Assembly (NCBI GenBank): GCA_965215195.1
Contig: CBDCDC010000002.1
Coordinates: 576,001 to 640,000, forward strand
Length of the DNA stretch: 64,000 nt
From: Candidatus Latescibacterota bacterium
GTDB taxonomy: Bacteria > Latescibacterota > UBA2968 > UBA8231
Direction: 5' to 3'
A model generated the notes under the pieces. That model was given only the letters and a program-made list of their open reading frames with translations. It ran no database searches and was not told the origin of the DNA. Positions within the stretch are counted from its first letter, which is position 1, and each line of letters starts with the position of its first letter. The translations under genes and the position numbers were made by a program. Below are positions 1 through 64,000 of this stretch, piece by piece.

Positions 1-41
1 TATATTTCTGAACCCCATTAAACAAAGGATGAGGACGCGGC

Positions 42-2801
42 ATGACGGAAGAATTGGCCAAGACGTACGATCCGGTGGCGATTGAAAAAAAGTGGTGCGA
101 TTTCTGGGAGGAAAACGGCCTTTTTAACGCGGAGATCAACCCGGACAAGCCCCCTTACTGCATAGTAATTCCCCCGCCCAACGTGACGGGCGAACTGCAC
201 ATGGGCCACGCGATTCAACACGCTATCCACGACTTAGTGGTGCGATGGAAGCGGATGCAGGGCTTTGAGACGCTCTGCCTGCCGGGCACCGATCACGCGG
301 GCATTGCCACCCAGATGAAGGTCGAACAGGAACTTTTGCAGGCCGAGGGCAAGAATCGCTACGACTTGGGGCGCACCGCCATGCTCGAGCGGATTTGGCA
401 GTGGAAGGAAAAATACGGGGACGCCATCTACCGCCAATTGCGCCAACTCGGGGCCAGCTACGATTGGCGGTGGGAGCGGTTCACGCTCGACGAGGAGTAC
501 GTTGAGGCCGTATTGCAGGCCTTCGCCCGCTTTGCCGAGAAAGGGTGGATTTACCGCGGCACCCGCATGATCAACTGGTGTCCGCAGTGCCGCACGGTCA
601 TTTCCGACCTAGAGACCGAAGAGCGCGCGGTGGCCGGCCACTTGTGGCACATTCGCTACCCGGCCCCAGAGGACGCGCTGCAAGTCGTGGTCGCCACCAC
701 GCGGCCGGAAACCATGCTCGGGGACACGGCCGTGGCTGTCCACCCCAACGACGGCCGCTGGCGCGAGGCCATTGGCCGGCAAGTCGAGCTGCCGCTGACG
801 GATAGAGCCATCCCCATCGTCGCCGATGAATACGCCGACCCCGAGCTGGGCAGCGGGGCAGTCAAAGTAACGCCGGCCCACGATCCCAACGACTACGAGC
901 TAGGCCTGCGCCACGACTTGGCGCAAATCCAAGTCATTGGCTTTGACGGAGTCATGACCGAGGCGGCCGGCCGCTTTGCCGGGTTGGATCGCTACGCGGC
1001 TCGCGAGGCGGTCGTGGCCGCGCTGGAAGCCGAGGGGCTGCTGGCAAAAGTAGAGGATCACCAACACGCCGTACCCCACCACGACAAGTGCGGCACCACC
1101 GTCGAACCCCTGCCGATGGAGCAGTGGTTTATGAACATGCAGGAGCTGGCGGCCAAGGCGCGGCCCGTGCTCGTGCGGCAGGAGATCCAATACGCGCCCG
1201 ACCGCTTCCGCCACTATGCCATTGAGTGGTTGGACCAAATACGCGATTGGGCCTTGTCGCGGCAGATTTGGTGGGGGCATCGCATCCCGGCTTGGTATTG
1301 CACCCATTGCAGCGCCGATGGGCTGATCGCCATGGGCGACTTGGACTGGGAGCAGGCCCTGCGCGAGGGCAACTTCAGGGTGTCGGTGGTGGCCGGGGCC
1401 AAGCCCGTAGTCAGCGCGGCTAAACCGGCCGCCTGTGCCGAATGCGGTGGCCGGGATTGGGTGCAAGACCCCGACGTGCTCGACACGTGGTTTTCTTCCG
1501 CCCTGTGGCCCTTTGCCACGCTCGGCTGGCCCCAACGCCGCGACGCGCTGGAGTACTTTTATCCCACGGATTTGATGATCACAGCCCGCGACATTCTCTA
1601 TTTGTGGGTTTTGCGGATGGCCATGACCTCGCTAGAGTGCGTGGAGCAAATTCCCTTTAAGACGGTGCTGGTTCACCCGACGATTCTGACCCAAGACGGC
1701 CGCCGCATGAGCAAGAGCTTGGGCACGGGCCTCAACCCGCTCGACTTGGTCGTGCGCTACGGCGCGGATGCGACGCGCTACTGTCTATTGGCGCAGGCCG
1801 GGGCCGTCCAAGACGTGCGCTTCGATGCCGCGGTCGCCAACAACCAAGTGCAGGCTTCGGCCAGCGCAGAGGCCGGCCGCAACTTTGGCAACAAGCTGTG
1901 GAATGCGACCCGCTTCGTGCTGATGAACATCGACGGATACGAGCGAGGCCCGGGCGAGCGGAGCGAATTGGCCGACCGCTGGATCTGGAGCCGGTTGCAG
2001 GTGGCCGTGCGCGAGATGACCGAGGCCCTGCAATCCCATCGCTTCAGCGACCTGACGCGGGCGATTTACGACTTTGTCTGGCGCGACTATTGCGATTGGT
2101 ACCTCGAATTGGCCAAGGTGCGCTTGCAGGGAGGCGATCCCGAGGCACGATGCGCGGCCCAAGAGCATCTCGTGCGGGTGCTCGAAACCGCCCTGCGGCT
2201 GTTGCACCCCATAATGCCCTTTATCACCGAGACCTTGTGGCAGGCCGTGCCCCACGGCTCGGCGGCTACCAGTATCATGGTCGCGGCGTGGCCGGAATGC
2301 GATGCCGCCCTGATAGACCCAGAGGCCGAAGCGCAAATGCAGTGCCTGCAAGAGGTGGTGACTGGGGTGCGGGTTATTCGCGGCGAGATGAATGTCCCGC
2401 CGGCGCGCAAAGTCGAGGTTTTGATTTCGGCCGCCTCGGACGAGGTGGAACAGACCCTGCGCCAAGCCATCCCTTACATCGCGCTGTTGAGCCGGGCCGC
2501 ATCCGTGCAAGTCGGCCAAGGGCTCGTCCGGCCGCCAGCTTCGGGGAGCGCGATGACGGCCGCGGCCGAGATTTTCGTGCCCTTAGAGGGGTTGATCGAC
2601 CTAGCCGCAGAGCGGCAGCGGCTCAAACGAGAAATCCAAAAGATGGACGGCCTGCTCAAGGGCTTAGACGCCAAGCTCGCCAATGAGCGCTTCCTCACCA
2701 AAGCCCCGCCCGCAATCGTCGCGCAGGAGCGCCAGCGCCAGGCCGAATACCGCGCCACCCAAGAAAAGCTGAACGCCAGCCTCAAGCTCGTCGAAGCCTA
2801 G
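42..2801 (+). CDS. valS: Valyl-tRNA synthetase
   Basis: PPPNVTGELHMGH (HIGH), GRRMSKS (KMSKS), DPDVLDTWFSS, C-terminal coiled-coil arm. Confidence 0.98.
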   Translation: MTEELAKTYDPVAIEKKWCDFWEENGLFNAEINPDKPPYCIVIPPPNVTGELHMGHAIQHAIHDLVVRWKRMQGFETLCLPGTDHAGIATQMKVEQELLQAEGKNRYDLGRTAMLERIWQWKEKYGDAIYRQLRQLGASYDWRWERFTLDEEYVEAVLQAFARFAEKGWIYRGTRMINWCPQCRTVISDLETEERAVAGHLWHIRYPAPEDALQVVVATTRPETMLGDTAVAVHPNDGRWREAIGRQVELPLTDRAIPIVADEYADPELGSGAVKVTPAHDPNDYELGLRHDLAQIQVIGFDGVMTEAAGRFAGLDRYAAREAVVAALEAEGLLAKVEDHQHAVPHHDKCGTTVEPLPMEQWFMNMQELAAKARPVLVRQEIQYAPDRFRHYAIEWLDQIRDWALSRQIWWGHRIPAWYCTHCSADGLIAMGDLDWEQALREGNFRVSVVAGAKPVVSAAKPAACAECGGRDWVQDPDVLDTWFSSALWPFATLGWPQRRDALEYFYPTDLMITARDILYLWVLRMAMTSLECVEQIPFKTVLVHPTILTQDGRRMSKSLGTGLNPLDLVVRYGADATRYCLLAQAGAVQDVRFDAAVANNQVQASASAEAGRNFGNKLWNATRFVLMNIDGYERGPGERSELADRWIWSRLQVAVREMTEALQSHRFSDLTRAIYDFVWRDYCDWYLELAKVRLQGGDPEARCAAQEHLVRVLETALRLLHPIMPFITETLWQAVPHGSAATSIMVAAWPECDAALIDPEAEAQMQCLQEVVTGVRVIRGEMNVPPARKVEVLISAASDEVEQTLRQAIPYIALLSRAASVQVGQGLVRPPASGSAMTAAAEIFVPLEGLIDLAAERQRLKREIQKMDGLLKGLDAKLANERFLTKAPPAIVAQERQRQAEYRATQEKLNASLKLVEA

Positions 2802-4481
2802 ATGGCGTTTGATTACTTCACCATTCAGGCCCTCGCGCAGGAGCTGCGGTCGCACCTGCAAGGGGCGGTCATCGAGCATGCCTATGCCCAGCCTACGGAA
2901 CTCGCCTTGGCGGTTGCCGAGGGCGAGTGGCTGTACGGCGCGAGCGGTCGGGAGGGCTTGCTCTGCCTGCGGCAAGAGGCGTGGCCGCGGCCTTGGCGGG
3001 CGGGCGATGGCCCGGAAAAGTATTTGGTGCGAGCGCGGATCGCGGCCGTCGAAGCCGAGCGTCGCGAGCGCATCTTGCGCTTGCGCCTAGAGCGCCGAGA
3101 CCGCAGCGGTCGCACGAGCTTTGGCGTCTTGGTGTGCGAACTCATTCCCAACAAGGTGCGGTTTGTTCTCCACCGCCAAGCCGATGGCGCGATTTTGGGC
3201 TACTGGGGCGCGGCCAAGGACAAGGCGCCTGTGGGTGCGCCGTACCAGCCGCCCGAGCCATCGGGCCGCCTGCTGCCCGGCGCGGACGCACCCAGCGCGT
3301 GGCGCGACCGGCTGGCGAGCGCGAATGCGCCCTTGGAAAAGGCAGCGCGGCGCTGGTTGGCCGGCGCGGACGCCGCGGTGGTGCGCGAGCTGATTTTCCG
3401 CAGCCAGCAGGGCGACACAGGCGAGCCGCCCGCAGCCTTGTGGAGCGCGGCCGCGGCCGCGTACACCAGCGCGGTGGCCAACCGCAGCTACGTGTGGCAA
3501 GAGGCGGGCCGATTCCATTTTTCCGCCCTTGAACCGCGCCGTTTGCAAGGGGCCTACGAGCCGTTTGACGCGGCCAGTGCCGGGATATGGGCGGCGTGCC
3601 AAAAGGAGCGGGCCCAGCGCCGGGCCCAGCGGACTCAGCAACAGATTCGCAAGCGACTGAGCCAAGCCCTGAAAAATGCCCGGCGGCGTTTGGCTGCCAT
3701 GCAGATTGAGCTCGACGAGGCCGCACGTGCCGAGGAGTACAAGCGAAAGGGCCACGCGCTATGGGCCAACATGGGGCAGCTATCTGGTCGGCCCGCGCAA
3801 GTAGAGTTGGCCGATCTCTTTGATTTAGAGGGGCACGCGACCCTGCGGATTGATTTGGATGCAAACCGCAGCTTGGCGGAAAACGCCGCGTCCTATCTAA
3901 AGACCGCGCAAAAATACGAGCGCCGCCAACAAGTCCTGCCGCAGCGCCTAGCCGCGCTCGGCCGCCAGTGCGCCCAATACGAGCATTGGATCGACGCGGT
4001 GGCGGCCGGTACTTGGGAAGCCAACGCCGCGCTGCAAAACTGGTTGGAGAGCAAGGTGACAAGCACCGACAAAACGGCAAGCAAGCAGCCCCAGGCCCAT
4101 CCCCGGCGCTACCGGACGTCCACCGGGTGGTCGGTGTGGGCCGGGCGCAACAACAAGGAAAACGACGTGCTGACGCACAAAATGGCCGCCCAAAACGATC
4201 TGTGGTTTCACGCTCGGGGGTACTCGGGCTCGCACGTCGTCCTGCGGAGCGAAGGCCGCAAGGAAGCCCCCAGCAAGCAGACGATTGAAGAGGCTGCGGC
4301 TTTAGCTGCGTATTGGAGCAAGGGCAAAACAGCGAAAAAGGTCTCTGTGGCGTACACCATGGTAAAGCACGTCACCAAGCCGCGTGGAAGTGCGCCCGGG
4401 CAGGCACTGCTGCGCCGCGAGAAAACGATCGTGGTGGAGCCAGCTTTATTAAAAAAAGAGGAAGGAGGTAGAATTGTATGA
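2802..4481 (+). CDS. rqcH: NFACT family ribosome quality control protein (RqcH/FbpA-like)
   Basis: N-terminal MAFDYFTIQAL, coiled coil, NFACT-R motif GRNNKENDVLT...DLWFHARGYSGSHVVL. Confidence 0.9.
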   Translation: MAFDYFTIQALAQELRSHLQGAVIEHAYAQPTELALAVAEGEWLYGASGREGLLCLRQEAWPRPWRAGDGPEKYLVRARIAAVEAERRERILRLRLERRDRSGRTSFGVLVCELIPNKVRFVLHRQADGAILGYWGAAKDKAPVGAPYQPPEPSGRLLPGADAPSAWRDRLASANAPLEKAARRWLAGADAAVVRELIFRSQQGDTGEPPAALWSAAAAAYTSAVANRSYVWQEAGRFHFSALEPRRLQGAYEPFDAASAGIWAACQKERAQRRAQRTQQQIRKRLSQALKNARRRLAAMQIELDEAARAEEYKRKGHALWANMGQLSGRPAQVELADLFDLEGHATLRIDLDANRSLAENAASYLKTAQKYERRQQVLPQRLAALGRQCAQYEHWIDAVAAGTWEANAALQNWLESKVTSTDKTASKQPQAHPRRYRTSTGWSVWAGRNNKENDVLTHKMAAQNDLWFHARGYSGSHVVLRSEGRKEAPSKQTIEEAAALAAYWSKGKTAKKVSVAYTMVKHVTKPRGSAPGQALLRREKTIVVEPALLKKEEGGRIV

Positions 4482-4584
4482 TGTTATCAAAATTAACCCT
4501 GTTAGAGAGGCCGGCCGCGGTTTGACGCTAGGGGCAAATCGCCCATTCTTGTACCCCTTCACCACCCCGAAAGGATGGTTTTTT

Positions 4585-6006
4585 ATGCGTTTTTCTTTGC
4601 TGTTCTCGTTTTTGTTGTTGGCTTGTAGCAATCCAGACAATCCGGTTGATTCGGGTGTCCCTGCGGCTAAGGTCGCGGTCAGCGATTGTAATGGAGACGG
4701 TCAAGTTGACTTGACGGACGCGCTGTTAGGCTGTTCGGACGGCGTGGAGTCGCCGCCTGCGGAAGAGGTGCCGCCGACGGAAGAGGTGCCGCCGACGGAA
4801 GAGGTGCCGCCGACGGAAGAGGTGCCGCCGACGGAAGAGACCCCGCCTGCGGAAGAGACCCCGCCTGCGGAAGAGTCGCCGCCTACGGAAGAGTCGCCGC
4901 CTACGGAAGAGCCGGACGGCACGGCTCAGGCTATGGAGGGCGATTGTAACGGAGACGGTCAAGTTGACTTGACAGATGTGCTGATAGGCTGTTCGGATGG
5001 GCCATCCGTGACCGCACCAGATTCGCTGACGGAAGAAAGTGCCCCGACGGAGACTCTGGGGACCCCTGAGGGAGACCGTGCCGTGCTTGAGATACTTTTC
5101 TCGACCACCGGCGGCAACCAGTGGCGTGTTCGAGATGGTTGGTTAAGCGACGAGCCATTGTATGCTTGGGCGGAAGTACGAACCGATCACAACGGGCGCG
5201 TTACCGGCCTCTACCTTAGTGCTAACGGCTTGAGAGGTCCTATCCCGCCTGAGTTAGGCCAACTGACCGAGCTAAGGGACCTACGGCTCAGCAATAATTG
5301 GTTGAGTGGTTCCATCCCGCCTGAATTAGGCCAACTAACCAACCTAGAATTGCTATATCTCAGCGGTAATCAGTTGAGAGGTCCTATCCCGCCTGAATTA
5401 GGCCAACTGACTAGGCTAAGAGAGTTCCTTTTCTACCGTAATTCGTTTAGTGGGTGCCTGCCCCCGGCGTTGTTAAACGTACCTCGTCTTGAGCCCAAGG
5501 ACTTGCCCGTTTGTACGGAAGATCCATCCGGGACGCCCCCCGATAATTCGACTGAGGGAGACCGTGCCGTGCTTGAGGCTCTTTTCTTGGCCACAGGCGG
5601 CAACCAGTGGCGTATTCGAGACGGTTGGTTAAGCGACGCGCCGTTGTCTGCTTGGGAGGGAGTATCAACCGATGCAAACGGGCGCGTTATCGGCCTCTAC
5701 CTTCATGGTAACGGCTTGAGTGGTTTTATCCCGCCTGCGTTAGGCCAACTGACCAACCTAAGGGATCTATGGCTCCACGATAATCAGTTGAGTGGTTCCA
5801 TTCCGCCTGAATTAGGCCAACTGACCAACCTAAGACGCCTATATCTCAGCGGTAATCAGTTGAGTGGTTTTATCCCGCCTGCGTTAGGCCAACTGAGTAT
5901 TCTAAAAGAGTTCCTTTTCTATGGTAATTGGTTGAGTGGGTGCATACCCCGGGCGTTGTTAAACGTACCTCGTCTTGAGCCCAAGGACTTGCCCGTTTGC
6001 CGATAG
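4585..6006 (+). CDS. Leucine-rich repeat lipoprotein 1 (two dockerin/EF-hand-like motifs, PPTEE linker, two LRR modules)
   Basis: Lipobox LLLAC after ATG 4585; DCNGDGQVDLTD x2; 24-aa plant-type LRR (LxLxxNxLSGxIPPELGQLT) with N-caps. Confidence 0.88.
   Translation: MRFSLLFSFLLLACSNPDNPVDSGVPAAKVAVSDCNGDGQVDLTDALLGCSDGVESPPAEEVPPTEEVPPTEEVPPTEEVPPTEETPPAEETPPAEESPPTEESPPTEEPDGTAQAMEGDCNGDGQVDLTDVLIGCSDGPSVTAPDSLTEESAPTETLGTPEGDRAVLEILFSTTGGNQWRVRDGWLSDEPLYAWAEVRTDHNGRVTGLYLSANGLRGPIPPELGQLTELRDLRLSNNWLSGSIPPELGQLTNLELLYLSGNQLRGPIPPELGQLTRLREFLFYRNSFSGCLPPALLNVPRLEPKDLPVCTEDPSGTPPDNSTEGDRAVLEALFLATGGNQWRIRDGWLSDAPLSAWEGVSTDANGRVIGLYLHGNGLSGFIPPALGQLTNLRDLWLHDNQLSGSIPPELGQLTNLRRLYLSGNQLSGFIPPALGQLSILKEFLFYGNWLSGCIPRALLNVPRLEPKDLPVCR
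4750..4915 (+). repeat. 18-bp coding tandem repeat (PP[T/A]EE[V/T/S])
   Basis: Units such as ccgccgacggaagaggtg, about 9 copies; related arrays at about 6285-6465 and 6560-6615. Confidence 0.9.
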
Positions 6007-6090
6007 CGCGGTCGGTGTGCGGTAAGAAAGCGGTGTCCGTGTCGGTGCATGGACGTCGTTCAGTTTTGAGTTGGGCTCGTTATGTCAAAC
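6007..6090 (+). repeat. Duplicated LRR 3' region plus miaA leader (second copy at 7949-8050)
   Basis: gcggtcggtgtgcggtaagaaagcggtgtccgtgtcggtgcatggacg is identical in both copies; both end ggctcgttatg(t/g)caaac. Confidence 0.9.
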
Positions 6091-6118
6091 TCTTCACCAC
6101 CACGTAAGGAGGTTTTTT

Positions 6119-7948
6119 ATGCGTTTTTTTCTGCTGTTCTCGTTTTTGTTGTTGGCTTGTAGCAATCCAGACAATCCGGTTGATTCGGGTGTCCCTGCGG
6201 CTAAGGTCGCGCTTGACGATTGTAACGGAGACGGTCGGGTTGACTTGACGGACGCGCTGTTAGGCTGTTCGGACGGCGTGGAGTCGCCGCCGACGGAAGA
6301 GACCCCGCCTGCGGAAGAGACCCCGCCTGCGGAAGAGGTGTCCCCGACGGAAGAGGCACCGCCGACGGAAGAGGCACCGCCGACGGAAGAGGCACCGCCT
6401 GCGGAAGAGACCCCGCCGACAGAAGAGACCCCGCCGACAGAAGAGACCCCGCCTGCGGAAGAGCCGGACGGCACGGCTCAGGCTGTGGAGGGCGATTGTA
6501 ACGGAGACGGTCAAGTTGACTTGACGGACGCGCTGTTAGGCTGTTCGGACGGCGTGGAGTCGCCGACGGAAGAGACCCCGCCTGCGGAAGAGGCGCCGCC
6601 TGCGGAAGAGGCGCCGCTCGCTGGGACCCCTGAGGGAGACCGTGCCGTGCTTGAGGCTTTTTTCTCGGCCACAAGCGGCCACAAGTGGGGTAGTCGAGGC
6701 GGTTGGTTAAGCGACGAGCCGTTGTCTGCTTGGGAGGGAGTAACAACCGATGCAAACGGGCGCGTTACCCGCCTTGATCTCAGCGAGAATTTTTTGAGAG
6801 GTTCCATCCCGCCTGCCTTAGGCCAACTGACCAGCTTAGAAGAGCTATATCTCAACAGTAATCAGTTGAGTGGTTCCATCCCGTCTGCCTTAGGCCAACT
6901 GACCAACCTAAGCACCCTATCTCTCAGCGAGAATTTTTTGAGTGGTTCTATCCCGTCTTTCTTAGGCCAACTGACCAACTTAGAAGAGCTATCTCTCTAC
7001 AATAATCAGTTGAGTGGTTCTATCCCGCCTGAATTAGGCCAACTGACCAACCTAAGCACTCTACGGCTCAGCGGTAATCGTCGGTTGAGTGGTTCTATCC
7101 CGCCTGCGTTAGGCCAACTGACCAACTTAGAACATCTATCTCTCAGCGGTAATCGGTTGAGTGGTTCTATCCCGCCTGAATTAGGCCAACTGACCAGCTT
7201 AGAAGGGCTATATCTCAGCGGTAATCAGTTGATTGGTTCTATCCCGCCTGCGTTAGGCCAACTGACCAACTTAGAATATCTATCTCTCCGCGATAATCTT
7301 TTGAGTGGTTCTATCCCGCCTGCGTTAGGCCAACTAACCAACTTAGAAGGGCTATATCTCCGCGATAATCGGTTGAGTGGTTCCATCCCGTCTGCGTTAG
7401 GCCAACTGACCAACCTAAGCACCCTATCTCTCCGCGATAATCTTTTGAGTGGTTCCATCCCGTCTGCGTTAGGCCAACTGACCAACTTAGAAGAGCTATC
7501 TCTCAGCGGTAATCAGTTGATTGGTTCTATCCCGCCTGCGTTAGGCCAACTGACCAACTTAGAAGAGCTATCTCTCAGCGGTAATCGGTTGATTGGTTCT
7601 ATCCCGCCTGAATTAGGCCAACTGACCAACCTAAGACTCCTATCTCTCGTCAATAATCAGTTGAGTGGTTCTATCCCGCCTGAATTAGGCCAACTGACCA
7701 GCTTAGAAAGGCTATCTCTCGGCGGTAATTGGTTGAGTGGTTCTATCCCGCCTGCGTTAGGCCAACTGACCAACTTAGAATATCTATCTCTCCGCTATAA
7801 TCAGTTGAGTGGTTCCATCCCGCCTGAATTAGGCCAACTGACCCACTTAGAATATCTATCTCTCCGCGATAATCAGTTTGGGTGCATACCCCCGGAGTTG
7901 TTAAACGTGCCTCGTCTCGAGTGGGGGAACTTGCCCGTTTGCCCATAG
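6119..7948 (+). CDS. Leucine-rich repeat lipoprotein 2 (16 LRRs)
   Basis: SD AAGGAGG 6106-6112; lipobox LLLAC; N-terminus nearly identical to LRR1; 16 tandem repeats of about 72 bp. Confidence 0.9.
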   Translation: MRFFLLFSFLLLACSNPDNPVDSGVPAAKVALDDCNGDGRVDLTDALLGCSDGVESPPTEETPPAEETPPAEEVSPTEEAPPTEEAPPTEEAPPAEETPPTEETPPTEETPPAEEPDGTAQAVEGDCNGDGQVDLTDALLGCSDGVESPTEETPPAEEAPPAEEAPLAGTPEGDRAVLEAFFSATSGHKWGSRGGWLSDEPLSAWEGVTTDANGRVTRLDLSENFLRGSIPPALGQLTSLEELYLNSNQLSGSIPSALGQLTNLSTLSLSENFLSGSIPSFLGQLTNLEELSLYNNQLSGSIPPELGQLTNLSTLRLSGNRRLSGSIPPALGQLTNLEHLSLSGNRLSGSIPPELGQLTSLEGLYLSGNQLIGSIPPALGQLTNLEYLSLRDNLLSGSIPPALGQLTNLEGLYLRDNRLSGSIPSALGQLTNLSTLSLRDNLLSGSIPSALGQLTNLEELSLSGNQLIGSIPPALGQLTNLEELSLSGNRLIGSIPPELGQLTNLRLLSLVNNQLSGSIPPELGQLTSLERLSLGGNWLSGSIPPALGQLTNLEYLSLRYNQLSGSIPPELGQLTHLEYLSLRDNQFGCIPPELLNVPRLEWGNLPVCP

Positions 7949-8041
7949 TGCGGTCGGTGTGCGGTAAGAAAGCGGTGTCCGTGTCGGTGCATGGACGCCG
8001 CTTTCGCATGTACCCTTTTCAGTTTTGATTTTTGGCTCGTT

Positions 8042-8992
8042 ATGGCAAACAAACCCCTCATCCTAATCACCGGCCCCACCGCCACCGGCAAAACGGAAAT
8101 AGCCCTCGAAGTCGCCCAGCACTTGCCCAACGTGGAAATCGTCTCGGCCGACTCGCGGCAAATCTACCGCTACATGGACATCGGCACGGCCAAGCCAACC
8201 GCTGAGCAGCAAAACCAATGCCCCCATCACTTGCTTGATGTGCTCTCCCCCGAGGAAAGCTACAGCGCAGGAGCGTATGCGCGAGCCGCCCGGCGCATCA
8301 TTGGGCAGATCTGGAACAGAGGCGGCCTGCCCATCGTGGTGGGAGGGACGGGCCTGTACTGGCAGAGTGCGTTAGACGGCTGCTTTGAGGACGAAGCTGA
8401 ATACGCGCCGATCCGCGCTGAATTGCAAAATCGCCTGCATTGCGAGGGGCTTGCCTCCCTATACGAGGAGTTGGGCCGTCGGGATCCGGTGGCGCAGGCG
8501 CGGTTGCAGCCGAGCGACGCGCAGCGGATCCTGCGGGCGTTGGAGGTAGCGCTGGCCGGGAAGGGTACGCTCAGTGCGCTATGGCGACAGCGCAAGGAGC
8601 AGCCCCTTGTGCGGCAGCTGCAGATGATCAGCCTGACCATGGCGCGCAGCCAGCTCTACGAGCGAATCGACCAGCGGGTTGAGCAGATGGTCGAGCGGGG
8701 GTGGGTCGAGGAAGTCCGCGCCTTGCGCGCAATGGGATACGATCCAAGCGACAGTGCCTTGGGGACCTTGGGCTATCTCGAAATGTGCAGCGCACTGACA
8801 GGGCATTGCCCGTGGCAGGAAGCTGTTGAGCGCACCAAACAGCGCACCCGCCACTTGGCCAAACGACAAATGACGTGGTGCCGCCGCGACCGTCGCTTGC
8901 GCGAATTAGACCTCGACGTATGGGGAAAGGCCGGCGTGGTCCAGCGCATCGTCGGCGAGTGGGAGCATAGATGGGGGAGCGGGTCGGGTTGA
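8042..8992 (+). CDS. miaA: tRNA dimethylallyltransferase
   Basis: ITGPTATGKT, SADSRQIYRYMDIGTAKP, VGGTGLY, LAKRQMTW. Confidence 0.96.
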   Translation: MANKPLILITGPTATGKTEIALEVAQHLPNVEIVSADSRQIYRYMDIGTAKPTAEQQNQCPHHLLDVLSPEESYSAGAYARAARRIIGQIWNRGGLPIVVGGTGLYWQSALDGCFEDEAEYAPIRAELQNRLHCEGLASLYEELGRRDPVAQARLQPSDAQRILRALEVALAGKGTLSALWRQRKEQPLVRQLQMISLTMARSQLYERIDQRVEQMVERGWVEEVRALRAMGYDPSDSALGTLGYLEMCSALTGHCPWQEAVERTKQRTRHLAKRQMTWCRRDRRLRELDLDVWGKAGVVQRIVGEWEHRWGSGSG

Positions 8993-9017
8993 CAGCGGTT
9001 GGAGCCTCTCCTACCTT
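8989..9017 (+). promoter_or_regulatory. Sigma70-type promoter of tRNA-Gly
   Basis: TTGACA-17 bp-TACCTT, 16 nt upstream of the tRNA. Confidence 0.7.
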
Positions 9018-9033
9018 AATGACCACAAAATTA

Positions 9034-9108
9034 GCGGGAGTAGTTCAGGGGTAGAACGCAAGCTTCCCAAGCTTGATGTCGCGGGTTCGATTCCCGTCTC
9101 CCGCTCCA
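9034..9108 (+). tRNA. tRNA-Gly(CCC)
   Basis: Cloverleaf GCGGGAG/CTCCCGC, anticodon arm CAAGC-TTCCCAA-GCTTG, TTCGA loop, CCA end. Confidence 0.97.
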
Positions 9109-9110
9109 TT

Positions 9111-9146
9111 ATCCGCCTGGCCAACTTGGTCGGGCGGATTTTTTAT
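9111..9146 (+). terminator. Intrinsic terminator after tRNA-Gly
   Basis: ATCCGCCTGGCCAA/TTGGTCGGGCGGAT stem followed by a T tract. Confidence 0.8.
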
Positions 9147-9246
9147 TTAGTCCCAAAGTATTGCTGTCGGCATCATATCCATATACCTTTACCGATAGAA
9201 CATCTTGCCCCACACTATGATACGTAGATTAATTGCTTGATTCACT

Positions 9247-10605
9247 ATGGTTGTCGTAAAACAAATTGAGCCCAACAGCCTCGGGGCCCGCGCGGGATTT
9301 TGCATTGGCGATCGCATTTTGCGCATCAATGGCGAAGAAGTGCGCGATTTGATCGACGTTCAAGTCAGCAGTGCCGAGGAAGTGCTCTGCGTAGAAATCG
9401 AGCGCGGCAAAGACCTATACGAGGCCGAGATTGAGCGCCGGAGCGGCGAGTCCCTAGGGCTGGTCTTCGAGGATATGCGCTTGCGCACCTGCAACAACAA
9501 ATGCGTGTTCTGCTTTATCCACCAAATGCCCAAGGGCATGCGGCGCAGCCTGTATTTTGAGGACGACGATTTTCGGCTCTCCTTTCTCCACGGCTCGTAC
9601 GTGACCTTGACCAATGTCCGCGAAAGCGATATCGACCGCATCATTGAACAAGGGCTAACGCCGCAATACATCTCAGTTCATGCGACCGACCCCGAGCTGA
9701 GGCAAGTCATGCTCGGGCGCACCAAAGCGACCGTCGATATCAACGAGCGCTTGCGCAAATTAGCCGCCAATGGCATTGAAATGCACACTCAGGTCGTGCT
9801 CTGCCCGGGCTGGAACGACGGGCCGCATCTAGAGCGCACGGTGGCCGATCTGTCCGCGTACTATCCCGCAGTGCGCTCGGTGGCACTGGTGCCGGTGGGG
9901 CTGACGGATCATCGGCACAAGCTCGTCCAGCTCAGTCCAGTGACCCCGGCCAAGGCCGCTGAGTACGCGGCCGCAGCCCAAGCGTGGGGCTTGCAATTCA
10001 AAGAGTGCTTTGGCGAGCGCTTCGTCTATGCGGCAGATGAGATCTTTCTGCTGACGGGTCGGCCCCTGCCAGAGGCGTCGTATTACGATGCGTTTCCCCA
10101 GCTAGAAAACGGCATCGGCATGGTCCGTTCTTTCCTCGACACTTGGGACGAGGCCAGCAAGAGGCTGCCAGTGCGCATTCCCAAGGCTGGGCGGATCGGC
10201 CTGCTGACCGGGCGATTGGCCGAACAAATCCTCGTGCCCCTAGTGGCTAGGCTGAATGCCATCGAGAACGTACAGGTCGATCTCCTGCCGGTAGATAATG
10301 ACTTTTTCGGCCGCGGCATCACCGTGTCGGGCCTGCTGACCGGCCGCGATATGGCGGCGAGAGTGCGCGACGGAATCCAGCGGGATTTGGTCTTGCTGCC
10401 GCCCAATTGCATCAATGGCGAGGGCTTGACGCTGGACGACATGACCGTGCCGCAACTGGCGGAAAAGGTCGGCGTGCCCCTCGCGGTAGGGGGGTACGAC
10501 TTGGTCGAATCCCTCGAGCGCTTTTGGACCGATCAGGGCGTGAAGGTACAAGGGGCGGGGCGGCAGCTAACCGAACTGGGTTATTACATAGGGCGCGAAA
10601 AATGA
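9247..10605 (+). CDS. PDZ + radical SAM-like DUF512 Fe-S protein
   Basis: N-terminal PDZ-like region, CNNKCVFC (CxxxCxxC), QLENGIG, VSGLLTGRD. Confidence 0.9.
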   Translation: MVVVKQIEPNSLGARAGFCIGDRILRINGEEVRDLIDVQVSSAEEVLCVEIERGKDLYEAEIERRSGESLGLVFEDMRLRTCNNKCVFCFIHQMPKGMRRSLYFEDDDFRLSFLHGSYVTLTNVRESDIDRIIEQGLTPQYISVHATDPELRQVMLGRTKATVDINERLRKLAANGIEMHTQVVLCPGWNDGPHLERTVADLSAYYPAVRSVALVPVGLTDHRHKLVQLSPVTPAKAAEYAAAAQAWGLQFKECFGERFVYAADEIFLLTGRPLPEASYYDAFPQLENGIGMVRSFLDTWDEASKRLPVRIPKAGRIGLLTGRLAEQILVPLVARLNAIENVQVDLLPVDNDFFGRGITVSGLLTGRDMAARVRDGIQRDLVLLPPNCINGEGLTLDDMTVPQLAEKVGVPLAVGGYDLVESLERFWTDQGVKVQGAGRQLTELGYYIGREK

Positions 10606-11951
10606 GCACCCAAACCAGCCATCGCCGGCCCATCGTGGCGATTGTCGGGCGTCCCAACGTGGGCAAATCGACCCTGTTTAACCGCATCTTGGGGACTCGG
10701 TGGGCCATAACCGACGGCCAGCCCGGGGTCACGCGCGATCAGATATTCGCCGCGGCCGAATGGGCAGGCCGGTCCTTCACCTTGGTCGATACCGGGGGCT
10801 ATATGCCCAGTGCCAAAGACGCGCTAGCCGCGGCCGTGCGCTCCCAAGCGACAAAAGCCCTCGCAGAAGCGGATATAGCGATTTTTCTCTGCGATGGGAC
10901 CACGGGTGTGACCGATCTCGACCAAGAGATGGGGGCCATGCTGCGCAGCCGAGGCGGGAAGTGCTTGCTGGTCGTCAACAAGGTCGATGGGGTGGGGCCG
11001 GTCGCGCCGCTCGACGAATTCTACCGGCTCGGCTTGGGGGAGCCCCTGCCGGTTTCAGCCGTTACCGGGCGGCGTTCCGGTGCCTTGCTCGACGCGCTCA
11101 TTGCGCTCTTCGACGAGGCCGGGGCTTATGAGTCGGAAGGGGACGAGGCGGCGATTCGGGTCGCTTTAGTCGGGCGTCCCAACGTGGGCAAATCCACGCT
11201 GATCAACCGCCTTGCCGGCTATCAGGTTTCCATCGTCCACGACCAGCCCGGTACGACCCGCGACCCAACCCACCTGCGCTTGGCTTGGCAGGATAACCAC
11301 CTGCTGTTCGCGGATACGGCCGGTTTGCGGAGGCGATCTAAGGTCGATGATCCAGTAGAATTCTACAGTACGCGCCGAGCGGCCAACAGCATCGCTCAAG
11401 CCGATGTGGCGGTCGTGCTCCTAGACGGCGCCGAGGGATGGGTCATGCAGGACGCCCGCATCATGGAGCAGGTGATAAAGTCTGGATGCGGCTTGGTGGT
11501 GGCGATCAATAAATGGGATGTAGTCGCCGAGAAAACCGCAGTCGAGTACCGCCGCGAGTTGCGCGACCGCTACCCCTTTTTGCGCGACTATCCGGTGCTG
11601 TGCATATCGGGCTTGACCGGACGGCGGGTCCACAAGTGCCTCGAAGTGGTGACCGCAGTGGGCAACAAGCGCCGGACGCGGATTCCCACTGCGCGCTTGA
11701 ACAAGATCATTCAGCAGATCTCCGGCGAGTACTTGGCGACTCAAGCAGGCCGAGATATCCGCCTACTTTACGCCACCCAACACGCGGTCAACCCGCCGGC
11801 GTTTACGATCTTTACGAATCTGCCCCGCTCCGTGCCGGGGAATTATCGACGCCACATCGAAAATCGACTGAGGTCGGAGTTTGATTTCGAGGGAACGCCT
11901 TTGCGCATCGTCTGGCGTCGTCGCAAAGGACACAGGGAAGTGCGATCGTGA
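10602..11951 (+). CDS. der: Ribosome biogenesis GTPase Der
   Basis: Two GRPNVGKS P-loops, DTGG/DTAG, NKVD/NKWD, KH-like C-terminus; ATGA overlap with the upstream gene. Confidence 0.96.
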   Translation: MSTQTSHRRPIVAIVGRPNVGKSTLFNRILGTRWAITDGQPGVTRDQIFAAAEWAGRSFTLVDTGGYMPSAKDALAAAVRSQATKALAEADIAIFLCDGTTGVTDLDQEMGAMLRSRGGKCLLVVNKVDGVGPVAPLDEFYRLGLGEPLPVSAVTGRRSGALLDALIALFDEAGAYESEGDEAAIRVALVGRPNVGKSTLINRLAGYQVSIVHDQPGTTRDPTHLRLAWQDNHLLFADTAGLRRRSKVDDPVEFYSTRRAANSIAQADVAVVLLDGAEGWVMQDARIMEQVIKSGCGLVVAINKWDVVAEKTAVEYRRELRDRYPFLRDYPVLCISGLTGRRVHKCLEVVTAVGNKRRTRIPTARLNKIIQQISGEYLATQAGRDIRLLYATQHAVNPPAFTIFTNLPRSVPGNYRRHIENRLRSEFDFEGTPLRIVWRRRKGHREVRS

Positions 11952-12358
11952 AGAATCCATTGCAAAACAAACTGTATTACAGCATCAGCGAAGTCGCCGA
12001 ACTCACACAGCTACAACCCTATACGCTCAGGGCGTGGGAGAAGGAGTTCGCCTGTTTGCGGCCGCGGCGCGCGCGCGGTGGTAAAAACAGAGCCTACAGG
12101 GAGCGCGATATAGGGATCATCTTGTTGCTCAAACGCCTCCTGTACGAGGAGCGCTACACCACGCAGGGCGTAAAGAAGAAGCTCAAAGACGAGCCCGAGC
12201 TCCTGCGCCAGGTTGGGGAACAAGTCCCCGTTTGGTGTGCGAAACAGCAGGGCCGTCCCGCTTCAGTAGTGGAGCGACCCGCACCGGACCGGGAGGCCGC
12301 ATTCAGGGTGATCGAAGAGGCCAAAAAGGAGCTGCGCGAGATTTTGCGCTTCCTCTAG
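11948..12358 (+). CDS. MerR-family transcriptional regulator
   Basis: KLYYSISEVAELTQLQPYTLRAWEKEF, R.Y...D, LLYEERYT. Confidence 0.88.
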   Translation: MKNPLQNKLYYSISEVAELTQLQPYTLRAWEKEFACLRPRRARGGKNRAYRERDIGIILLLKRLLYEERYTTQGVKKKLKDEPELLRQVGEQVPVWCAKQQGRPASVVERPAPDREAAFRVIEEAKKELREILRFL

Positions 12359-12390
12359 CGTGGGCATTTGGCGAGGGCTGTTAAGTCGTC

Positions 12391-12424
12391 TTGCCTAAAT
12401 CAATACAATCCTATATGTTATACT
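12391..12424 (+). promoter_or_regulatory. Promoter of the rimP-nusA-infB operon
   Basis: TTGCCT-17-TATGTT, plus an overlapping extended -10 TGtTATACT. Confidence 0.6.
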
Positions 12425-12427
12425 CTC

Positions 12428-12456
12428 AAGTGGGCTATGATGCCCACTTTTTTCTT
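12428..12456 (+). promoter_or_regulatory. rimP-leader hairpin/attenuator
   Basis: AAGTGGGC-TATGAT-GCCCACTT plus T tract; GGGC..GCCC stem typical upstream of rimP. Confidence 0.75.
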
Positions 12457-12473
12457 ACAGGAGAAAAGCGCGT

Positions 12474-12926
12474 ATTTCCGCGGTAGATAAATTCGCATTA
12501 AAGGCCGATTTAGTAGCTCTTGTCGAACCCATTATCCGCGAGCACGAGGCCGAACTCGTCGATATTGAACTCAGTGGTACCCGAGGCAATCAACTAGTCA
12601 GATTGTTGGTTCACAAAAATTGCGGTATAACACTGGCCACCTGCGAGTCAATCAGCCGCGAAGTGGCCGATCTTTTCGACGTAGAAGATCCCATTGCTGG
12701 ACGGTATCGGCTCGAAGTTACCTCGCCGGGGTTGGACCGGCCCCTAGAGACCGATGGCGATTTTGCCCGCGCCCGTGGCCGCTTGCTCAAAGTCGTGCTC
12801 GCGTCCGGCCGGGTGGTCAAAGGCCGGCTGATCGCTTGGGAAGCCAACCGGATCCAGCTCGACGGTCCAGCCGAGTTCGTGGCGCGGGCCGATATCGCTA
12901 GAGCCAACATCGAACCTGAATTGTAA
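12474..12926 (+). CDS. rimP: Ribosome maturation factor RimP (start uncertain, probably ATT)
   Basis: LVEPII...ELVDIEL...GITLATCESISR...YRLEVTSPGLDRPL; directly upstream of nusA. Confidence 0.88.
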   Translation: MSAVDKFALKADLVALVEPIIREHEAELVDIELSGTRGNQLVRLLVHKNCGITLATCESISREVADLFDVEDPIAGRYRLEVTSPGLDRPLETDGDFARARGRLLKVVLASGRVVKGRLIAWEANRIQLDGPAEFVARADIARANIEPEL

Positions 12927-12950
12927 GCAGTGAAGGTCGAGCAAAAAATC

Positions 12951-14312
12951 ATGAACAACGCAAACATTGTCGAAGCCTTGGGGCAGATTGCCCGCGAAAA
13001 GAACGTCGACCGGGAACTGGTGGTGCAAACCCTCGCCGACGCCCTGATTTCAGCCGCCAAAAGACACTACGGCAATACCGAAAATTACGAAGTTGACATT
13101 GACGCGGCCCAAGGCAAGATGGCCGTGTACGCCCGCAAGACCGTCGTCGAAGAGGTGGTCGAGCCGTCCATGGAGATTCTCCTCGCCGACGCCCGCGACA
13201 TTGACCCCCATGCCCAACTGGGATCCGTGCTGGTGCAGCAGCTCAATTTCGCCGATTTTGGCCGCAATGCCATACAGACCGCCAAGCAAATTCTCATTCA
13301 GCGGGTGCGCGAAGCCGAGCGCGAGCGGATATACGACGAATTTATCGGCCGAGTCGGCCTCGTCGAATCCGGGACCGTACAGCAGATTAGCCACGGCGAC
13401 ATCATCCTCAACCTCGGCCGGGCCGAGGCGGCCGTTCCATACAAAGAGCAAATCCGCCGCGAGCGCTACCGCCAAGGCGATGTCGTGCGGGGCTATATAT
13501 ACGAGGTCCTCAAGTCGAGCCGAGGGCCTCAGGTCTTGCTCTCCCGCGCTCGGCCCGAATTCCTCAGGAAGCTCTTTGCCACGGAAGTGCCGGAGATAGC
13601 CGAGGGTATCGTCGAGATCCACGGCGTGGTCCGCGAGCCGGGCGAGCGGGCCAAGATCGCGGTCAGCAGCAGCGATGAACGAGTCGATCCGGTGGGGGCC
13701 TGTGTCGGGGTGAAGGGGTCGCGGGTCCAAGCTATCGTCCGAGAGTTGAGCGGCGAGCGCATAGATATCGTCCCTTGGATCGACGAGCCGGATATATTCA
13801 TAAGCCGGGCGCTAAGCCCGGGCACGGTGGTGCGCTGCATCACGGATTCGCGTCGCCGGCACGCCGTCGCGATCGTCGAAGACGAGGAGAAGCGCTCGAA
13901 GGCCATTGGCAAGGGCGGCCAAAATGCCAAACTAGCCAGCCAACTCACCAGTTGGGGTCTCGATATCATCACCGACGAGGAATACCAAAAGCGCCGCGCC
14001 AAGCAGGAGAAGTACCAGCAAGTATTCCGCCAGATCGATGGCATTAGCGAGCTGATTGCCCTGAGTTTGACCACATCCGGTTTCGACTCCATTGCCTCGG
14101 TCGCCGAGGCCGATTTGGAGCTATTGCAGACTGTGCCGGGCCTAGAGCTGGCCGAAACCGCCCACGGGGTAAAGGCAGCAGCAACAGCGTATCTCGCCGA
14201 ACACGGCGAGGTCGAGATCGAGGCATTGGTCGCTGCTGAGAAGGAAGAAGTACTCGCCGCGCCCGCTGCGGGCACGAGTGGAGAAGATGAGGCAGACCAG
14301 AAGGCCGAGTAG
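12951..14312 (+). CDS. nusA: Transcription termination/antitermination factor NusA
   Basis: FGRNAIQTAKQ, EVPEIAEG, REPGERAKIAV, DPVGACVGVKGSRV. Confidence 0.97.
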   Translation: MNNANIVEALGQIAREKNVDRELVVQTLADALISAAKRHYGNTENYEVDIDAAQGKMAVYARKTVVEEVVEPSMEILLADARDIDPHAQLGSVLVQQLNFADFGRNAIQTAKQILIQRVREAERERIYDEFIGRVGLVESGTVQQISHGDIILNLGRAEAAVPYKEQIRRERYRQGDVVRGYIYEVLKSSRGPQVLLSRARPEFLRKLFATEVPEIAEGIVEIHGVVREPGERAKIAVSSSDERVDPVGACVGVKGSRVQAIVRELSGERIDIVPWIDEPDIFISRALSPGTVVRCITDSRRRHAVAIVEDEEKRSKAIGKGGQNAKLASQLTSWGLDIITDEEYQKRRAKQEKYQQVFRQIDGISELIALSLTTSGFDSIASVAEADLELLQTVPGLELAETAHGVKAAATAYLAEHGEVEIEALVAAEKEEVLAAPAAGTSGEDEADQKAE

Positions 14313-14326
14313 CTGAGGGAATAGTT

Positions 14327-16678
14327 TTGGAAAAGCGCCGGGTTTATCAAGTAGCCAAAGAGCAGAAGCTGTCCAGCGATGCGCTCAGATCCATGCTTAA
14401 AGGCATGGGTATGGAAGTCAAAAGCCACATGAGCGTAGTTACGCCCGAGATGCTGGAGGCCATCAACCGCAAGCTAGCTGAAGAGAAGAAGAGCTCGATA
14501 GAGGAAGTAAAGCGGCAGAAGGCCAAAGAGGCCAGCCGCAAACAGGCCGATGGCTCCCGGCCCGAGCGCCGCCGCGAAAAGGGGCCGGGGATCCGCAAGA
14601 AGAGCACCGGGGAACGCGTCGCGCCGCTGCCCGACAAGGCCGAGGGAGGTCGTCGTCGCGGCCGCCGCCGCGGCAAAGGCCAGGAAGGCTTGGAAAGCAT
14701 CCGCGAGGAATTGGGCGAAAAACGGGAAGTAACTGCTCAGGCCAATTTGTCTGGAGCGCCTACAAAGCGCCGGCGGGGGAGGGGGAAGCGGCGCAAAGGG
14801 ACACCAGACGCCAAGGCAGTCCAAGAAAGCGTGCGGCGGACCTTGAGTCAGCTCAACGAAGGTCGGGTGCGCCGCCGCTATGAGCGCGGGCCGCGCGAAG
14901 ACGGTGCCGGGGAAGATGGCGAGATCCGCCAGATCAAGATCAGCGAGTTTATCACGCTCGGCGAATTTGCCGAACAACTCGGCGTCAAGGTCAGCGAAGT
15001 AATCGCCCTGTGTTTGCAGATGGGTGCCATGGCGACCATTAACCAGCGCCTCGATATGGACACCATGCAGACGCTGGCCGACGAGTTGGGCTTTGAAGTG
15101 GTCCCGCTGGAGGCCGAAGAAGTCGAGCTGGATGAGATCGTCGAGGAGGAAGAAATCGGCGAGCCCGAGCCGCGTCCGCCGGTCATCACCGTCATGGGCC
15201 ACGTCGATCACGGCAAAACCTCTTTGCTCGACTACTTGCGCGAAAGCAAGGTGGCCGAGGGCGAGTCTGGAGGCATTACTCAGCACATCGGGGCGTACGT
15301 GATCAACATGGAAGACGGTCGCGGCGTGACATTCCTCGACACCCCAGGGCACGCGGCCTTTACGGCGATGCGGGCTCGCGGTTCAAGGGTAACTGACGTC
15401 GTGATCTTGGTCGTAGCAGCCGACGACAGCGTCATGCCGCAAACCATTGAAGCGATTGACCACGCCAAGGCAGCGCAGGTTCCCTTAGTCGTCGCGATTA
15501 ATAAAATAGACTTACCTACGGCCGACCCAGATAAGATCAAGCGAGAGTTGGCAGAAAGGGGGGTCTTAGTCGAAGAGTGGGGAGGCCAAGTTCCCTGTGC
15601 TGAAATTTCCGCCAAGAACGGACAGGGCATAGACCACTTGCTGGAAGTTCTCCTCATCGAGGCCGAGTTGCTCGAATTGCAGGCCAATCCCTACAAGAAA
15701 GCCCGCGGGACGATCGTTGAGGCCCACCTCGACAAGGGGCGGGGCCCTGTGGCTACGGTCTTGGTGCAAGAGGGGACGCTGTGCGTCGGTGAGCCTTTTA
15801 TCACCGGAGTCTATAGCGGCAGGATTCGCGCCCTGCTTGACGAGCACGGCCAGCGCGTCCAAGAAGCGAAACCCTCGGTGCCCGTCCAAGTGCTCGGGTT
15901 GCCCGGGGTCCCGCAAGCTGGGGATGTTTTCGCGGTTGCCAATTCCGAGCGCGAAGCCAAGGACCTGAGCCAGCGGCGGCAGCTCATCAAGCGCGAGCAG
16001 GATCACCGCAAGCTGCGCACGGTCACGCTCAGCGATTTACACGATCAGATCCAGCAGGGCCACATCCAAGAATTGCGGTTGGTGGTCAAAGGCGATGTCG
16101 ATGGATCGGTCGAGGCCATAGCCGAAGAGTTGGGCCGCATAACCCACGAAGAAGTGCGGGTCAACGTCATTCACAGCGCGGTGGGGGCCATCTCGGAATC
16201 AGACGTGCTGTTGGCGGCGGCCTCTAACGCCATTTTGCTCGGTTTCCACGTAAGCACCCAACCCTCTGCCCGCGACCTCGCCGCACAGGAAGGCGTGGAA
16301 ATTCGCAACTACCGGATCATCTACGAGGTCATCGAGGATGTGCGGGCCGCCTTGGCTGGCCTCTTGGCCCCAACGACCGAAGAACAGGTGGTCGGCCGGG
16401 CCGAAATCCGCCAAATTTTTACTTCGTCCCGCATGGGGACGATCGGCGGTTGCTTGGTGCAAGACGGCACCATTGCCCGCAGCAATCAGGTGCGGATTGT
16501 GCGCGGAGACCAAGTCGTCTTTACCGGGGAGCTTACCTCGTTGCGGCGATTCAAGGACGACGTGCGGGAGGTCGCCGAGGGATTCGAGTGCGGCATGGGG
16601 TTTGCGGGGTTCGACGACATCGCAGAAGGCGACATCGTCGAGTCTCTGGTTATGGTCGAGACCGAGCGGACGCTCTAG
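14327..16678 (+). CDS. infB: Translation initiation factor IF-2
   Basis: MGHVDHGKTSLLD, GGITQHIGAY, DTPGHAAF, NKID; TTG start. Confidence 0.98.
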   Translation: MEKRRVYQVAKEQKLSSDALRSMLKGMGMEVKSHMSVVTPEMLEAINRKLAEEKKSSIEEVKRQKAKEASRKQADGSRPERRREKGPGIRKKSTGERVAPLPDKAEGGRRRGRRRGKGQEGLESIREELGEKREVTAQANLSGAPTKRRRGRGKRRKGTPDAKAVQESVRRTLSQLNEGRVRRRYERGPREDGAGEDGEIRQIKISEFITLGEFAEQLGVKVSEVIALCLQMGAMATINQRLDMDTMQTLADELGFEVVPLEAEEVELDEIVEEEEIGEPEPRPPVITVMGHVDHGKTSLLDYLRESKVAEGESGGITQHIGAYVINMEDGRGVTFLDTPGHAAFTAMRARGSRVTDVVILVVAADDSVMPQTIEAIDHAKAAQVPLVVAINKIDLPTADPDKIKRELAERGVLVEEWGGQVPCAEISAKNGQGIDHLLEVLLIEAELLELQANPYKKARGTIVEAHLDKGRGPVATVLVQEGTLCVGEPFITGVYSGRIRALLDEHGQRVQEAKPSVPVQVLGLPGVPQAGDVFAVANSEREAKDLSQRRQLIKREQDHRKLRTVTLSDLHDQIQQGHIQELRLVVKGDVDGSVEAIAEELGRITHEEVRVNVIHSAVGAISESDVLLAAASNAILLGFHVSTQPSARDLAAQEGVEIRNYRIIYEVIEDVRAALAGLLAPTTEEQVVGRAEIRQIFTSSRMGTIGGCLVQDGTIARSNQVRIVRGDQVVFTGELTSLRRFKDDVREVAEGFECGMGFAGFDDIAEGDIVESLVMVETERTL

Positions 16679-16694
16679 GGGCGGTTGACCTGTT

Positions 16695-16976
16695 TTGATC
16701 GTTATGAGTTGTGCGGTGCAAATCTATATCGGCGATAGCCATTCGCTCAAAGACAAGCGGCAAGTTCTCAACAGCCTCAAGGGGCGCATCCGCAACCGCT
16801 TTAACGCGGCCGTAGCCGAAGTAGATGACCACGCGCTTTGGCAGCGGGCGGTGTTGGGGGTTGCCGTGGTGAGTTCGGCCGTTGAACACTGCGACGAGAT
16901 GCTGACCAAAATCGTCAACTTCGTCGAAGGCGATCCCCGAGTGCATATCCTCGACTACCAAATGGAAGTACACTGA
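16695..16976 (+). CDS. DUF503 (YlxP-like) protein
   Basis: SHSLKDKRQVL...RFNAAVAEVDDHALWQR; lies between infB and rbfA. Confidence 0.88.
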   Translation: MIVMSCAVQIYIGDSHSLKDKRQVLNSLKGRIRNRFNAAVAEVDDHALWQRAVLGVAVVSSAVEHCDEMLTKIVNFVEGDPRVHILDYQMEVH

Positions 16977-16981
16977 GGCAA

Positions 16982-17335
16982 GTGGCCTCCCCGCAACGAA
17001 TTAGCCGAGTGCGCGGGCAGTTGCTGCGCGAGCTGACCGACATCGTAGGGCGGATGAAGGATCCGCGGCTGCGGCTGGTCCAAATCGTCGATGTGGAACT
17101 CTCCGCCGACATGAGCTATGCCACGATCTTTGTCAGTACGCTCGGCAACGCAGCCGACAAAAAGCAGGTACTCCAAGGAATGCACCGAGGCTTGGGTTTT
17201 ATGCGCCGAGAAATCGCCCAGCGCATGCGCTTGCGCTACGCACCCTATCTGCGGGTTGCATACGACGATACCACCGAGCGCGCCGTGCGCGTTACGGCCC
17301 TGATCGATAGCCTCGGTGGATCGCAGCATGGCTGA
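16982..17335 (+). CDS. rbfA: Ribosome-binding factor A
   Basis: KDPRL, VELSADMSYATIFVS, LRYAPYL; synteny. Confidence 0.93.
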   Translation: MASPQRISRVRGQLLRELTDIVGRMKDPRLRLVQIVDVELSADMSYATIFVSTLGNAADKKQVLQGMHRGLGFMRREIAQRMRLRYAPYLRVAYDDTTERAVRVTALIDSLGGSQHG

Positions 17336-18224
17336 TACGGCCTTGACCGGGGTTTTGGTCATCGACAAAGCCAAAGGCCCCACTTCCCACGACGTAATCG
17401 CCTCGCTCAGACGCCTATTGCAGTTGCGGCGCATTGGTCACTGCGGTACGCTCGACCCCTTGGCCAGCGGCGTTTTGGTCGTTTGCTTGGGTCGCTATAC
17501 CCGGCTCAACCGGTGGCTCAGCGGCGCAGACAAGGAATACGAGGCCGAGATTTGTCTGGGGGCTGTAAGTGCTACGGGCGATGCCGAGGGGCCGATTCGC
17601 CCCCAAGCGGACTGCACACCTCCCGACGACCACAGCGTGGCCCAAGCCCTGCGCGACGTTACGGGTGTCATAGACCAAGTGCCGCCGGCGCATTCAGCGG
17701 TAAAAGTAGCCGGGGAGCGCTCGTACAAGCGGGCGCGTCGCGGGGACGAGATCGTCCTCAAATCCCGCCGAGTGCACATCCACGCACTGGAAGTGCTCGG
17801 CTACGATTTCCCCAGACTAGGCTTGAGAGTCCATTGCTCGGCGGGAACGTACATTCGCTCGTTGGCTGCCGATCTGGGGCGCACCTTGGGGACCGGTGCC
17901 TATTTGGCGGAATTGCGCCGGCGGCGCGCCGGTGGTCTCGGGCTAGACCAAGCCCTGACGTTGGACCAACTAGCAAGCCTCAGTAGAGCGGGCCAAATTG
18001 AAAAAGCCCTCGTCCATCCGCGCTTGGCGCTGAGCGAGCTGGCAGCCGTTGAGTTGAACGAGGTCAAGCTGGTCGATTTCGCCCATGGGAGGGCGATCGA
18101 GCATCCGGTTGGCGTAGGGCCGCGCGAAGTTTGCGCGGTTTTTGACGCTGCGGAAACCTTGTTTGGCCTCGCGCGGTGGGAGCAGGGAGCGCTGCGGCCC
18201 CTTTGCGTTTTGCGCCAACCTTAG
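17328..18224 (+). CDS. truB: tRNA pseudouridine(55) synthase
   Basis: GHCGTLDPLASGVL, CSAGTYIRSLA. Confidence 0.96.
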   Translation: MADTALTGVLVIDKAKGPTSHDVIASLRRLLQLRRIGHCGTLDPLASGVLVVCLGRYTRLNRWLSGADKEYEAEICLGAVSATGDAEGPIRPQADCTPPDDHSVAQALRDVTGVIDQVPPAHSAVKVAGERSYKRARRGDEIVLKSRRVHIHALEVLGYDFPRLGLRVHCSAGTYIRSLAADLGRTLGTGAYLAELRRRRAGGLGLDQALTLDQLASLSRAGQIEKALVHPRLALSELAAVELNEVKLVDFAHGRAIEHPVGVGPREVCAVFDAAETLFGLARWEQGALRPLCVLRQP

Positions 18225-18611
18225 ATGGCAGGCACTGGCGTTCATTTTTCCGGCCGCGTCACAAGGGGCCAAGGACGCGGTAGAACACTGGGGTTTCCCA
18301 CGGCGAACTTGTTGCCCCCAAGCGATAAGCCCTTGCCGCAAGGGGTCTTTGCCGCCGAGGTGCAATACCCTCGCAGTCGGATTTTGCCGGCCGTGGCCCA
18401 CATCGGCCCCCGGCCTACATTCGCCGAAGCAGCGCTAGTTGTCGAGTTGCACCTACTCGATTTTGCTGGCGACCTCTACGGACAAACCCTGCAGGTCGTC
18501 CTCGTAAAGAAGCTGCGCGACCAACGCGCATTTGCCTGTCCAGACGAGCTGGTAGCGCAAATCCGCAGAGATATTCACCAAGTACGCGCCCTGTTCGCCT
18601 CCAAGTGCTGA
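18225..18611 (+). CDS. Stand-alone riboflavin kinase (RibF C-terminal domain only)
   Basis: GQGRGRTLGFPTANL, IGPRPTF, VELHLLDFAGDLYG; 128 aa. Confidence 0.9.
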   Translation: MAGTGVHFSGRVTRGQGRGRTLGFPTANLLPPSDKPLPQGVFAAEVQYPRSRILPAVAHIGPRPTFAEAALVVELHLLDFAGDLYGQTLQVVLVKKLRDQRAFACPDELVAQIRRDIHQVRALFASKC

Positions 18612-18647
18612 AGGCGGAAAGTGTGGCGCGAAATACGGAGGTTGAAG

Positions 18648-18914
18648 GTGTCCATAACAACTGAGCGCAAGAAGGAACTGATCGAAAAATTCGGCCAAGA
18701 GGGGGGGGCTGGATCCGCTCCGGTGCAGATTGCCATTTTCACCGAGCGCATCCGGAACCTGACCGAACACCTCAAAGACCAGCAAAAAGACTTTGCCACG
18801 CGGCGGGGGCTACTCATACTGATAGGCAAAAGGAGGCGATTGCAGAGTTATTACCAAAAGAAAAACCCGCAGGCGTACGCGGCGTTGATCCGCGAGCTTG
18901 GATTGCGCCGTTAG
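18648..18914 (+). CDS. rpsO: 30S ribosomal protein S15
   Basis: GSAPVQIAIFTERI..LTEHL..KDFATRRGLL..GKRRRL; SD GGAGGT, GTG start. Confidence 0.95.
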   Translation: MSITTERKKELIEKFGQEGGAGSAPVQIAIFTERIRNLTEHLKDQQKDFATRRGLLILIGKRRRLQSYYQKKNPQAYAALIRELGLRR

Positions 18915-19003
18915 TGCGCACTGAGCGACTCACCGCAGTGCTCGTTGGCACGGGTGCCGCACAGATTTCAAAACCCTAAAGGAAAGAGCAAAAGATATAT
19001 CTA

Positions 19004-21073
19004 ATGACTAAACTCGAACGCGAAATAGGCGGGCGGGGTCTGTCGCTTGAAACGGGCAGAATCGCCAAGCAAGCCAACGGGGCCGTGTGGGTGCAATACG
19101 GGGAGACCGTAGTGCTCGTAACGGCCTGCCGGACCAACACTCCGGAGGACCGGGGCTTTTTGCCCTTGATCGTAGATTACCGGGAAAAGGCCTACGCTGG
19201 CGGCAAGATACCGGGCAACATCTTCAAGCGCGAAGGGCGTCCCTCCGAAAAGGAGACCCTGAGTGCCCGCTTAATAGATCACCCCATTCGGCCGATGTTT
19301 CCCAAGAAGTTCCCCTATGAGATCCAAGTCTATGTTTCGGTGCTTTCGTACGACGGAGAAAACGACGCTGATGTCTTGGGTTTAATCGGGGCCTCGGCCG
19401 CCCTGAGCATCTCCGACATTCCCTTCGCCGGCCCCATGGGAGCCGTGCGGGTCGGGCGAATCAACGGCCAGTTCGTGGCCAATCCGACCTCGGCCGAGCT
19501 AGATGATTCCGATCTCGAAATCACAGTCTGCGGCACGGCCGATTCCATCGTCAGCGTCGAAGGGGGTGCCCGCGAAATTGCCGAGCAAGATCTGGTGGAT
19601 GCGCTGGCCTTTGGCCACGAGTGCATCGCCGAACTGGTCGAGCTGCAAGAGCAACTCGTCGCCGAAGTTGGCAAGGAGAAAATTGCCATCGAGACTGAGG
19701 AAGCCGATCCCGAACTGGTCCGTGCCGTGGCCGAGCTGGCGCAAGAGCGGATCGCCGAGGCCAACAGAAGCCCGCGCAAAGAAGAGCGGCAAGAGCGCAT
19801 CGACGCGATTAATGCCGATGTCTTGGAGTGCTTGGCCGAGCGCTTCCCAGACGCGGAAAAGCTCATCCGAGCCGAGCTGGAGGCGCTGCTCAAAGCCGAC
19901 ATGCGCACCATGATCCTCGAGGAGAAGCGGCGCATTGACGGCCGTGCGCTCAACGCGGTGCGCGATGTCACCTGCGAGAGCACCGTACTGCCGCGGGTCC
20001 ACGGCTCGGCGCTGTTTACTCGTGGGCAGACGCAAGCGCTGTGCGTGGCAACGCTGGGCATCAAGATCGACGAGCGCATGGCCGACGACCTGCAGGGCAA
20101 GCGGTTTAAGTCCTATTACTTGGATTACAACTTCCCCCCGTATTCGGTCGGCGAAGTGCGCTTTGAGCGCGGTCCGGGACGGCGGGATATCGGCCATGGC
20201 CATCTGGCCGAGCGCGCCCTAGAGCCGGTCATCCCATCGGTCGAGTGCTTTCCCTATACGATTCGGTTGGTGTCCGATATTACCGAGTCGAGCAGCTCCA
20301 GTTCTATGGCTACGGTGTGTGGCTGCTCCTTAGCCTTGATGGACGCCGGCATTCCCGTCAAAACTGCGGTGTGCGGCACGGGCGTGGGCCTAGTCAAGGA
20401 AGGGGACCAGTACGAGCTGTTGACCGACATCCGCGACGCCGAAGATTTTCTCGGCGACATGGACCTCAAGGTCGCCGGCACCAAGGACGGGATTACCGCG
20501 ATCCAGATGGACATCAAGATCCAGGGCTTGCAGCTAGACATTTTCAAGGAAGCCCTCGACCGCGCCAAAGAGGGCCGCGACAAGGTGTTGGCCCTTATGA
20601 ACGAATGCCTGAGCGCGGCGCGGCCCGATCTTTCGCGCTGGGCACCGCGCATTGAGTTTGTCAAGATCGCCCAGAGCAAAATCGGCGCGGTCATCGGCCC
20701 GGGTGGCAAAACCATCCGCGAGATCGAAAAGACCGGTGCTGCGGTCAATGTCGATGAAGACGGCACGATTACCATTTCCTCGGTTGAAGCTGGCCCGGCC
20801 GCAGAGGCGCGGCGCATGATTGAGGGGATCACGGCCGACGCCGAGGTCGGCAAGGAATACGACGGGGTGGTCAAGCGGGTCATGCCCTTTGGGGCCTTCG
20901 TCGAGATTCTACCCGGCAAGGAGGGCCTGTTGCACATCTCCGAGCTGGCGCATCGGCGCGTGGACAAGGTCGAGGACATCGTCGGGCAAGGGGACACTAT
21001 CGCCGTCAAGGTCCTCGAAATCGACACCGGCGGCAAGATGCGGCTCAGCCACAAGGCCCTGCTAAAGAAGTAG
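19004..21073 (+). CDS. pnp: Polyribonucleotide nucleotidyltransferase
   Basis: KREGRPSEKE, HGSALFTRGQTQ, GDMDLKVAG, KH and S1 domains. Confidence 0.98.
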   Translation: MTKLEREIGGRGLSLETGRIAKQANGAVWVQYGETVVLVTACRTNTPEDRGFLPLIVDYREKAYAGGKIPGNIFKREGRPSEKETLSARLIDHPIRPMFPKKFPYEIQVYVSVLSYDGENDADVLGLIGASAALSISDIPFAGPMGAVRVGRINGQFVANPTSAELDDSDLEITVCGTADSIVSVEGGAREIAEQDLVDALAFGHECIAELVELQEQLVAEVGKEKIAIETEEADPELVRAVAELAQERIAEANRSPRKEERQERIDAINADVLECLAERFPDAEKLIRAELEALLKADMRTMILEEKRRIDGRALNAVRDVTCESTVLPRVHGSALFTRGQTQALCVATLGIKIDERMADDLQGKRFKSYYLDYNFPPYSVGEVRFERGPGRRDIGHGHLAERALEPVIPSVECFPYTIRLVSDITESSSSSSMATVCGCSLALMDAGIPVKTAVCGTGVGLVKEGDQYELLTDIRDAEDFLGDMDLKVAGTKDGITAIQMDIKIQGLQLDIFKEALDRAKEGRDKVLALMNECLSAARPDLSRWAPRIEFVKIAQSKIGAVIGPGGKTIREIEKTGAAVNVDEDGTITISSVEAGPAAEARRMIEGITADAEVGKEYDGVVKRVMPFGAFVEILPGKEGLLHISELAHRRVDKVEDIVGQGDTIAVKVLEIDTGGKMRLSHKALLKK

Positions 21074-21099
21074 GTGCCGGTCTTGAGTCAGGGTATGAG

Positions 21100-21133
21100 A
21101 AGGCTATCGAGTCTATCTCGATAGCCTTTTCTT
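21100..21133 (+). terminator. Intrinsic terminator after pnp
   Basis: AAGGCTATCGAG-TCTAT-CTCGATAGCCTT followed by Ts. Confidence 0.85.
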
Positions 21134-21225
21134 ATGTATGGATAAAGCCGACAGCATTTTAAGGGTACAATGCGAGATTCGACATCAAACCAATTTCTTC
21201 TTGGACTTGCATAGGGATTTTTGCT

Positions 21226-22518
21226 ATGGAGTCGATTCAGGTAGCTGATATCGGCCGCTATGAGGGCCGAGAAGTGGTGCTGCGCGGTTGGCTGTACAAC
21301 AAGCGCTCGAGCGGCAAGCTGCATTTTCTGCAACTGCGCGACGGCAGCGGCGTGGTGCAATGCGTTGTTTTTAAGGGGGATGTCGAGGCCGAGCTATTCG
21401 AGCGCTGCGATCGCTTGCCCCAAGAATCTTCGCTGGTAGTCCGCGGCCAAGTGCGGCGGGAGGCGCGTGCGCCCATCGGCTATGAGGTGGGGGTCCGCCA
21501 CCTCGACGTCGTGCAGGAGGCCGAGCTATATCCCATCGCGCCCAAGGAACACGGGGTGTCCTTTCTCCTCGACCACCGCCACTTGTGGCTGCGGTCTATG
21601 CGGCCTGGGGCCATTCTCAAGGTCCGCAGCGAAATTTGCAAGGCCTGCCGCGACTTCATGGAAGCGCGGGACTTTGTGCTCGTGGATGCGCCGATTTTTA
21701 CGCCCGCGGCCTGCGAGGGGACCTCGACCCTGTTCGAGACCGCGTATTTCGACGACACGGCTTACTTGACCCAGAGCGGCCAGCTCTATATGGAAGCGGC
21801 CGCCATGGCCTTGGGCAAGGTCTATTGTTTTGGCCCGACGTTTCGCGCTGAAAAATCCAAGACCCGCCGGCACCTGACCGAGTTCTGGATGATTGAGCCG
21901 GAGATGGCGTATTGCGATTTGGAGGGGGCCATGGCCTTGGCCGAGGACATGGTCCTGTACGTGCTCGACCGCGTGCTCGACCGCCGCCGCGAAGAGCTAA
22001 AGCACCTCGACCGCGATACCGCCAAGCTGGAACGGGTCGGGCGGCCCTTTCCGCGCCTGACCTACGATGAGGCTGTCGAGCGCTTGGCAGCCCTAGGGAG
22101 CGACATTGCATGGGGGAGCGATTTGGGTGGGGACGACGAAACCGTCCTCGCCTCCGAGTTCGAGTCGCCAGTTTTCGTCCACCGCTATCCCAGCGCGGTC
22201 AAAGCGTTTTACATGAAGGAAGATGCCCAAGACCGCCGCTTAGCCCTGTGCATGGACCTTTTGGCACCCGAAGGGTACGGGGAAATCATCGGGGGCGGGC
22301 AACGCGAAGACGACCTCGCTGTCTTGCAGCACAAAATTGCTGTGCATCAGTTGCCCCAAGAGGCCTTTAGCTGGTATCTCGACTTGCGGCGCTACGGCTC
22401 GGTTGAGCACGCCGGTTTTGGCATGGGAATCGAGCGAGTGGTCGCTTGGTTGTGCGGCGTCAAGCATGTGCGCGAGACCATTCCATTTCCGCGCATGATG
22501 CAGCGTCTCTATCCATAA
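21226..22518 (+). CDS. asnS: Asparaginyl-tRNA synthetase
   Basis: [46 protein letters not shown]. Confidence 0.96.
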
Positions 22519-22546
22519 ATGTCTTATAAGGATGATTATGTCAATC
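22519..22546 (+). other. dif-like site S1
   Basis: ATGTCTTATAA-GGATGA-TTATGTCAATC; fills the asnS/leuS gap and overlaps the leuS ATG. Confidence 0.6.
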
Positions 22547-25420
22547 AAAAAAAAAGGCCAATACAATTTCCAAGCCATCGAAACCAAATGGCGATCTCAC
22601 TGGGCGCAGGAGAAGACCTATCAAACGCTGGGACCGGGGGATCCCGGCTTCGATAACAGCAAACCCAAGTGCTACATCCTCGATATGTTTCCCTATTCAA
22701 GCGGCGCCGGGTTGCACATCGGCCATCCCAAAGGGTATATCGCCAGCGACATTTACAGCCGCTACAAAAGGATGTGGGGGTTTAACGTCCTGCACCCGAT
22801 GGGGTTCGACAGTTTTGGATTGCCGGCCGAGCAATACGCCATCGAACACAATGTCCATCCAGCGACCTTTACCGAGCAGAATATCGCTGCGATGCGCAGC
22901 CAATTGCAGTTTCTCGGGCTGTCGTTTGACTGGGCTCGCGAAGTGGTCACGTCGCGGCCGTCGTATTACCGCTGGACGCAGTGGATTTTCGCCCAACTCT
23001 TCGATAGCTATTTCGACGCAGACGAAATCTGGGAAGACGGCAATGGACGCCAAATAAAGGGGCGGACCAAGCCCATCGCCGACTTAGAGGCGCAATTTGC
23101 GGCCGGCCGGGCCTTGTCGGCCACAGATCGCCAAGTTCTTGGCAGCGACGCGGTTTGGTCTGCACTAACCGAGGCCGAGCACCAAACGGTGCTGAATAAC
23201 TACCGGCTGGCGTACCAGCAAGAGGCTGTCGTCAACTGGTGCCCTCGCTTGGGCACTGTGTTGGCCAACGAGGAGGTGACCAGCGAGGGCCGCAGCGAGC
23301 GGGGCAATTTTCCCGTGTATCGCAAACCGTTGCGGCAATGGACGATGCGCATAACAGCCTACGCCGAGCGGCTCTTAGAGGACTTGGACCTTGAACTGGA
23401 AGACCGCGCTGGCGAGCCCTTCCGGATCGATTGGCCAGAACCCATCAAGCGGATGCAGCGCAACTGGATCGGCCGCAGCGAAGGGGCTGAAGTGCGCTTC
23501 GATGTCCTCGATCCGCAAAGCGACGTGGTCGCCGCGCAGTTGCCCGTGTTCACCACCCGGCCCGACACGCTCTTTGGGGCGACTTTTATGGCCATTGCCC
23601 CTCAGCATCCGCTGGTAGATCCTGCCAAAGAATCCTACTTGGTCCCCAAGGCTTGGCCCGACGGGACGCCCGAACAGTGGAAGGGGGGAGGGGACCTCAT
23701 CCGGGAAGCCGTAGCCCAGTACGTAGCTCAAACGGCCGTCTCCACCGCGGATGAAACCAAGGAAAAAACGGGCATTTTCTCCGGCATCTACGCCCGCAAT
23801 CCGGTCAATGGACAAAAAATCCCCATTTTCGTCGCCGACTACGTCAGCATGGACTACGGCGCGGGAGCCATTATGGCGGTGCCGGCCCACGACGAGCGCG
23901 ACTTTGCCTTCGCCATCACGTATAACTTGGATATTGTGCGGGTGGTTGATGGGGGGGAAGGGGAGGCCGCAGGGTGGTATGCCGGGGAGGGAATCGCCAT
24001 CAATTCGCCTTCAGTACTCGCCAGCGATAGTCCATACACCATTAACGGATTGGCGACGGCCGCGGCCAAAGACCAGATCGTCGCTGCACTCGCTGCCCAA
24101 GGGCGAGGCCAAGCTGCGGTAAACTACAAACTGCGCGACTGGACCTTTGCTCGGCAGCGCTATTGGGGAGAACCCTTTCCACTGGCCACGCATCCCGATG
24201 GATATTCCGTCAAAGTCACGCCTCCGGTGGCGCTACCGGCACTAGAGGACTTCAGGCCGGAGACCTCGGATGACCCCGCCCAACCCGTTTCTCCGCCGCT
24301 GCACCGGGCCGGAGCGGAGTGGACGACGGTGGAAATTGACGGGGTGGCCTGCCAACGCGATCTCAACGTCATGCCCCAATGGGCCGGTTCTTGCTGGTAC
24401 TATCTCCGCTTTATCGATCCGCACAACGAAGAAGCCTTCTGCGACCCGGCCAAGGAGGGCTACTTCATGCCCGTTGATCTCTACATCGGCGGTGCGGAAC
24501 ACGCGGTGTTGCACTTGCTCTACGCCCGGTTTTGGCACAAGGCCCTCTACGACTTAGGCCACGTATCCACGCCCGAGCCGTTTAAGAAGCTGTTCAATCA
24601 AGGCATGATGACCGCGGATGCCTTTCAGGACGAGCGCGGCGTGTATATCGACATTCGGGAGGTTGAGTTCCGCGACGGGGAGCCTGTTGAGAAGGGGACG
24701 GGCAAGACGCTGCATCGGTCTTCTGGCAAGATGGGCAAACGCTACAAAAACGGATTGCCGCCCGAAGAAGTCGGCGAGGAATTTGGCGTGGATACCCTGC
24801 GGCTGTACGAAATGTACATGGGGCCGCTCGAAGCGAGTGCGCCGTGGAGCATGGAAGGCATTCGCGGGATGCAGCGCTTTTTGCAGCGCATTTGGCGCAA
24901 CTTTGTCGATTCGGATCGACAGGTGAAAATAGGGGAGAGTGCTGCGTTAGTGCCGGAGTTGGAACGCAAGCTGCACCAAACCATCCAAAAGGTAACTGAG
25001 GACATAGAAGGGCTGCGGTTTAATACGGCTATTGCCACCTTGATCGAGCTAAACAACCTGTTGGTCCCCTTGGACGAGGTGCCGCAGGCCGTCGCCAAGC
25101 CCTTCTTGCTCTTGCTCGCGCCCTTTGCTCCGCATATTGCCGAGGAGCTATGGGAGTTGGCGAATTTTGGGAAGGGAGACCTCAATCGTCAGAGCTGGCC
25201 TGACTGGGATGCCGCAAAAGCCGCCGAGGACATGATCGTAGTGCCCATTCAGGTCAACGGCAAAATGCGCGGACAAGTCGAAGTGCCGGTCCACACCGGA
25301 GAGGACGAGATAAAGTCCTTGGTGCTCGCCATGGCGAGCATCCGCAAATACGTGGCCGATGAAACGGCGATAAAGCGGTTTATATGGGTGCCGGATAGAA
25401 TCGTCAATATCGTGGTGTAG
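22538..25420 (+). CDS. leuS: Leucyl-tRNA synthetase
   Basis: MFPYSSGAGLHIGH, FTTRPDT editing domain, GGAEHAVLHLLYARF, KMGKR; start could be 22532. Confidence 0.97.
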   Translation: MSIKKKGQYNFQAIETKWRSHWAQEKTYQTLGPGDPGFDNSKPKCYILDMFPYSSGAGLHIGHPKGYIASDIYSRYKRMWGFNVLHPMGFDSFGLPAEQYAIEHNVHPATFTEQNIAAMRSQLQFLGLSFDWAREVVTSRPSYYRWTQWIFAQLFDSYFDADEIWEDGNGRQIKGRTKPIADLEAQFAAGRALSATDRQVLGSDAVWSALTEAEHQTVLNNYRLAYQQEAVVNWCPRLGTVLANEEVTSEGRSERGNFPVYRKPLRQWTMRITAYAERLLEDLDLELEDRAGEPFRIDWPEPIKRMQRNWIGRSEGAEVRFDVLDPQSDVVAAQLPVFTTRPDTLFGATFMAIAPQHPLVDPAKESYLVPKAWPDGTPEQWKGGGDLIREAVAQYVAQTAVSTADETKEKTGIFSGIYARNPVNGQKIPIFVADYVSMDYGAGAIMAVPAHDERDFAFAITYNLDIVRVVDGGEGEAAGWYAGEGIAINSPSVLASDSPYTINGLATAAAKDQIVAALAAQGRGQAAVNYKLRDWTFARQRYWGEPFPLATHPDGYSVKVTPPVALPALEDFRPETSDDPAQPVSPPLHRAGAEWTTVEIDGVACQRDLNVMPQWAGSCWYYLRFIDPHNEEAFCDPAKEGYFMPVDLYIGGAEHAVLHLLYARFWHKALYDLGHVSTPEPFKKLFNQGMMTADAFQDERGVYIDIREVEFRDGEPVEKGTGKTLHRSSGKMGKRYKNGLPPEEVGEEFGVDTLRLYEMYMGPLEASAPWSMEGIRGMQRFLQRIWRNFVDSDRQVKIGESAALVPELERKLHQTIQKVTEDIEGLRFNTAIATLIELNNLLVPLDEVPQAVAKPFLLLLAPFAPHIAEELWELANFGKGDLNRQSWPDWDAAKAAEDMIVVPIQVNGKMRGQVEVPVHTGEDEIKSLVLAMASIRKYVADETAIKRFIWVPDRIVNIVV

Positions 25421-25442
25421 GAGGTAAGTGTGCGGCGATAAT

Positions 25443-25470
25443 AAGTCTTATAAAATTTTTTATGTAAATA
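25443..25470 (+). other. dif-like site S2
   Basis: AAGTCTTATAA-AATTTT-TTATGTAAATA; right arm resembles the XerD arm of B. subtilis dif (TTATGTAAACT). Confidence 0.7.
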
Positions 25471-25492
25471 AAAAACAAAGACAAAAAACCCC

Positions 25493-26473
25493 TCAGCTAC
25501 CAATACCAATCCTAATATAATCCGACGCATTATCGAGCAGTTTATCGCGGTTCTCGTAGTAGCGCATGGTCGTCTTTAGATCCTTGTGGCGCAAATGGGC
25601 TTGCACCTGCTGGGGCTTGGCCCCGCCTTCAATCGCCAAGGTGCAGCAGGTGTGGCGGAACATGTGCGCGGTGACGTTTTGGGGGAGGCCGGCGCGCAGG
25701 GCGTACTTCTTGACGATGTGATTTACCGACTGATCGGTTAGTGGCTGGCCGCGAGACTGGTTGCGCGACAGGCTGATGAAAACCTTGCCCGTCGTCGGCA
25801 AGCCCGCTGCTCGTAGTTGTTGTTTGTATAGTTCGAGATGATGCAGGACGACGCTTTGCAGTTTGATTTCCTGCGCCATGCCCGATTTAGTCTGGGGCAG
25901 GTGCAAAATGTAAAAGACGCCCTCCAAAGATATATCCTCCCAAGCGACGCCCGCCACTTCGGAGCGGCGCAGCCCACCGAAAGTGAGCAACTGAAACATA
26001 GCCGCATCGCGCGTACGGACCAAGTCGTCTTTTTCCTCGGCAATGGCTTGCTGGATCTTGTTCAGCACCTGATTGGAAAGTGCTTTGCCGGCCAGCGTTT
26101 CATCTACCTTGTAACCGCGCACCAAGGTGGAGTCGGCGGGATTTTTCTCGATGTGGCCCAAGGCGACCAACATCTTGAAGAACGACTTTAGGCTGGATAA
26201 TTTTCTGTTGATGCTGCTGCGCTTGTAACCTTCGCTGGCGAGTTGGTTTCTAAAGGCGACCACGTGCTCAAAGGTGATTGACTGCAAGACAGCGAGGGAC
26301 ACTTTATCCAGTTCCAAGCCGATAGATAAAAAGAAATGCTGGAGATCGGCGTAATAGGCACGCCGGGTGCGCTCGCTGAGCTGGCCGCTGAGAAATTGTT
26401 CCAAAGGATCGTCTGACGCCACCGCGGGTGTTGGCGTCAGACTGCGGACGACCGGAGTGAGTGTGCGGCTCAT
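25493..26473 (-). CDS. Xer-like tyrosine recombinase
   Basis: SAM-like N-domain (TRRAYYADL, SINRKLSSLKSFF); catalytic R (GLRRSE), K (TKSG), HMFRH, HLRH, Y (MRYY). Confidence 0.93.
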   Translation of the reverse strand: MSRTLTPVVRSLTPTPAVASDDPLEQFLSGQLSERTRRAYYADLQHFFLSIGLELDKVSLAVLQSITFEHVVAFRNQLASEGYKRSSINRKLSSLKSFFKMLVALGHIEKNPADSTLVRGYKVDETLAGKALSNQVLNKIQQAIAEEKDDLVRTRDAAMFQLLTFGGLRRSEVAGVAWEDISLEGVFYILHLPQTKSGMAQEIKLQSVVLHHLELYKQQLRAAGLPTTGKVFISLSRNQSRGQPLTDQSVNHIVKKYALRAGLPQNVTAHMFRHTCCTLAIEGGAKPQQVQAHLRHKDLKTTMRYYENRDKLLDNASDYIRIGIGS

Positions 26474-26596
26474 TGAATATGCTTACAGGGGCTAAAGGTC
26501 TGAGGCATTAAATATCCGGGATGTTCTTAACAGTGGCTAAAGAATAGAGTAAATATAGCGAACATCGCGGCATTTTGCTGTCGATTCGCCTAGACA

Positions 26597-26632
26597 TTAT
26601 ACTACCGATAACAGGCATTATCGGTAGTATAA
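26597..26632. other. Perfect 15-6-15 palindrome, putative recombination/binding site of the adjacent recombinase
   Basis: TTATACTACCGATAA-CAGGCA-TTATCGGTAGTATAA. Confidence 0.75.
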
Positions 26633-26654
26633 ATCGTAAAAAAATAAAAGTCAA
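26626..26654 (-). promoter_or_regulatory. Sigma70 promoter of the recombinase, overlapping the palindrome
   Basis: TTGACT-17 bp-TATACT on the minus strand. Confidence 0.7.
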
Positions 26655-26893
26655 TGAGAGCGAGACAAAGACATGTAACGTCGGCTGGATTGGTCTGTTG
26701 GTGTTGGCCTTGGTTTCGGTGTGGCGTGGTTTCCTTGGCGGCGCGTCAGCTTCTCGCTGCGTCAAGGCATCGAACTGTCATACAAATATGCCTCCAACGT
26801 TCCGCCGAAGCCCGAACTTGACCATTCACATAGGTTTTCCTTGGGCGTTCCGTCTATGCGCCTACTTGCGCTCGTCCATTTTTAGTTGCAGCC

Positions 26894-28666
26894 CTATAAC
26901 TTCTGCAACAAACGCTCCATATCGCGCAACTTCATCCGCGCCATGATCGGCTTGTCCGTCGGGCTTATGTGCGGCCGGTCAACCTTGAGCAATTCGTCGA
27001 TCAAATGCGCCATTGCCTCGGCGTTCAGTTTCTGCCCCTTCTTGATACTCGCTTTGCGCGCATAAGCCAAGACGAGTGCTTCGCGCCAAGATCGGCCCGA
27101 ATGCTGGCCATCGCGCACGTCGTTCAATAGCTGATAAAAAGCATCGCCTTCGCCAAAGCGATCCAATTCGGCGGGCATTGCCTCCACCAACACCGTCCGC
27201 GTACCAAAATCCCGCACGCCAAAGCCCAGCTTGGCAATGTCGGCCCGCACTTGCTCGAAGACCGCAAAATCCGCTGCGCCCATTTCTAGCTGGATGGGAA
27301 AGAGCAACTGCTGACTCTCGCCAGCCACGCCGTCCATTTGCGCCATGGCCCGATCGTAGTTGATGCGCTCGTGCGCGGCCTGCTGATCGACGAAGAGCAA
27401 GCCGTCGGCAACCTCGACGAGGATGTACTGGTTGTGGACCTGCCACATCGCGGCGTTTTCGACCAAGGCGACTTTGGCCGCGGCCGGGGCGACGAAGGTC
27501 AAGGCGAGTTCGTCGTCTGCACCGTGGGTTGCTGCTACCGCGGACTCGCCAGGTGCGGCCGGGCTGTGCAACACCGGCGACGCTGGTTCGCCCACGCGGG
27601 CCGTAGCACTGGGAGGTGTGCTGTCCGGCCGCATTGGGGCCGCAGCATAGACAAAGGATTGCACATCGGGCAGCCTGAGCTTCTGCCGGACGCTGTCTTC
27701 AATGGCCGCGATGACCTGCCCTTCGTTGGCCAAGCGAATCTCCCGCTTTGTCGGATGGACATTGACATCGATCTTCTTGGGATCCATATCGATCCAGAGC
27801 ATGAATACCGGATGGTGTCCTTCGGGCAGCAGCCCCTCAAAACACCGCTGTACAGCACTGGCCATCAGTCGCGAAGAAATGGGCCGCCCCTGTACGATGA
27901 GGTACTGCTTGCCCTTGCTCCGGCCGCAGTGCTCAGGACCAGCCAAGACGCCTTCGATTTTGAGGCCCTCTTCCTCATAAGCGAGATCCAACAGTTCGGC
28001 GGCTGGATCAGCCCGGCCTCGCATGCCCAACAACTCGGCCGCCCGCTCCCGACGAGGTGCCGGGGCGTAGCTCAATACTTGGTGCGCTTGGTGCGCTAGT
28101 TCAAAGCCAAGGGCCGGGTAACCGGCGGCTAAATGAATGATGGTCTGGGCCACGTGCCGGGCTTCCGCCTCGACGGAGCGGAGGAATTTGCGCCGCGCCG
28201 GCGTATTAAAAAACAAGTTCTTTACCGCGATAGTCGTGCCGCGTACGCGGCCCATGCTGTGCATCTCTCGCTCTATGCCCCCTTCCACGACCAAGCGCGT
28301 CCCGACTTCGTCTTGCTGGGTGCGCGATTCTATCGCCAAGTGAGCCACCGCCCCAATGCTGGCTAGCGCCTCGCCGCGAAATCCCAGCGTCTGAATGCGA
28401 AATAGGTCGGCCACCGAGGCCATCTTGCTCGTGGCATGACGGCGCACACACAAAGCGATATCCTCCCTGTTCATGCCCGATCCATCGTCGGTCACCACAA
28501 TCGACTGCTTGCCACCGGCCTTAATTTCCACGCGGATTTTAGCAGCGCCCGCATCGATCGAGTTTTCGACCAATTCCTTCACGACCGAGGCCGGCCGTTC
28601 CACCACCTCGCCAGCGGCAATTTTGCCAATGAGACTTTCGTCGAGAACGCGAATGGTACTCGCCAT
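26894..28666 (-). CDS. mutL: DNA mismatch repair endonuclease MutL
   Basis: IAAGEVVERPASVVKELVENSIDAG, GFRGEAL, DVNVHPTK, DQQAAHER. Confidence 0.97.
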   Translation of the reverse strand: MASTIRVLDESLIGKIAAGEVVERPASVVKELVENSIDAGAAKIRVEIKAGGKQSIVVTDDGSGMNREDIALCVRRHATSKMASVADLFRIQTLGFRGEALASIGAVAHLAIESRTQQDEVGTRLVVEGGIEREMHSMGRVRGTTIAVKNLFFNTPARRKFLRSVEAEARHVAQTIIHLAAGYPALGFELAHQAHQVLSYAPAPRRERAAELLGMRGRADPAAELLDLAYEEEGLKIEGVLAGPEHCGRSKGKQYLIVQGRPISSRLMASAVQRCFEGLLPEGHHPVFMLWIDMDPKKIDVNVHPTKREIRLANEGQVIAAIEDSVRQKLRLPDVQSFVYAAAPMRPDSTPPSATARVGEPASPVLHSPAAPGESAVAATHGADDELALTFVAPAAAKVALVENAAMWQVHNQYILVEVADGLLFVDQQAAHERINYDRAMAQMDGVAGESQQLLFPIQLEMGAADFAVFEQVRADIAKLGFGVRDFGTRTVLVEAMPAELDRFGEGDAFYQLLNDVRDGQHSGRSWREALVLAYARKASIKKGQKLNAEAMAHLIDELLKVDRPHISPTDKPIMARMKLRDMERLLQKL

Positions 28667-28672
28667 ATATCC

Positions 28673-29197
28673 TCACAACTCGGCCCAGAGCCGCTCGGCC
28701 TGCTGCCGGAATTCGGCTTGGGTAATTTTGCCTTGTTTGAGCGCGGTTTCCAAGTCGCGCAAGCGGCGGCGCGGCCCCCCGCCCCCTTTGAGATCCAGCC
28801 GTATTTGGGACCAGATGTGCCACCCCCCCACGCCGAGCAACAAGGCCATGAAGACCGCCCCTACCCACCACGAGGTATCTTGCTCGTGGCGCACCGCTCC
28901 CCCCTTTTGTCGCCAATCTTCGGCCACGGCTGGGTCAGGCTCGGCCAGCGCGATCCGCTTGGCCAGTGCCGCGCCGTTGGTCCCTTGGACGCGCACGGCC
29001 CTTTTGAGCTGCCAAGTAAATCCCCGGGGTTGCACGATTAGATACTCGATGAGATCGGCCTTTCTTATCTGATCGAACTGCTCCCTAGTAACCGGCACGA
29101 TCATTGGGCTGAGCATATTGAACAGCAACACGATTGCTAACAAGAAGCTCGCTAAGCCGAGAGCGAAGTATGTGGGCGGTGTGGATGACTTTTTCAT
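28673..29197 (-). CDS. Two-TM membrane protein with C-terminal SHOCT-like domain
   Basis: Two hydrophobic helices; LRDLETALKQGKITQAEFRQQ. Confidence 0.7.
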   Translation of the reverse strand: MKKSSTPPTYFALGLASFLLAIVLLFNMLSPMIVPVTREQFDQIRKADLIEYLIVQPRGFTWQLKRAVRVQGTNGAALAKRIALAEPDPAVAEDWRQKGGAVRHEQDTSWWVGAVFMALLLGVGGWHIWSQIRLDLKGGGGPRRRLRDLETALKQGKITQAEFRQQAERLWAEL

Positions 29198-29201
29198 TCT
29201 T

Positions 29202-29229
29202 TGTTTACATAAAAAATTTTATTGGACAT
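29202..29229 (-). other. dif-like site S3
   Basis: Minus strand ATGTCCAATAA-AATTTT-TTATGTAAACA; same spacer as S2, inverted. Confidence 0.7.
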
Positions 29230-30017
29230 TATTTTACTTGCTTGCGATTTAAGACCGCGTCTTGTCTCGCCGACGTGCGCATCCATTCCAAGAGGCGATA
29301 GCTTTCGCCCACCTGCCCCAAACCCAATAACGGCTGGGCGTGCCCTTGGATACAGGCGACGAAATTGCGATAGTACGCCGCCAGATCGTCCGCTTCCCAC
29401 GCCCAAGGCCAAGACGCATCGACTATTTCGTCCTGTGCATATGAGCGGATCCGCAAAGCCGGGGCCACAGCCGGAAAGTCGAAGAGCGCAACCGAGCCTT
29501 CGACGCCGTTGCGCATCCTCAGCAGCGCGAGCGACACATCCTCCATGCGCCCGGGATGAAAGAAGTTGCGCATCCTGCTGTACAGCACATCTACCGGCCC
29601 CCAAGTGCTCACCAGCAGGTCGCATACGTCCAAGATCGCTTGGTTGCAGATCGTCTCGCGGTCGATGGGATCGAAGGAAGCCGAATCAAAAGAAAGCTCT
29701 AAGGAGTAATGCGCTACGCCTCGTCGGGCGGCCAGAGCCGCGCAAAAGCGCGTATGCCGCCCCAAGGACAGCACACCTACATTCGGATGGCTACCCTGTA
29801 CGGGATGGGTCGCCATAACGTGCAGACCGACCGCTGTGGCCACGCCGATCCAGTGCGATTTATCGTCCACGTGTAACAGCACTAGCCCATCTATTTCTTG
29901 CTCCAAAACCGCGGCGCAGTCGGCTTGGTGTACGAGCTGGATATCGCAGCAACCCCGCAAGGCACCCCGATGGGCGGCTACCTCGCGGGCATGGCCTACC
30001 ACGCCGAGCGTCATCAT
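29229..30017 (-). CDS. Divergent Gfo/Idh/MocA-like oxidoreductase
   Basis: TLGVVG start, EDVSLALLRMRNGVEGSV, FVACIQG..P...G..S..LLE C-terminus. Confidence 0.6.
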   Translation of the reverse strand: MMTLGVVGHAREVAAHRGALRGCCDIQLVHQADCAAVLEQEIDGLVLLHVDDKSHWIGVATAVGLHVMATHPVQGSHPNVGVLSLGRHTRFCAALAARRGVAHYSLELSFDSASFDPIDRETICNQAILDVCDLLVSTWGPVDVLYSRMRNFFHPGRMEDVSLALLRMRNGVEGSVALFDFPAVAPALRIRSYAQDEIVDASWPWAWEADDLAAYYRNFVACIQGHAQPLLGLGQVGESYRLLEWMRTSARQDAVLNRKQVK

Positions 30018-30952
30018 GTCTTACCCGCCTTAATCCGCTCGCGGAGCCGCTCGCTAAACGCCTGCGCTGCGTGCGCTCCCTCCAAGCGCAAGAGGTAATC
30101 CATCGCTATAGTCTCGGCGAGTACCGTGATATTTTTGCCGGGAAACAGCGGTATGAAGACCTCGGGCACCTCAACGCCGAGGATTACCACCTTATTGTCT
30201 TCGAGGCCAAGGCGTTCGTATGCGTATTTTTCGTCCCAATCAACTAGGTTGACCAATACCTCCACCCGCTTCTGTCGGCGAGTCCCCCACACGCCAAACA
30301 TCTTTTTTACGTCTAGGATGCCAATGCCGCGAATTTCGATGTGGTCTTGGAGCATCTCCGAGCTGCGCCCCACCAAAATGCCTTGGGGCTTGCGGTTGAT
30401 GATGACCATATCGTCGGCCACCAACCGATGTCCGCGCTCAACCAAATCCAAGGCGACCTCGCTTTTGCCAATGCCGCTGCGGCCGCGAAAGAGCAGCCCT
30501 ACCCCAGAGACATCGAGCAGCGTCCCATGCACGGACACTTGGGGCGCGAACACCTCGTCGAGGTAAAAGCGGATGAGATGGGTAAACTCGGCTGTGTTGA
30601 ATTCGGACTTCAGCAGTGGCACCGTGCATTCGTCGGCTAGCTGCCGCAACTCGGAGTACACGCGCCCCCGACCGGTCCAGACCACGCAGGGAATATCGAA
30701 TTGATATATGATTTTGAGGGCCTGTCGCCGTCGCTCTGAGGATAAGCTGCACAGGTACTCCGCTTCGGTATTGCCCAAGAGCTGCACTTGATCTAAGGTG
30801 AACAACTCAACGAAGCCGGTCAGGGCCAAGCCGGGGCGATGGATGTCGCTGTTGTTGATGGTCCGCTGTACCCCCTTGGCACCGGCGATGAGCTTCAGCC
30901 GCAGTTGCTGCCCGTAGGTAGCTAGCAGATCTTTGATGGCCAGTTCACTCAT
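30014..30952 (-). CDS. hprK: HPr kinase/phosphorylase
   Basis: HRPGLALTG, GRSGIGKSEVALDLVERGHRLVADD, EIRGIGI. Confidence 0.96.
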   Translation of the reverse strand: MSELAIKDLLATYGQQLRLKLIAGAKGVQRTINNSDIHRPGLALTGFVELFTLDQVQLLGNTEAEYLCSLSSERRRQALKIIYQFDIPCVVWTGRGRVYSELRQLADECTVPLLKSEFNTAEFTHLIRFYLDEVFAPQVSVHGTLLDVSGVGLLFRGRSGIGKSEVALDLVERGHRLVADDMVIINRKPQGILVGRSSEMLQDHIEIRGIGILDVKKMFGVWGTRRQKRVEVLVNLVDWDEKYAYERLGLEDNKVVILGVEVPEVFIPLFPGKNITVLAETIAMDYLLRLEGAHAAQAFSERLRERIKAGKT

Positions 30953-31850
30953 CGCTGCGCAAGCTTTCGAAGATGCGCCGGTATCCTTCGTAGCGCACCG
31001 ACGCTACCCGGCCGGCCGCCACAGCCGTGCGAACCGCGCAACCGGGTTCGTGCAAGTGGCTGCAATCGCCGAATTGACACTGGCCGAGCAGAGGTTCTAG
31101 CTCGGGATAATACGTCTCTAGCTCAGCGGATTTTACTCCCCATAAGCGGAGCTCTTTAACCCCTGGCGTATCGGCCACATAGCCGCCTTGTTGCAACTTG
31201 AACAAATGCACGGCCGCGGTCGTGTGCCGGCCGCGGTCATGGCGCTTCATTATTTCCTTTGTCTTTAGTCCCAACCCCGGTTCGATGCCGTTGAGCAAGG
31301 TCGATTTGCCGACCCCAGACTGGCCGATCACGGCCGTGCTGCGATTGAGCAGGGCCTCTTTGAACGCGCCCATGCCATCGCCCCGCACGGCACTGGTGCG
31401 ATAGATTGGATAACCGAGGGCCTCGTAGGGCGCACTTAGGGTGTTCACGGCCGCTGCGGACGCTAAATCGACCTTGTTGATGCAGAGCACGGGCTGGAGA
31501 TTTCCCTTGGCGGCCATGACAATCGCTCGCTCGATAAAGCCGCGGCGGGGCCTCGGTTGGCGAGCGGCCACGACGACGACCACTTGTTCCATATTGACAA
31601 CGAGGATCTGCTCAAACGGGCGCGTCCCACTGGCCCCGCGCGAAAACTTGGAAGATCGGGGATGCACTGCTTCGATGACGCCCGTCCGTTCGGCCGTAGG
31701 CGCGACATCGACCCAGTCGCCGGCCGCGACCGGGGAACTAGTCTTGCGACATCCTGCCTTGAGGCGGCCCCTAATCTCGCATTGCCAGTGGCTTTGCTCA
31801 ACCTCGACGAGGCACTGTAGCCCAGAGACTCTGATGATGCGGCCCTGCAT
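30945..31850 (-). CDS. rsgA: Ribosome small subunit-dependent GTPase RsgA
   Basis: NKVDL, GQSGVGKSTL, GRHTT, DTPG, CQFGDCSHLHEPGC. Confidence 0.96.
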   Translation of the reverse strand: MQGRIIRVSGLQCLVEVEQSHWQCEIRGRLKAGCRKTSSPVAAGDWVDVAPTAERTGVIEAVHPRSSKFSRGASGTRPFEQILVVNMEQVVVVVAARQPRPRRGFIERAIVMAAKGNLQPVLCINKVDLASAAAVNTLSAPYEALGYPIYRTSAVRGDGMGAFKEALLNRSTAVIGQSGVGKSTLLNGIEPGLGLKTKEIMKRHDRGRHTTAAVHLFKLQQGGYVADTPGVKELRLWGVKSAELETYYPELEPLLGQCQFGDCSHLHEPGCAVRTAVAAGRVASVRYEGYRRIFESLRSDE

Positions 31851-31866
31851 GTGCGCCCGCCCCGGC

Positions 31867-32613
31867 CTATTCCCCTTTGGCCAAGCGCTCGGCTAGGTAG
31901 TTGGGGTAGCCGAGGTTGTCGATCTTCTGTTGGGTCAGCTTGACTGGGTATTCGACGCGCTGGAGTTCGACCCATTGTTCGTCCGCGTCCCACAAGGTGT
32001 ATGCCGACCGCCAGTCGCCATCGCGGGGTTGGCCGACGCTGCCGACGGTGACCAAGTATTGGTGATCCCCTATGGCGGCCCTAGCCGAGGTCAGCGGCAC
32101 GGGCTTGTTCGCGCCTAAAGGCGCGGCGAAGTCGCGCATCTGGCAGTAGATGCGCGCTTCGTGTGTGTGGCCGACAAAAGCCAATGGCCACTTGAGCTGG
32201 CTCATGCACCAAGCGACGCGATCGTACAAGAGGAGGGGTTCCCATTCTTCGGGCTTGAGGGGGTTGGCATGGGACAAAGCCGCATTGCGCTCCATGCGCC
32301 GAAAAACCCCTTGCCGCAAAAAGTCGCGTTCTTCCTCCCCCAACACCTCGCATGCTTGGTAGAGCGAAGGGCGGGCTAGCAGGTTAAAAGACTGGATACG
32401 CACCGGCTCCAGCACAGCTTGATCGTGGTTGCCCAGTACGATCTGTGCCTCTACCTCCTTGAGCCGATAGATACAGCCCAAGGGATCGGGACCGTACCCC
32501 ACGATGTCCCCCAAGCAGATAATGCGCTCGGCACCGGCATTGGCCGCAGCGATCAATACGGCCTCTAGCGCTTCGAGATTGGCGTGAATATCGGCGAGCA
32601 CTGCGATCTTCAA
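31867..32613 (-). CDS. Calcineurin-like metallophosphoesterase
   Basis: DIHAN, GDIVGYG, GNHD, GHTH, GSVGQPRDGD. Confidence 0.92.
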   Translation of the reverse strand: MKIAVLADIHANLEALEAVLIAAANAGAERIICLGDIVGYGPDPLGCIYRLKEVEAQIVLGNHDQAVLEPVRIQSFNLLARPSLYQACEVLGEEERDFLRQGVFRRMERNAALSHANPLKPEEWEPLLLYDRVAWCMSQLKWPLAFVGHTHEARIYCQMRDFAAPLGANKPVPLTSARAAIGDHQYLVTVGSVGQPRDGDWRSAYTLWDADEQWVELQRVEYPVKLTQQKIDNLGYPNYLAERLAKGE

Positions 32614-32624
32614 AAGGCCCCGCC

Positions 32625-33548
32625 TCAGTTGAATAGTGCGCTAATGGACGTTTCTTCGTGGATCGCACGGATGGCACTGGCAAAGAGAGGAGCCACCGAG
32701 CACACCTGCATCATGGGTGTGCGGGCGTCCGCCGGCAAGGGAATCGTATCGGTAATGGCGAGGGCTTGGAGACTAAATTGATCCAGTCGCGCGATCGTCT
32801 CCTTGGTGAGGGTGCCGTGGACGCAACCAGCGTAGATTTTGTGCGCTCCGCGCTCCTTGACGGCGGCGGCACCCTTGAGAATGGAAATGCCGGTAATGAT
32901 CGCGTCGTCGAAGAATACAACATCTCGGTCCGCTACGTCGCCAATGACCCTGTTTTCCCCGGCGCGCTGATCGACGACCACGAGGGGCAACCCCAACCGC
33001 TGGGCATAGGTCTCGGTGACCTTGGCGCGGCTGATGTCTGGAGCGGCCGCAACCAAGTTGGCTCGGTCGAGGTCGGCGTAATAAGCGCATATCGCCGGGA
33101 CGCCGCTCAGTTGGTCCACTAGGATCCGGCTAAAGCCCATAGTCTGCGGGCTGTGTAAGGTCATGGTGAGAATGCGGTCCGCTCCGGCTTCGGCGATCAG
33201 ATCTGCCACCAAGCGGCCGGCCACAGAAATCCTCGGCTCGTCCTTGCTGTCGGCCAGCGCATACGGATAGTACGGCAGGACAGCGGTGATGCGGCCAGCC
33301 GAGGCGTATTTTAGGGCGTCGAGGGCTATGAGCAACTCCATCAAGTAGGAGCTAACGGGCGGACACGAGGTTTGAATAAAGAACACATCGCGGCCGCGCA
33401 CGTTTTCACAGATCTTTACCTTTATATTTTCGTTGCTAAAGTCGATGAACTCAATGCGCCCGGGCTCAATGGCCAGCGACCGGTAAATGCCTTCGGCCAG
33501 TGCGGGATTGCTCCGCCCGGCGAAAACCTTGAGATTCGCACTCCCCAT
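32625..33548 (-). CDS. prs: Ribose-phosphate pyrophosphokinase paralog, catalytically degenerate
   Basis: PRS fold motifs (ENVRGRDVF, ITAVLPYYPY, SVAPLFA), but the catalytic DKRR motif is replaced by DQRA. Confidence 0.85.
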   Translation of the reverse strand: MGSANLKVFAGRSNPALAEGIYRSLAIEPGRIEFIDFSNENIKVKICENVRGRDVFFIQTSCPPVSSYLMELLIALDALKYASAGRITAVLPYYPYALADSKDEPRISVAGRLVADLIAEAGADRILTMTLHSPQTMGFSRILVDQLSGVPAICAYYADLDRANLVAAAPDISRAKVTETYAQRLGLPLVVVDQRAGENRVIGDVADRDVVFFDDAIITGISILKGAAAVKERGAHKIYAGCVHGTLTKETIARLDQFSLQALAITDTIPLPADARTPMMQVCSVAPLFASAIRAIHEETSISALFN

Positions 33549-33559
33549 CAGTAGGCCCC

Positions 33560-34228
33560 CTAGAACATGGCTAGTGCAGCGCGGGCTTGAGCGGCAATCG
33601 GGTACTGGCCGAAGGCGCGACTGACCTCTTCGAGTAGGGCCTGTTGCTTGTCGCTCTCGCCGGCCAACCCATAGATGCGGGCTGCTTCCATCCGCGCCAT
33701 GGCCTCGCGGATAGTCCCGGCCTGTTGGGCCGCATAGGCTTCGTAGTGCTCGGCTGCGGCCCAGAGCTGCCCTTCGGCTTCGAGACAGGCACCGAGGCCG
33801 CTCTGGGCCGCATAGGCCAACACATCCAAAGGCTCGTAGTTGTCCAAGTAGCTCTGGTAGTAGATCCGAGCCTCGGCATAGCGGCCCTGTGCGTAGTGGA
33901 GATTGGCCAAGAGCACGACCCCTTGGGCCGCAGCCGGGGTCCCGGCATAGGAGGACACCAACTCTTCGGCCAAGCGGATCGCCTCGGTCGGCTCGCCGCC
34001 CTGTTCGACCATCAGCACATCGCCGAGTAGGGCCGCGGCCTTGAGCCTATTGGCCTCCTTGGACTCGATGAAATAATTGATGGCCATAACGACGGCTATC
34101 GCGGCGACAGCCCCACTGACAAAGAGGCGGGCGCGCTCCTTGACGTACTCGACCGCCTGCATGATCCATTCGACAAACTCGTCTTCGCGGAGTTCGCTCT
34201 TGCTCAGTTTACGGCGTTCACTCGACAT
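33560..34228 (-). CDS. Membrane-anchored TPR protein (YfgM-like)
   Basis: ELREDEF N-terminus, single TM, TPR helices. Confidence 0.8.
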   Translation of the reverse strand: MSSERRKLSKSELREDEFVEWIMQAVEYVKERARLFVSGAVAAIAVVMAINYFIESKEANRLKAAALLGDVLMVEQGGEPTEAIRLAEELVSSYAGTPAAAQGVVLLANLHYAQGRYAEARIYYQSYLDNYEPLDVLAYAAQSGLGACLEAEGQLWAAAEHYEAYAAQQAGTIREAMARMEAARIYGLAGESDKQQALLEEVSRAFGQYPIAAQARAALAMF

Positions 34229-34264
34229 GATGGTATGGCGTCTCCCTAGTTTTGGATTCAGGTT

Positions 34265-34777
34265 TTAATAAACGATAGCGCTTGCCAATTTGTACCCGTG
34301 CAAGAGGCGGCGGCCCGACAGAAAGCTCAATTCGGCCAAAACGCTGATGCCGGCGACAACGGCCCCGAGTTTTTCGAGCACTTGACACGTTGCCGCCAAG
34401 GTCCCGCCGGTGGCCAAAACGTCATCCACGACCAATACCTTTTGCCCCGGTGCTACGGCATCAGTGTGTATTTCTAAGGCCGTCTCGCCGTATTCGAGCG
34501 CGTAGGCGCGGCGCAGCGTGGCTGCCGGTAGCTTACCCGGTTTGCGCATTGGAACAAAACCGCATCCCAATTCGAGGGCGATGGGCACCGCGAACACAAA
34601 CCCGCGGGCCTCTATGCCGACGACTAGGTCCACTTCGGCTTCCGCAAAGGGTTCGAGCATGGTTTGGACCGCGGCCGATAAACCAGCCGGGTCTTTGAGC
34701 AGTGGCGTGATGTCTTTGTATGAGACGCCGTCTTGCGGGAAATTGGGGATTTCGCGGATGAGGTCTTTTAGGCTCAT
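34265..34777 (-). CDS. apt: Adenine phosphoribosyltransferase
   Basis: GIEARGF, RKPGKLP, YALEYG, VDDVLATGGT. Confidence 0.96.
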   Translation of the reverse strand: MSLKDLIREIPNFPQDGVSYKDITPLLKDPAGLSAAVQTMLEPFAEAEVDLVVGIEARGFVFAVPIALELGCGFVPMRKPGKLPAATLRRAYALEYGETALEIHTDAVAPGQKVLVVDDVLATGGTLAATCQVLEKLGAVVAGISVLAELSFLSGRRLLHGYKLASAIVY

Positions 34778-34803
34778 TTTACATATTATAATTTATAAGT
34801 CTT
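34776..34803 (-). other. dif-like site S4
   Basis: Minus strand AAGACTTATAA-ATTATA-ATATGTAAAAT; fills the gap between the small gene and apt. Confidence 0.6.
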
Positions 34804-34963
34804 AAAACAGCGCGTAAATAAACGGGGCCACAGCCGACCCTTGGGTCGTGACTATTAACAGCGCCAACAGGATCAAAGTGGCGAATATCGGCCCCAACCA
34901 CCACTTTTTGCGCACCTTCATAAAATCCCATAACTCAGCGAAAATACTCAATTTACTTGGCAT
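34802..34963 (-). CDS. Small DUF5989-like membrane protein (53 aa, not in the ORF track)
   Basis: MPSKLSIFAELWDFMKVRKKWWLGPIFATLILLALLIVTTQGSAVAPFIYALF. Confidence 0.85.
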   Translation of the reverse strand: MPSKLSIFAELWDFMKVRKKWWLGPIFATLILLALLIVTTQGSAVAPFIYALF

Positions 34964-34966
34964 TAC

Positions 34967-35917
34967 CTAGCCCTCCCACTCAATCAAGCGGCTCACGGAT
35001 TCGCCGTGGTGAATGGCTTTGATCGCATCCCCCAACAAGCGGGCGACGCTCAACACGGCAATTTTGCGCCTCGGCTTGCCCGCAGGCAAGGGAATGGTAT
35101 TCGTGGTGGCAAATGCTTCCACCGAGGAGGCATCGATCTTCTCTAAGGCTTGCCCGGAAAAAACGCCGTGCGTACAACCGGCCAGTATTCGGCGCACACC
35201 CCTTTCTTTGAGGACCCGTATCGACTCCATCATGGACCCTCCTGTCAGCACTTCTTCGTCGAAGAGCAAGGCGTCGCGGCCTTCGACCTCGCCGATCATA
35301 TTTTTGATTTCGACCTTTTCGTCGTCCGCGTGGCGGCGTTTGTCCATAATGGCCATCGGCAAGCCGAGCCGACGGGCGTACGCACTCGCTTCATCGGCAC
35401 TCCCAACATCGGGCGACACCACCACGGCGTTGCTGAGGTCTTTCATCCGCATAAAATTGCACAGCAGACTCGTAGCCCACAATTGGTCAACCGGAATGCG
35501 CGAGAACGCCACGATTTGCGGGCTGTGCAAGGTAATGGTCAAGATGCGGTCGGCCCCGGCCACTTGGAGTAAGTCGGCGACGAGGCGGGCACTAATAGAA
35601 ATGCGCGGTTCGTCCTTTTTGTCGGCGCGCACATAGGGATAATAGGGCAGCACGGCCGTAATCCGGCGCGACGACGCGTACTTGAGCGCGTCGATTAGCA
35701 ATAGAAGCTCAACAAAGTGATGATTGACCGGAGGGGCTGACGTCTGGATGACGAAGACGTCGTCTTCGCGCACGTTCTCCTCAATTTTAACCTTTATATT
35801 GTCGTTGGGCTCGCGGACGATCTGGCGGCGAGTAGGCACAATGGCCAAGTAATCACATATTTCTTGGGCCAGCTTTGGATTGCTCGAACCCGACAATATT
35901 TTCAGGTGATTTTTCAT
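34967..35917 (-). CDS. prs: Ribose-phosphate pyrophosphokinase
   Basis: PYYPYVRADKK, VVSPDVG, IMDKRR, LTGGS. Confidence 0.92.
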   Translation of the reverse strand: MKNHLKILSGSSNPKLAQEICDYLAIVPTRRQIVREPNDNIKVKIEENVREDDVFVIQTSAPPVNHHFVELLLLIDALKYASSRRITAVLPYYPYVRADKKDEPRISISARLVADLLQVAGADRILTITLHSPQIVAFSRIPVDQLWATSLLCNFMRMKDLSNAVVVSPDVGSADEASAYARRLGLPMAIMDKRRHADDEKVEIKNMIGEVEGRDALLFDEEVLTGGSMMESIRVLKERGVRRILAGCTHGVFSGQALEKIDASSVEAFATTNTIPLPAGKPRRKIAVLSVARLLGDAIKAIHHGESVSRLIEWEG

Positions 35918-35974
35918 ACTCTAATCCCAATTGTAACATTAAAGACCGGCCCAAACTAAGGCAAGAGGGCCGCC

Positions 35975-36003
35975 TTGACAGCCCATTGGTGCAAAACTAA
36001 CTT
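35975..36003 (+). promoter_or_regulatory. vapBC promoter
   Basis: TTGACA-17-TAACTT. Confidence 0.6.
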
Positions 36004-36074
36004 GGCAATTTCCCGCCCACTTGTCAGACGCAACATCCTTCTCGCCGCCGCCGGCGGTGCAACGAAAGAGGCTT

Positions 36075-36332
36075 ATGGCGCGCGTGAATATCATGCTGCC
36101 GGACGATCTGCTCGAACGCATCGATCAAGTTGCACAGCAAGAGGGCGTAAGCCGCAGCAAACTCCTGCGCTTGGCCTTTGTGGCGTACTGCCAACAAAGG
36201 GAAGCAACATACGAGTACCAGCGGAAACAGGCGGCTATCGAACACGGAATAACGCTCCAAGACAGCCTGCGCAAAAAGGCCCTGCCTTGGGATCCGCTCC
36301 AGATCCTGCGCGCGGAACGGCGAGCGCGGTGA
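36075..36332 (+). CDS. CopG/RHH antitoxin (VapB-like)
   Basis: MARVNIMLPDDLLERIDQVAQQEGVSRSKLLR; GTGA overlap with the PIN gene. Confidence 0.85.
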   Translation: MARVNIMLPDDLLERIDQVAQQEGVSRSKLLRLAFVAYCQQREATYEYQRKQAAIEHGITLQDSLRKKALPWDPLQILRAERRAR

Positions 36333-36757
36333 TTCGCTACGCGCTAGATACCTCGGTTATGCTGAGGTGGTTTTCTTCAGCACACGATGTGGATACCCAC
36401 AAGGCCCTTGGGCTTCGCCAAGAGCGGCTAGCGGAAAGGGTCGAGCTAACCGTGCTCGACCAATCTATATACGAGTTAGCCCACGTTCTCAAGGAAAGCC
36501 AGCAATTCGAGCGGACCCATATAGACGACGCCTTGGCCAGCTTGGAGTACATGCACTTGGATATCGTGCCCTACAACCCCGAAATTATCCGCAAAGCCAC
36601 TCAAATCGCCTTTGAGCATTCCATCAGCATGTACGCCGCTGGCTTCATTGCCCTAGGTGCCCATCTCCGCTGCCAAGCCGTGACCAGCGATAGCGACCTG
36701 TACCGCAAAGTCGCCTCCCTGCCTTGGACCGCGCTTTTGGCCGACTTGAACTTCTAG
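36329..36757 (+). CDS. PIN-domain toxin (VapC-like)
   Basis: ALDTSVMLRWF, IYELAHVL, VTSD. Confidence 0.88.
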   Translation: MIRYALDTSVMLRWFSSAHDVDTHKALGLRQERLAERVELTVLDQSIYELAHVLKESQQFERTHIDDALASLEYMHLDIVPYNPEIIRKATQIAFEHSISMYAAGFIALGAHLRCQAVTSDSDLYRKVASLPWTALLADLNF

Positions 36758-37935
36758 ACCTCGGCAAGCGCCCTATCCAGATCGCCGATTAGCTCGGCGG
36801 CGTCCTCAATGCCCACTGCATAGCGCACCAACTGGTCGGTGATGCCGATGGCCAGCCGATCCTTCTGGCTTAAATCGTAATAGGAAACAGTGGCCGGATG
36901 CGAGACCAGCGTCTCCACCCCGCCCAAGCTCGGCGCGATATAAGGCACGGCTAGACGATGGACAAAATTCCGCGTCTGCTCGAGGGTGCCGTCGATCTCA
37001 AAGCTGATCAGCCCGCCAAAACCGCGCATTTGCTCTTTGGCGACGCGGTGATCGACATGGCTTTCGAGGCCCGGGTAAAAGACTTGGCGAACCTTGGGAT
37101 GACCCGCTAGGAACTGGGCCACCATCAGGGCTGTATCGTTCTGCCGCACAACCCGTAACGCGAGCGTCTTTAACCCCCGGATCAATAAATACGAGGTATT
37201 GGGGTCAACGATACTGCCAGTGATTCGTTGGTATTCGCCAATGGCCTCGACTAAAGGAGCCTTGCCGCAGACGACCCCCGCCATCAGATCATTGTGCCCG
37301 CCGAGGTATTTGGTGGCACTGTGGATGACCAGATCAACCCCGAAATCGAGGGGCCGCTGATTGACTGGCGTGGCCAAGGTGCTGTCAATGAGAACCTTGA
37401 GACGCCGCTGTTTGGCAAAAGCGACGAGCTGTTCCAAGTCGAGGACGTGCAGGTGGGGATTGGTCGGGGACTCGGTAAAGATCAAGCGGGTCTGCGGGCG
37501 CACCGCAGCCGCCAACGCATCCATATCACCGGGTTTAACTAGGGTGGATTCAATGCCGAATTTGGCCAAGACCTCGCAGAACTTGGCCGTCATGCGATAG
37601 CAATCTTCCATGAGCACCAAGTGTTGCCCATTGCGCAGCATCGCGTAGAGCACCGAGGTAATCGCGCTCATGCCCGACGAAAAGAGCAAGGCGGCTTCGG
37701 CGTTTTCCAAGGCGGCTATTCTGCGCTCGGCGGCCCGCTGGGTCGGATTGCCGTAGCGCCCGTATTCGTAGAGCGATTTTTCGCCGGCCTTAAAGGCGGC
37801 AAATTCATCTAGATCGGCAAAGGTATAGGTAGCCGTCTGGGCAATGGGATCGATGAGGGACTGGGCAAACTTATCTCGTTCCACGCCCCCGTGTACGGAA
37901 CGAGTCGATTCTCCTGCAAAACCATCGTGGTTCAT
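36754..37935 (-). CDS. metB: Cystathionine gamma-synthase (plant-type)
   Basis: YGRYGNPT, FSSGMSA, ESPTNP, HSATKYLGGHND (PLP lysine). Confidence 0.88.
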   Translation of the reverse strand: MNHDGFAGESTRSVHGGVERDKFAQSLIDPIAQTATYTFADLDEFAAFKAGEKSLYEYGRYGNPTQRAAERRIAALENAEAALLFSSGMSAITSVLYAMLRNGQHLVLMEDCYRMTAKFCEVLAKFGIESTLVKPGDMDALAAAVRPQTRLIFTESPTNPHLHVLDLEQLVAFAKQRRLKVLIDSTLATPVNQRPLDFGVDLVIHSATKYLGGHNDLMAGVVCGKAPLVEAIGEYQRITGSIVDPNTSYLLIRGLKTLALRVVRQNDTALMVAQFLAGHPKVRQVFYPGLESHVDHRVAKEQMRGFGGLISFEIDGTLEQTRNFVHRLAVPYIAPSLGGVETLVSHPATVSYYDLSQKDRLAIGITDQLVRYAVGIEDAAELIGDLDRALAEV

Positions 37936-37948
37936 TGTATTTGCTCTT

Positions 37949-39313
37949 TCAGTGGCGGGCAGTGGCCAGCGTCCGCTGCTCTACGGCCTCGAGGACGGCC
38001 CGATGCACGGCTTCGTATTCGGCCTCAATCTCAATGGGCACATTGCGATGCCGCGGCTCGACGTGGAATTCCCGCAATTGGTCTTCGTGGTACTTCACCT
38101 TGAAATCTGGAAACTTCAGTCCGTGCGCCGTGGATATTACGATCACCCGGCTCTTAGGCCCGACGTGCCCGGCTGCGATCATTTTGTTTAGTGCTGCCAA
38201 GGCGACGCCTGTGTGTGGACAAGTGAACAGCCCATTGCGGTCGGCCCTTGCACAGGCGTTGGCCAATTCGTCTTCCGTGGCCTCTTCGACAATGCCGTCG
38301 AAGTGCTGCAAGGTGCGAATGGCCCGCTCCCTGCTTACGGGGTTGCCGATCTTTATGGCACTGGCCAAGGTGTCGCGGGCCGTTTGCGGCTCAAAGGTGC
38401 GGAACCCGTCGAGATAACTGAGATAGAGCGGATTGGCTTGGGCTGCTTGGGCGACGGCAATGCGCGGCAGCTTGTCTATAAGCCCCATTTGCCTGCCCTC
38501 GATAAACCCCTTCCCCAAGGCACTGACATTGCCCAGATTGCCGCCCGGGATAATGACCCAGTCGGGCACCTCCCAGTGAAATTGCTGTAACAGCTCAATC
38601 GCGATGGTCTTCTGCCCTTCAATGCGGAGCGAATTCATGGAGTTGGCCAGATAGATGTGGTCGCGGCGACAAATTTCCTGCACCAAGGTCATGCACCCGT
38701 CGAAATCGGTGCGCAGGGCGAGCGTCAGCGCACCATTGGCTATGGGCTGGATGAGCTGGGCGGTGGAGATCATGTCTTTGGGCAACAACACGATCGCCGG
38801 AATGCCAGCGGCGGCGCAATACGCGGCCAATGCGGCCGAGGTGTCCCCGGTTGAGGCGCAGGCTACCGCGGGTATAAACTGGCCCTCGGCAATCATCTGG
38901 TTGACCATGGAAACCAATACGGTCATGCCCAAATCCTTAAACGAACCCGTGTGGCTATTGCCGCACTGCTTGATCCACAGATCCTCCATGCCCAGCTCGG
39001 CACCCAAGCGCTCGGCCCAGAGCAGATTGCTCCCCCCCTCGTACATGGAGACCACGTTCTCGTCTTCGACGAGGGGGCAAACCATCTCTTTCTTGCCCCA
39101 AACCGAACTCCCATACGGATGCACCGAACTCATGTAGCGCTGATCAAACAGCGTCCGCCACTCGCCGCCCGAGCGCCGCTGCAAGGGTTCCATATCGTGG
39201 TGTACTTCGAGCAGCCCCCCGCACTTTTGACAGTGATAGACTACTTCGTTTAGCGGATAGCGCTCGTCGTCGCAATTGAGACACTGGAACCAGACATTAT
39301 AGGAATAGGGCAT
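37949..39313 (-). CDS. thrC: Threonine synthase (plant-type)
   Basis: [50 protein letters not shown]. Confidence 0.95.
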
Positions 39314-39533
39314 GCCAACTCGCTCTGTTGGGGTGGATCAGGGCTTGTTCAGCCAAAAAGGGCATCTATTTCGTCTTCTTCATCGCTTGCCGGTAGAAAA
39401 AAAGTATTGCTAACGTGGAACCCCTCTCTTCTTGGGGCGTTTAATCTATGTGAGCTATTCCGGTCATGGTTCGCATCCCTCCCTAGCGGCCAGGTGCATC
39501 CACGGGTGCCCTGGCCGCGCCGTATTTTATCTT

Positions 39534-40541
39534 TCAGTTCAATCGCTGGACTACGATGTACCCCATGGGCAATTCCACGACTGGACTCACTTCTCCAACT
39601 TTCAGTTGCACTACGACTTCTTCAATTTCGGGCATGAGTTCACCCGGCCCAAAAAACCCCAAATCCCCGCCTTGGTTGGCGTTGGGCGCAATGGAAAGCT
39701 GCTGCGCTAGCTGGGAAAAATCGGCTCCTTGGGCCACTTTTTCGAGGACTTCGCGTGCGGACGCTTCCGTTTCGACCAATATGTAGCGCGCCCGCATCTG
39801 ACCGGCCAGAGTCGCCTGTATCTCTTCGATTTTGGCCAAGATCGCCTGGGCTAGGTAGGGATCCTGCGCCCGCTCTTTAGCCAATTTGTAGTAGTCAAGT
39901 GCTTCGGGATAGCGCTTGGCTCCAGCGAGCAGGAACGCGATGTTATTGTAGGCTTCGACATTCTCCGGCGACAACTCCGCCAGCTTTTGATAGCATTCAA
40001 TGGCTCGATCTACCGAGTCCTTTTGCGCGTAGTAATATCCATATAGGCGATGGGCTTCCGAGTTTTTATCGTCCAGTGCCAAGGCCCGGTCGAGGCGCTC
40101 GCGCGCCCTTTCGCTCTGCCCGGCCTGCATGTAGAGATAACCGAGGGTGCTGTGGACTTGGGTTGAGGACGGGGCCAGAATACTCGCTTGTTCGACGTAA
40201 AAAATGGACGAGTCTAGCTGGCCCATGGCCAAAAAGGCCTCCCCCAACGCCGAGTATACCGGTAGCTGCCTAGGATCTTCGGCGAGCGATTTTTGCAGCG
40301 ACTCAGCCGCCTGACTATAGCCGCCGGTCTGCATGTAAAGGCTGGCCAAGCGGTTGAGAAACATCGCGCTGCCAGCACCCAGTTCGCACGCCTTTTCGTA
40401 TTCGGCTAACGCCTGCTTAGGCTGCCCTTGCGCCAGCAGGGAGTCTCCGCGCTGGACCGCCTCGACGATGGCTTGGCCGCTCGCCGGAGTTGCTACCCCT
40501 ATTACCCCTATTACAGCGGCGATCAGTCCTATAAGCCTCAT
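39534..40541 (-). CDS. Secreted TPR protein with C-terminal parvulin (PpiC) domain
   Basis: Signal peptide, TPRs, FSQLAQQLS...GGDLGFF...GEVSPVVE. Confidence 0.88.
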   Translation of the reverse strand: MRLIGLIAAVIGVIGVATPASGQAIVEAVQRGDSLLAQGQPKQALAEYEKACELGAGSAMFLNRLASLYMQTGGYSQAAESLQKSLAEDPRQLPVYSALGEAFLAMGQLDSSIFYVEQASILAPSSTQVHSTLGYLYMQAGQSERARERLDRALALDDKNSEAHRLYGYYYAQKDSVDRAIECYQKLAELSPENVEAYNNIAFLLAGAKRYPEALDYYKLAKERAQDPYLAQAILAKIEEIQATLAGQMRARYILVETEASAREVLEKVAQGADFSQLAQQLSIAPNANQGGDLGFFGPGELMPEIEEVVVQLKVGEVSPVVELPMGYIVVQRLN

Positions 40542-40564
40542 ACTCCCTCACATCGCGTACTGAG

Positions 40565-41287
40565 CTAGCGCAGTTGGCGCATGACCTCGGCAGTAATCCG
40601 CTCGACTAGATCGCTTTCTCCGGCCAGCTCACAGGACGGCCGATCCCCAATCCCAAAGCGCCCCCTCAGGTTCGTAAGGTCTTCCACATCTTTACCCTCA
40701 AGTGTGCGTATCCCGCCGAGTTGGTGCGCCACCAAGGCGATTTGAGCAAAGTGTTCGACAGTCTCCATCTTGAAATGGGCGTCCATGACGTGTTGGCCCA
40801 CGGTTACCACCCCGTGATTGGCCATTAGAACGGCGTCGTATTGCCGCAAAAGCGGCTTCATCGGCTCGACGATATCGGGACCGCCAGGCGTACCGTAATC
40901 TGCCAGTGGAATGCCCCCGAGGCTGACGATGACCTCGGGCAATACGCACTGAGTCAGCTCAATGCCAGCGACGGCAAAACCGGTCGCGGTCGGCGGATGC
41001 GCATGGACGACAGCGCGGACATCGGGCCGCAGCTTGTAGATTTCGAGGTGCATGCGGATTTCCGACGATATTTTCAGCGCACCCGCTACTTGCCGGCCCT
41101 CCATATCGCAGGTGGCCAGCATGTCTGCGCTCAGATAGCCCTTGCTCACCCCGGTCGGCGTACACAGCACTAGGTCGTCCTCTATGCGGACGCTGATATT
41201 GCCGTCGTTGGCCGCTACGTACCCTCGCTGATAGACCCGGTGTCCTACTTCGCACATTTCTTTTTTGATCGCATACGCCGAACTCAT
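40565..41287 (-). CDS. Class II aldolase (fuculose-phosphate aldolase-like)
   Basis: AANDGNISVR, TPTGVSKG, SSEIRMH, VVHAHPP, MANHG. Confidence 0.92.
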   Translation of the reverse strand: MSSAYAIKKEMCEVGHRVYQRGYVAANDGNISVRIEDDLVLCTPTGVSKGYLSADMLATCDMEGRQVAGALKISSEIRMHLEIYKLRPDVRAVVHAHPPTATGFAVAGIELTQCVLPEVIVSLGGIPLADYGTPGGPDIVEPMKPLLRQYDAVLMANHGVVTVGQHVMDAHFKMETVEHFAQIALVAHQLGGIRTLEGKDVEDLTNLRGRFGIGDRPSCELAGESDLVERITAEVMRQLR

Positions 41288-42114
41288 AAGGCGACCTTTC
41301 GCACCGTCCGCAGGCGGCGGCTGCCAATCCACAGCCAGCCCAAGCCAGCCGGCAAGCACACATTGAAGGCAAAAAGCAAGATGCTGGCCACAAAAGCGGG
41401 TTGCGGCTCTAAGTCGAGGCTGCTAAACACCAAGATGGCCGCCGCTTCGCGGACCCCTAGATCCAAAAACCCCAAAGGCAACAGGGTTTTCAGGGCAAAT
41501 ACCACCGGCACCGCCAACGCAACCGCTGCGTTGGTGCCCGCGCTGGCGGAGACTAAATAGAAAAATTGCGCCATGAATACCGCGTTAAACAAGACGGACA
41601 ACCCGGCGATGGCCCCCCAAGCAACCGGCCCGCTCGCTTTCCGACGGCACCAACCCCAATACAGCAGTGCGCCGAGGACGCAGAATAGCAACAGCAAAAA
41701 GCCCCTGAGATGGGGCCATAAAATCCACGCGGCCGCGGCCCCCAACCCCAACGTGACCGCGGCCGAACTCAACTTGTCCACGGCCGTCAGCAACGCGGCC
41801 TTGGCCCGACTCCGCCCCAAGAAAACGCCGCGCCCCAGTTCACCTAAGCGGCTGGGCGTCACCAGACCGAGGGCTGCGCCGCCCAGCAGTGAATAAAGCG
41901 CATCCCGCCCATTGACCTCGGGAATCTGGTTGCGCAACAACAACTGCCACTTCATCCACTGCACGCCGATACCCACTAGGGCAATCGCCCCGCAGATGAG
42001 CAGCTTGTCCCTACCGACCTGCCCGGCGGCCGCAAGCAGCGCAGCCGGTTCGAGATACCATACAGCACAGCCGAGCAGGGCCGTTGCCAAGATGATTTTT
42101 GTCCAAATTACCAT
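41284..42114 (-). CDS. Lysylphosphatidylglycerol synthase TM / flippase-like protein
   Basis: TPSRLGELGR, LGVRE, multiple TM helices. Confidence 0.8.
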   Translation of the reverse strand: MVIWTKIILATALLGCAVWYLEPAALLAAAGQVGRDKLLICGAIALVGIGVQWMKWQLLLRNQIPEVNGRDALYSLLGGAALGLVTPSRLGELGRGVFLGRSRAKAALLTAVDKLSSAAVTLGLGAAAAWILWPHLRGFLLLLFCVLGALLYWGWCRRKASGPVAWGAIAGLSVLFNAVFMAQFFYLVSASAGTNAAVALAVPVVFALKTLLPLGFLDLGVREAAAILVFSSLDLEPQPAFVASILLFAFNVCLPAGLGWLWIGSRRLRTVRKVAL

Positions 42115-42398
42115 GCAGTCGCCGGAGGGCGGATTGGTCTGTTTCGCTCTTTTCTAGACGGCACAAGATAGGCGACCTAACATCTTCCGTCAAGCTACTC
42201 TATTCCTTGTTTTTATACTGCTTTATATGCCTGACGACCCTCGCATTTGGCCGTCTTTTTACTGCGATTATCACCTTCTATAAAGGAATTCCCCAACCTC
42301 ACCGCCAGCGCGTTTTACACATACAAAAAAGCGTTCCCCAAGCCGGTCTGGGCAACGCCTCTGTGCTGAGCCTAGTGCTCCGCGCTGTCTTCTGAGCC

Positions 42399-43490
42399 TC
42401 AATCCTTAAAAAGGAAGGTGATGACGTCCCCATCGGCTACGGCGTAATCCCGGCCTTCGCTTCGCAATTGCCCAGCCGCTTTCAGCGGTACCCACCCACC
42501 CATGGCGATCAGCTGGTCGCAGGAGGCTAGTTCGGCGCGGATAAACCCCTTTTCCATGTCCGTGTGGATCCGCCCGGCCGCTCGCGGTGCCTTTTCCCCG
42601 CATGGCAACTGCCAAGCCTGTAGCTTGCCGTTGGCGAGCGTGTAGAAGGTAATCAGATCCAGCAGCTTGTATCCGGCTTGGACTAAGCGCTCTATCCCCC
42701 CATGCTCCAGCCCCAATTCCCTGATGAACTCCGCACTCTCCGCTTGGCTCAGACCGGCCATCTCCGCTTCGAGCTGTGCTGAGACGACCAGCACTTGGTC
42801 CGCTCCATAGCGCTCGACCAGTCGATCCACCCATGGCCCCGGTGCGCCGGCCTCCGCTTCCCCGACATTGGCCGCATAAAGCACCGGCCTTGTCGTCAGC
42901 AAGCGATGCGGAGTAAGCGCGTCCTTTTCTTCTTTAGTCAATCCCACCGCCGCCGCGCCCGTTCCGCGCTGCAATCCCTCTAAAACCTTGGCGCAGGCCG
43001 CCAATTCGCGTACGTGTGCGCTCCGCGGCTCAGAGCGGACCACTTTATCTAGATAGGGCACGGCCTTTTCCATGACCGCCAAATCGGCCAGCAGCAACTC
43101 CGTTTCAATGGTTTCAATATCGCGCAAGGGGGCAATCGCCCCATCTACATGGCTTATCCGCGCGTCGTCAAAACAGCGCACCACGTGGACTAGGGCATCG
43201 GCATCTCTGACGTGGGCGAGGAATTGATTGCCCAACCCGGCCCCTTGGTTCGCGCCTCGCACCAGCCCGGCAATATCGACAAAGCGGATGCTCGTAGGCG
43301 TTGTGGATTGCGGCTGAATAACCTCGCGCAGCCGCTCCAATCGCGGGTCCGGAACCTCAACGGTCCCCACATTGGGGGCCACCGTGCAAAAAGGGTAATT
43401 AGATACCTCAACCCCATCCCCCGTTAGCGCGTTGAAGAGCGTTGATTTGCCTACATTGGGCAAGCCGATTATGCCGATGGAGAGAGCCAT
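42399..43490 (-). CDS. ychF: Ribosome-binding ATPase YchF
   Basis: [40 protein letters not shown]. Confidence 0.96.
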
Positions 43491-43502
43491 ACCTCGTATC
43501 GC

Positions 43503-43545
43503 AAATAAATTAAGTCCCTGTGAGCCAAACGCTCACAGGGACTTA
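43503..43545 (-). terminator. Terminator of the hup-tRNA operon
   Basis: Perfect 15-bp stem TAAGTCCCTGTGAGC/GCTCACAGGGACTTA, then a U-rich tail on the minus strand. Confidence 0.8.
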
Positions 43546-43550
43546 GTTCG

Positions 43551-43628
43551 TGGTCGGGGTGGCCGGATTTGAACCGGCGACCCCCTGCTCCCGAAGCAGG
43601 TGCGCTAGCCGGGCTGCGCTACACCCCG
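43551..43628 (-). tRNA. tRNA-Pro(CGG)
   Basis: CGGGGTG acceptor stem, CCTGC-TTCGGGA-GCAGG, CCA. Confidence 0.96.
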
Positions 43629-43736
43629 ACGTGGACAAGTAAAAGCTGTGATTTCTATAACTAACTGACGTTATATTGAGGCGAAATTGAGGATTTTCTG
43701 GAAAACTGCGTAACGTCAGCAACTAAACTATAAAAA

Positions 43737-43814
43737 TGGTCGGGGTGACTGGATTTGAACCAGCGACCTCTTCCACCCCAAGGAAGCGCGCTAGCCGGGC
43801 TGCGCCACACCCCG
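43737..43814 (-). tRNA. tRNA-Pro(GGG)
   Basis: CGGGGTG acceptor stem, CTTCC-TTGGGGT-GGAAG, CCA. Confidence 0.96.
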
Positions 43815-43845
43815 ACTTAATTATCCGACCATTCTGGCAACGAAA

Positions 43846-43922
43846 TGGTGAGCTAACCAGGACTCGAACCTGGGACCTCCGGTTCCGGAGACCGGCGCTC
43901 TATCCAGCTGAGCTATTAGCCC
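43846..43922 (-). tRNA. tRNA-Arg(CCG)
   Basis: GGGCTAA acceptor stem, CCGGT-CTCCGGA-ACCGG, CCA. Confidence 0.96.
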
Positions 43923-43928
43923 CTTAGC

Positions 43929-44024
43929 CTAGATATTCTTCTTCTTGTGTCGATTTTTGCGCAGTCTCTTCTTGCGCTTGTGCGTAGCGATCTTATGCCG
44001 CTTTCTCTTCCTGCCACAGGGCAT
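43929..44024 (-). CDS. Small ribosomal protein bS22 / AURKAIP1-COX24 family (31 aa, not in the ORF track)
   Basis: MPCGRKRKRHKIATHKRKKRLRKNRHKKKNI with upstream AGGAG. Confidence 0.88.
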   Translation of the reverse strand: MPCGRKRKRHKIATHKRKKRLRKNRHKKKNI

Positions 44025-44334
44025 CTTTTTTGTCTCCTGGACCTTTGTCCTCTGCGTTTTCCCCATTGACGCGCGCCCGTAATTCCTTTGAAGGCTTAAA
44101 CGTCGGGGCCTTGCGACCGGCGATTTTCACTTCGGCACCCGTGCGTGGATTGCGACCTGTGCGCGGTGCCCGCTCTACTACTCTGAAGGTGCCAAAACCG
44201 CGAATTTCAATATGATCTTCCCGTTCCAAAGCCTCGGCGATGGATTCAATAAAGCCATTGACAACAGCCGCAGTATCCGTCTTGGTAAGCCCTGTCCCCT
44301 CGGCGATTAGACGCACGATATCAGCTTTTGTCAA
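43993..44334 (-). CDS. hup: HU/IHF family DNA-binding protein
   Basis: MTKADIV, IEIRGFGTF, GRNPRTG, PTFKPSKEL. Confidence 0.93.
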   Translation of the reverse strand: MTKADIVRLIAEGTGLTKTDTAAVVNGFIESIAEALEREDHIEIRGFGTFRVVERAPRTGRNPRTGAEVKIAGRKAPTFKPSKELRARVNGENAEDKGPGDKKDALWQEEKAA

Positions 44335-44398
44335 GACCGCACTCTCTATTCGGGTGGGTTGAGATTGCGTTAACTATCACGCCAACAAATAGTTTTAA

Positions 44399-44427
44399 AG
44401 AATATGGCACGGCTCATGCTCTGTCAA
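44399..44427 (-). promoter_or_regulatory. Promoter of the hup-bS22-tRNA operon
   Basis: TTGACA-17-TATTCT. Confidence 0.7.
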
Positions 44428-44443
44428 GGCGCACAGCACCCTC

Positions 44444-45217
44444 TCAGCCCGAGCCGAGGTTTTTGCCAAGTACGAAAACCTCTTCGAGTACAGAGAAATC
44501 CACAGTTGATTTGAGGACGACCCGCAAAAAGACCGGGGCCCGCTTTTCCTGATTCACCTCCGCCACTGTGCCAATCGGTATGCCCTTGGGGTAGCGCCCG
44601 CCCAACCCCGACGACAGCACTAGATCGCCCTCCTGCACCAAGTTGCTCGCTTCGACGAATTGCAACCGGAACTGGCCATCGGTCCACGAGACAATGCCTT
44701 GGGCGCGCGTCGCTTGGATCAAAGCACTAACCCTCGCACGCATCAACAACTGCACGACCGAGTCCGATGCACCGACTTGGGCAATGTGCCCGACGAGCCC
44801 TTTGGGCGTCACCACGGCCATATTCTTATCTACGCCGAGGTCGCGGCCAGCGTTGATGACGATCGTGTCGTAAATGTGGTCGGGGTCGCGGCCGATCACC
44901 TCGGCAGAAATAATGCGCGTACCCCCGTCTAGAGGCCGAAAGGACAGGGCCTTGCGCAGGCGCACATTTTCCCATCCAGCTTCCTGTAGCCGCATGTTGT
45001 CGAGGGCTAGGGCTACGTTTTGGGTCAGGAGAAAACGGCTCTTTTCCTCGTTGCGGGCAGAGCGGATAACTTGCGAAAACAGCGCTTGACCTGATGCCAA
45101 TAAACCGACTTGGCACCGCTCGGCGATGTAGGTCTTATAGGGGCGAGGTAAGCCTATCAAAATCAAGGCGCAGACAACGGCCAACCCAATGACGACGAGC
45201 TCCCGGGTATTGGTCAT
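44444..45217 (-). CDS. mreC: Rod shape-determining protein MreC
   Basis: ENVRLRKAL, AEVIGRDP, GLVG, SSGLGGRYPKGIPIG; follows mreB. Confidence 0.92.
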   Translation of the reverse strand: MTNTRELVVIGLAVVCALILIGLPRPYKTYIAERCQVGLLASGQALFSQVIRSARNEEKSRFLLTQNVALALDNMRLQEAGWENVRLRKALSFRPLDGGTRIISAEVIGRDPDHIYDTIVINAGRDLGVDKNMAVVTPKGLVGHIAQVGASDSVVQLLMRARVSALIQATRAQGIVSWTDGQFRLQFVEASNLVQEGDLVLSSGLGGRYPKGIPIGTVAEVNQEKRAPVFLRVVLKSTVDFSVLEEVFVLGKNLGSG

Positions 45218-45223
45218 AGTCGA

Positions 45224-46243
45224 TCAGAGCAAAACTTGGCGGTAGTTATCAAATTCTTCGAGAATGCGGGCATTGCCCCGCACCACAGCCGAAAGCGGGT
45301 CTTCACTATCGACATAAGTAGGCAAATTCGTCGCCGCAAGCAGGTGTTCCTTCAATCCCCGCAGCATGCTCCCACCGCCGCAGAGCACCATGCCCCTATC
45401 GAGGATATCCGCCGCCAATTCGGGCGGCATCCTCTCCAACACTCTGCGCACACTGGAGACGATTTGGGCTACGGAACCGGATAGGGCTTCTCGTATCTCA
45501 CCTGAGTTGACTTGCAAGACTTTGGGTAGTCCGGCCACGCTATCGCGACCGCGCACCGCGATACTCTCTTCTGTATCCAACTCCATCGCCGACCCGATTT
45601 TCCACTTGATGGCCTCGGCACCTTGGATGCCAATGAGCAGGTTGTGCTTTCTGCGCATCCACTCGGTAATTGACTGATCCATGGCCTCCCCAGCCACCCG
45701 CAACGACTCGTGTTCGACGAGACCTGAAAGGGCGATTACGGCGACCTCCGTCGTCCCGCCGCCGATGTCGATGACCATTGAGCCGACGGCTTGATCGACC
45801 GGCAATCCCATGCCGATGGCCGCGGCCATTGGCTCGCTGACTAGGTGGACATCTCTGGCCCCCACGCGCTCGCAGGAGTTTCGCACTGCCCGCTTCTCTA
45901 CTTCCGTGCTGCCTGCCGGGACCGCTACCACGATCTTGGGCCGCATGAAAAGTTTGTTCTTTTTTACTTTGCGGATAAAGCTGCGGATCATCTCTTCGGT
46001 AACTTCAAAATCGGCGATGACGCCGTCCTTTAGGGGGCGAATTATTTGAATGCCGGCGTTTTCACGCCCCATCATCTCCTTAGCCTCTGCGCCGACGGCA
46101 ATGACTTTTTGGGTGGCAACTTGGCGGGCTACAACCGAAGGCTCGTTGAGGACGATTCCCTTGCCTTTGACAAACACCAAGGTGTTGGCAGTGCCCAAGT
46201 CTATGCCTATTTCATGCGAAAAGAAACGCGATAAAACGCTCAT
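45224..46243 (-). CDS. mreB: Rod shape-determining protein MreB
   Basis: GIDLGTANT, RPLKDGVIADF, EPMAAAIG, DIGGGTTE. Confidence 0.98.
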   Translation of the reverse strand: MSVLSRFFSHEIGIDLGTANTLVFVKGKGIVLNEPSVVARQVATQKVIAVGAEAKEMMGRENAGIQIIRPLKDGVIADFEVTEEMIRSFIRKVKKNKLFMRPKIVVAVPAGSTEVEKRAVRNSCERVGARDVHLVSEPMAAAIGMGLPVDQAVGSMVIDIGGGTTEVAVIALSGLVEHESLRVAGEAMDQSITEWMRRKHNLLIGIQGAEAIKWKIGSAMELDTEESIAVRGRDSVAGLPKVLQVNSGEIREALSGSVAQIVSSVRRVLERMPPELAADILDRGMVLCGGGSMLRGLKEHLLAATNLPTYVDSEDPLSAVVRGNARILEEFDNYRQVLL

Positions 46244-46439
46244 TCTGTATCTCCAGCCAAAAAGTTAAATCTCGACTCTGTAGCCTTGGTCTGAGCACCC
46301 CGGCATCGAGAGCATTCGCTATTGCCTATCTATAATAACTAAGGGGATTTGGATTTGCCAAATCACTCGCCCCCTTATATGTTCTAGCGCTAGCTAATTC
46401 TACACACTACGCAATTTTCAGGGAGGCAGCGCATTCGCT

Positions 46440-46925
46440 ATGAACAAGGCCGCACGGCATGTACTGCGGAGATTAGGGACCGACCATAGCTTGGACCAAG
46501 AGCGCCAACAGCGCTTGGCGCGTGAGGTCCAAGAAGAGCAGCAAAAACGCCGGGACCAAGGGGCTGACCAAGATACCAGCTTCGAGGCCATTCCCGAAGA
46601 AATGCTGACCGAGTCGGAAAAGCGCCACGAGAAATATCGCCGCCAACAGGCCATGGCCGGGCGATTCACCCCTGCTGCCGAGCGCCTGCCCATTATGACG
46701 GCTGAAGAGCGGGCCGCTCACAATAAGCACCGGCCTAAGTGGCAGCAGACTTCGTTTGAGGGGCCGATTGAAAAGCTAATTGAGAAATACCAAGACTTAG
46801 AGGAAGTACAACGCCACCTGACCTTGGGTCAATCCATGAAGTACGAGTTTACCAGCGACGGCCGCGTCCTCGACAAAGAGGGCAATGTGATCTTCGATGG
46901 AGAGAAGATCGTCGGCAAACTCTAA
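46440..46925 (+). CDS. Hypothetical charged protein
   Basis: 161-aa ORF with upstream GGGAGG and host-like codon use; no recognised motif. Confidence 0.7.
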   Translation: MNKAARHVLRRLGTDHSLDQERQQRLAREVQEEQQKRRDQGADQDTSFEAIPEEMLTESEKRHEKYRRQQAMAGRFTPAAERLPIMTAEERAAHNKHRPKWQQTSFEGPIEKLIEKYQDLEEVQRHLTLGQSMKYEFTSDGRVLDKEGNVIFDGEKIVGKL

Positions 46926-46959
46926 GTTAGCTGGCTTGCTCTCCTATTAAAATTCACAA

Positions 46960-48042
46960 GTGGCTGCTGGCCGCGTGCCTCGTCTATATCGAGTTCTCAT
47001 CGGGCTTGGCCTGTTGAGTGTCTGTGGCTGCAATCTCAATTACTATTGGCATCTGGCCCGAGGCCAAAGCCGCGTATTGTACAAGCGCATACCAGTCCAA
47101 GCCCTCCTCGCCCGCCCCGACTTGGCCGAGCGAACTCGGACGCAACTAGAGCTGATCCAAGCCATTCTTCGCTATGCCGAAAGCGTGGGGCTGAAAACAG
47201 ACGATCACTACACGACCTTCTACGATACGGGTGGCGGCCCGATCAGTTGGAATGTCAGCGCTTGTCCGCCCGACCGCTTTTCGCCCTATACTTGGGATTT
47301 TCCGCTCGTTGGCGAGGTCCCCTACAAAGGTTTCTTTCGACGCGATTTGGCCGACGAGCAGCGCGATGCTCTCGCCGCCGAAGGGTATGACGCCATTGTC
47401 CGCCCGGTCAGTGCCTACAGCACCTTGGGAATTTTCTCCGATCCAATTCTCAGCCCAATGCTCGGCTACGCGCCCGACCAGCTAGCCGATTTGATCCTCC
47501 ACGAGCTGACTCACGCCCTCGTCTATGCCCCGGGGCAGACCGATTACAACGAGAGCTTGGCGACCTTCGTCGGCCGCCAAGGATCCTTGCTCTTCTTGGC
47601 GCAGCACTTCGGGGCCGATACCCCGCTCTTGCAACAGGCCGAGACGCGCCGAGCGGACGCGGCCCTCTTTCGGCACTTCATGGCCGAGACCGTCGCTGCG
47701 CTCGACAGCCTCTACTCGCTGGGATTGCCCCGCAGCGTTGTTTTGCGCGCTAGGCAGGTCGTTTTTGCCCAGCACCAGCGCGATTTTGCCCTCATTAGAA
47801 CAGAGTTTACCCACAACCAGTACGATGGATTCCTCCAGTGGGAACTAAACAATGCGCGGCTCCTATCTTATCGGCGCTACAACACCAATCTATCACTTTT
47901 TTTTGCTATTTATCGCACCTGCGGCGAGGACTTGGCCAGTGCCTTGGGGATTTTTGCAACCTGCGCCGAAGAAGGCGACCCTTGGCAGTGCCTGCGCGTC
48001 ACCATAGGGGCTGAGGAAGGCCGATCTCTTGGGTCCGAATGA
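46960..48042 (+). CDS. Predicted zinc aminopeptidase lipoprotein (DUF2265-like)
   Basis: Lipobox VCGC, PYKGFF, AYSTLG.FSDP, ILHELTH...NESLA. Confidence 0.85.
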   Translation: MAAGRVPRLYRVLIGLGLLSVCGCNLNYYWHLARGQSRVLYKRIPVQALLARPDLAERTRTQLELIQAILRYAESVGLKTDDHYTTFYDTGGGPISWNVSACPPDRFSPYTWDFPLVGEVPYKGFFRRDLADEQRDALAAEGYDAIVRPVSAYSTLGIFSDPILSPMLGYAPDQLADLILHELTHALVYAPGQTDYNESLATFVGRQGSLLFLAQHFGADTPLLQQAETRRADAALFRHFMAETVAALDSLYSLGLPRSVVLRARQVVFAQHQRDFALIRTEFTHNQYDGFLQWELNNARLLSYRRYNTNLSLFFAIYRTCGEDLASALGIFATCAEEGDPWQCLRVTIGAEEGRSLGSE

Positions 48043-48908
48043 CAGCTAAACACATTTTGACAACGGTCTTGCTGGCGACCCTCGCCTTTGGTCCGCTCGG
48101 GTGCGCCGCTAGGTTGCAGTCTGCGCTGGTGGGGTCCCTGATAGAGGACGTCAGTGCGGCCACAGCTCGCCACGACGACTTGGATTTGGTCGCCTCGGGC
48201 GTACCTACCTTTCTGCTCTTATTAGAGGGGCTGCTGGTGGCCAATCCCCAAGACCCGCAATTGCTCTCAAGGGCCGCTGAGACCTATGCTTCCTACGCCA
48301 CTTTGGTCGAAGTCGATGATCCCCAACGGGCCAAGCACCTGTACCACCGGGCCAAAGTGTACGGTCTCAAAGCCCTCTCTCTACGCCTTAGTAAGCCAGA
48401 CTTGCTCCAAGCACCGTATGCTGAATTTATCCGCGTTACCGACGACCTAGAGGCATCAGACCTGCCGGTCGTATTTTGGGCCGCTTCAAGTTGGGGTGCT
48501 TGGATTAGTGCCAATATTGAATCCATGGCAGCACTGGCCGAGTTGCCCAAAGTCATTAAACTTATGCAGTGGATCGTGGCCCAAGACCAGACCTTTCAAT
48601 ACGGGAGTTCCCATGTCTTCTTGGGTTCGTATTACGCAGCCCTGCCGCCGATGTTGGGCGGCGACCCGCAAAAGGCCGCCGAGCACTTCGACCGAGCACT
48701 GGCCATCAGCAAAGGACAGGTGCTCATGGTGTACGTAGCCAAGGCCAAATTCTATGCGCGGAATACTTTTGACCGAGTGCTGTACGAATCCCTGCTCAAC
48801 CAAGCCCTAACCAGCCCGGCGGACGCCGTACCGGAGCTTACCTTGCAAAACATCGCCGCCCAAAAACAGGCGCAGATTCTGCTAGACCAAGCCGATGATT
48901 TCTTTTAA
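48039..48908 (+). CDS. TRAP transporter TatT (TPR lipoprotein) component
   Basis: Lipobox PLGC, LPPMLGGDP, precedes dctP. Confidence 0.85.
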   Translation: MTAKHILTTVLLATLAFGPLGCAARLQSALVGSLIEDVSAATARHDDLDLVASGVPTFLLLLEGLLVANPQDPQLLSRAAETYASYATLVEVDDPQRAKHLYHRAKVYGLKALSLRLSKPDLLQAPYAEFIRVTDDLEASDLPVVFWAASSWGAWISANIESMAALAELPKVIKLMQWIVAQDQTFQYGSSHVFLGSYYAALPPMLGGDPQKAAEHFDRALAISKGQVLMVYVAKAKFYARNTFDRVLYESLLNQALTSPADAVPELTLQNIAAQKQAQILLDQADDFF

Positions 48909-49899
48909 GGGACTTTTTGCAGTCGTCGCCGCTCTCATAGCCAGCCCGGTCGCGGCCCAACCCAATCACCTCCTCAAAATTGCGACGCTCGCCCCAGAGG
49001 GCAGCAGCTATGCCAAGGCCCTCCGCACCATTGACGCGGATGTGCGGCGGGAGACGGGCGGCACCGTGGGGTTCAAAATCTATCCCGGCGGCGTCCAAGG
49101 CGACGAGAAGGTCATCTTGCGCAAGATGCGCATCGGCCAGCTCCACGGCGGAAATTTTGGCGGCCAAGGCATCAGCCAGACCTTCCCCGATGTCCTCGCG
49201 CTGGAAATGCCCTTCCTCTTCGACAGCTATGACGAAGTAGATTACGTACTCGAGAAAATGGATGCCTTTTATCGGCAGGGATACGAGGAACAAGGCTATG
49301 TCTTGCTCGGTTGGGCCGACATCGGCTTTGTCCACATTCTTTCGCAGCAACCCGTAGCTACGGTTGCGGACATGCACACCCAAAAGGTATGGCAGCTACC
49401 CGACGAACCGCTTACCTCCGTGCTTTTCCGCCTAGCCGGCGTCACCTCGGTTCCCCTAAACATCCCGGATGTCCTCCTCGGGTTGCAGACCAACCTAATC
49501 GACGTGGTGTATGCCTCGCCGTCGGCGACCATCATTCTCCAATGGTTTACTCGCGCAAAATACGTCACCCAACTTCCCATCAACTACACCTTGGGTGCTC
49601 TCTTGATCGACAAGCGAATTTTTGACAAAATTCCCGCCGCCGATCGCGAGCGCATCCACCGCATAGCACAGCAGCACCTGGCCGCCTTGGGACAGCGCAA
49701 CCGCCGAGAAAACAACGAGGCCATGACTGTGTTGCAGGCCAATGGCCTGTCGCTGGTCGAGGTTAGCCCTAAAGATGTAGAGACCTTCAAAAGCCTCGTC
49801 GCCAACGCCGAAGCCGAGCTCGTAGGCCAGGCTTTTTCCCGCGCGGCCCACGAGCAAATAGCGCGACACCTCTACGACTTCCGCCGGGCTTCCCCTTGA
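48895..49899 (+). CDS. dctP: TRAP substrate-binding protein DctP (TatP type)
   Basis: KIATLAPEGS, YPGGVQGDE..RKMRIGQL, LQTNLID. Confidence 0.92.
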   Translation: MISFKGLFAVVAALIASPVAAQPNHLLKIATLAPEGSSYAKALRTIDADVRRETGGTVGFKIYPGGVQGDEKVILRKMRIGQLHGGNFGGQGISQTFPDVLALEMPFLFDSYDEVDYVLEKMDAFYRQGYEEQGYVLLGWADIGFVHILSQQPVATVADMHTQKVWQLPDEPLTSVLFRLAGVTSVPLNIPDVLLGLQTNLIDVVYASPSATIILQWFTRAKYVTQLPINYTLGALLIDKRIFDKIPAADRERIHRIAQQHLAALGQRNRRENNEAMTVLQANGLSLVEVSPKDVETFKSLVANAEAELVGQAFSRAAHEQIARHLYDFRRASP

Positions 49900-50372
49900 G
49901 CGGCCGGTGCTTCCTCCACCGACTTGAAACCGGCTTCCTCGTCCTTTTGGTAACCTGCCTGCTGGTGCTGACTTGCGGGCAGATCCTCATGCGCAACCTG
50001 TTCTCCATCACCTTCTTGGGCAGCGAAAGTCTCGTGCGGCACCTCGTGTTGTGGATTGGGCTGGCGGGTGCTTTGGTGGCCACCCGGCTCGACAAGCACA
50101 TCCGCATTGACGCTGCGTTGCGCCTGCTACCCGCCCGGGTGCGAGCCATTGTCTTGAGCTGCGCGGACTTTTTTGCCGCCGCGCTTTGCGCCTATCTAGC
50201 CTATATTGCTGGGCGCTTCGTGCTCGACGAACGCGCATTCGGCACAATGGCTTTCTTTGCCGTCCCCTCTTGGATCGCCCAACTGTGCTTTCCCCTCGCC
50301 TTTGGCCTGATGGGGCTGCGTTTCCTCTTGCAGGGCAGGCACCGCCGCCGCGCCGCCGCAGATCGCCCGTGA
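49896..50372 (+). CDS. dctQ: TRAP small permease
   Basis: Four TM helices, HIRID. Confidence 0.88.
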   Translation: MSGRCFLHRLETGFLVLLVTCLLVLTCGQILMRNLFSITFLGSESLVRHLVLWIGLAGALVATRLDKHIRIDAALRLLPARVRAIVLSCADFFAAALCAYLAYIAGRFVLDERAFGTMAFFAVPSWIAQLCFPLAFGLMGLRFLLQGRHRRRAAADRP

Positions 50373-51622
50373 GCAGCCTCCTCGCCGCCGTAGCCACCCT
50401 AGCTGGAGTCCCGCTCTTTGTGGTCATCAGCGCGATGGCCCTGTTGCACTTCTCCCTCGCCGAGATCGACTTAACCGTCGTCTTCATCGAGATGTACCGG
50501 TTAGCCGAGACGCCGACCTTAACGGCTATTCCGCTCTTCGCCCTCACCGGTTTCGTCCTCGCCGAAAGCGGGGCACCGGCCCGGCTGGTGCGCTTCTCCC
50601 AAGCCTTGCTCGGCTGGCTGCCAGGCGGTCTGGCCATTATGGCCATTGTCGTCTGCGCCCTCTTCACGGCGTTGACCGGGGCTTCCGGGATGACGATTGT
50701 CGCGCTCGGAGGGCTGCTGTTGCCCGCTCTGCGACAACAGCACCTGCCCGACTCGTTTTCCCTCGGGCTGATTACCACCTCGGGCAGCTTGGGATTGCTC
50801 TTTCCCCCGAGCCTGCCGCTAATCATCTACGGCATCGTATCCGAGACGCCGGTAGATCAGCTTTTCATCGCCGGCATTGCCCCCGGCTTGCTCTTGGTGG
50901 GTGCCCTGTCGTGCTACAGCTTGTTCCAAGGCCGGCGCTGTGCCGCGCCTGAGCGCCCCACCGGGTGGCGGCAATTGCCGCAGGCCTTTGTCGCGTGTAG
51001 TTGGGAGCTTCTGTTGCCGGTGGTGATCTTCGGGGGGATCTACGGGGGGATCATCGCCGTCAGCGAGGCCGCGGCCTTGAGTGCCCTGTACGCTTTAGTG
51101 GTAGTGGTGCTAATCCGCCGCGAGATCTCCATCGGGCAACTGCCGAGGATTATATGCGACAGCATGGTGCTCGTCGGCGGCATTTTCGTCGTCTTGGCCG
51201 CCGCTATGGCCTATACCAATTACCTCGTTGATGCGGAAATTCCAACGCGCTTGCTCGCCTATATAGAGACGCACATCAGCAGCCGCCTGCTCTTTTTAAT
51301 TCTCCTCAATGTGTTTCTGCTGGCGGTTGGCTGTATGATCGACATGTTCTCGGCCCTCCTCATCGTCGTGCCCCTGATTCTGCCCATCGCCCAAGCATAC
51401 GACGTTCACCCCATTCACCTCGGGATCATTTTTTTGACCAACTTGGAAATTGGCTACTCAACGCCGCCGGTCGGGCTCAATCTCTTTATCGCCAGCATTC
51501 GCTTTGAACAGCCCGTCCATCGGCTCTACCGAGTCTCTTTGCCTTTTCTGCTGATTTTGTTGGCTTGCTTGGTCGTGATTACTTACTGGGCTGATTTGAG
51601 TTTGTTTCTCGTTGAGTCTTAA
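50369..51622 (+). CDS. dctM: TRAP large permease
   Basis: AIPLF, FTALTGASG, GLLFPPSLP, TPPVGLNLF; GTGA overlap. Confidence 0.93.
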   Translation: MSSLLAAVATLAGVPLFVVISAMALLHFSLAEIDLTVVFIEMYRLAETPTLTAIPLFALTGFVLAESGAPARLVRFSQALLGWLPGGLAIMAIVVCALFTALTGASGMTIVALGGLLLPALRQQHLPDSFSLGLITTSGSLGLLFPPSLPLIIYGIVSETPVDQLFIAGIAPGLLLVGALSCYSLFQGRRCAAPERPTGWRQLPQAFVACSWELLLPVVIFGGIYGGIIAVSEAAALSALYALVVVVLIRREISIGQLPRIICDSMVLVGGIFVVLAAAMAYTNYLVDAEIPTRLLAYIETHISSRLLFLILLNVFLLAVGCMIDMFSALLIVVPLILPIAQAYDVHPIHLGIIFLTNLEIGYSTPPVGLNLFIASIRFEQPVHRLYRVSLPFLLILLACLVVITYWADLSLFLVES

Positions 51623-51677
51623 ATGTTGCTTGGCTCCGCAGGCCAAGGGCTGATGCACTGTTTTCACGGGCGCATTT

Positions 51678-51705
51678 TATTTACATATTAATCTTTATAT
51701 GGCGT
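51678..51705 (-). other. dif-like site S5
   Basis: Minus strand ACGCCATATAA-AGATTA-ATATGTAAATA, overlapping the mcrC stop. Confidence 0.5.
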
Positions 51706-52861
51706 TTTCTATTTTGCGGATCACGTGCTGGCCTGCTTGCTCTAGATCTTCGGCTTCAAGATCGTACCCCAGCGTCTGCACGGCCACCGGGCCGACCTCG
51801 AACTGCTCGTCCATATCGCTGCTCGGATAGAGCAAAAAGGCGCGGCGCGTACCGAGCTGCACCGCATAGGCAACCACCTGCTGCACATCGCTTTCCACGG
51901 GACCAGCGGCCTTGTACTTTGCATCAATTACGGCCAGCGGCTGCCCGGTCGCCGCTGAAAACAAGGCCATGTCCAAGCGAAAGGAAAGCCGCTCGGTTCC
52001 CTTGAGTCGCGTGTGGTACTGGGCTTTTAGCTCGACCTTGTGATTGAGCTTGTGGTCAATGAACGCCGTGCAGAACCGCTCGAACAAGGTAGGCATGTGC
52101 AGCAGATACGCCGGCCCTTCCTCGGCCCCCAGCCCCCAAGCCGGGCTTCGCTGTTGGAGCAAGGGATAACACAGGGCATGCATGGGTCGGTAGTCCTCGT
52201 TTAGCCGGTGGTACGGGACGCCGAGGCAATCTGCGGGGCGGATGTGGCGGTACTTTAGCTCGCTCAGCGCCCACCAAGCTCGGCCGACCACTTGCCGAAT
52301 GCTTTCGCGGCGAAAGGCAAAGCGCCGCAGGCCGTCCAGCGCGTTGGCCAAGATGCGGTTGTCGAGGATATCGGGCGTGTGCTCGGCAAACCGACAGTAG
52401 GGGTGAACGCCTAGATAGCTGCGCTCGGGGTACATGCGCCCCCGCACCCACCGACTGAAACCTTCGCGGGTTTGGTAATCCCAAAACAACCCGCGCCGCA
52501 CCCGTTGCAAGACCTTGCGCGCGAGCACCTCGGCCCAAAACTCGTAGATATCCCCCATAGTGGCCGGGACCTTGTACTCGCTGATCTTGGGTAGTTGATA
52601 GGCGTACTCCAGCATGGGCATGAGCAGGGAGCAGCGTATTTTGGGATTGATTTCCAAGGCCGCATCCGCGCCCAACGGCACCACGCCGACATAGCCCCGC
52701 GACCTGAGTTGATAACACTGGCCATTGAGCGGACTGGGAAAGCCGAACTCCAGCTCTTTTGCATATTGGGTGTGCAGGTGCAGGGCCTGCTCAACCGCGA
52801 GCTCGGCAGCCGGAATTGCGGCCACTTCCTCTTCGATCAACTCGTAGCGTCGCACGCCCAA
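51695..52861 (-). CDS. mcrC: McrC-family PD-(D/E)xK restriction subunit
   Basis: GYVG..INPK N-terminus, RLNEDY, MPTLFERF, D...IDAKYK, DVQQVVAY. Confidence 0.9.
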   Translation of the reverse strand: MGVRRYELIEEEVAAIPAAELAVEQALHLHTQYAKELEFGFPSPLNGQCYQLRSRGYVGVVPLGADAALEINPKIRCSLLMPMLEYAYQLPKISEYKVPATMGDIYEFWAEVLARKVLQRVRRGLFWDYQTREGFSRWVRGRMYPERSYLGVHPYCRFAEHTPDILDNRILANALDGLRRFAFRRESIRQVVGRAWWALSELKYRHIRPADCLGVPYHRLNEDYRPMHALCYPLLQQRSPAWGLGAEEGPAYLLHMPTLFERFCTAFIDHKLNHKVELKAQYHTRLKGTERLSFRLDMALFSAATGQPLAVIDAKYKAAGPVESDVQQVVAYAVQLGTRRAFLLYPSSDMDEQFEVGPVAVQTLGYDLEAEDLEQAGQHVIRKIENAI

Positions 52862-54291
52862 TCCTGAAAACGTCCGGCGACCTTGGACCAGCGAAAGCGC
52901 GCCATTTGGTCCGGCCGGTCGAAAAATACCTCCTCTAAATGCGGCTCGACCTCGCCTTGCCAGATGTGCGCCAATGCCGTTGCGACATCGGCGACCATGA
53001 AAAAGGAAATGCCCAGTTCGCAGTCCTCGTCCCCAATGGCTTGATTCACTTCTTTTACTAGCGCGACCAACTTCTCCGAGGGTACGCCCCTCTTTGCGAG
53101 ATGATTTGCTAAGAGCTGATAGTTGGGCCGCAGGCGGACGAAGCTGAATCGCCGCCGCATGGCTTGGTCAACCAAGGCAATTGACCGGTCAGCCGTGTTC
53201 ATCGTGCCGATGAGATAGACGTTGGCCGGGATTGAAAACTCGGGGCCGCCACCGGCCAGCGCAATCGAGCGGTGGCGGTATTCCAACAGGTACATTAGCT
53301 CGCCGAAAACGCGCGCGAGGTTTGCGCGGTTGATTTCGTCGATGATCAGCACGCAGGGCTTTTCTCCGGCTCGGCGCGCCTTGTCGCAAAACCGCAGAAA
53401 GTGCCCGGCGGTCAATTCGTAGTGCAGGGCACCCGCTACCACCTGTGGCCGAATCCCCGCGACGAAATCCTCGTACGCGTACGAGGCGTGGAATTGCACG
53501 AGTTCGCTAAAACCGCCGCCGTCCACCAGATAGCGCGCCAAGCGCTCGGCCAAATACGTCTTGCCAGTGCCGGGCGGGCCGTATAGGATGAGCTGCTGCT
53601 TGCGCCGCAATTGGGCAACCCACCTAGTTAGCTGGTCGGCGCTGTAGCCGGTTTCTGCGGCGAAGGTTTGGGCGTCGTAGCTCGCGTCCACACGGGGGGC
53701 GACACCGCGAGCATGCCGTTCTACAGCCTCTTGTATCTGCTCCATGCGCTGTTCGAGTTCGCTTTCTAAAATGATCGGCTGCAATTGCTCGAGCTCAAAG
53801 GGCCTAACGCGAAGGTCCAAACCCGTTTGACGCAAGAATTTCGGTTGGACGGGCGCACAGCGATACACCCTCAGCACCGTCAACCAAATATCCCCCTTAA
53901 TCCCCGCCCGCCATGCTTCGACAGCTTGCGCTGTCCACGGCGTCAGTTCGGCCGCTAATGCGCCGACCCAAGGAGCATTGGGCAGCTTGAAGTAGCCTGT
54001 GGGCACGGCCAGCGAATCCACCAGCCCCTTCTCTGCCCAGCCCTCGGCTTGCTGCGCGTTGCTAAAATCGTCCGGTGACCACCCGGTGCCCCACCTTCCC
54101 CTAGCGTAAAAACACGCGACGGCGCTTTCCCATAAGGGCACGGCTTTCAGCAGCCGCGTACCGCGCATGATCGCCATGGTTTCACCCGCTACCAGCGCGG
54201 CGACTTCGGGACCTGGACGGCGCAAAAGCCGGTCGTACGGCCCGGTCAAAGGCTTGTCGAAGCGCAGGCGGATGGACTTTAGTGGAGCCAT
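52837..54291 (-). CDS. mcrB: McrB-family AAA+ GTPase
   Basis: GPPGTGKT, VQFHASYAYEDFV, IIDEINRAN, GTMNTADRS, RRRF. Confidence 0.93.
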   Translation of the reverse strand: MAPLKSIRLRFDKPLTGPYDRLLRRPGPEVAALVAGETMAIMRGTRLLKAVPLWESAVACFYARGRWGTGWSPDDFSNAQQAEGWAEKGLVDSLAVPTGYFKLPNAPWVGALAAELTPWTAQAVEAWRAGIKGDIWLTVLRVYRCAPVQPKFLRQTGLDLRVRPFELEQLQPIILESELEQRMEQIQEAVERHARGVAPRVDASYDAQTFAAETGYSADQLTRWVAQLRRKQQLILYGPPGTGKTYLAERLARYLVDGGGFSELVQFHASYAYEDFVAGIRPQVVAGALHYELTAGHFLRFCDKARRAGEKPCVLIIDEINRANLARVFGELMYLLEYRHRSIALAGGGPEFSIPANVYLIGTMNTADRSIALVDQAMRRRFSFVRLRPNYQLLANHLAKRGVPSEKLVALVKEVNQAIGDEDCELGISFFMVADVATALAHIWQGEVEPHLEEVFFDRPDQMARFRWSKVAGRFQDWACDATS

Positions 54292-55796
54292 TGCACATAT
54301 CCTCTATGCAAAATAATAGGCTTGGGCCGCTCTTTTCAAAATCCGGGGGTTTTTTATTTTCTCCCCCACCTCAAGCCCCACAAGGTCCCTTGCCCCGACG
54401 ACTCTCTCTGACCGAGCTAGCGCCCAAACAATGGGTGGGCTTGCTATTGGGTATCGCGGCCCTCGTTTTGGGCTTGGCCGCCCCTTTGGCCGCGCTGCCT
54501 AGCCCAGTGCAAAACGCCCTTGGCATCGCCCTGTTTGCCCTGTTTTTTTGGACTACTGAACCCATACCTATCGCGCTGAGTTCGGCGGGAGTACTCGCCC
54601 TAATCCCGGCTGTTGGCCTACTGAGCTTTGAGCAGAGCCTAGCCCCTTTGGTCTCCAAGACGGTCTGGCTCGTCCTCGCCGGCATGGCCCTGAGCTTGGG
54701 GGTGGCCAAAACGGGCCTCGGCGACGCACTGGCGTCTTGGCTGCAGTCCCGTCTGTCGCAACGCCCCTTCTTCCTCCTTTGCCAATTGCACCTGCTCGGG
54801 CTGGTGGCGGCCTTCCTAATCCCGTCTGGAGTAATCCGCGTCCTGTTCTTGATGCCAATCGGCATCGCCTTGGTCTCGCGCCTGCACGCTCGCCCATCGT
54901 CGCATCTCAAGGCCGCTGTCCTGCTCTCCTTGCTTTGCAGCACGTATTTTGGTGGTTGTGGACTTTTGACCGGCTCGGTGCCCAACTTGGTCTTGGCCGG
55001 CCAATACGAAAAAATACAAGGCGCACCCATATTTTGGGCCACTTGGCTGTATTGGATGTTTCCGGTCATTGGCTTTTTGCGCACGTTGGTATCGCTCGGC
55101 GCGATCTGGCTGCTTTTCGGCCGCCACCTCGGCGCACACGTCACTCAACAGGCCCCTTCCCCGAGCAACGCGCCGCTGACCCGCGTCCAGCGGCGCACCC
55201 TGTACATTCTCCTTGCGGGAGTGGGCTTGTGGGCCACCGACCTCTTGCATCACATCCAACCCGCCTATGTTGGCTTGGGTCTAGTGGTATTGTTCGTCTG
55301 GCCGCGCTGGGGGCCGCTCCATTTTGGCGATTTGCTCAAGGTGCGGTTCGCGCTCCTAGCCTACATTGTCGCTCTGCTCGCGTTGGGCCACGCCTTGGAC
55401 GAGGCCGGATTTAACCACTTGTTCATCGCGGCTTTCGGCGAGTATCTGGCGCTGGAAGAATACGGCTGGCTGGGCAAGCACCTATCGCTTTGTTTGGTCG
55501 CCCTGCCGCTCGATTTCCTGATGGATATCGCCGCAGTGGCCGGCGTGGCGACCATCCCCCTGATAGAGTTGGGTGCCCAGCACGGGATCGCGCCGCTGCC
55601 GGCGGCATTTAGCGTGGCCATGGCCACGACCTTGGCCTTCTTGCCCTATCAGTCAGCGCCTTTCATGGTGGCCTATGGTTTTCGGCAGCTCTCCATGCAG
55701 CAACTCGTCCTCGCCCAAGGCCTCATTTCCACGGCATCCTTGCTCTTGATGTGTCCGCTCAACCTGCTCTATTGGCGGTGGCTCGGGCTAATTTGA
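54282..55796 (+). CDS. SLC13/DASS family anion transporter (start uncertain, probably further downstream)
   Basis: FWTTEPIP, LIPS, LTGSVPN, FLPYQSAP; many TM helices. Confidence 0.85.
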   Translation: MEPLHISSMQNNRLGPLFSKSGGFLFSPPPQAPQGPLPRRLSLTELAPKQWVGLLLGIAALVLGLAAPLAALPSPVQNALGIALFALFFWTTEPIPIALSSAGVLALIPAVGLLSFEQSLAPLVSKTVWLVLAGMALSLGVAKTGLGDALASWLQSRLSQRPFFLLCQLHLLGLVAAFLIPSGVIRVLFLMPIGIALVSRLHARPSSHLKAAVLLSLLCSTYFGGCGLLTGSVPNLVLAGQYEKIQGAPIFWATWLYWMFPVIGFLRTLVSLGAIWLLFGRHLGAHVTQQAPSPSNAPLTRVQRRTLYILLAGVGLWATDLLHHIQPAYVGLGLVVLFVWPRWGPLHFGDLLKVRFALLAYIVALLALGHALDEAGFNHLFIAAFGEYLALEEYGWLGKHLSLCLVALPLDFLMDIAAVAGVATIPLIELGAQHGIAPLPAAFSVAMATTLAFLPYQSAPFMVAYGFRQLSMQQLVLAQGLISTASLLLMCPLNLLYWRWLGLI

Positions 55797-55843
55797 CGCG
55801 CCATTGGCGTTGATGATGCGCAATGCTTATGATACGTCTAGTC

Positions 55844-57271
55844 ATGCCTACGGCCATCGCCAATATCCTCGCCCAGCGCTACGCCAGCCAAGCGATCCAA
55901 GACCTGTGGTCTGAACGCGGTCGCATCGTTCTCGAGCGCGAGCTGTGGATTGCCATTCTCAAAGCACAGCGCGCCCTAAAGCTCGATGTGCCCGCCGCAG
56001 CCATAAGCGCCTACGAGCGCGTCAAAGACCAAGTTGACCTCGAGTCCATCGCTCGCCGCGAAGCCGTTTTGCGGCACGACGTCAAGGCGCGCATCGAAGA
56101 GTTTTGCAGCCTGGCCGGCTGCGAGCACATTCACAAGGGGATGACCAGCCGCGATCTGACCGACAATGTCGAGCAGTACCAGATTCTCCGCTCCTTGCAG
56201 CAAGTGCAGGTCAAGTACGTGGCCCTCCTCCTGCGCCTAGGCCAGCGGGCACTGCAATGGAAGGAGCTGGCGGTCGCCGGCAGGACCCACTACGCGGCCG
56301 CGCAACCCACGACGCTCGGCAAGCGCCTCGCCATGTTCGGCGAGGAAATGCTGGTCGCCTTTGACTGCCTCGACGCGCTAATCCAACGCTATCCCCTGCG
56401 GGGCCTAAAGGGCGCAGTCGGCACAGCCGTCGACCAACTAACTTTGCTCGCCGGCGACGCCGACCAACTCGGCCACCTCCAAGCCTGTGTACGGCACCAC
56501 CTCGGCTTCCAACGGGAACTAGGGGCCGTCGGCCAGATCTATCCCCGCAGCCTCGACTTTGAGGTGCTCAGCTGTCTCTACCAGCTCGGGGCTGGCATTG
56601 CCAATCTGGCCCGTGCCATCCGCCTGATGGCCGGCCACGACATGCTAACCGAAGGCTTTGCGGCCGGGCAGGTCGGCTCTTCGGCCATGCCGCACAAAAT
56701 GAACTCCCGCAGCAGCGAGCGGGTCAATGGGTTGCAGGTCGTCCTCGGCGGCTATGTCCACATGCTCGGCGCACTGGCCGGCGATCAGTGGTTTGAAGGC
56801 GACGTCTCCTGCTCGGTCGTGCGCCGCGTGGCCCTTCCCGATGGGTTCTTCGCCTTTGATGGCATGCTCGAAACCGCGCTCCACATCCTCGACGACATGG
56901 GCGTCTATAAAGCGGTAATTGCCCGCGATCTGGACCGCTATCTGCCCTTCCTCGCCACCACGACGCTGCTGATGGAAGCCGTCCAACGCGGTGCCGGCCG
57001 CGAACAGGCCCACACCGCACTTAGAGAACACGCCCTAGCCGCGGCTATCGCTATGCGCGAACAAGGCCGGAGCACCAGCGAGTTGGCGCGTCGCTTGGGC
57101 GAGGATCCGCGCTTTCCGCTCACTCAAGAGGAAATTGCCGCCACGGTTTCCCAAAGCCGTGGCCTCACGGGCGCGGCCACCCAGCAAGTTGAGCTTTTCG
57201 TCGGCCGGGTAGAAGAATTGGCCGCAGCCCACCCAGAAGCACACGCAATCGAAAAAGGGCGGCTGCTCTGA
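55844..57271 (+). CDS. purB: Adenylosuccinate lyase
   Basis: RHDVKA, HKGMTSRD, GSSAMPHKMN. Confidence 0.95.
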   Translation: MPTAIANILAQRYASQAIQDLWSERGRIVLERELWIAILKAQRALKLDVPAAAISAYERVKDQVDLESIARREAVLRHDVKARIEEFCSLAGCEHIHKGMTSRDLTDNVEQYQILRSLQQVQVKYVALLLRLGQRALQWKELAVAGRTHYAAAQPTTLGKRLAMFGEEMLVAFDCLDALIQRYPLRGLKGAVGTAVDQLTLLAGDADQLGHLQACVRHHLGFQRELGAVGQIYPRSLDFEVLSCLYQLGAGIANLARAIRLMAGHDMLTEGFAAGQVGSSAMPHKMNSRSSERVNGLQVVLGGYVHMLGALAGDQWFEGDVSCSVVRRVALPDGFFAFDGMLETALHILDDMGVYKAVIARDLDRYLPFLATTTLLMEAVQRGAGREQAHTALREHALAAAIAMREQGRSTSELARRLGEDPRFPLTQEEIAATVSQSRGLTGAATQQVELFVGRVEELAAAHPEAHAIEKGRLL

Positions 57272-57276
57272 CCTCC

Positions 57277-58011
57277 ATGCGATACCAGCGAGTCCTGCTC
57301 AAGCTGAGCGGGGAAGCCATCTCCGGCCCGCACGACGTGGGCTTCGACCCCGAATCCCTAGAGCACATTGCCGACGAAGTCCTCAACTTGCACACCTGTG
57401 GGGTCGAAATATCCATCGTCATTGGCGGTGGCAATATATTCCGCGGCACACTCGCCAGTCAGTGGGGCATTGAACGGGCCGAAGCCGACAACATCGGCAC
57501 GATGGGGACGGTGATCAACAGCCTGATGCTGCGCGGGGTCCTCACCTCTAAGTCCAATGTCGAAGTCCGGGTGATGAGCGCCATTCCCATCAACACGGTA
57601 GCCGAGCCTTTTATTCGGCTGCGCGCGATCCACCACCTAGAGAAGCACTACATCGTCATCTTTGCCGCCGGCATTGGCAATCCGTACGTCACTACGGACT
57701 ACACCGCAGCCCAGCGCGCCATTGAGACGCGGTCCCAAGCCCTGCTTTTCGCCAAGAATCGAGTCGGCGGCATCTTTACCTCCGACCCCCACGCCGATCC
57801 CCAAGCGAGGCTGTACCGGCGGATGCACTACAACACGATTATCCAAAAAAATCTCACCATCGTCGATCAATCCTCGGTCTTGTTGGCGCGCGATCACAAG
57901 ATGCCCATGCACTTTTTTGACTTCTCTGACAAGGGAACTATCTTGCGCATCTGCCGCGGCCAAAACCCGGGCACCTTGGTGGCAGATGTGGATGAAGACA
58001 TCGTAGAATAG
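57277..58011 (+). CDS. pyrH: UMP kinase
   Basis: RVLLKLSGEA, GGGNIFRG, GNPYVTTD. Confidence 0.93.
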   Translation: MRYQRVLLKLSGEAISGPHDVGFDPESLEHIADEVLNLHTCGVEISIVIGGGNIFRGTLASQWGIERAEADNIGTMGTVINSLMLRGVLTSKSNVEVRVMSAIPINTVAEPFIRLRAIHHLEKHYIVIFAAGIGNPYVTTDYTAAQRAIETRSQALLFAKNRVGGIFTSDPHADPQARLYRRMHYNTIIQKNLTIVDQSSVLLARDHKMPMHFFDFSDKGTILRICRGQNPGTLVADVDEDIVE

Positions 58012-58108
58012 CAAAAGGGCCGTCCCACTCTGGGGAACGGCCCTTTTGCATCTTAGCTCCTGCACTCAAAAAACAAAAGGGCTGGCCTAAAGCAGGCCGG
58101 CCCTTTTG
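58011..58108. terminator. Two tandem bidirectional terminators (58011-58049 and 58074-58108)
   Basis: Both are CAAAAGGGC...GGCCCTTTTG hairpins between convergent genes. Confidence 0.85.
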
Positions 58109-58130
58109 CATTCACCCTAAGGATGGAACT

Positions 58131-59060
58131 TTAGAATTGGTATGCAAAGGAGAACCGATGCGCCCCATTGGTCTCGGTCAAGTCCAAGCTGATGTCATAC
58201 GCATAGTCGAACACCAACTGGTTCCACTGATAGCCCAACCCCGCATTCAACCCCCCCCCCGCGTCCTCCGACACCAAACGACGCCCCCCCGCCCGCAGCA
58301 GCAACCCCTCCACCACCTGCGTCTCCCCACCGACGACCAACCCCTGATCCGAACCCTCCCCCGTCAAGTCCCGAACCACGTATTGCACCGACACCAACGA
58401 CTGACTGCTCAGCCGATAGCCCACCCCCACATGCACGTCCATCGGCAACGCACCCGCATCCGCGTCGCCAGCCACCTCGCCATACGCCACATTCGGCTGG
58501 TTGACATTCTTCAACAACACCCCCACCTGCGCCCCTGACACCGGACTCTGCCACAGCAACCCCAAATCCAAGCCCACGTTGCCCGCGCTCTGGTTCGACA
58601 GCGGATCGGGACCATTCACCGGATCATCGGGAATGGCTCCCACGCTCCAAAACAGATACTTGGCCGACACCCCCACCTGCAGCCGCCGCTGCACCTGATA
58701 CGACAGCGCCACAAACGCCCCGTTCTCGCTCATCAGCGACGAGCCAATCCGCTCATATCCCAAGCCCAAGCCCAGCCGGTCCCCCAAAGGCTGCGCATAG
58801 GACACCACGTGCTGACCCAAGTCGTCGCCTTCGATGCCCGCATATAAAAGCGACACATTGGTGTAGGCCACCTGCCGCTGCGCCACCTGACCCAACCCCG
58901 CCGGGTTGGCAAACACCGCATCCGCGTTGTCGGCCACCGCCACAAAGCTGTTGCCCAACCCCTGAGCACGCGCTCCCGAACCCACATTCTGAATGTTCAC
59001 GACCCCTTCGCTTGCTGTTGCCAGCAGGGCCGCGCATATAATGCTAATTGCAATTTTCAT
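58131..59060 (-). CDS. PorV/PorQ-like outer-membrane beta-barrel
   Basis: Signal peptide, GARAQGLGNSFVAVADNADAVFANPAGL, C-terminal HRFSFAYQF. Confidence 0.82.
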   Translation of the reverse strand: MKIAISIICAALLATASEGVVNIQNVGSGARAQGLGNSFVAVADNADAVFANPAGLGQVAQRQVAYTNVSLLYAGIEGDDLGQHVVSYAQPLGDRLGLGLGYERIGSSLMSENGAFVALSYQVQRRLQVGVSAKYLFWSVGAIPDDPVNGPDPLSNQSAGNVGLDLGLLWQSPVSGAQVGVLLKNVNQPNVAYGEVAGDADAGALPMDVHVGVGYRLSSQSLVSVQYVVRDLTGEGSDQGLVVGGETQVVEGLLLRAGGRRLVSEDAGGGLNAGLGYQWNQLVFDYAYDISLDLTETNGAHRFSFAYQF

Positions 59061-59249
59061 ACGCTTGCCTCCTCCATTTGGTGAGATGCGCTTGTACTGT
59101 GATTGCCATTTAGTATAAATATACAAACTAGTAACCGTCAACAAAAATAGTCCTGCTCGCGCCCCTGCCAATTCCTTGACCAATCAAGGCCGTATGGTCG
59201 TTATTATACGTTTTCTATGGAATTTATCTCCAAACTCACGAGGTGAACT

Positions 59250-59870
59250 TTGACCACTATTAAAGCGACCAATATCGTCCGGCACGAGGGCCATGTCAGC
59301 CGCGAGCAACGCGAAAGCCTGTTGCGCCAACAAGGGGTGTTGCTCTGGCTGACGGGCTTGCCGAGTTCCGGCAAAAGCACGATTGCCTATACGGTCGAAC
59401 ACGCCTTAGTTGCCCGCGGCCATTTGGCCTATGTGCTTGACGGCGATAACATCCGCTTTGGGCTCAACAAAAATTTGGGCTTTTCCCCGGACGACCGGGC
59501 GGAAAATATCCGGCGGATCGGCGAGGTGGGAAAGCTCTTTGTCGATGGGGGGTTTCTAACCCTCGCCAGCTTTGTCAGCCCCTATCGCGCCGACCGCGAC
59601 GGGGTGCGGGCTCTTATGGCAGCGGGCGATTTCGTCGAAATTTTCGTCAGCGCTCCGGTCGAAGTATGCGCCGAGCGCGACCCCAAGGGCCTCTACCAAA
59701 AGGCACGAGCCGGTGAAATACCCAATTTTACCGGGGTTTCAGACCCCTATGAGACCCCTGAAAAACCCGAGCTGGTCATCGAAACCGACGCAGTAACGCC
59801 CTCGGAGGCGGCCGCGCAGGTTATCGACCTCTTAGAGAAAATGGGCAAAATTCAACCCATACAGGCTTGA
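59250..59870 (+). CDS. cysC: Adenylyl-sulfate kinase
   Basis: WLTGLPSSGKST, LDGDNIR, RDPKGLY, FTGVSDPYE. Confidence 0.96.
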   Translation: MTTIKATNIVRHEGHVSREQRESLLRQQGVLLWLTGLPSSGKSTIAYTVEHALVARGHLAYVLDGDNIRFGLNKNLGFSPDDRAENIRRIGEVGKLFVDGGFLTLASFVSPYRADRDGVRALMAAGDFVEIFVSAPVEVCAERDPKGLYQKARAGEIPNFTGVSDPYETPEKPELVIETDAVTPSEAAAQVIDLLEKMGKIQPIQA

Positions 59871-59905
59871 ACAGACTATCCAGCCTATTCCTTCCGCCAT
59901 GTACT

Positions 59906-59930
59906 AGGGGATCGCTAGATCCCCTGTTTT
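59906..59930 (+). terminator. Hairpin/terminator after cysC
   Basis: AGGGGATC-GCTA-GATCCCCT-GTTTT. Confidence 0.6.
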
Positions 59931-59945
59931 GCGTTTGCGAGCGCG

Positions 59946-60980
59946 ATGCACAAGATGCTGAAACAAACTCTTCAGTACGGGCTGAGTTTGGGCTTGATGG
60001 GGCTTTTTGTCTATTGGGCCTTTGAGGGGATAAATCGCGGGGAACTCTGGGATGCCATGATCGGCATTCCGCCGGTTTGGGCCGCTGTTATGTGCATCGC
60101 AACGCTGGGGACCTTAGTATTGCGAGCTTGGCGCTGGATGGTCCTCATGCGTCCCTTGGCGCCGCAAGTGAGCAACCTCAACGCGTCGCTCGCCCTAGCT
60201 ATATGCTATGCGGCCAATGTGGTTGTGCCGCGCTCGGGCGAGGTCCTGCGGTGCGTCAGCCTCAAGTGGACCGCCGGGGCGAGCATCAGCGCCTTGATGG
60301 CTACGATAGTGGTAGAGCGCATTCTCGATCTGTTTTGGCTCACCGTCTTGTTCTGGCTCATCGTCTATATAGATATTGCCCTGCCCGTGCTTTGGATGCC
60401 GGTCGGCGCAGATCGGGACACCATTGGCCTACTGGCCCTAGCCGGCTGCTTGGTCGCGCTGAGTGCCTTGGTTTTGGTATCGGTTTATCGGGAAAAAATT
60501 TTGGCTCGAATGCGCCCGCTGCTGGCGCGGCTCGCTTGGGGACGCGGCGAGCGGCTCCTCAAAATCTTCGAGACCTTCATCGGTGGGCTTTCCGCCCTGC
60601 GGCAACAGCCGACCGCGTACTTTGAAATCCTCGTCAGCTCGATCCTGCTCAACACAGCCTACGTGTTCATTGTTTACGCGGCTTTTCTCGGCATGGGTTT
60701 GCACCAAACATACGACCTCGACGCAACAGCGGCGCTGGTAATCATGACCATATCGTCCATAGGAGTGATCATTCCGACGCCCGGGGCGATCGGCTCGTAT
60801 CACCTTTTCTTTGGCGAGGCCCTGCACCGCCTCTACGCGGTGCCCCTCCCCACCGCTTTGGCCTGCGCCACCTTGACCCATGCTTTGGCGAACCTGACCT
60901 ATGTCTTCCTCGGCGGCCCGGCTCTGCTGTGGCAATGGCATCGGAGCCGACGGGGTAGTTCAGAAGATCCACACGACTAG
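59946..60980 (+). CDS. Lysylphosphatidylglycerol synthase TM / flippase-like protein
   Basis: LRAWRW, NVVVPRSGEVLR, VVERILD, PTPGAIGSYH. Confidence 0.85.
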   Translation: MHKMLKQTLQYGLSLGLMGLFVYWAFEGINRGELWDAMIGIPPVWAAVMCIATLGTLVLRAWRWMVLMRPLAPQVSNLNASLALAICYAANVVVPRSGEVLRCVSLKWTAGASISALMATIVVERILDLFWLTVLFWLIVYIDIALPVLWMPVGADRDTIGLLALAGCLVALSALVLVSVYREKILARMRPLLARLAWGRGERLLKIFETFIGGLSALRQQPTAYFEILVSSILLNTAYVFIVYAAFLGMGLHQTYDLDATAALVIMTISSIGVIIPTPGAIGSYHLFFGEALHRLYAVPLPTALACATLTHALANLTYVFLGGPALLWQWHRSRRGSSEDPHD

Positions 60981-61802
60981 GGTCGATCCACCCACATAGC
61001 CGAAGGCCTCTATCAGCCCGGCCCCCACATTTGGCTGCTCCTCAACCTGTTCGGCACCCAAGCGCACACCGGGTGCCAAGAGCACATCGGTCAACTTGTG
61101 GATGGCGTAGAGCGCGACAAAACCAAAGACCACATCTACGCCAAAGGTTTGGAGGCCGATGAGCCACCCTGCGTAATCGCCGGCCACGGCGATGCTGACG
61201 ATATTGCCCATGCCCACCAGCACACCGCCAAACGCCAAGCCGACCGCGGCATTATCGCGCTCCAGTTCGCGGTGTATCGAATGCGGGGTAATCCACTCGT
61301 AGAGTAGCCCGGCCACTATCAGCACCACTTGCGCCAAAAGCCAGAAGGCCACGCCGCTCCACAGCGGCCCCTCGCCCTGTATGATTGCGAGGACGATTAG
61401 ACCATTGGCGATGTGCATCCCCGCCTCGACAAAGGCCGTCCCCATATTCCGATCTTCGATGACCTCTTTGCGATTGTCAAAGTGGGGCAGGAGCACCCGC
61501 TCGCAGAGAACGCCGGCGACCAGCATCAAGACAATCGCCAAAAGGCCGTACTGGGCGATGCCGATCAGATCGGCTTGCCAGCCGAGCGAAGGGCCGCTCA
61601 ACGCCGCACCCAATGCCAAGCAGATGCCCAAGCAATAACCGCCCACCGCAACGGCCAGCGCGTGGTTGTTGCGGCCGTAGAGCTCGTCCTTGAGATTGAC
61701 CCGGCGAAAAATTCGCGCATAGACCTGCTTGGCGACAAAGAGCAGGACGAAAGCCTCTAAGAGATAGACTACGGTCTGGGCCATCTGCACTATATTGTCC
61801 AC
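60960..61802 (-). CDS. DUF350 membrane protein
   Basis: Repeated ELYGRNNHALAV / EVIEDRNMGTA / ELERDNAAVG; GTG start after GGGGG. Confidence 0.82.
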   Translation of the reverse strand: MDNIVQMAQTVVYLLEAFVLLFVAKQVYARIFRRVNLKDELYGRNNHALAVAVGGYCLGICLALGAALSGPSLGWQADLIGIAQYGLLAIVLMLVAGVLCERVLLPHFDNRKEVIEDRNMGTAFVEAGMHIANGLIVLAIIQGEGPLWSGVAFWLLAQVVLIVAGLLYEWITPHSIHRELERDNAAVGLAFGGVLVGMGNIVSIAVAGDYAGWLIGLQTFGVDVVFGFVALYAIHKLTDVLLAPGVRLGAEQVEEQPNVGAGLIEAFGYVGGSTLVVWIF

Positions 61803-61812
61803 TGCGTTCCCC

Positions 61813-62520
61813 CTATTTTCCAGAGCGCGAGGCACCGCGTCCCCACCCGGAGGTGGTGCGGCCCATGCGGTTTTTGACTTGGCCACTAAAGGCTTGGCGG
61901 CGGCTTTGCTGACGCTGGTAGAATTGCGGTCGCGTCTTTTGGGTTTGCGAGCCGCGCGACCCAAAGGTGGGCCGCCCCCCTTGCACCGGCCCGTAGTACG
62001 GGCGGCCCCGTTCCCGGTTGCGGCGGTAGTCCTCCCAATCGCCGCGGCCAACCCTCCACCCTCCCATTAAATCGCGCATCAGCGCATATTGGCCGTAGAA
62101 TTGCCAAAACCCGCCGGCTCCCCAAAACCCGTACTGAGGATTGCCAACGTACTGATAGCCGGGCGGGTGCGCTTGGTTGGCACCGGTGCGGCGGCCGTCC
62201 AGCGACTTGGAGGCCACCACCATGCCGACGTAGTTGTCGTAGCGGTAAAAGGTTTCTTCGCTGACTTCCATCCAATCGGTGCGGCGCTCCTGATAGGCGA
62301 TGGTATCGCGCCCGGCCACGCGCTGTCCCGCAGCGGTCAACACCTGAAAGCGGAGGAAGTAGTCGGGGAAAAACGAGCGATCTTCGATGCGGGTATCATC
62401 GACGATCAGCGAGTACTCAGGATAGCGCTCGAGGTCGCGTATCAGCTTTTGCACCGGGTCTTTGGAACCCCCACAGGCCGCGAGTGCCAATAGGGCTAGT
62501 GAGGCCATGCGGCGAAGCAT
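61813..62520 (-). CDS. Lipoprotein with Gly/Arg-rich tail
   Basis: Lipobox LAAC, PPGYQYVGNPQYG, FWQFYGQYA. Confidence 0.78.
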   Translation of the reverse strand: MLRRMASLALLALAACGGSKDPVQKLIRDLERYPEYSLIVDDTRIEDRSFFPDYFLRFQVLTAAGQRVAGRDTIAYQERRTDWMEVSEETFYRYDNYVGMVVASKSLDGRRTGANQAHPPGYQYVGNPQYGFWGAGGFWQFYGQYALMRDLMGGWRVGRGDWEDYRRNRERGRPYYGPVQGGRPTFGSRGSQTQKTRPQFYQRQQSRRQAFSGQVKNRMGRTTSGWGRGASRSGK

Positions 62521-62521
62521 G

Positions 62522-63070
62522 TCAGGCGCCCTCCTCCACCGGCAGGATGTCGGTGAATTGGTATTCCTCTACCTCCAAGCCGGCGTACGCGGCAAAGTCG
62601 CGCTCGCCCCATTGGCTGATGAAGAGCACCTTGCCTTCTTTTCCTTCAAACGACCAATTGACAAATTCGCGCTCCGCATCGGTGCCGTCTTTGCGGTATA
62701 GACCAGCCTCGCCCGTGCTCCCCACGTATTCATCGCCCGCAAAATGCACGACTTCAGGCGGGTCGCCGTCGGCGATAATGGCCGCCGCAATATCGCCCTC
62801 GATCTCGTCGATACCAATAGCCCGCGTCAAGGTCCAATAGGCTTGGCCGTCTTCTACAGCGCGCTCGAGAAAATTTATCTCTTCACCGGCCCGCAGCTCC
62901 CACTCCTCGGTCACATAGCCATCGTAATCATAGGTTCCATAGCCTGTGACTTGCCAAGTTTTGAGGTCGTAATCGACCAAGAACCCCACTTTCATGGTGC
63001 TGAGCGAGTACTCCGCATACACCTGTTCCTCTTCGCTTGGGCGACCGCCGAACCACTTTTTAAGCCCCAT
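62522..63070 (-). CDS. DUF4178 protein
   Basis: MGLKKWFG, VGFLVDYDLKTWQV, EWEL; typical neighbour of DUF350/speE. Confidence 0.75.
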   Translation of the reverse strand: MGLKKWFGGRPSEEEQVYAEYSLSTMKVGFLVDYDLKTWQVTGYGTYDYDGYVTEEWELRAGEEINFLERAVEDGQAYWTLTRAIGIDEIEGDIAAAIIADGDPPEVVHFAGDEYVGSTGEAGLYRKDGTDAEREFVNWSFEGKEGKVLFISQWGERDFAAYAGLEVEEYQFTDILPVEEGA

Positions 63071-63082
63071 TTCGTCTTCCTT

Positions 63083-64000
63083 TCAAAACTGAGTACCCCA
63101 ACCCCGTCGATAATAACGCGCCAGCACCGGCCTATCAAGTCGGTTGGCCTGCACGGGCAAGCGGGCCATATCGCCGTCGAAAACCGCGAGGGCATCCCAG
63201 ACTTGGGCGTCAATATAGCGCGTGGGAACCACAAAGGCGACTGCCGTCGGATCTAGCCCGGCGGATCCAGCCAAGTGGAACCCCCACTCGCCAAAGGAAG
63301 GAACGTGCAAGTGGTAGGAGTGGACGGCAAAGCCCGCTTCCTCCAAGGCCGCGGCAATGCTCCAGTACGCTTTGCGGGCGTGGTATGGGCTAGAAGCCTG
63401 GGTCGCTAAGACGCCTCGCGGGCTGAGCAACTTGCGGCACAGCCTATAAGCCTCAACCGAATAGAGCTTGGCCAAGCTCTCCTCGCGGGGATCGGGCAAG
63501 TCGATTAATATCGCGCCATACGGCACGTGCTCGCGCTGCAAAAAGACAAAGCCGTCTTCGTTGACCACGCGCACTTGGCGGCGATTTAAGGCGTTGTCGT
63601 TGAGCCGAGTCAGGTGGATGTTGCGCCGGGCCAACCGGGTCACCGCCGGGTCGAGATCGACTAAATCGACGTGTTGGACCTCCTCGTATTTTAGCACTTC
63701 CCGCGCCGTCAGCCCGTCCCCTCCCCCGATGATGAGCACCCTTTCGCGGGAGGGGGCCAACGCCATGGCTGGATGCACTAGGGCTTCGTGGTAGCGGTGC
63801 TCGTCTATAGAGGCGAATTGCAAGTGCCCGTTGAGATAGAGCCGCAGGTGTTCGTCGCGCCGGGTTAGGACGATTTGCTGGTAGGCCGATTGCTCGCTGT
63901 GGACGATGCGGTCTTCGTAGAGGTCGCTTTCCCACCGCGCCCGCAGCCCCTCCCCCTGCCAAACCAACGCCCCGAGCGCCGCAATAACCGCCAGCGCTTG
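63083..64000 (-). CDS. speE: Membrane-fused polyamine aminopropyltransferase (5' end outside the window)
   Basis: QSAYQQI, DEHRYHEALVHP, IIGGGDG, VDLDP, IDLPDP, VPSFGEWGF. Confidence 0.9.
   Translation of the reverse strand, partial: QALAVIAALGALVWQGEGLRARWESDLYEDRIVHSEQSAYQQIVLTRRDEHLRLYLNGHLQFASIDEHRYHEALVHPAMALAPSRERVLIIGGGDGLTAREVLKYEEVQHVDLVDLDPAVTRLARRNIHLTRLNDNALNRRQVRVVNEDGFVFLQREHVPYGAILIDLPDPREESLAKLYSVEAYRLCRKLLSPRGVLATQASSPYHARKAYWSIAAALEEAGFAVHSYHLHVPSFGEWGFHLAGSAGLDPTAVAFVVPTRYIDAQVWDALAVFDGDMARLPVQANRLDRPVLARYYRRGWGTQF

Follow-up and report, generated by a model that had tools for sequence, protein, structure and literature searches.

In the XerCD/dif system of FtsK-dependent dimer resolution, a survey of 641 strains found each chromosome to have a single predicted dif site (PMC3025954). 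FtsK is described as halting at XerCD-dif from either side, and XerD alone on a half-site as forming a block approximately 5-fold better from the outer face (PMC2800217); FtsK activation is reported to require DNA beside the XerD arm (PMC2673442). In accounts from B. subtilis XerD releases SMC at the terminus (PMC12322038, PMC11898615), and clusters of chromosomal dif-like sites flanking modules are described in Acinetobacter (PMC12907356).

Here, we analyse a 64,000-nucleotide stretch of a Candidatus Latescibacterota chromosome (hereafter the window), in which five dispersed dif-like sites, S1 to S5, had been predicted around a probable replication terminus. We show that the terminus holds a non-random, conserved array whose arms are under selection, and that its inner pair, S2 and S3, has been active in recombination in nature, repeatedly inverting the block of genes between them.

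An oriented array of dif-like sites at the replication terminus

All five sites were confirmed against the window letters at the coordinates originally given, each of 28 bp with an 11-6-11 layout, and the starts listed for S3, S4 and S5 are the high ends of minus-strand sites. S1 (22519-22546, plus strand) lies between the asnS stop codon and leuS; S2 (25443-25470, plus strand) in the convergent gap between the end of leuS and the 3′ end of a recombinase gene, rec; S3 (29202-29229, minus strand) between the p262 stop and the p174 start; S4 (34776-34803, minus strand) reaches exactly from the stop codon that ends an ORF for a small membrane protein to the start codon of apt; and S5 (51678-51705, minus strand), the rightmost, lies in the convergent gap between the ends of dctM and mcrC. 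S1, S3 and S4 were said to fill gaps between co-directional genes, and they do so, with S2 and S5 between convergent genes. Apart from the inner ATAA/TTAT the two arms differ from each other, as they do in dif sites served by two recombinases.

With up to one mismatch allowed, the core pattern ATAA-N6-WTATGTMAA has 5 matches in the window where 0.06 are expected, and none of 100 shuffles of the window reached 5 (maximum 1). An arms-only PWM scan of the 6.13-Mb genome (approximately 12.3 million positions) returned 18 positions at or above 18 bits, headed by S1-S5 at 31.5-36.7 bits (S2 being the best), with the runner-up, C1:149437, at 24.1 bits. When each site was omitted from the PWM in turn it still scored 25.0-33.6 bits and ranked fifth or better of the approximately 12.3 million positions, outscored only by members of the other four, and the best unrelated position reached 23.1-24.6 bits. 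The five sites are thus real, dif-type, the top five in the genome and unique to the terminus, rather than matches at background frequency.

Cumulative GC skew along the contig that contains the window (C2) peaks at 600,000, at approximately position 24,000 of the window, with a minimum at 3.52 Mb; along contig C1 it rises monotonically. Within the window the peak falls at 24-26 kb, where gene orientation also converges, and S1-S5 all lie inside 29 kb around the skew maximum, so that both the proposed terminus and the enrichment of sites at the skew switch are borne out. The mirror orientation claimed for the sites also holds and is conserved in relatives: the polarity is ++/---, with the XerD-type arm of each site facing the centre. 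In all genomes examined, polarity and gene strand are fully confounded, and the XerC arm invariably adjoins the stop codon of a gene whose transcription runs toward the site.

The core pattern is matched in 27/27 genomes of the genus, and a reversed control gave 0-2 matches. Spacing and the ++/--- order are identical among complete chromosomes, and the complete relatives examined (6/6) carry six sites, a 3+3 mirror array including a further leftmost site, S0; six sites, and not the five originally counted, are the norm for the genus. In the window the S0 place (4460-8040, plus strand) is occupied by a 3.58-kb insert (GC 0.54-0.57) carrying two LRR-protein genes (Pfam LRR) between an NFACT-family gene and miaA, and synteny with 6/6 relatives, each with a 28-bp S0 there, breaks between window positions 4459 and 8041; S0 has been lost from this genome and replaced by the insert. 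As predicted, orthologous gaps across the genus keep their sites, with conserved arms and drifting spacers. For the inner sites the two arms hold 1.58 and 1.69 bits per position, values inflated by the positions that the search pattern fixes, compared with 0.54 and 0.97 for the non-coding flanks and 1.11 for the spacer. Exceptions are the loss of S2 in L013 and a 7-nt spacer in L003.

We favour, with moderate confidence, the interpretation that these are genuine XerC/XerD-type dif sites forming a conserved, mirror-symmetric, terminus-centred array, usually with three sites per side. The original prediction called for locating xerC and xerD elsewhere in the genome, and there we found a XerD (347 bits, above cut-off) and a XerC-like paralogue (318 bits, under the 335-bit cut-off of its model); two strong Xer paralogues are present in all 27 genus genomes. 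The genome also encodes an FtsK gamma domain (104.6 bits) and Smc (1038 bits).

Inversion at the inner sites and the local recombinase

S2 and S3, also denoted the R and P sites, bound a block of approximately 3.5 kb (25471-29201) that contains three minus-strand genes: rec (25493-26473), mutL (26894-28666; TIGR00585, 475.5 bits) and p174 (28673-29197). The last is the first gene of the block and encodes a 174-aa protein that matches no family above cut-off and adjoins mutL throughout the family. Relative to its flanks, the block is in configuration A in 15 and configuration B in 10 of the 25 classifiable genus rows, and in A in 7/7 outgroups; both configurations occur in chromosome-level assemblies. 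A tree of 8 flank proteins requires 6 changes of state, at least 5 of them forced by the starred branches, and the sister pairs of unlike state (L009/L010, L012/L015, L005/L006 and L011/L014) are only approximately 0.01-0.02 substitutions per site apart. The reversed block identified by blastn corresponds to window positions 25483-29259 in G011 and 25438-29230 in G021, the outer flanks staying put while the spacer and XerD arm travel with the block. Because both orientations occur, with at least 5-6 changes between them and with breakpoints inside S2 and S3, the inner pair recombines in nature. This inversion is a new result, absent from the original prediction, and is the only direct evidence that any site is active.

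Some details complicate a simple exchange. In L009/L010 the block also seems to carry along a left-arm variant, at a single polymorphic position, which is unexpected for a crossover in the spacer. The two inner spacers are identical in 6/22 genomes, where shuffling predicts 2.1 (P 0.009, a value that overstates significance because the relatives are not independent), and they are unlike in the other 16, where complete Xer exchange should be hindered. At the level of contigs from the sequencing runs, no strand-changing joint was found that would indicate inversion within a population.

The product of rec is a 326-aa Xer-like tyrosine recombinase, with Pfam Phage_integrase and SAM-like N-terminal domains, that scores 136.9 bits with the XerC model and 125.8 bits with the XerD model, below both cut-offs. 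Its catalytic R, K, HxxR, H and Y align with those of the XerC and XerD of the same genome (26.5% and 23.9% identity, respectively). The closest solved structure is XerD (1a0p, E 8.7e-18); the match to the XerS model is weak (79.7 bits, cut-off 267), and XerH gives E 8.4e-6. The gene is single copy in 54/63 family genomes and adjoins dif in every family locus in which a dif was found, with its 3′ end at the XerD-type arm. Upstream of rec is a palindrome (26597-26632) with 15-nt arms and a 6-nt loop, which is present in 13/33 loci examined, with paired arm changes and with the loop in both orientations; a flipped loop occurs in contigs of three sequencing runs. The palindrome is not a constant partner of rec, and the suggestion of a separate single-subunit recombinase with a palindrome of its own is not supported, since most of the loci examined lack the palindrome and rec sits beside dif, not apart from it, wherever a dif was found.

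Most other genera have a single dif at the 3′ end of rec. S2, which occupies that position here, is probably the ancestral dif, the dimer-resolution site, with the remaining sites being later additions. In three genera (g7, g9 and g13) the order is mutL, dif (plus), rec, dif (minus), leuS, such that an inverted pair surrounds rec alone. In g11 the arms are unchanged though a non-orthologous tyrosine recombinase sits in the place of rec (30% identity over 146 aa), and the persistence of the arms without rec argues that it is the XerC/XerD pair that reads them.

We suggest that the conserved XerC/XerD pair binds the arms and that rec may be a third player. Xer recombination at dif, once activated by FtsK, is not known to be subject to a topological filter, and inversion of the block would then be an expected by-product of having two functional dif sites in inverted orientation.

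A different enzyme is conceivable, with rec rather than XerCD acting on the inner pair, the site-rec-site unit being a self-contained invertible cassette that carries its recombinase gene within the inverting segment, as Hin-type switches do, and the outer sites being further rec targets. The constant location of this usually single-copy gene between or beside sites, its complete set of catalytic residues, and the genera in which the inverted pair brackets rec alone are all consistent with this, and the replacement enzyme in g11 suggests that a recombinase gene is wanted at the locus. Moreover, g11, g12 and g17-g19 show a single strong canonical Xer paralogue, and in these genera the second subunit could therefore be rec. 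However, the unlike arms are those of two-recombinase dif sites, the same arms occur in g11 with a non-orthologous recombinase, and with only 24-27% identity rec is not expected to share the arm specificity of XerC and XerD. We consider this unlikely.

Possible roles of the outer sites

The outer sites, S0, S1, S4 and S5, are conserved and free of rearrangements, and each has a private spacer. S1 holds the leuS start codon within its XerD-type arm, and its spacer GGATGA also serves as the ribosome-binding site; it is conserved in 23 genus loci and is present in L024, L025, L030 and L079, but absent from distant relatives, in which leuS starts differently. S4 is conserved in the genus, and the prs-apt gap also holds a site in two other genera (L055 and L058). 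S5 is at the same place in 6/6 complete relatives examined, with an invariant right arm. The outer sites may be bound by the same proteins as the inner pair, with their private spacers preventing recombination among themselves and with S2 or S3; multiple dif copies in direct repeat would be a hazard if all were fully active. If so, they could be orthogonal back-up resolution sites, where exchange takes place solely between the two copies of one site on a dimer, or else oriented XerD or XerCD roadblocks or unloading points for FtsK and Smc on their way to the terminus.

A narrower possibility, which we also hold to be unlikely, is that the outer sites are XerD-binding unloaders of Smc-ScpAB at the terminus, as in B. 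subtilis, with loop extruders arriving from the origin side on both arms. Smc and XerD are both encoded and the 3+3 layout is symmetric about the terminus, but the XerC-type arm is conserved too.

It is very unlikely that the outer sites are functionless, neutral scars of Xer-mediated insertions of the IMEX or dif-module type. Site number does vary, through the losses of S0 and of S2 noted above and the altered spacer in L003, and the Acinetobacter clusters offer a precedent. Nothing, however, is inserted between the sites, since the core genes there (leuS, apt, prs and others) are in the same order in outgroups without sites; furthermore, the arms are conserved while the non-coding flanks have diverged within the genus, sites of the S1 and S4 types persist in other genera, and orientation does not alternate.

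Less likely still is a Ter-like polar trap that admits replication forks to the terminus and blocks their leaving. Oriented Ter sites have mirror polarity around the skew switch, and the array follows this logic; a search for homologues of Tus and RTP found none, so a different protein would have to serve. However, the array spans only approximately 45 kb, its polarity is the one confounded with the strand of the genes, and we know of no tyrosine recombinase that arrests replisomes.

Equally far-fetched is the proposal that these are RNA- or expression-level elements, such as translation-start or 3′-end contexts, with their dif likeness and clustering being incidental. Every site is sense to its upstream gene, S0 and S1 contain the ATG of the next gene, S3 and S4 finish 0-5 nt upstream of a start codon, and an A-rich tract follows most XerD-type arms; with XerC arms abutting stop codons and S0 and S1 supplying start codons, site orientation could follow gene orientation for reasons of expression. 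Against this, S2 and S5 are in convergent gaps without a downstream ORF, the 6.13-Mb genome has just five copies, none of them away from the terminus, and the inner pair are DNA recombination breakpoints; for S2 and S3 this explanation is already largely refuted. Finally, ordinary homologous recombination between short inverted repeats is a highly improbable source of the inversions, since although up to 19 bases are identical between S2 and S3 here, such repeats are very short, are canonical recombinase sites, and often have unlike spacers (16/22 genomes), and yet at least 5-6 flips have occurred among 25 close relatives, sister pairs included.

Comparison with known systems

The array resembles XerCD/dif, sharing the 28-bp 11-6-11 layout, unlike outer arms, an inner palindrome, a position at the GC-skew switch, and the presence of XerD, a XerC-like paralogue and FtsK with a gamma domain. 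It differs in having five to six mirror-oriented copies instead of one per chromosome, in an inner pair that is inverted and flips the intervening DNA, and in a third Xer-like gene embedded in the array. The single-recombinase Xer modules, XerS/difSL, XerH/difH and archaeal XerA/dif, are similar in having a recombinase gene beside the presumed site (PMC5357621), but here the spacer is the canonical 6 nt, there is an XerD-type arm, and canonical XerC/XerD are also encoded.

As with the XerD-binding, SMC-unloading sites of B. subtilis, several Xer-type sites surround the terminus besides dif, in a genome with Smc and XerD, but here both arms are conserved and one pair recombines; this comparison covers the clustering of sites, the proteins encoded and the function stated for B. 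subtilis. The dif modules of Acinetobacter, plasmid-borne (pdif) and chromosomal, likewise involve many XerC/XerD-type sites per replicon, some pairs being inverted (PMC12907356), but those sites flank accessory or resistance modules able to pass from one replicon to another, whereas the sites here lie among syntenic core genes at the terminus, in non-alternating orientation, and no module movement is seen. Tus/RTP Ter fork traps share the opposite site directions on the two sides of the terminus, and differ in that the sites here are recombinase sites, with no Tus or RTP gene found, extending over tens rather than hundreds of kilobases.

Five dif-like sites at the replication terminus

The five sites of the original prediction are all present in the window where it had placed them, and each consists of an 11-bp arm, a 6-bp centre, and a second 11-bp arm, with the inner arm ends palindromic and the outer ends unlike. 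S1 (22519–22546, + strand) is located between the asnS stop and leuS, and carries the leuS start codon as an ATG in its right arm and a GGA ribosome-binding motif in its spacer; S2 (25443–25470, +) is where leuS and rec, an Xer-like tyrosine recombinase gene, converge, in the gap between their 3′ ends; S3 (29202–29229, −) takes up the space that separates an unknown 262-aa gene from the 174-aa gene (p174) preceding mutL; S4 (34776–34803, −) reaches from the stop codon of a small membrane-protein ORF to the start codon of apt; and S5 (51678–51705, −) is between the convergent ends of mcrC and the TRAP-transporter gene dctM. The five together span 29 kb.

Beyond their XerD-type arm, most sites continue into an A-rich tract (22547–22560, 25471–25490 and 29185–29201 in the window, and the same places in relatives), and the tract after the S1 arm gives the leuS product a lysine-rich N-terminus (MSIKKKG...). 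The small ORF beside S4 (34804–34930, −), read by eye, encodes a hydrophobic protein ending ...APFIYALF, and its stop codon overlaps the first S4 bases. An mcrC–mcrB-like restriction pair (51695–54291; McrBC family, AAA_5 ATPase) directly abuts S5, with the mcrC stop codon overlapping the S5 left arm.

The clustering of the sites is beyond chance by a wide margin. The core pattern, allowing at most one mismatch, matches five times in the window against 0.06 expected, and an arms-only weight matrix applied to the 6.13-Mb genome places the five sites at ranks 1–5 (31.5–36.7 bits), with the best position outside the array at 24.1 bits. The genome-wide matrix scan that the prediction had proposed bears it out even when sites are withheld, each left-out site still ranking fifth or better among approximately 12.3 million positions. 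With five copies per chromosome, the array departs from the usual single dif.

The array is located at the replication terminus. Cumulative GC skew on the contig that holds the window (C2) has its maximum at 600,000 – equivalent to about 24 kb in the window – and its minimum at 3.52 Mb, while the second contig shows a monotonic rise in skew. The turn falls at 24–28 kb in the window, and all five sites sit on the skew maximum, in agreement with the predicted enrichment near the switch.

Conservation of the array and replacement of S0

The core pattern is matched in all 27 genomes of the same genus, compared with 0–2 matches for a reversed control pattern, and among complete chromosomes both the spacings (about 2.9, 3.5, 5.6 and 17.5 kb) and the ++/−−− order recur. 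As anticipated, the arms are kept and the spacers vary between genomes. For the inner sites (S2 and S3) the two arms carry 1.58 and 1.69 bits per position, values that are inflated at positions fixed by the search pattern, relative to 1.11 for the spacer and 0.54 and 0.97 for the non-coding flanks; left-arm positions 1–7, which escape this bias, still average about 1.4 bits. Consensus and per-position information derive from 6–52 sites per class, and these conservation figures are qualitative only, owing to that bias and because the classifier filed just 15 S4 and 52 'inner' sites, some of them misfiled.

A sixth site, S0, is present in all six complete relatives examined, 14.5 kb to the left of S1 and between an NFACT-family gene and miaA; the left arm of S0 contains the stop codon of the former, and its right arm the start codon of the latter. 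The usual state is therefore a mirror array of three plus three sites. S0 is absent from the genome described here, and a 3.58-kb insert of lower GC content (0.54–0.57; window 4460–8040) occupies its place, coding for two leucine-rich-repeat proteins (4474–6006 and 6071–7948). We considered whether this insert is an IMEX, and rejected the idea because no dif-like borders remain; the insert replaced a site. The miaA N-terminus beside it is changed in this genome.

Other sites also turn over, and related loci include one that has lost the site beside rec (L013) and one in which the site there has a 7-nt spacer (L003). Sites in the asnS/leuS gap and the prs/apt gap are not confined to the genus. 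Distant relatives that lack S1 have a leuS with a different beginning, and thus S1 brought the start codon with it and did not grow around one. The array is under selection at the terminus.

Recurrent inversion between S2 and S3

The DNA between S2 and S3, containing rec, mutL and p174, is found in two orientations. In configuration A – seen in the window, in 14 further loci of the genus and in all seven outgroup loci – the p174-mutL-rec block is collinear with its S3-side neighbours and is oriented convergently to leuS. Configuration B (ten loci of the genus) has the block reversed, so that it follows leuS and converges on the 262-aa gene. Nucleotide synteny with two related genomes, G011 and G021, shows that only the block is reversed (window 25483–29259 and 25438–29230, respectively). 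Both configurations are represented among chromosome-level assemblies, so that a scaffolding artefact can be dismissed.

A maximum-likelihood tree built from eight flanking proteins, with 32 rows (that of the partial locus L021 and three distant ones left out), shows six changes of block orientation, and at least five changes are forced by its strongly supported branches. Four sister pairs only about 0.01–0.05 substitutions per site apart differ in orientation. At the junctions the outer flank stays put, and the spacer and XerD-type arm move with the block, as seen in L012/L015 and in L006 versus L008/L028; L009/L010 and L005/L006 are uninformative or ambiguous on the crossover point, and in L009/L010 one left-arm variant appears to have moved together with the block as well. 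The resolution of the sister pairs is too low to say which strand exchanges first. In 6 of 22 genomes both inner sites have the same spacer, compared with 2.1 expected by shuffling (P 0.009, a value made generous by relatedness), which fits occasional homogenisation by exchange. These data show that the S2/S3 pair recombines and forms the breakpoints of recurrent inversions.

Logan contigs from four sequencing runs (X12, X13, X14 and X1) contain no strand-changing joint; because rare variants drop from contigs, these neither show nor exclude mixed orientations. One X1 contig is collinear with the window over the whole stretch, and the listed pieces from X12, X13 and X14 gap at S2 and S3. The runs labelled as particular-habitat metagenomes hold 0.05–0.08 of the words. 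Among short-read assemblies, one contig (L070) ends at the rec stop and another (L005) starts 48 nt before a site, and L021 contains only part of the block (the rest of p174, mutL and rec), with its contig end about 35 nt past rec. Contig ends at or near the dif beside rec fit, anecdotally, with branching of the assembly graph at the sites.

Candidate recombinases, site polarity and known systems

Two candidates for the enzyme acting at the inner pair are the XerC/XerD-type proteins of the cell and the product of rec itself. Genes for XerD (347 bits, above the model cut-off) and a XerC-like paralogue (318.2 bits against a XerC cut-off of 335.15, and 40% identical to XerD of the same genome) were located far from the terminus, and two strong Xer paralogues are present in all 27 genomes of the genus. 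The genome also encodes an FtsK gamma domain (PF09397, 104.6 bits) and Smc. We infer that the arms belong to XerC/XerD, because the outer arm halves are unlike, the right arm is of the widely conserved XerD type, and the arms are unchanged where rec has been replaced; rec is kept as a possible third player.

The rec gene (25493–26473, −) codes for a 326-aa recombinase with a full R-K-HxxR-H-Y set, whose best solved relative is XerD and which is only 24–27% identical to XerC and XerD of its own genome. It is single-copy and vertically inherited in the family (54 of 63 genomes and 14 of 15 genera), and is almost always found between mutL and leuS with mutL co-oriented (15 of 16 further loci). 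Its apparent decay to a pseudogene in the L024/L030 subclade was rejected, the 'stop inside' flags corresponding to the natural stop codon of an intact gene. Wherever our patterns found a dif-like site in the family, it adjoins the 3′ end of rec and turns its XerD-type arm towards that gene; S2, which has this position here, is likely to be the ancestral dif. In three other genera of the family (g7, g9 and g13) an inverted pair of sites 1.15–1.26 kb apart brackets rec alone. The genus g11 lacks rec in all three genomes, and has in its place a different tyrosine recombinase of 309 aa, which scores 45 bits against the XerD model and shares 30% identity with rec over 146 aa. Its gene is beside a single, otherwise similar dif, with the 3′ end toward the XerD-type arm (L060, 5961–6890; L061, 7165–8094).

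The original prediction also supplied the local recombinase with a palindrome of its own. The palindrome, at 26597–26632, is present in only 13 of 33 loci, and was rejected as a constant site of rec. It lies upstream of rec, its 15-nt arms show paired (compensatory) changes across loci, and its 6-nt loop is found in both orientations between genomes, including contigs of three runs in which it is flipped relative to the window; it may be an operator, or a small element subject to inversion or template switching.

Two further observations concern other genera. Only one strong canonical Xer paralogue is found at E ≤ 1e-60 in g11, g12, g17, g18 and g19, where the terminus recombinase might be the second subunit. 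In g10 (L062, G048:C1:977001–989000; L057; L058) the orientation of rec relative to mutL is reversed and leuS is located elsewhere than between asnS and rec, with an additional two dif-like sites, opposite in orientation, 39 kb apart; the terminus of this genus is rearranged, possibly via recombination at the sites.

The FtsK-activated dimer-resolving reaction at dif is not known to have a topological filter, and a pair of functional dif sites in inverted orientation would therefore be inverted by the same reaction that resolves dimers, while either inner site could still act in dimer resolution by pairing with its counterpart on the sister chromosome. Each outer site has a private spacer – S1 has GGATRA and S4 mostly CATATA, with different ones again at S0 and S5 – and no rearrangement between them was seen in any genome compared for gene order or synteny. 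We read this as indicating that they would bind the same proteins as the inner pair while being kept orthogonal by spacer heterology, and they may provide a back-up for resolution, or act as oriented points at which machines are stopped or unloaded.

The XerD-type arms all face inward, such that on either replichore a machine bound for the terminus encounters the XerC-type arm before the XerD-type one, as a polar device would need. According to PMC2800217, FtsK in vitro stops at XerCD-dif from either side and XerD alone blocks it about five times better from its outer face; activation of recombination by FtsK needs DNA next to the XerD arm (PMC2673442), and XerD is said in PMC12322038 and PMC11898615 to release SMC at the Bacillus subtilis terminus. 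Site polarity is fully confounded with gene strand, each XerC-type arm being at the stop of a gene transcribed toward the site. Four of the six sites also contribute to the start of the following gene. The two exceptions, S2 and S5 in their convergent gaps, have no gene downstream; both point the expected way, which is weak evidence for polarity. An action at the RNA level, raised as a caveat to the original prediction, is excluded as the sole role of the inner pair, and is unlikely for the other copies because they share their arms with that pair and such arms occur nowhere else in the genome.

A more elaborate and rather doubtful proposal is that XerD, with or without XerC, acts asymmetrically at the six oriented sites on converging FtsK, Smc and perhaps replisomes, letting inward-moving machines pass or be unloaded and stopping outward-moving ones, with the invertible rec/mutL core an active part and not a by-product. 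If so, the final steps of segregation would be confined to the few kb between S2 and S3, and the core could, for example, switch the replichore and the upstream operon of the cassette.

The dif site is treated as a single-copy landmark of bacterial chromosomes, and extra Xer sites are known mainly as attachment points of phages and plasmids, or as XerD-binding sites in one model organism. Here, in nature and throughout a genus, complete dif-type sites have multiplied into a symmetric, oriented terminus array kept under selection, with one inverted pair visibly recombining over short evolutionary time. The array offers a test bed for how differing spacers protect dif sites that lie near one another against destructive recombination, a means of asking whether Xer proteins act architecturally at termini outside the Firmicutes, and a new class of chromosomal inversion polymorphism in which mutL and a recombinase gene are moved between replichores. 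It is also a warning that dif predictors assuming uniqueness, and assemblers, can stumble at such termini. The interest for researchers in chromosome segregation is clear, and the organisms are uncultured.

Among the matches listed in literature searches, no paper describes a mirror array of dif sites or an inverted dif pair flanking a recombinase, and none joins 'Latescibacter' with dif or Xer terms. Predicted dif sites number one per chromosome in 641 strains in PMC3025954, whose tables of predicted sites might contain multi-hit genomes.

The array resembles XerCD/dif in its 28-bp 11-6-11 sites at the GC-skew switch and the FtsK gamma domain, and differs from the known single copy in having five sites, or six in each of the complete relatives examined. 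Foreign DNA lies between directly repeated dif-like sites in IMEX, whereas none lies between such sites here. Opposite polarity on the two sides of the terminus recalls Tus-Ter and RTP-Ter, although here it is confounded with gene strand, and those systems have a terminator protein gene whereas no match to Tus (PF05472) or RTP (PF02334) was found in this genome, which is 95% complete. Hin/hix-type segments likewise contain a recombinase gene between inverted short sites and are found in both orientations, but they use a serine invertase and an enhancer, whereas rec encodes a tyrosine recombinase. Multi-site cases known so far comprise B. subtilis with its XerD-binding sites, Acinetobacter with its accessory dif modules (PMC12907356), and phage or island integrations. 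By sequence, the array shares with the SMC-unloading sites of B. subtilis the presence of several XerD-type sites in the terminus region besides dif. The B. subtilis type also entails a loss of SMC that depends on XerD and not on recombination, and the genome described here has the genes for both proteins. The Acinetobacter sites flank discrete accessory modules and alternate in orientation, whereas here the order is ++/−−− or +++/−−− with core genes between the sites, and these genes are syntenic in outgroups without the sites. In the sources consulted, the array stands apart from these multi-site cases in that full two-arm sites, set between core genes, are combined with a mirror-symmetric layout around the terminus and a core that inverts and carries a recombinase gene and mutL.

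Follow-up and report, generated by a model that had tools for sequence, protein, structure and literature searches.

What does a tyrosine recombinase do when its gene sits, with a palindrome of its own, at the replication terminus of a chromosome that also encodes XerD and an XerC-like protein? Chromosome dimer resolution is thought to take one of two forms, in which either XerCD acts at dif or one recombinase has taken over from the pair, and parts of both forms are nested at one terminus here. The locus lies in a 64,000-nt stretch (the window) of a Candidatus Latescibacterota genome, for which a first-pass annotation, made from the letters alone, had described a lone Xer-like recombinase beside a perfect palindrome and proposed a non-XerCD dimer resolution module that represses itself by binding its own crossover site.

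The recombinase and the palindrome upstream of it

The recombinase, REC, is a 326-aa protein encoded on the minus strand at 25493–26473. It belongs to the tyrosine recombinase superfamily, matching Phage_integrase (PF00589, 1e-27) and Phage_int_SAM_1 (PF02899, 2.6e-11) in Pfam, and its residues R169, H270, R273, H296 and Y305 align with conserved residues of the XerC/XerD of the same genome; these five and K196 are invariant in 24 family members. REC is Xer-like and falls outside the XerC, XerD, XerS and XerA equivalogs. Against the NCBIfam models of XerC (TIGR02224) and XerD (TIGR02225) it scored 137 and 126 bits, far under the respective cut-offs of 335 and 330, and it was rejected as XerS (79.7 bits against the NF003462 cut-off of 267) and as archaeal XerA (114.4 bits against the NF040815 cut-off of 220). 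The NCBIfam XerH model was not among its profile hits, and the phmmer score against the XerH structure 5jjv was a weak 28.2 bits, with XerD 1a0p higher at 67.5 bits. An AlphaFold2 model of REC (mean pLDDT 76.5, with values under 50 in the most conserved, C-terminal part, residues 275–326) gave lambda Int, XerA, XerD, Tn1549 Int and Cre as its top Foldseek hits; these are generic tyrosine recombinases, which leave Xer, Cre and integrase kinship unseparated, and a protein atlas search returned generic tyrosine recombinase clusters only. Orthologs of REC share 58–94% identity, and the gene, found as a single copy, equals LeuS in its degree of conservation. Over the same genomes identity is 59–94% for REC, 45–92% for XerD and 37–96% for the XerC-like protein, and REC is more conserved than either of the other two.

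Upstream of REC, 123 nt from its ATG, lies P, a palindrome at 26597–26632 that reads TTATACTACCGATAA-CAGGCA-TTATCGGTAGTATAA. The first-pass annotation had reported a perfect 15-6-15 structure with an ATAA-N6-TTAT core about 125 bp from the gene, and this description was borne out, as the two 15-nt arms are 100% complementary around a 6-nt spacer and the inner ATAA-N6-TTAT is present. Of the 12 inverted-repeat pairs with short loops in the whole window, P alone is perfect over at least 15 nt. Exact matches to its arm within the window are the two arms of P only (0.39 hits would be expected by chance when three mismatches are allowed), and in the entire 6.13-Mb genome exact copies are again limited to those two, both within P. 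Folded as a single strand, P reaches −12.7 kcal/mol (z = −6.08), a value equalled by 0 of 200 shuffles; no Rfam match was present within 25300–27000, and no terminator-like tail was found at P.

Co-occurrence of the palindrome with REC orthologs, which had been named at the outset as a check on the proposal, was found in one family of Latescibacterota. When only the best-matching site was taken per locus, a P-like core stood beside REC orthologs in 54 of 57 loci, 48 of them at two or fewer substitutions. This conserved core is an 11-6-11 site, ACTACCGATAA-CAGGCA-TTATCGGTAGT, at 26601–26628, and across 52 loci its arms are near-invariant at 18 of 22 positions around a variable spacer, with flanks that cannot be aligned between distant relatives. 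Changes in the arms are symmetric, 45 being double-sided versus 23.2 ± 3.5 in shuffles (0 of 500 shuffles as high), and such co-variation fits one protein reading both arms. At arm positions 5–7 the arms are mismatched in 17–22 of the 52 loci; outer and inner positions are fixed. The 6-bp spacer is present in both orientations among relatives, and its orientation flips also among contigs of two public runs. Of the 50 family genomes that carry REC, 44 have P-like sites when up to three mismatches are allowed, versus 2 of 15 genomes without REC, counts that are confounded by relatedness.

The distance between P and REC has a bearing on whether P serves as an operator. P lies 58–299 bp upstream of REC in 48 of the 54 P-bearing loci and 472–3990 bp away in six, and at two loci, where the distances are 2496 and 3990 bp, a response regulator and a histidine kinase are encoded in between; the retention of P despite this two-component system argues that it is more than an operator. 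In this genome P had been described as embedded in face-to-face promoters from which REC would be autorepressed. Both promoters are where they were said to be, namely a sigma-70-like TTGACT-17-TATACT on the minus strand facing REC (26626–26654; TTGACT at 26654–26649 and TATACT at 26631–26626, the −10 forming the outer end of one P arm), with 10/12 matches in a promoter scan, and a plus-strand TTGCTG (26575–26580)-17-TATACT. The minus-strand promoter is, however, no commoner than chance (one site found versus 1.6 expected in shuffles), and the first plus-strand hexamer is poor, matching at 3/6 positions and going unreported by the scan. Since a −35 TTGAC upstream of P is kept in only 4 of the 52 orthologous loci, and P is so distant from REC in the six loci, the case for autorepression is weak: it is possible in this genome, where a promoter overlaps P, and is not a conserved role of the palindrome.

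A flippable cassette at the replication terminus

Cumulative GC skew along the contig reaches its global maximum at 26741 (C2:602741), 109 bp from P, a point that we take to be the replication terminus, and its minimum at C2:3523388, beside dnaA (C2:3523847–3525187). The plateau within 150 counts of the maximum is about 7.5 kb long and also contains the dif-like sites S1–S3 described below, so that skew is unable to single out P. REC lies opposite dnaA, at 0.467–0.50 chromosome lengths, in 10 of 10 complete, single-contig relatives, two other genera included, and the position at the GC-skew terminus, which had been named at the outset as a check, is thereby upheld. The REC slot is syntenic across the family, between mutL and leuS, and its neighbours are of housekeeping type (PNPase, an Asn/Asp-type tRNA synthetase, LeuS, MutL, HPr kinase and RsgA); in agreement with the first reading of the locus, no phage or ICE cargo was found among the scanned ORFs.

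An exhaustive mismatch scan counted five dif-like sites at three or fewer mismatches in this genome, all of them within 29 kb. The canonical S2, AAGTCTTATAA-AATTTT-TTATGTAAATA (25443–25470, plus strand), separates the stop codons of leuS and REC, and S3 (29202–29229, minus strand) has the same AATTTT spacer and is inverted relative to it. Between them, with XerD-type arms facing inward, these two sites enclose a cassette (25471–29201) that comprises REC, P, mutL and orf174; mutL (26894–28666, minus strand; Pfam MutL_C, DNA_mis_repair and HATPase_c_3) lies inside the cassette in this genus. The segment has the layout of a D-type dif module, that is, inverted XerC/XerD-type sites with the XerD arms internal. 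Farther out are S1 (22519–22546, plus strand, spacer GGATGA), in the same orientation as S2, and two sites oriented as S3, S4 (34776–34803, minus strand) and the weaker S5 (51678–51705, minus strand, three mismatches). In make-up the S sites are canonical, pairing a XerC arm with a XerD arm, and these arms are unlike those of P; the suggestion of two coexisting site classes thus stands. A site of the S2 class is found just past the REC stop in most ortholog loci, and the equivalent of S3 is upstream of REC, at about 2.5 kb in close relatives and at 210–700 bp in distant ones.

The inner S sites recombine in nature and flip the cassette. By tblastn synteny among close relatives, 15 loci including the window are in one state and 10 in the other, at least six changes of state fall on the REC tree, including those in starred sister pairs, and the inversion breakpoints coincide with the S sites; the inversion is seen between genomes, not within one sample. 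Among the 24 distant loci with both neighbours visible, where REC is present, none had a flipped cassette. Among public-run Logan contigs, those of X17, X18 and X20 end at P, S2 and S3, and one X1 contig covers the whole stretch in the window orientation. The terminus P itself is single-copy; none of the recombination events found had its breakpoint there, and in the 12 loci scanned no second P copy lay beside DNA inserted between P and REC.

Besides REC the genome encodes three further tyrosine recombinases, including XerD (346.7 bits, above the NCBIfam cut-off) and an XerC-like protein (318.3 bits, just under it), together with an FtsK that has a gamma domain. XerD orthologs occur in 68 of 71 family genomes and XerC-like proteins in 63. 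The term lone recombinase is apt insofar as REC has no adjacent partner gene, but XerD and the XerC-like protein are encoded elsewhere, and the notion of a stand-alone module replacing XerCD is contradicted both by their distribution in the family and by the dif-like sites that adjoin REC. In three of three examined relatives from other families (G012, G033 and G062), all without REC, a single dif-like site marks the terminus, which indicates that dimer resolution there is independent of REC. Two complete genomes within the family, G066 and G084, have neither REC nor P and carry a Cre-like recombinase, REC2, in the same slot, so that REC must be dispensable or replaceable; in REC-less G066 the terminus is marked by an inverted S pair.

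Possible roles of REC and P at the terminus

The reading we favour, tentatively and with slightly more doubt than confidence, is that P and REC form a self-contained module of the loxP/difSL kind, which a chromosomal dif module carries as its cargo and which acts at the terminus alongside XerCD. P would be the core recombination site of REC, in which two near-identical 11-bp arms are each bound by one REC monomer on either side of an asymmetric 6-bp crossover spacer, a layout shared with dif, difSL and loxP, and gene and site together would make up a single-recombinase module. A dif module would in turn hold this pair as cargo, its ends being canonical XerC/XerD dif sites in inverted orientation whose XerD arms point inward. 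The flanking S sites would be ordinary XerCD dif sites, the exchange between the inner pair flipping the cassette, and REC would most likely act on sister-chromosome P sites at the end of replication, resolving dimers or unlinking the sisters while XerCD-dif operates in parallel. Rather doubtful, in our estimation, is a two-layer terminus device in this family, with an XerCD-flippable cassette on the outside, formed by inverted duplication of the ordinary dif site, and, on the inside, REC, a third recombinase under more constraint than XerC or XerD, whose loxP-like site would provide a new, XerCD-independent route of sister resolution or unlinking; the repeated flips of the 6-bp spacer between otherwise identical arms would then be the footprint of REC acting on a site readable from both sides. 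With XerD, the XerC-like protein, the FtsK gamma domain and dif-like sites all present, a second resolution system would be redundant.

P-like sites are also found elsewhere on the chromosome. Extra copies away from the terminus occur in several genomes, with nine in G140, 11 in G083 and 10 in G132 versus 0 for the reversed pattern, and G065 has three perfect P sites. Some of them flank promoter-bearing elements of about 180 bp, in which a P-like site is followed by a promoter, TTGACA-17-TAAATT or TAAGTT, and then by a half or full P-like site in inverted orientation. These elements adjoin genes for LRR/T9SS surface proteins and for a solute-binding protein; one copy in this genome is at C2:779934–780114. 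With such sites off the terminus, REC may have another main task than the one favoured here.

It could accordingly be supposed that REC, as a recombinase or regulator working through P sites, mainly serves other loci, at the P-like sites around promoter-bearing elements and at other scattered sites, and that its gene with an autoregulatory P is domesticated or selfish cassette cargo without a role in chromosome resolution. The extra sites, well above controls in G140, G083 and G132, and the promoter elements near surface-protein and solute-binding-protein genes speak for this, as do the likeness of the cassette layout to mobile dif modules, as far as the available text of PMC13141974 describes them, and the filling of the slot by an alternative recombinase in G066 and G084. 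We nevertheless consider it unlikely, given that REC is single-copy, syntenic between mutL and leuS and as slow to evolve as LeuS, that this genome has merely two further P-like sites, that inversion of the P-flanked promoter elements was not seen (at the solute-binding-protein locus all 7 copies, drawn from this genome and five relatives, point the same way), and that this reading leaves unexplained why every genus keeps the gene, together with its best site, at the terminus. The original proposal in its strict form, in which REC and P replace XerCD for dimer resolution as XerS and XerH do, with self-repression at the crossover site, draws on the terminus position, the linkage of gene and site and the overlap of a promoter with P in this genome. 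It is very improbable in view of the conserved XerD (346.7 bits), XerC-like protein (318 bits), FtsK gamma domain and dif-like sites, of a promoter arrangement kept in 4 of 52 loci, and of a P that lies kilobases from REC in some genomes.

Two other explanations, each of which we rate as quite improbable, take P to be something other than the crossover site of REC. REC might be the invertase of the cassette, acting on the inverted S sites alone or with XerC/D, with P as an operator or accessory binding site. Invertase genes are often found in or beside their invertible segment, the REC gene is inside the flipping segment, and S2 and S3 share their spacer. Set against this are the canonical XerC/XerD arms of the S sites, unlike those of P, the marking of the terminus by S-type sites in genomes without REC (single in G012, G033 and G062, an inverted pair in G066), and the lack of a flipped cassette in the 24 distant REC-bearing loci; in Acinetobacter plasmids, moreover, XerCD itself inverts DNA between inverted sites of identical spacer, according to the available text of PMC13141974. 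Alternatively, P might be the site of another protein, such as a transcription or terminus-specific factor, or a hairpin or cruciform, its closeness to REC reflecting no more than a shared location. The perfect 15-bp arms do fold strongly as a hairpin, and P-like sites beside promoters resemble operators. Hairpin-mediated template switching yields symmetric arm changes and loop flips, so that the symmetric co-variation and the flipping loop would be expected from it as well. The mismatches at arm positions 5–7 in 17–22 of 52 loci nonetheless fit protein half-sites better than a stem, and neither an Rfam match nor a terminator tail accompanies P; a site for some other protein agrees poorly with the presence of P-like sites in just 2 of 15 REC-less genomes, and the 11-6-11 arrangement with ATAA/TTAT is the layout of a Xer-type site.

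Resemblance to known systems

A gene beside its site is the hallmark 'single module' of the XerS and XerH systems in the available text of PMC5357621. In XerS/difSL and XerH/difH, as at this locus, one tyrosine recombinase is encoded beside its own site at the terminus. The differences are that XerS and XerH replace XerCD, whereas REC coexists with XerD and an XerC-like protein, and that REC scores poorly against the XerS model (79.7 bits, cut-off 267) and weakly against XerH structures (28 bits). The difSL site, as given in the same source (PMC5357621), has an 11-bp centre and unequal arms, while in P the arms are identical and the spacer is 6 bp long.

The Cre/loxP system of phage P1 resembles P and REC in its perfectly symmetric arms, its short asymmetric spacer and the position of the site beside the gene. 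The loxP layout is 13-8-13, Cre works without a partner recombinase, and the system has a role in plasmid dimer resolution. P differs from loxP in its 11(15)-6-11(15) layout, in its dif-type ATAA/TTAT inner ends and in being chromosomal and at the terminus, and the sequence of REC is not like that of Cre, a likeness found instead in the REC2 of G066 and G084.

The clustering of the S sites has a counterpart in Bacillus subtilis, which has extra XerD-binding sites near its terminus. XerD is a sequence-specific SMC unloader at the terminus, as cited in the available text of PMC12322038. As in B. subtilis, several dif-like sites that share a conserved XerD arm are clustered around the terminus; unlike there, each S site has in addition a XerC-type arm specific to the genome, and recombination takes place between the inner two.

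The cassette as a whole is like the D modules of Acinetobacter Rep_3/OrfX plasmids, in which, in the available text of PMC13141974, inverted XerC/XerD sites have XerD internal and inversion takes place between sites of identical spacer. S2 and S3 are likewise inverted, with XerD arms inside and a common AATTTT spacer, and the segment is flipped in relatives. This cassette, however, is chromosomal, lies at the terminus and is vertically kept across a Latescibacterota family in one conserved slot between mutL and leuS, with no inter-replicon transfer seen, and as cargo it carries a recombinase and the site belonging to it (and mutL in this genus) rather than the resistance or toxin-antitoxin genes of D modules. 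No description of such an arrangement was found among the papers listed in the literature searches, as judged by titles and abstract openings.

If P is indeed where REC acts, bacteria are able to add to XerCD a further system for resolution or unlinking that is complete in itself, and dif modules, known from resistance plasmids, can also be stable features of chromosomes. REC with its symmetric 28-bp site is a compact candidate tool, and the cassette offers a natural case for how a chromosome tolerates inverted dif sites. As for the recombinase that takes the place of REC in G066 and G084, REC2 was rejected as a strict alternative to REC, being multi-copy in genus g10 and co-occurring with REC in G138.

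REC and P in a genome with XerC- and XerD-type recombinases

The tyrosine recombinase REC (326 aa) is encoded on the minus strand at 25493-26473, and its neighbouring palindrome P, TTATACTACCGATAA-CAGGCA-TTATCGGTAGTATAA, lies 123 nt from the REC ATG at 26597-26632. The 15-6-15 palindrome described upstream of the recombinase in the first-pass annotation was confirmed, the 15-nt arms being 100% complementary around a 6-nt spacer. P is the sole perfect inverted repeat of at least 15 nt among 12 short-loop pairs in the 64-kb window, exact copies of its arm occur only as its own two arms, in the window and likewise in the 6.13-Mb genome, and its folding energy as a single strand is -12.7 kcal/mol (z = -6.08); a search of the P/REC region for known RNA families of the Rfam type gave no match. 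The same annotation set P within face-to-face promoters. The minus-strand element, TTGACT-17-TATACT, is present (10/12 matches, where one in 1.7 kb is the shuffle expectation), but the plus-strand one matches at only 3/6 positions of its first hexamer and went unreported by the promoter scan.

REC matches Pfam Phage_integrase (1e-27) and a SAM-like N-terminal domain, and the catalytic R, H, R, H and Y of the same genome's XerC and XerD align with REC residues. By sequence it falls outside XerC, XerD, XerS and XerA, scoring far under every Xer equivalog cut-off (XerC 137/335 bits, XerD 126/330, XerA 114/220, XerS 80/267); the closest solved structure is E. coli XerD at 67.5 bits. Nor is REC the lone recombinase it was taken for, as the genome encodes four tyrosine recombinases including REC, namely XerD (346.7 bits, above the NCBIfam cut-off), an XerC-like protein (318.3 bits, cut-off 335) and a weaker-scoring fourth, together with an FtsK bearing a gamma domain. 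The proposal that REC and P stand in place of XerCD was not supported, since XerD and XerC-like orthologs are kept in 68/71 and 63/71 family genomes, respectively.

The expected position at the GC-skew terminus was borne out. On contig C2, of which the window is C2:576001-640000, cumulative skew reaches its global peak at C2:602741, with P (C2:602597-602632) 109 bp away, and is lowest at C2:3523388, beside dnaA (3523847-3525187); positions no more than 150 counts below the peak extend from 597925 to 605397, so the neighbourhood is fixed and the exact site is not. In 10/10 single-contig relatives (G001-G005, G065, G153, G140, G096 and G154, two other genera included) the distance between REC and dnaA is 0.467 to 0.50 of the chromosome length. 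Genes converge here: to the left, the plus strand encodes PNPase, a class II synthetase and LeuS, and to the right, the minus strand encodes REC, MutL, HPr kinase and RsgA.

Dif-like sites and an invertible cassette

Scanning the whole genome for GTCTTATAA-N6-TTATGTAAA at up to 3 mismatches gave five sites, all in the window and clustered within 29 kb; at 4 mismatches a reversed-pattern control matches as often, and hence only these five are counted. S1 (22519-22546, scan match 22521) and S2 (25443-25470, 25445) are on the plus strand, left of P, and S3 (29202-29229, 29204), S4 (34776-34803, 34778) and S5 (51678-51705, 51680) are on the minus strand, right of P, all pointing inward to the skew switch. 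Only the inner pair, S2 and S3, has a shared spacer, AATTTT. Of the two arms, the right, TTATGTAAA, is of the widely distributed XerD type, and the left resembles XerC arms such as ATTTCGTATAA and TTATGTTAATT of Acinetobacter pdif sites (PMC13141974). An S-class site also lies opposite dnaA in three REC-less genomes, G012 and G033 of family f2 (1184832 and 2003966, 0.486 and 0.472 of the chromosome from dnaA) and G062 of family f3 (2764445, 0.473). Given these arms, the terminus sites of REC-less genomes and the conserved XerD and XerC-like orthologs, the S sites are best read as XerCD dif sites, and the suggestion of two coexisting site classes holds, S1-S5 being a dif-like class with XerC- and XerD-type arms. 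Their clustering could mean that XerCD has several sites here, or that XerD binds them in some polar function at the terminus.

At the REC ortholog loci, a minus-oriented S site lies past the REC stop, at +930 to +1060, and a plus-oriented one lies upstream, about 2.5 kb off and past mutL and orf174 in close relatives, and 210-700 bp off, just outside P, in distant ones. The XerD-type arms of these bounding sites point into the cassette, the arrangement called a 'D module' in the Acinetobacter literature (PMC13141974). By synteny, the cassette has two orientations among close relatives, with the S sites as breakpoints: orf312 > orf262 > [orf174 > mutL > P > REC] < leuS in 15 loci, window included, and leuS > [orf174 > mutL > P > REC] < orf262 < orf312 in 10, one locus (L030) not being assignable. 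A REC gene tree of 27 rows (the window plus 26 loci, without L027 and L030) shows six or more switches of state, with L024 and L025, like L020 and L023, being starred sisters of opposite state; all 24 distant loci in which both neighbours can be seen have the first state. The AATTTT common to S2 and S3 corresponds to the condition under which XerCD-mediated inversion was seen in plasmids, where bounding sites have the same spacer (PMC13141974). The invertible cassette between the dif sites, which carries P and REC as cargo, has the defining anatomy and behaviour of the D-type dif module, though it differs from the Acinetobacter modules in being chromosomal and vertically inherited. No account of such an arrangement was found among the papers whose titles and abstract openings were surveyed.

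Conservation of P with REC and flips of its spacer

REC relatives have 58-94% identity, under record titles mostly of Latescibacterota and some of Gemmatimonadetes. Across 151 sampled genomes of the phylum, strong matches (at least 59% identity) are confined to the window's GTDB family, where REC is present in single copy in 49/64 other genomes, and other families give matches of about 30% only. Sixty-two loci were fetched, and 57 were analysed once the weak unrelated matches L068-L071 and the truncated L063 were set aside. The predicted co-occurrence of palindrome and recombinase was upheld, an 11-6-11 site, ACTAnCGATAA-N6-TTATCGnTAGT, being found in 54/57 loci with 0 substitutions in 12, 1 in 24, 2 in 12 and 3-5 in 6; it was not found at L038, L043 or L059, the last with only 126 bp of upstream DNA. 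P lies 58-299 bp upstream of REC in 48/54 loci and 472 to 3990 bp in six. At the farthest two, L047 and L046, response regulator and histidine kinase genes separate P from REC, and P is thus retained where it cannot be REC's operator. These inserts, found in one genus and divergent from REC, occupy L046 99-3746 and L047 500-2578, the former with two extra ORFs without Pfam matches.

In the arms, 18/22 positions are invariant or nearly so, and the flanks are unalignable between distant relatives. The arms co-vary, with 84.2% of cells complementary and 45 double-sided changes versus 23.2 +/- 3.5 in shuffles (0/500 as high), figures that kinship inflates. Positions 5-7 are non-complementary in 17-22/52 loci, which fits protein half-sites better than an obligatory hairpin. 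Within the family, the P pattern (up to 3 mismatches) is found in 44/50 genomes with REC versus 2/15 without (reversed-pattern control 0-1 per genome), a contrast that is suggestive only, because the genomes are kin.

Relative to REC, the P spacer is either of CAGGCA type or its reverse complement, TGCCTG, with arms and flanks unmoved; L061 and the window have common flanks on both sides but opposite spacers. Spacer orientation changes at least three times on the REC tree, e.g. between the sisters L019 and L026, independently of cassette state. Contigs from two of four public runs, X18 and X20, are near-perfect from the REC side into P (4 differing letters in 1100 in X20) and then carry the spacer opposite to the window's, evidence that consists of assembled contigs and not of both forms within one sample. 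Hairpin-mediated template switching would explain these flips, and also the symmetric arms; action of a recombinase at an identical-arm site is the bolder alternative. Beside the flips, contigs of X17, X18 and X20 carry, joined to the mutL side at 26681, a sequence unlike the window's over more than 250 letters (window 26612-26681), suggesting strain-level replacement between P and the mutL 3' region.

A candidate module for terminus exchange, and related elements

The best-supported inference is that P is the site belonging to REC, on grounds of linkage, co-occurrence, dif/lox-type layout, arm symmetry and persistence away from the promoter. Conservation of REC equals that of LeuS and exceeds that of XerC or XerD in the same genomes, which speaks for a probable housekeeping task over selfish cargo. 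Lying between two dif sites would hold the P-REC module at the terminus, and the task most in keeping with its place and anatomy would be site-specific exchange between sister termini. In its working such a self-contained module would resemble XerS/difSL, XerH/difH and Cre/loxP; unlike XerS/difSL and XerH/difH, it does not replace XerCD. We advance this reading tentatively, at slightly under an even chance, because of redundancy with XerCD-dif, the replaceability of REC by another recombinase and extra P-like sites.

The replacement is REC2, a Cre-like recombinase in the same leuS-mutL slot of two complete family genomes that lack REC and P, at about 5010-6143 of L079 (G066:C1:1052600-1062700) and 3962-5003 of L080 (G084:C1:1831000-1841000). 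The two REC2 proteins are 64% identical to each other and 24% to REC. In G066 the gene adjoins an inverted S-site pair only 48 bp apart and its own palindrome, which overlaps a TTGACA-17-TATAAT promoter, and in G084 a near-palindromic site with two XerD-type arms, TTTACATAA-GAAATA-TTATGTGAA. Present in 9/71 family genomes, multi-copy in genus g10 and together with REC in G138, REC2 resembles a mobile-element recombinase that has come to occupy the slot.

Several genomes have extra P-like sites off the terminus, among them G140 with nine and G065 with three that are perfect. Two perfect G065 sites with different spacers, C1:191343 and 4492316 (L074, L075), adjoin, one, an IS110-family transposase and, the other, helicase and Eco57I-like methylase fragments 44 kb from dnaA. 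Elements of about 180 bp contain a promoter-like segment, TTGACA-17-TAAATT or TAAGTT, with a P-like site on one side and an inverted half or full copy of such a site on the other. Their neighbours are genes for a solute-binding protein, for LRR surface proteins carrying T9SS sorting domains and for a dynamin-like GTPase (C2:779934-780114 in the window's own genome, L085; L083, L089 and L090 in G140). Their anatomy is inverton-like, but the 7/7 copies compared at the solute-binding-protein locus (own genome and five relatives) have the same orientation, so no inversion was seen there. At C2:1669663-1669690 (L072), two ORFs that match no Pfam family flank a secondary P-like site, ACTCCCGATAA-GGGATA-TTATCGGGAAT; the relatives G122, G150 and G088 (two copies, oppositely oriented) have the same variant, as do G147 and G096 but with a spacer of GGGGCA type. 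The window's own genome also has palindromic 28-mers, GTAGGG(C/A)ATAA-CGATCG-TTAT(G/T)CCCTAC, dispersed at about 15 places outside the window (e.g. C2:234972, 1005865, 1521348 and 2711165, and C1:1151657), which have the ATAA-N6-TTAT layout of P but a palindromic spacer and form a different site class.
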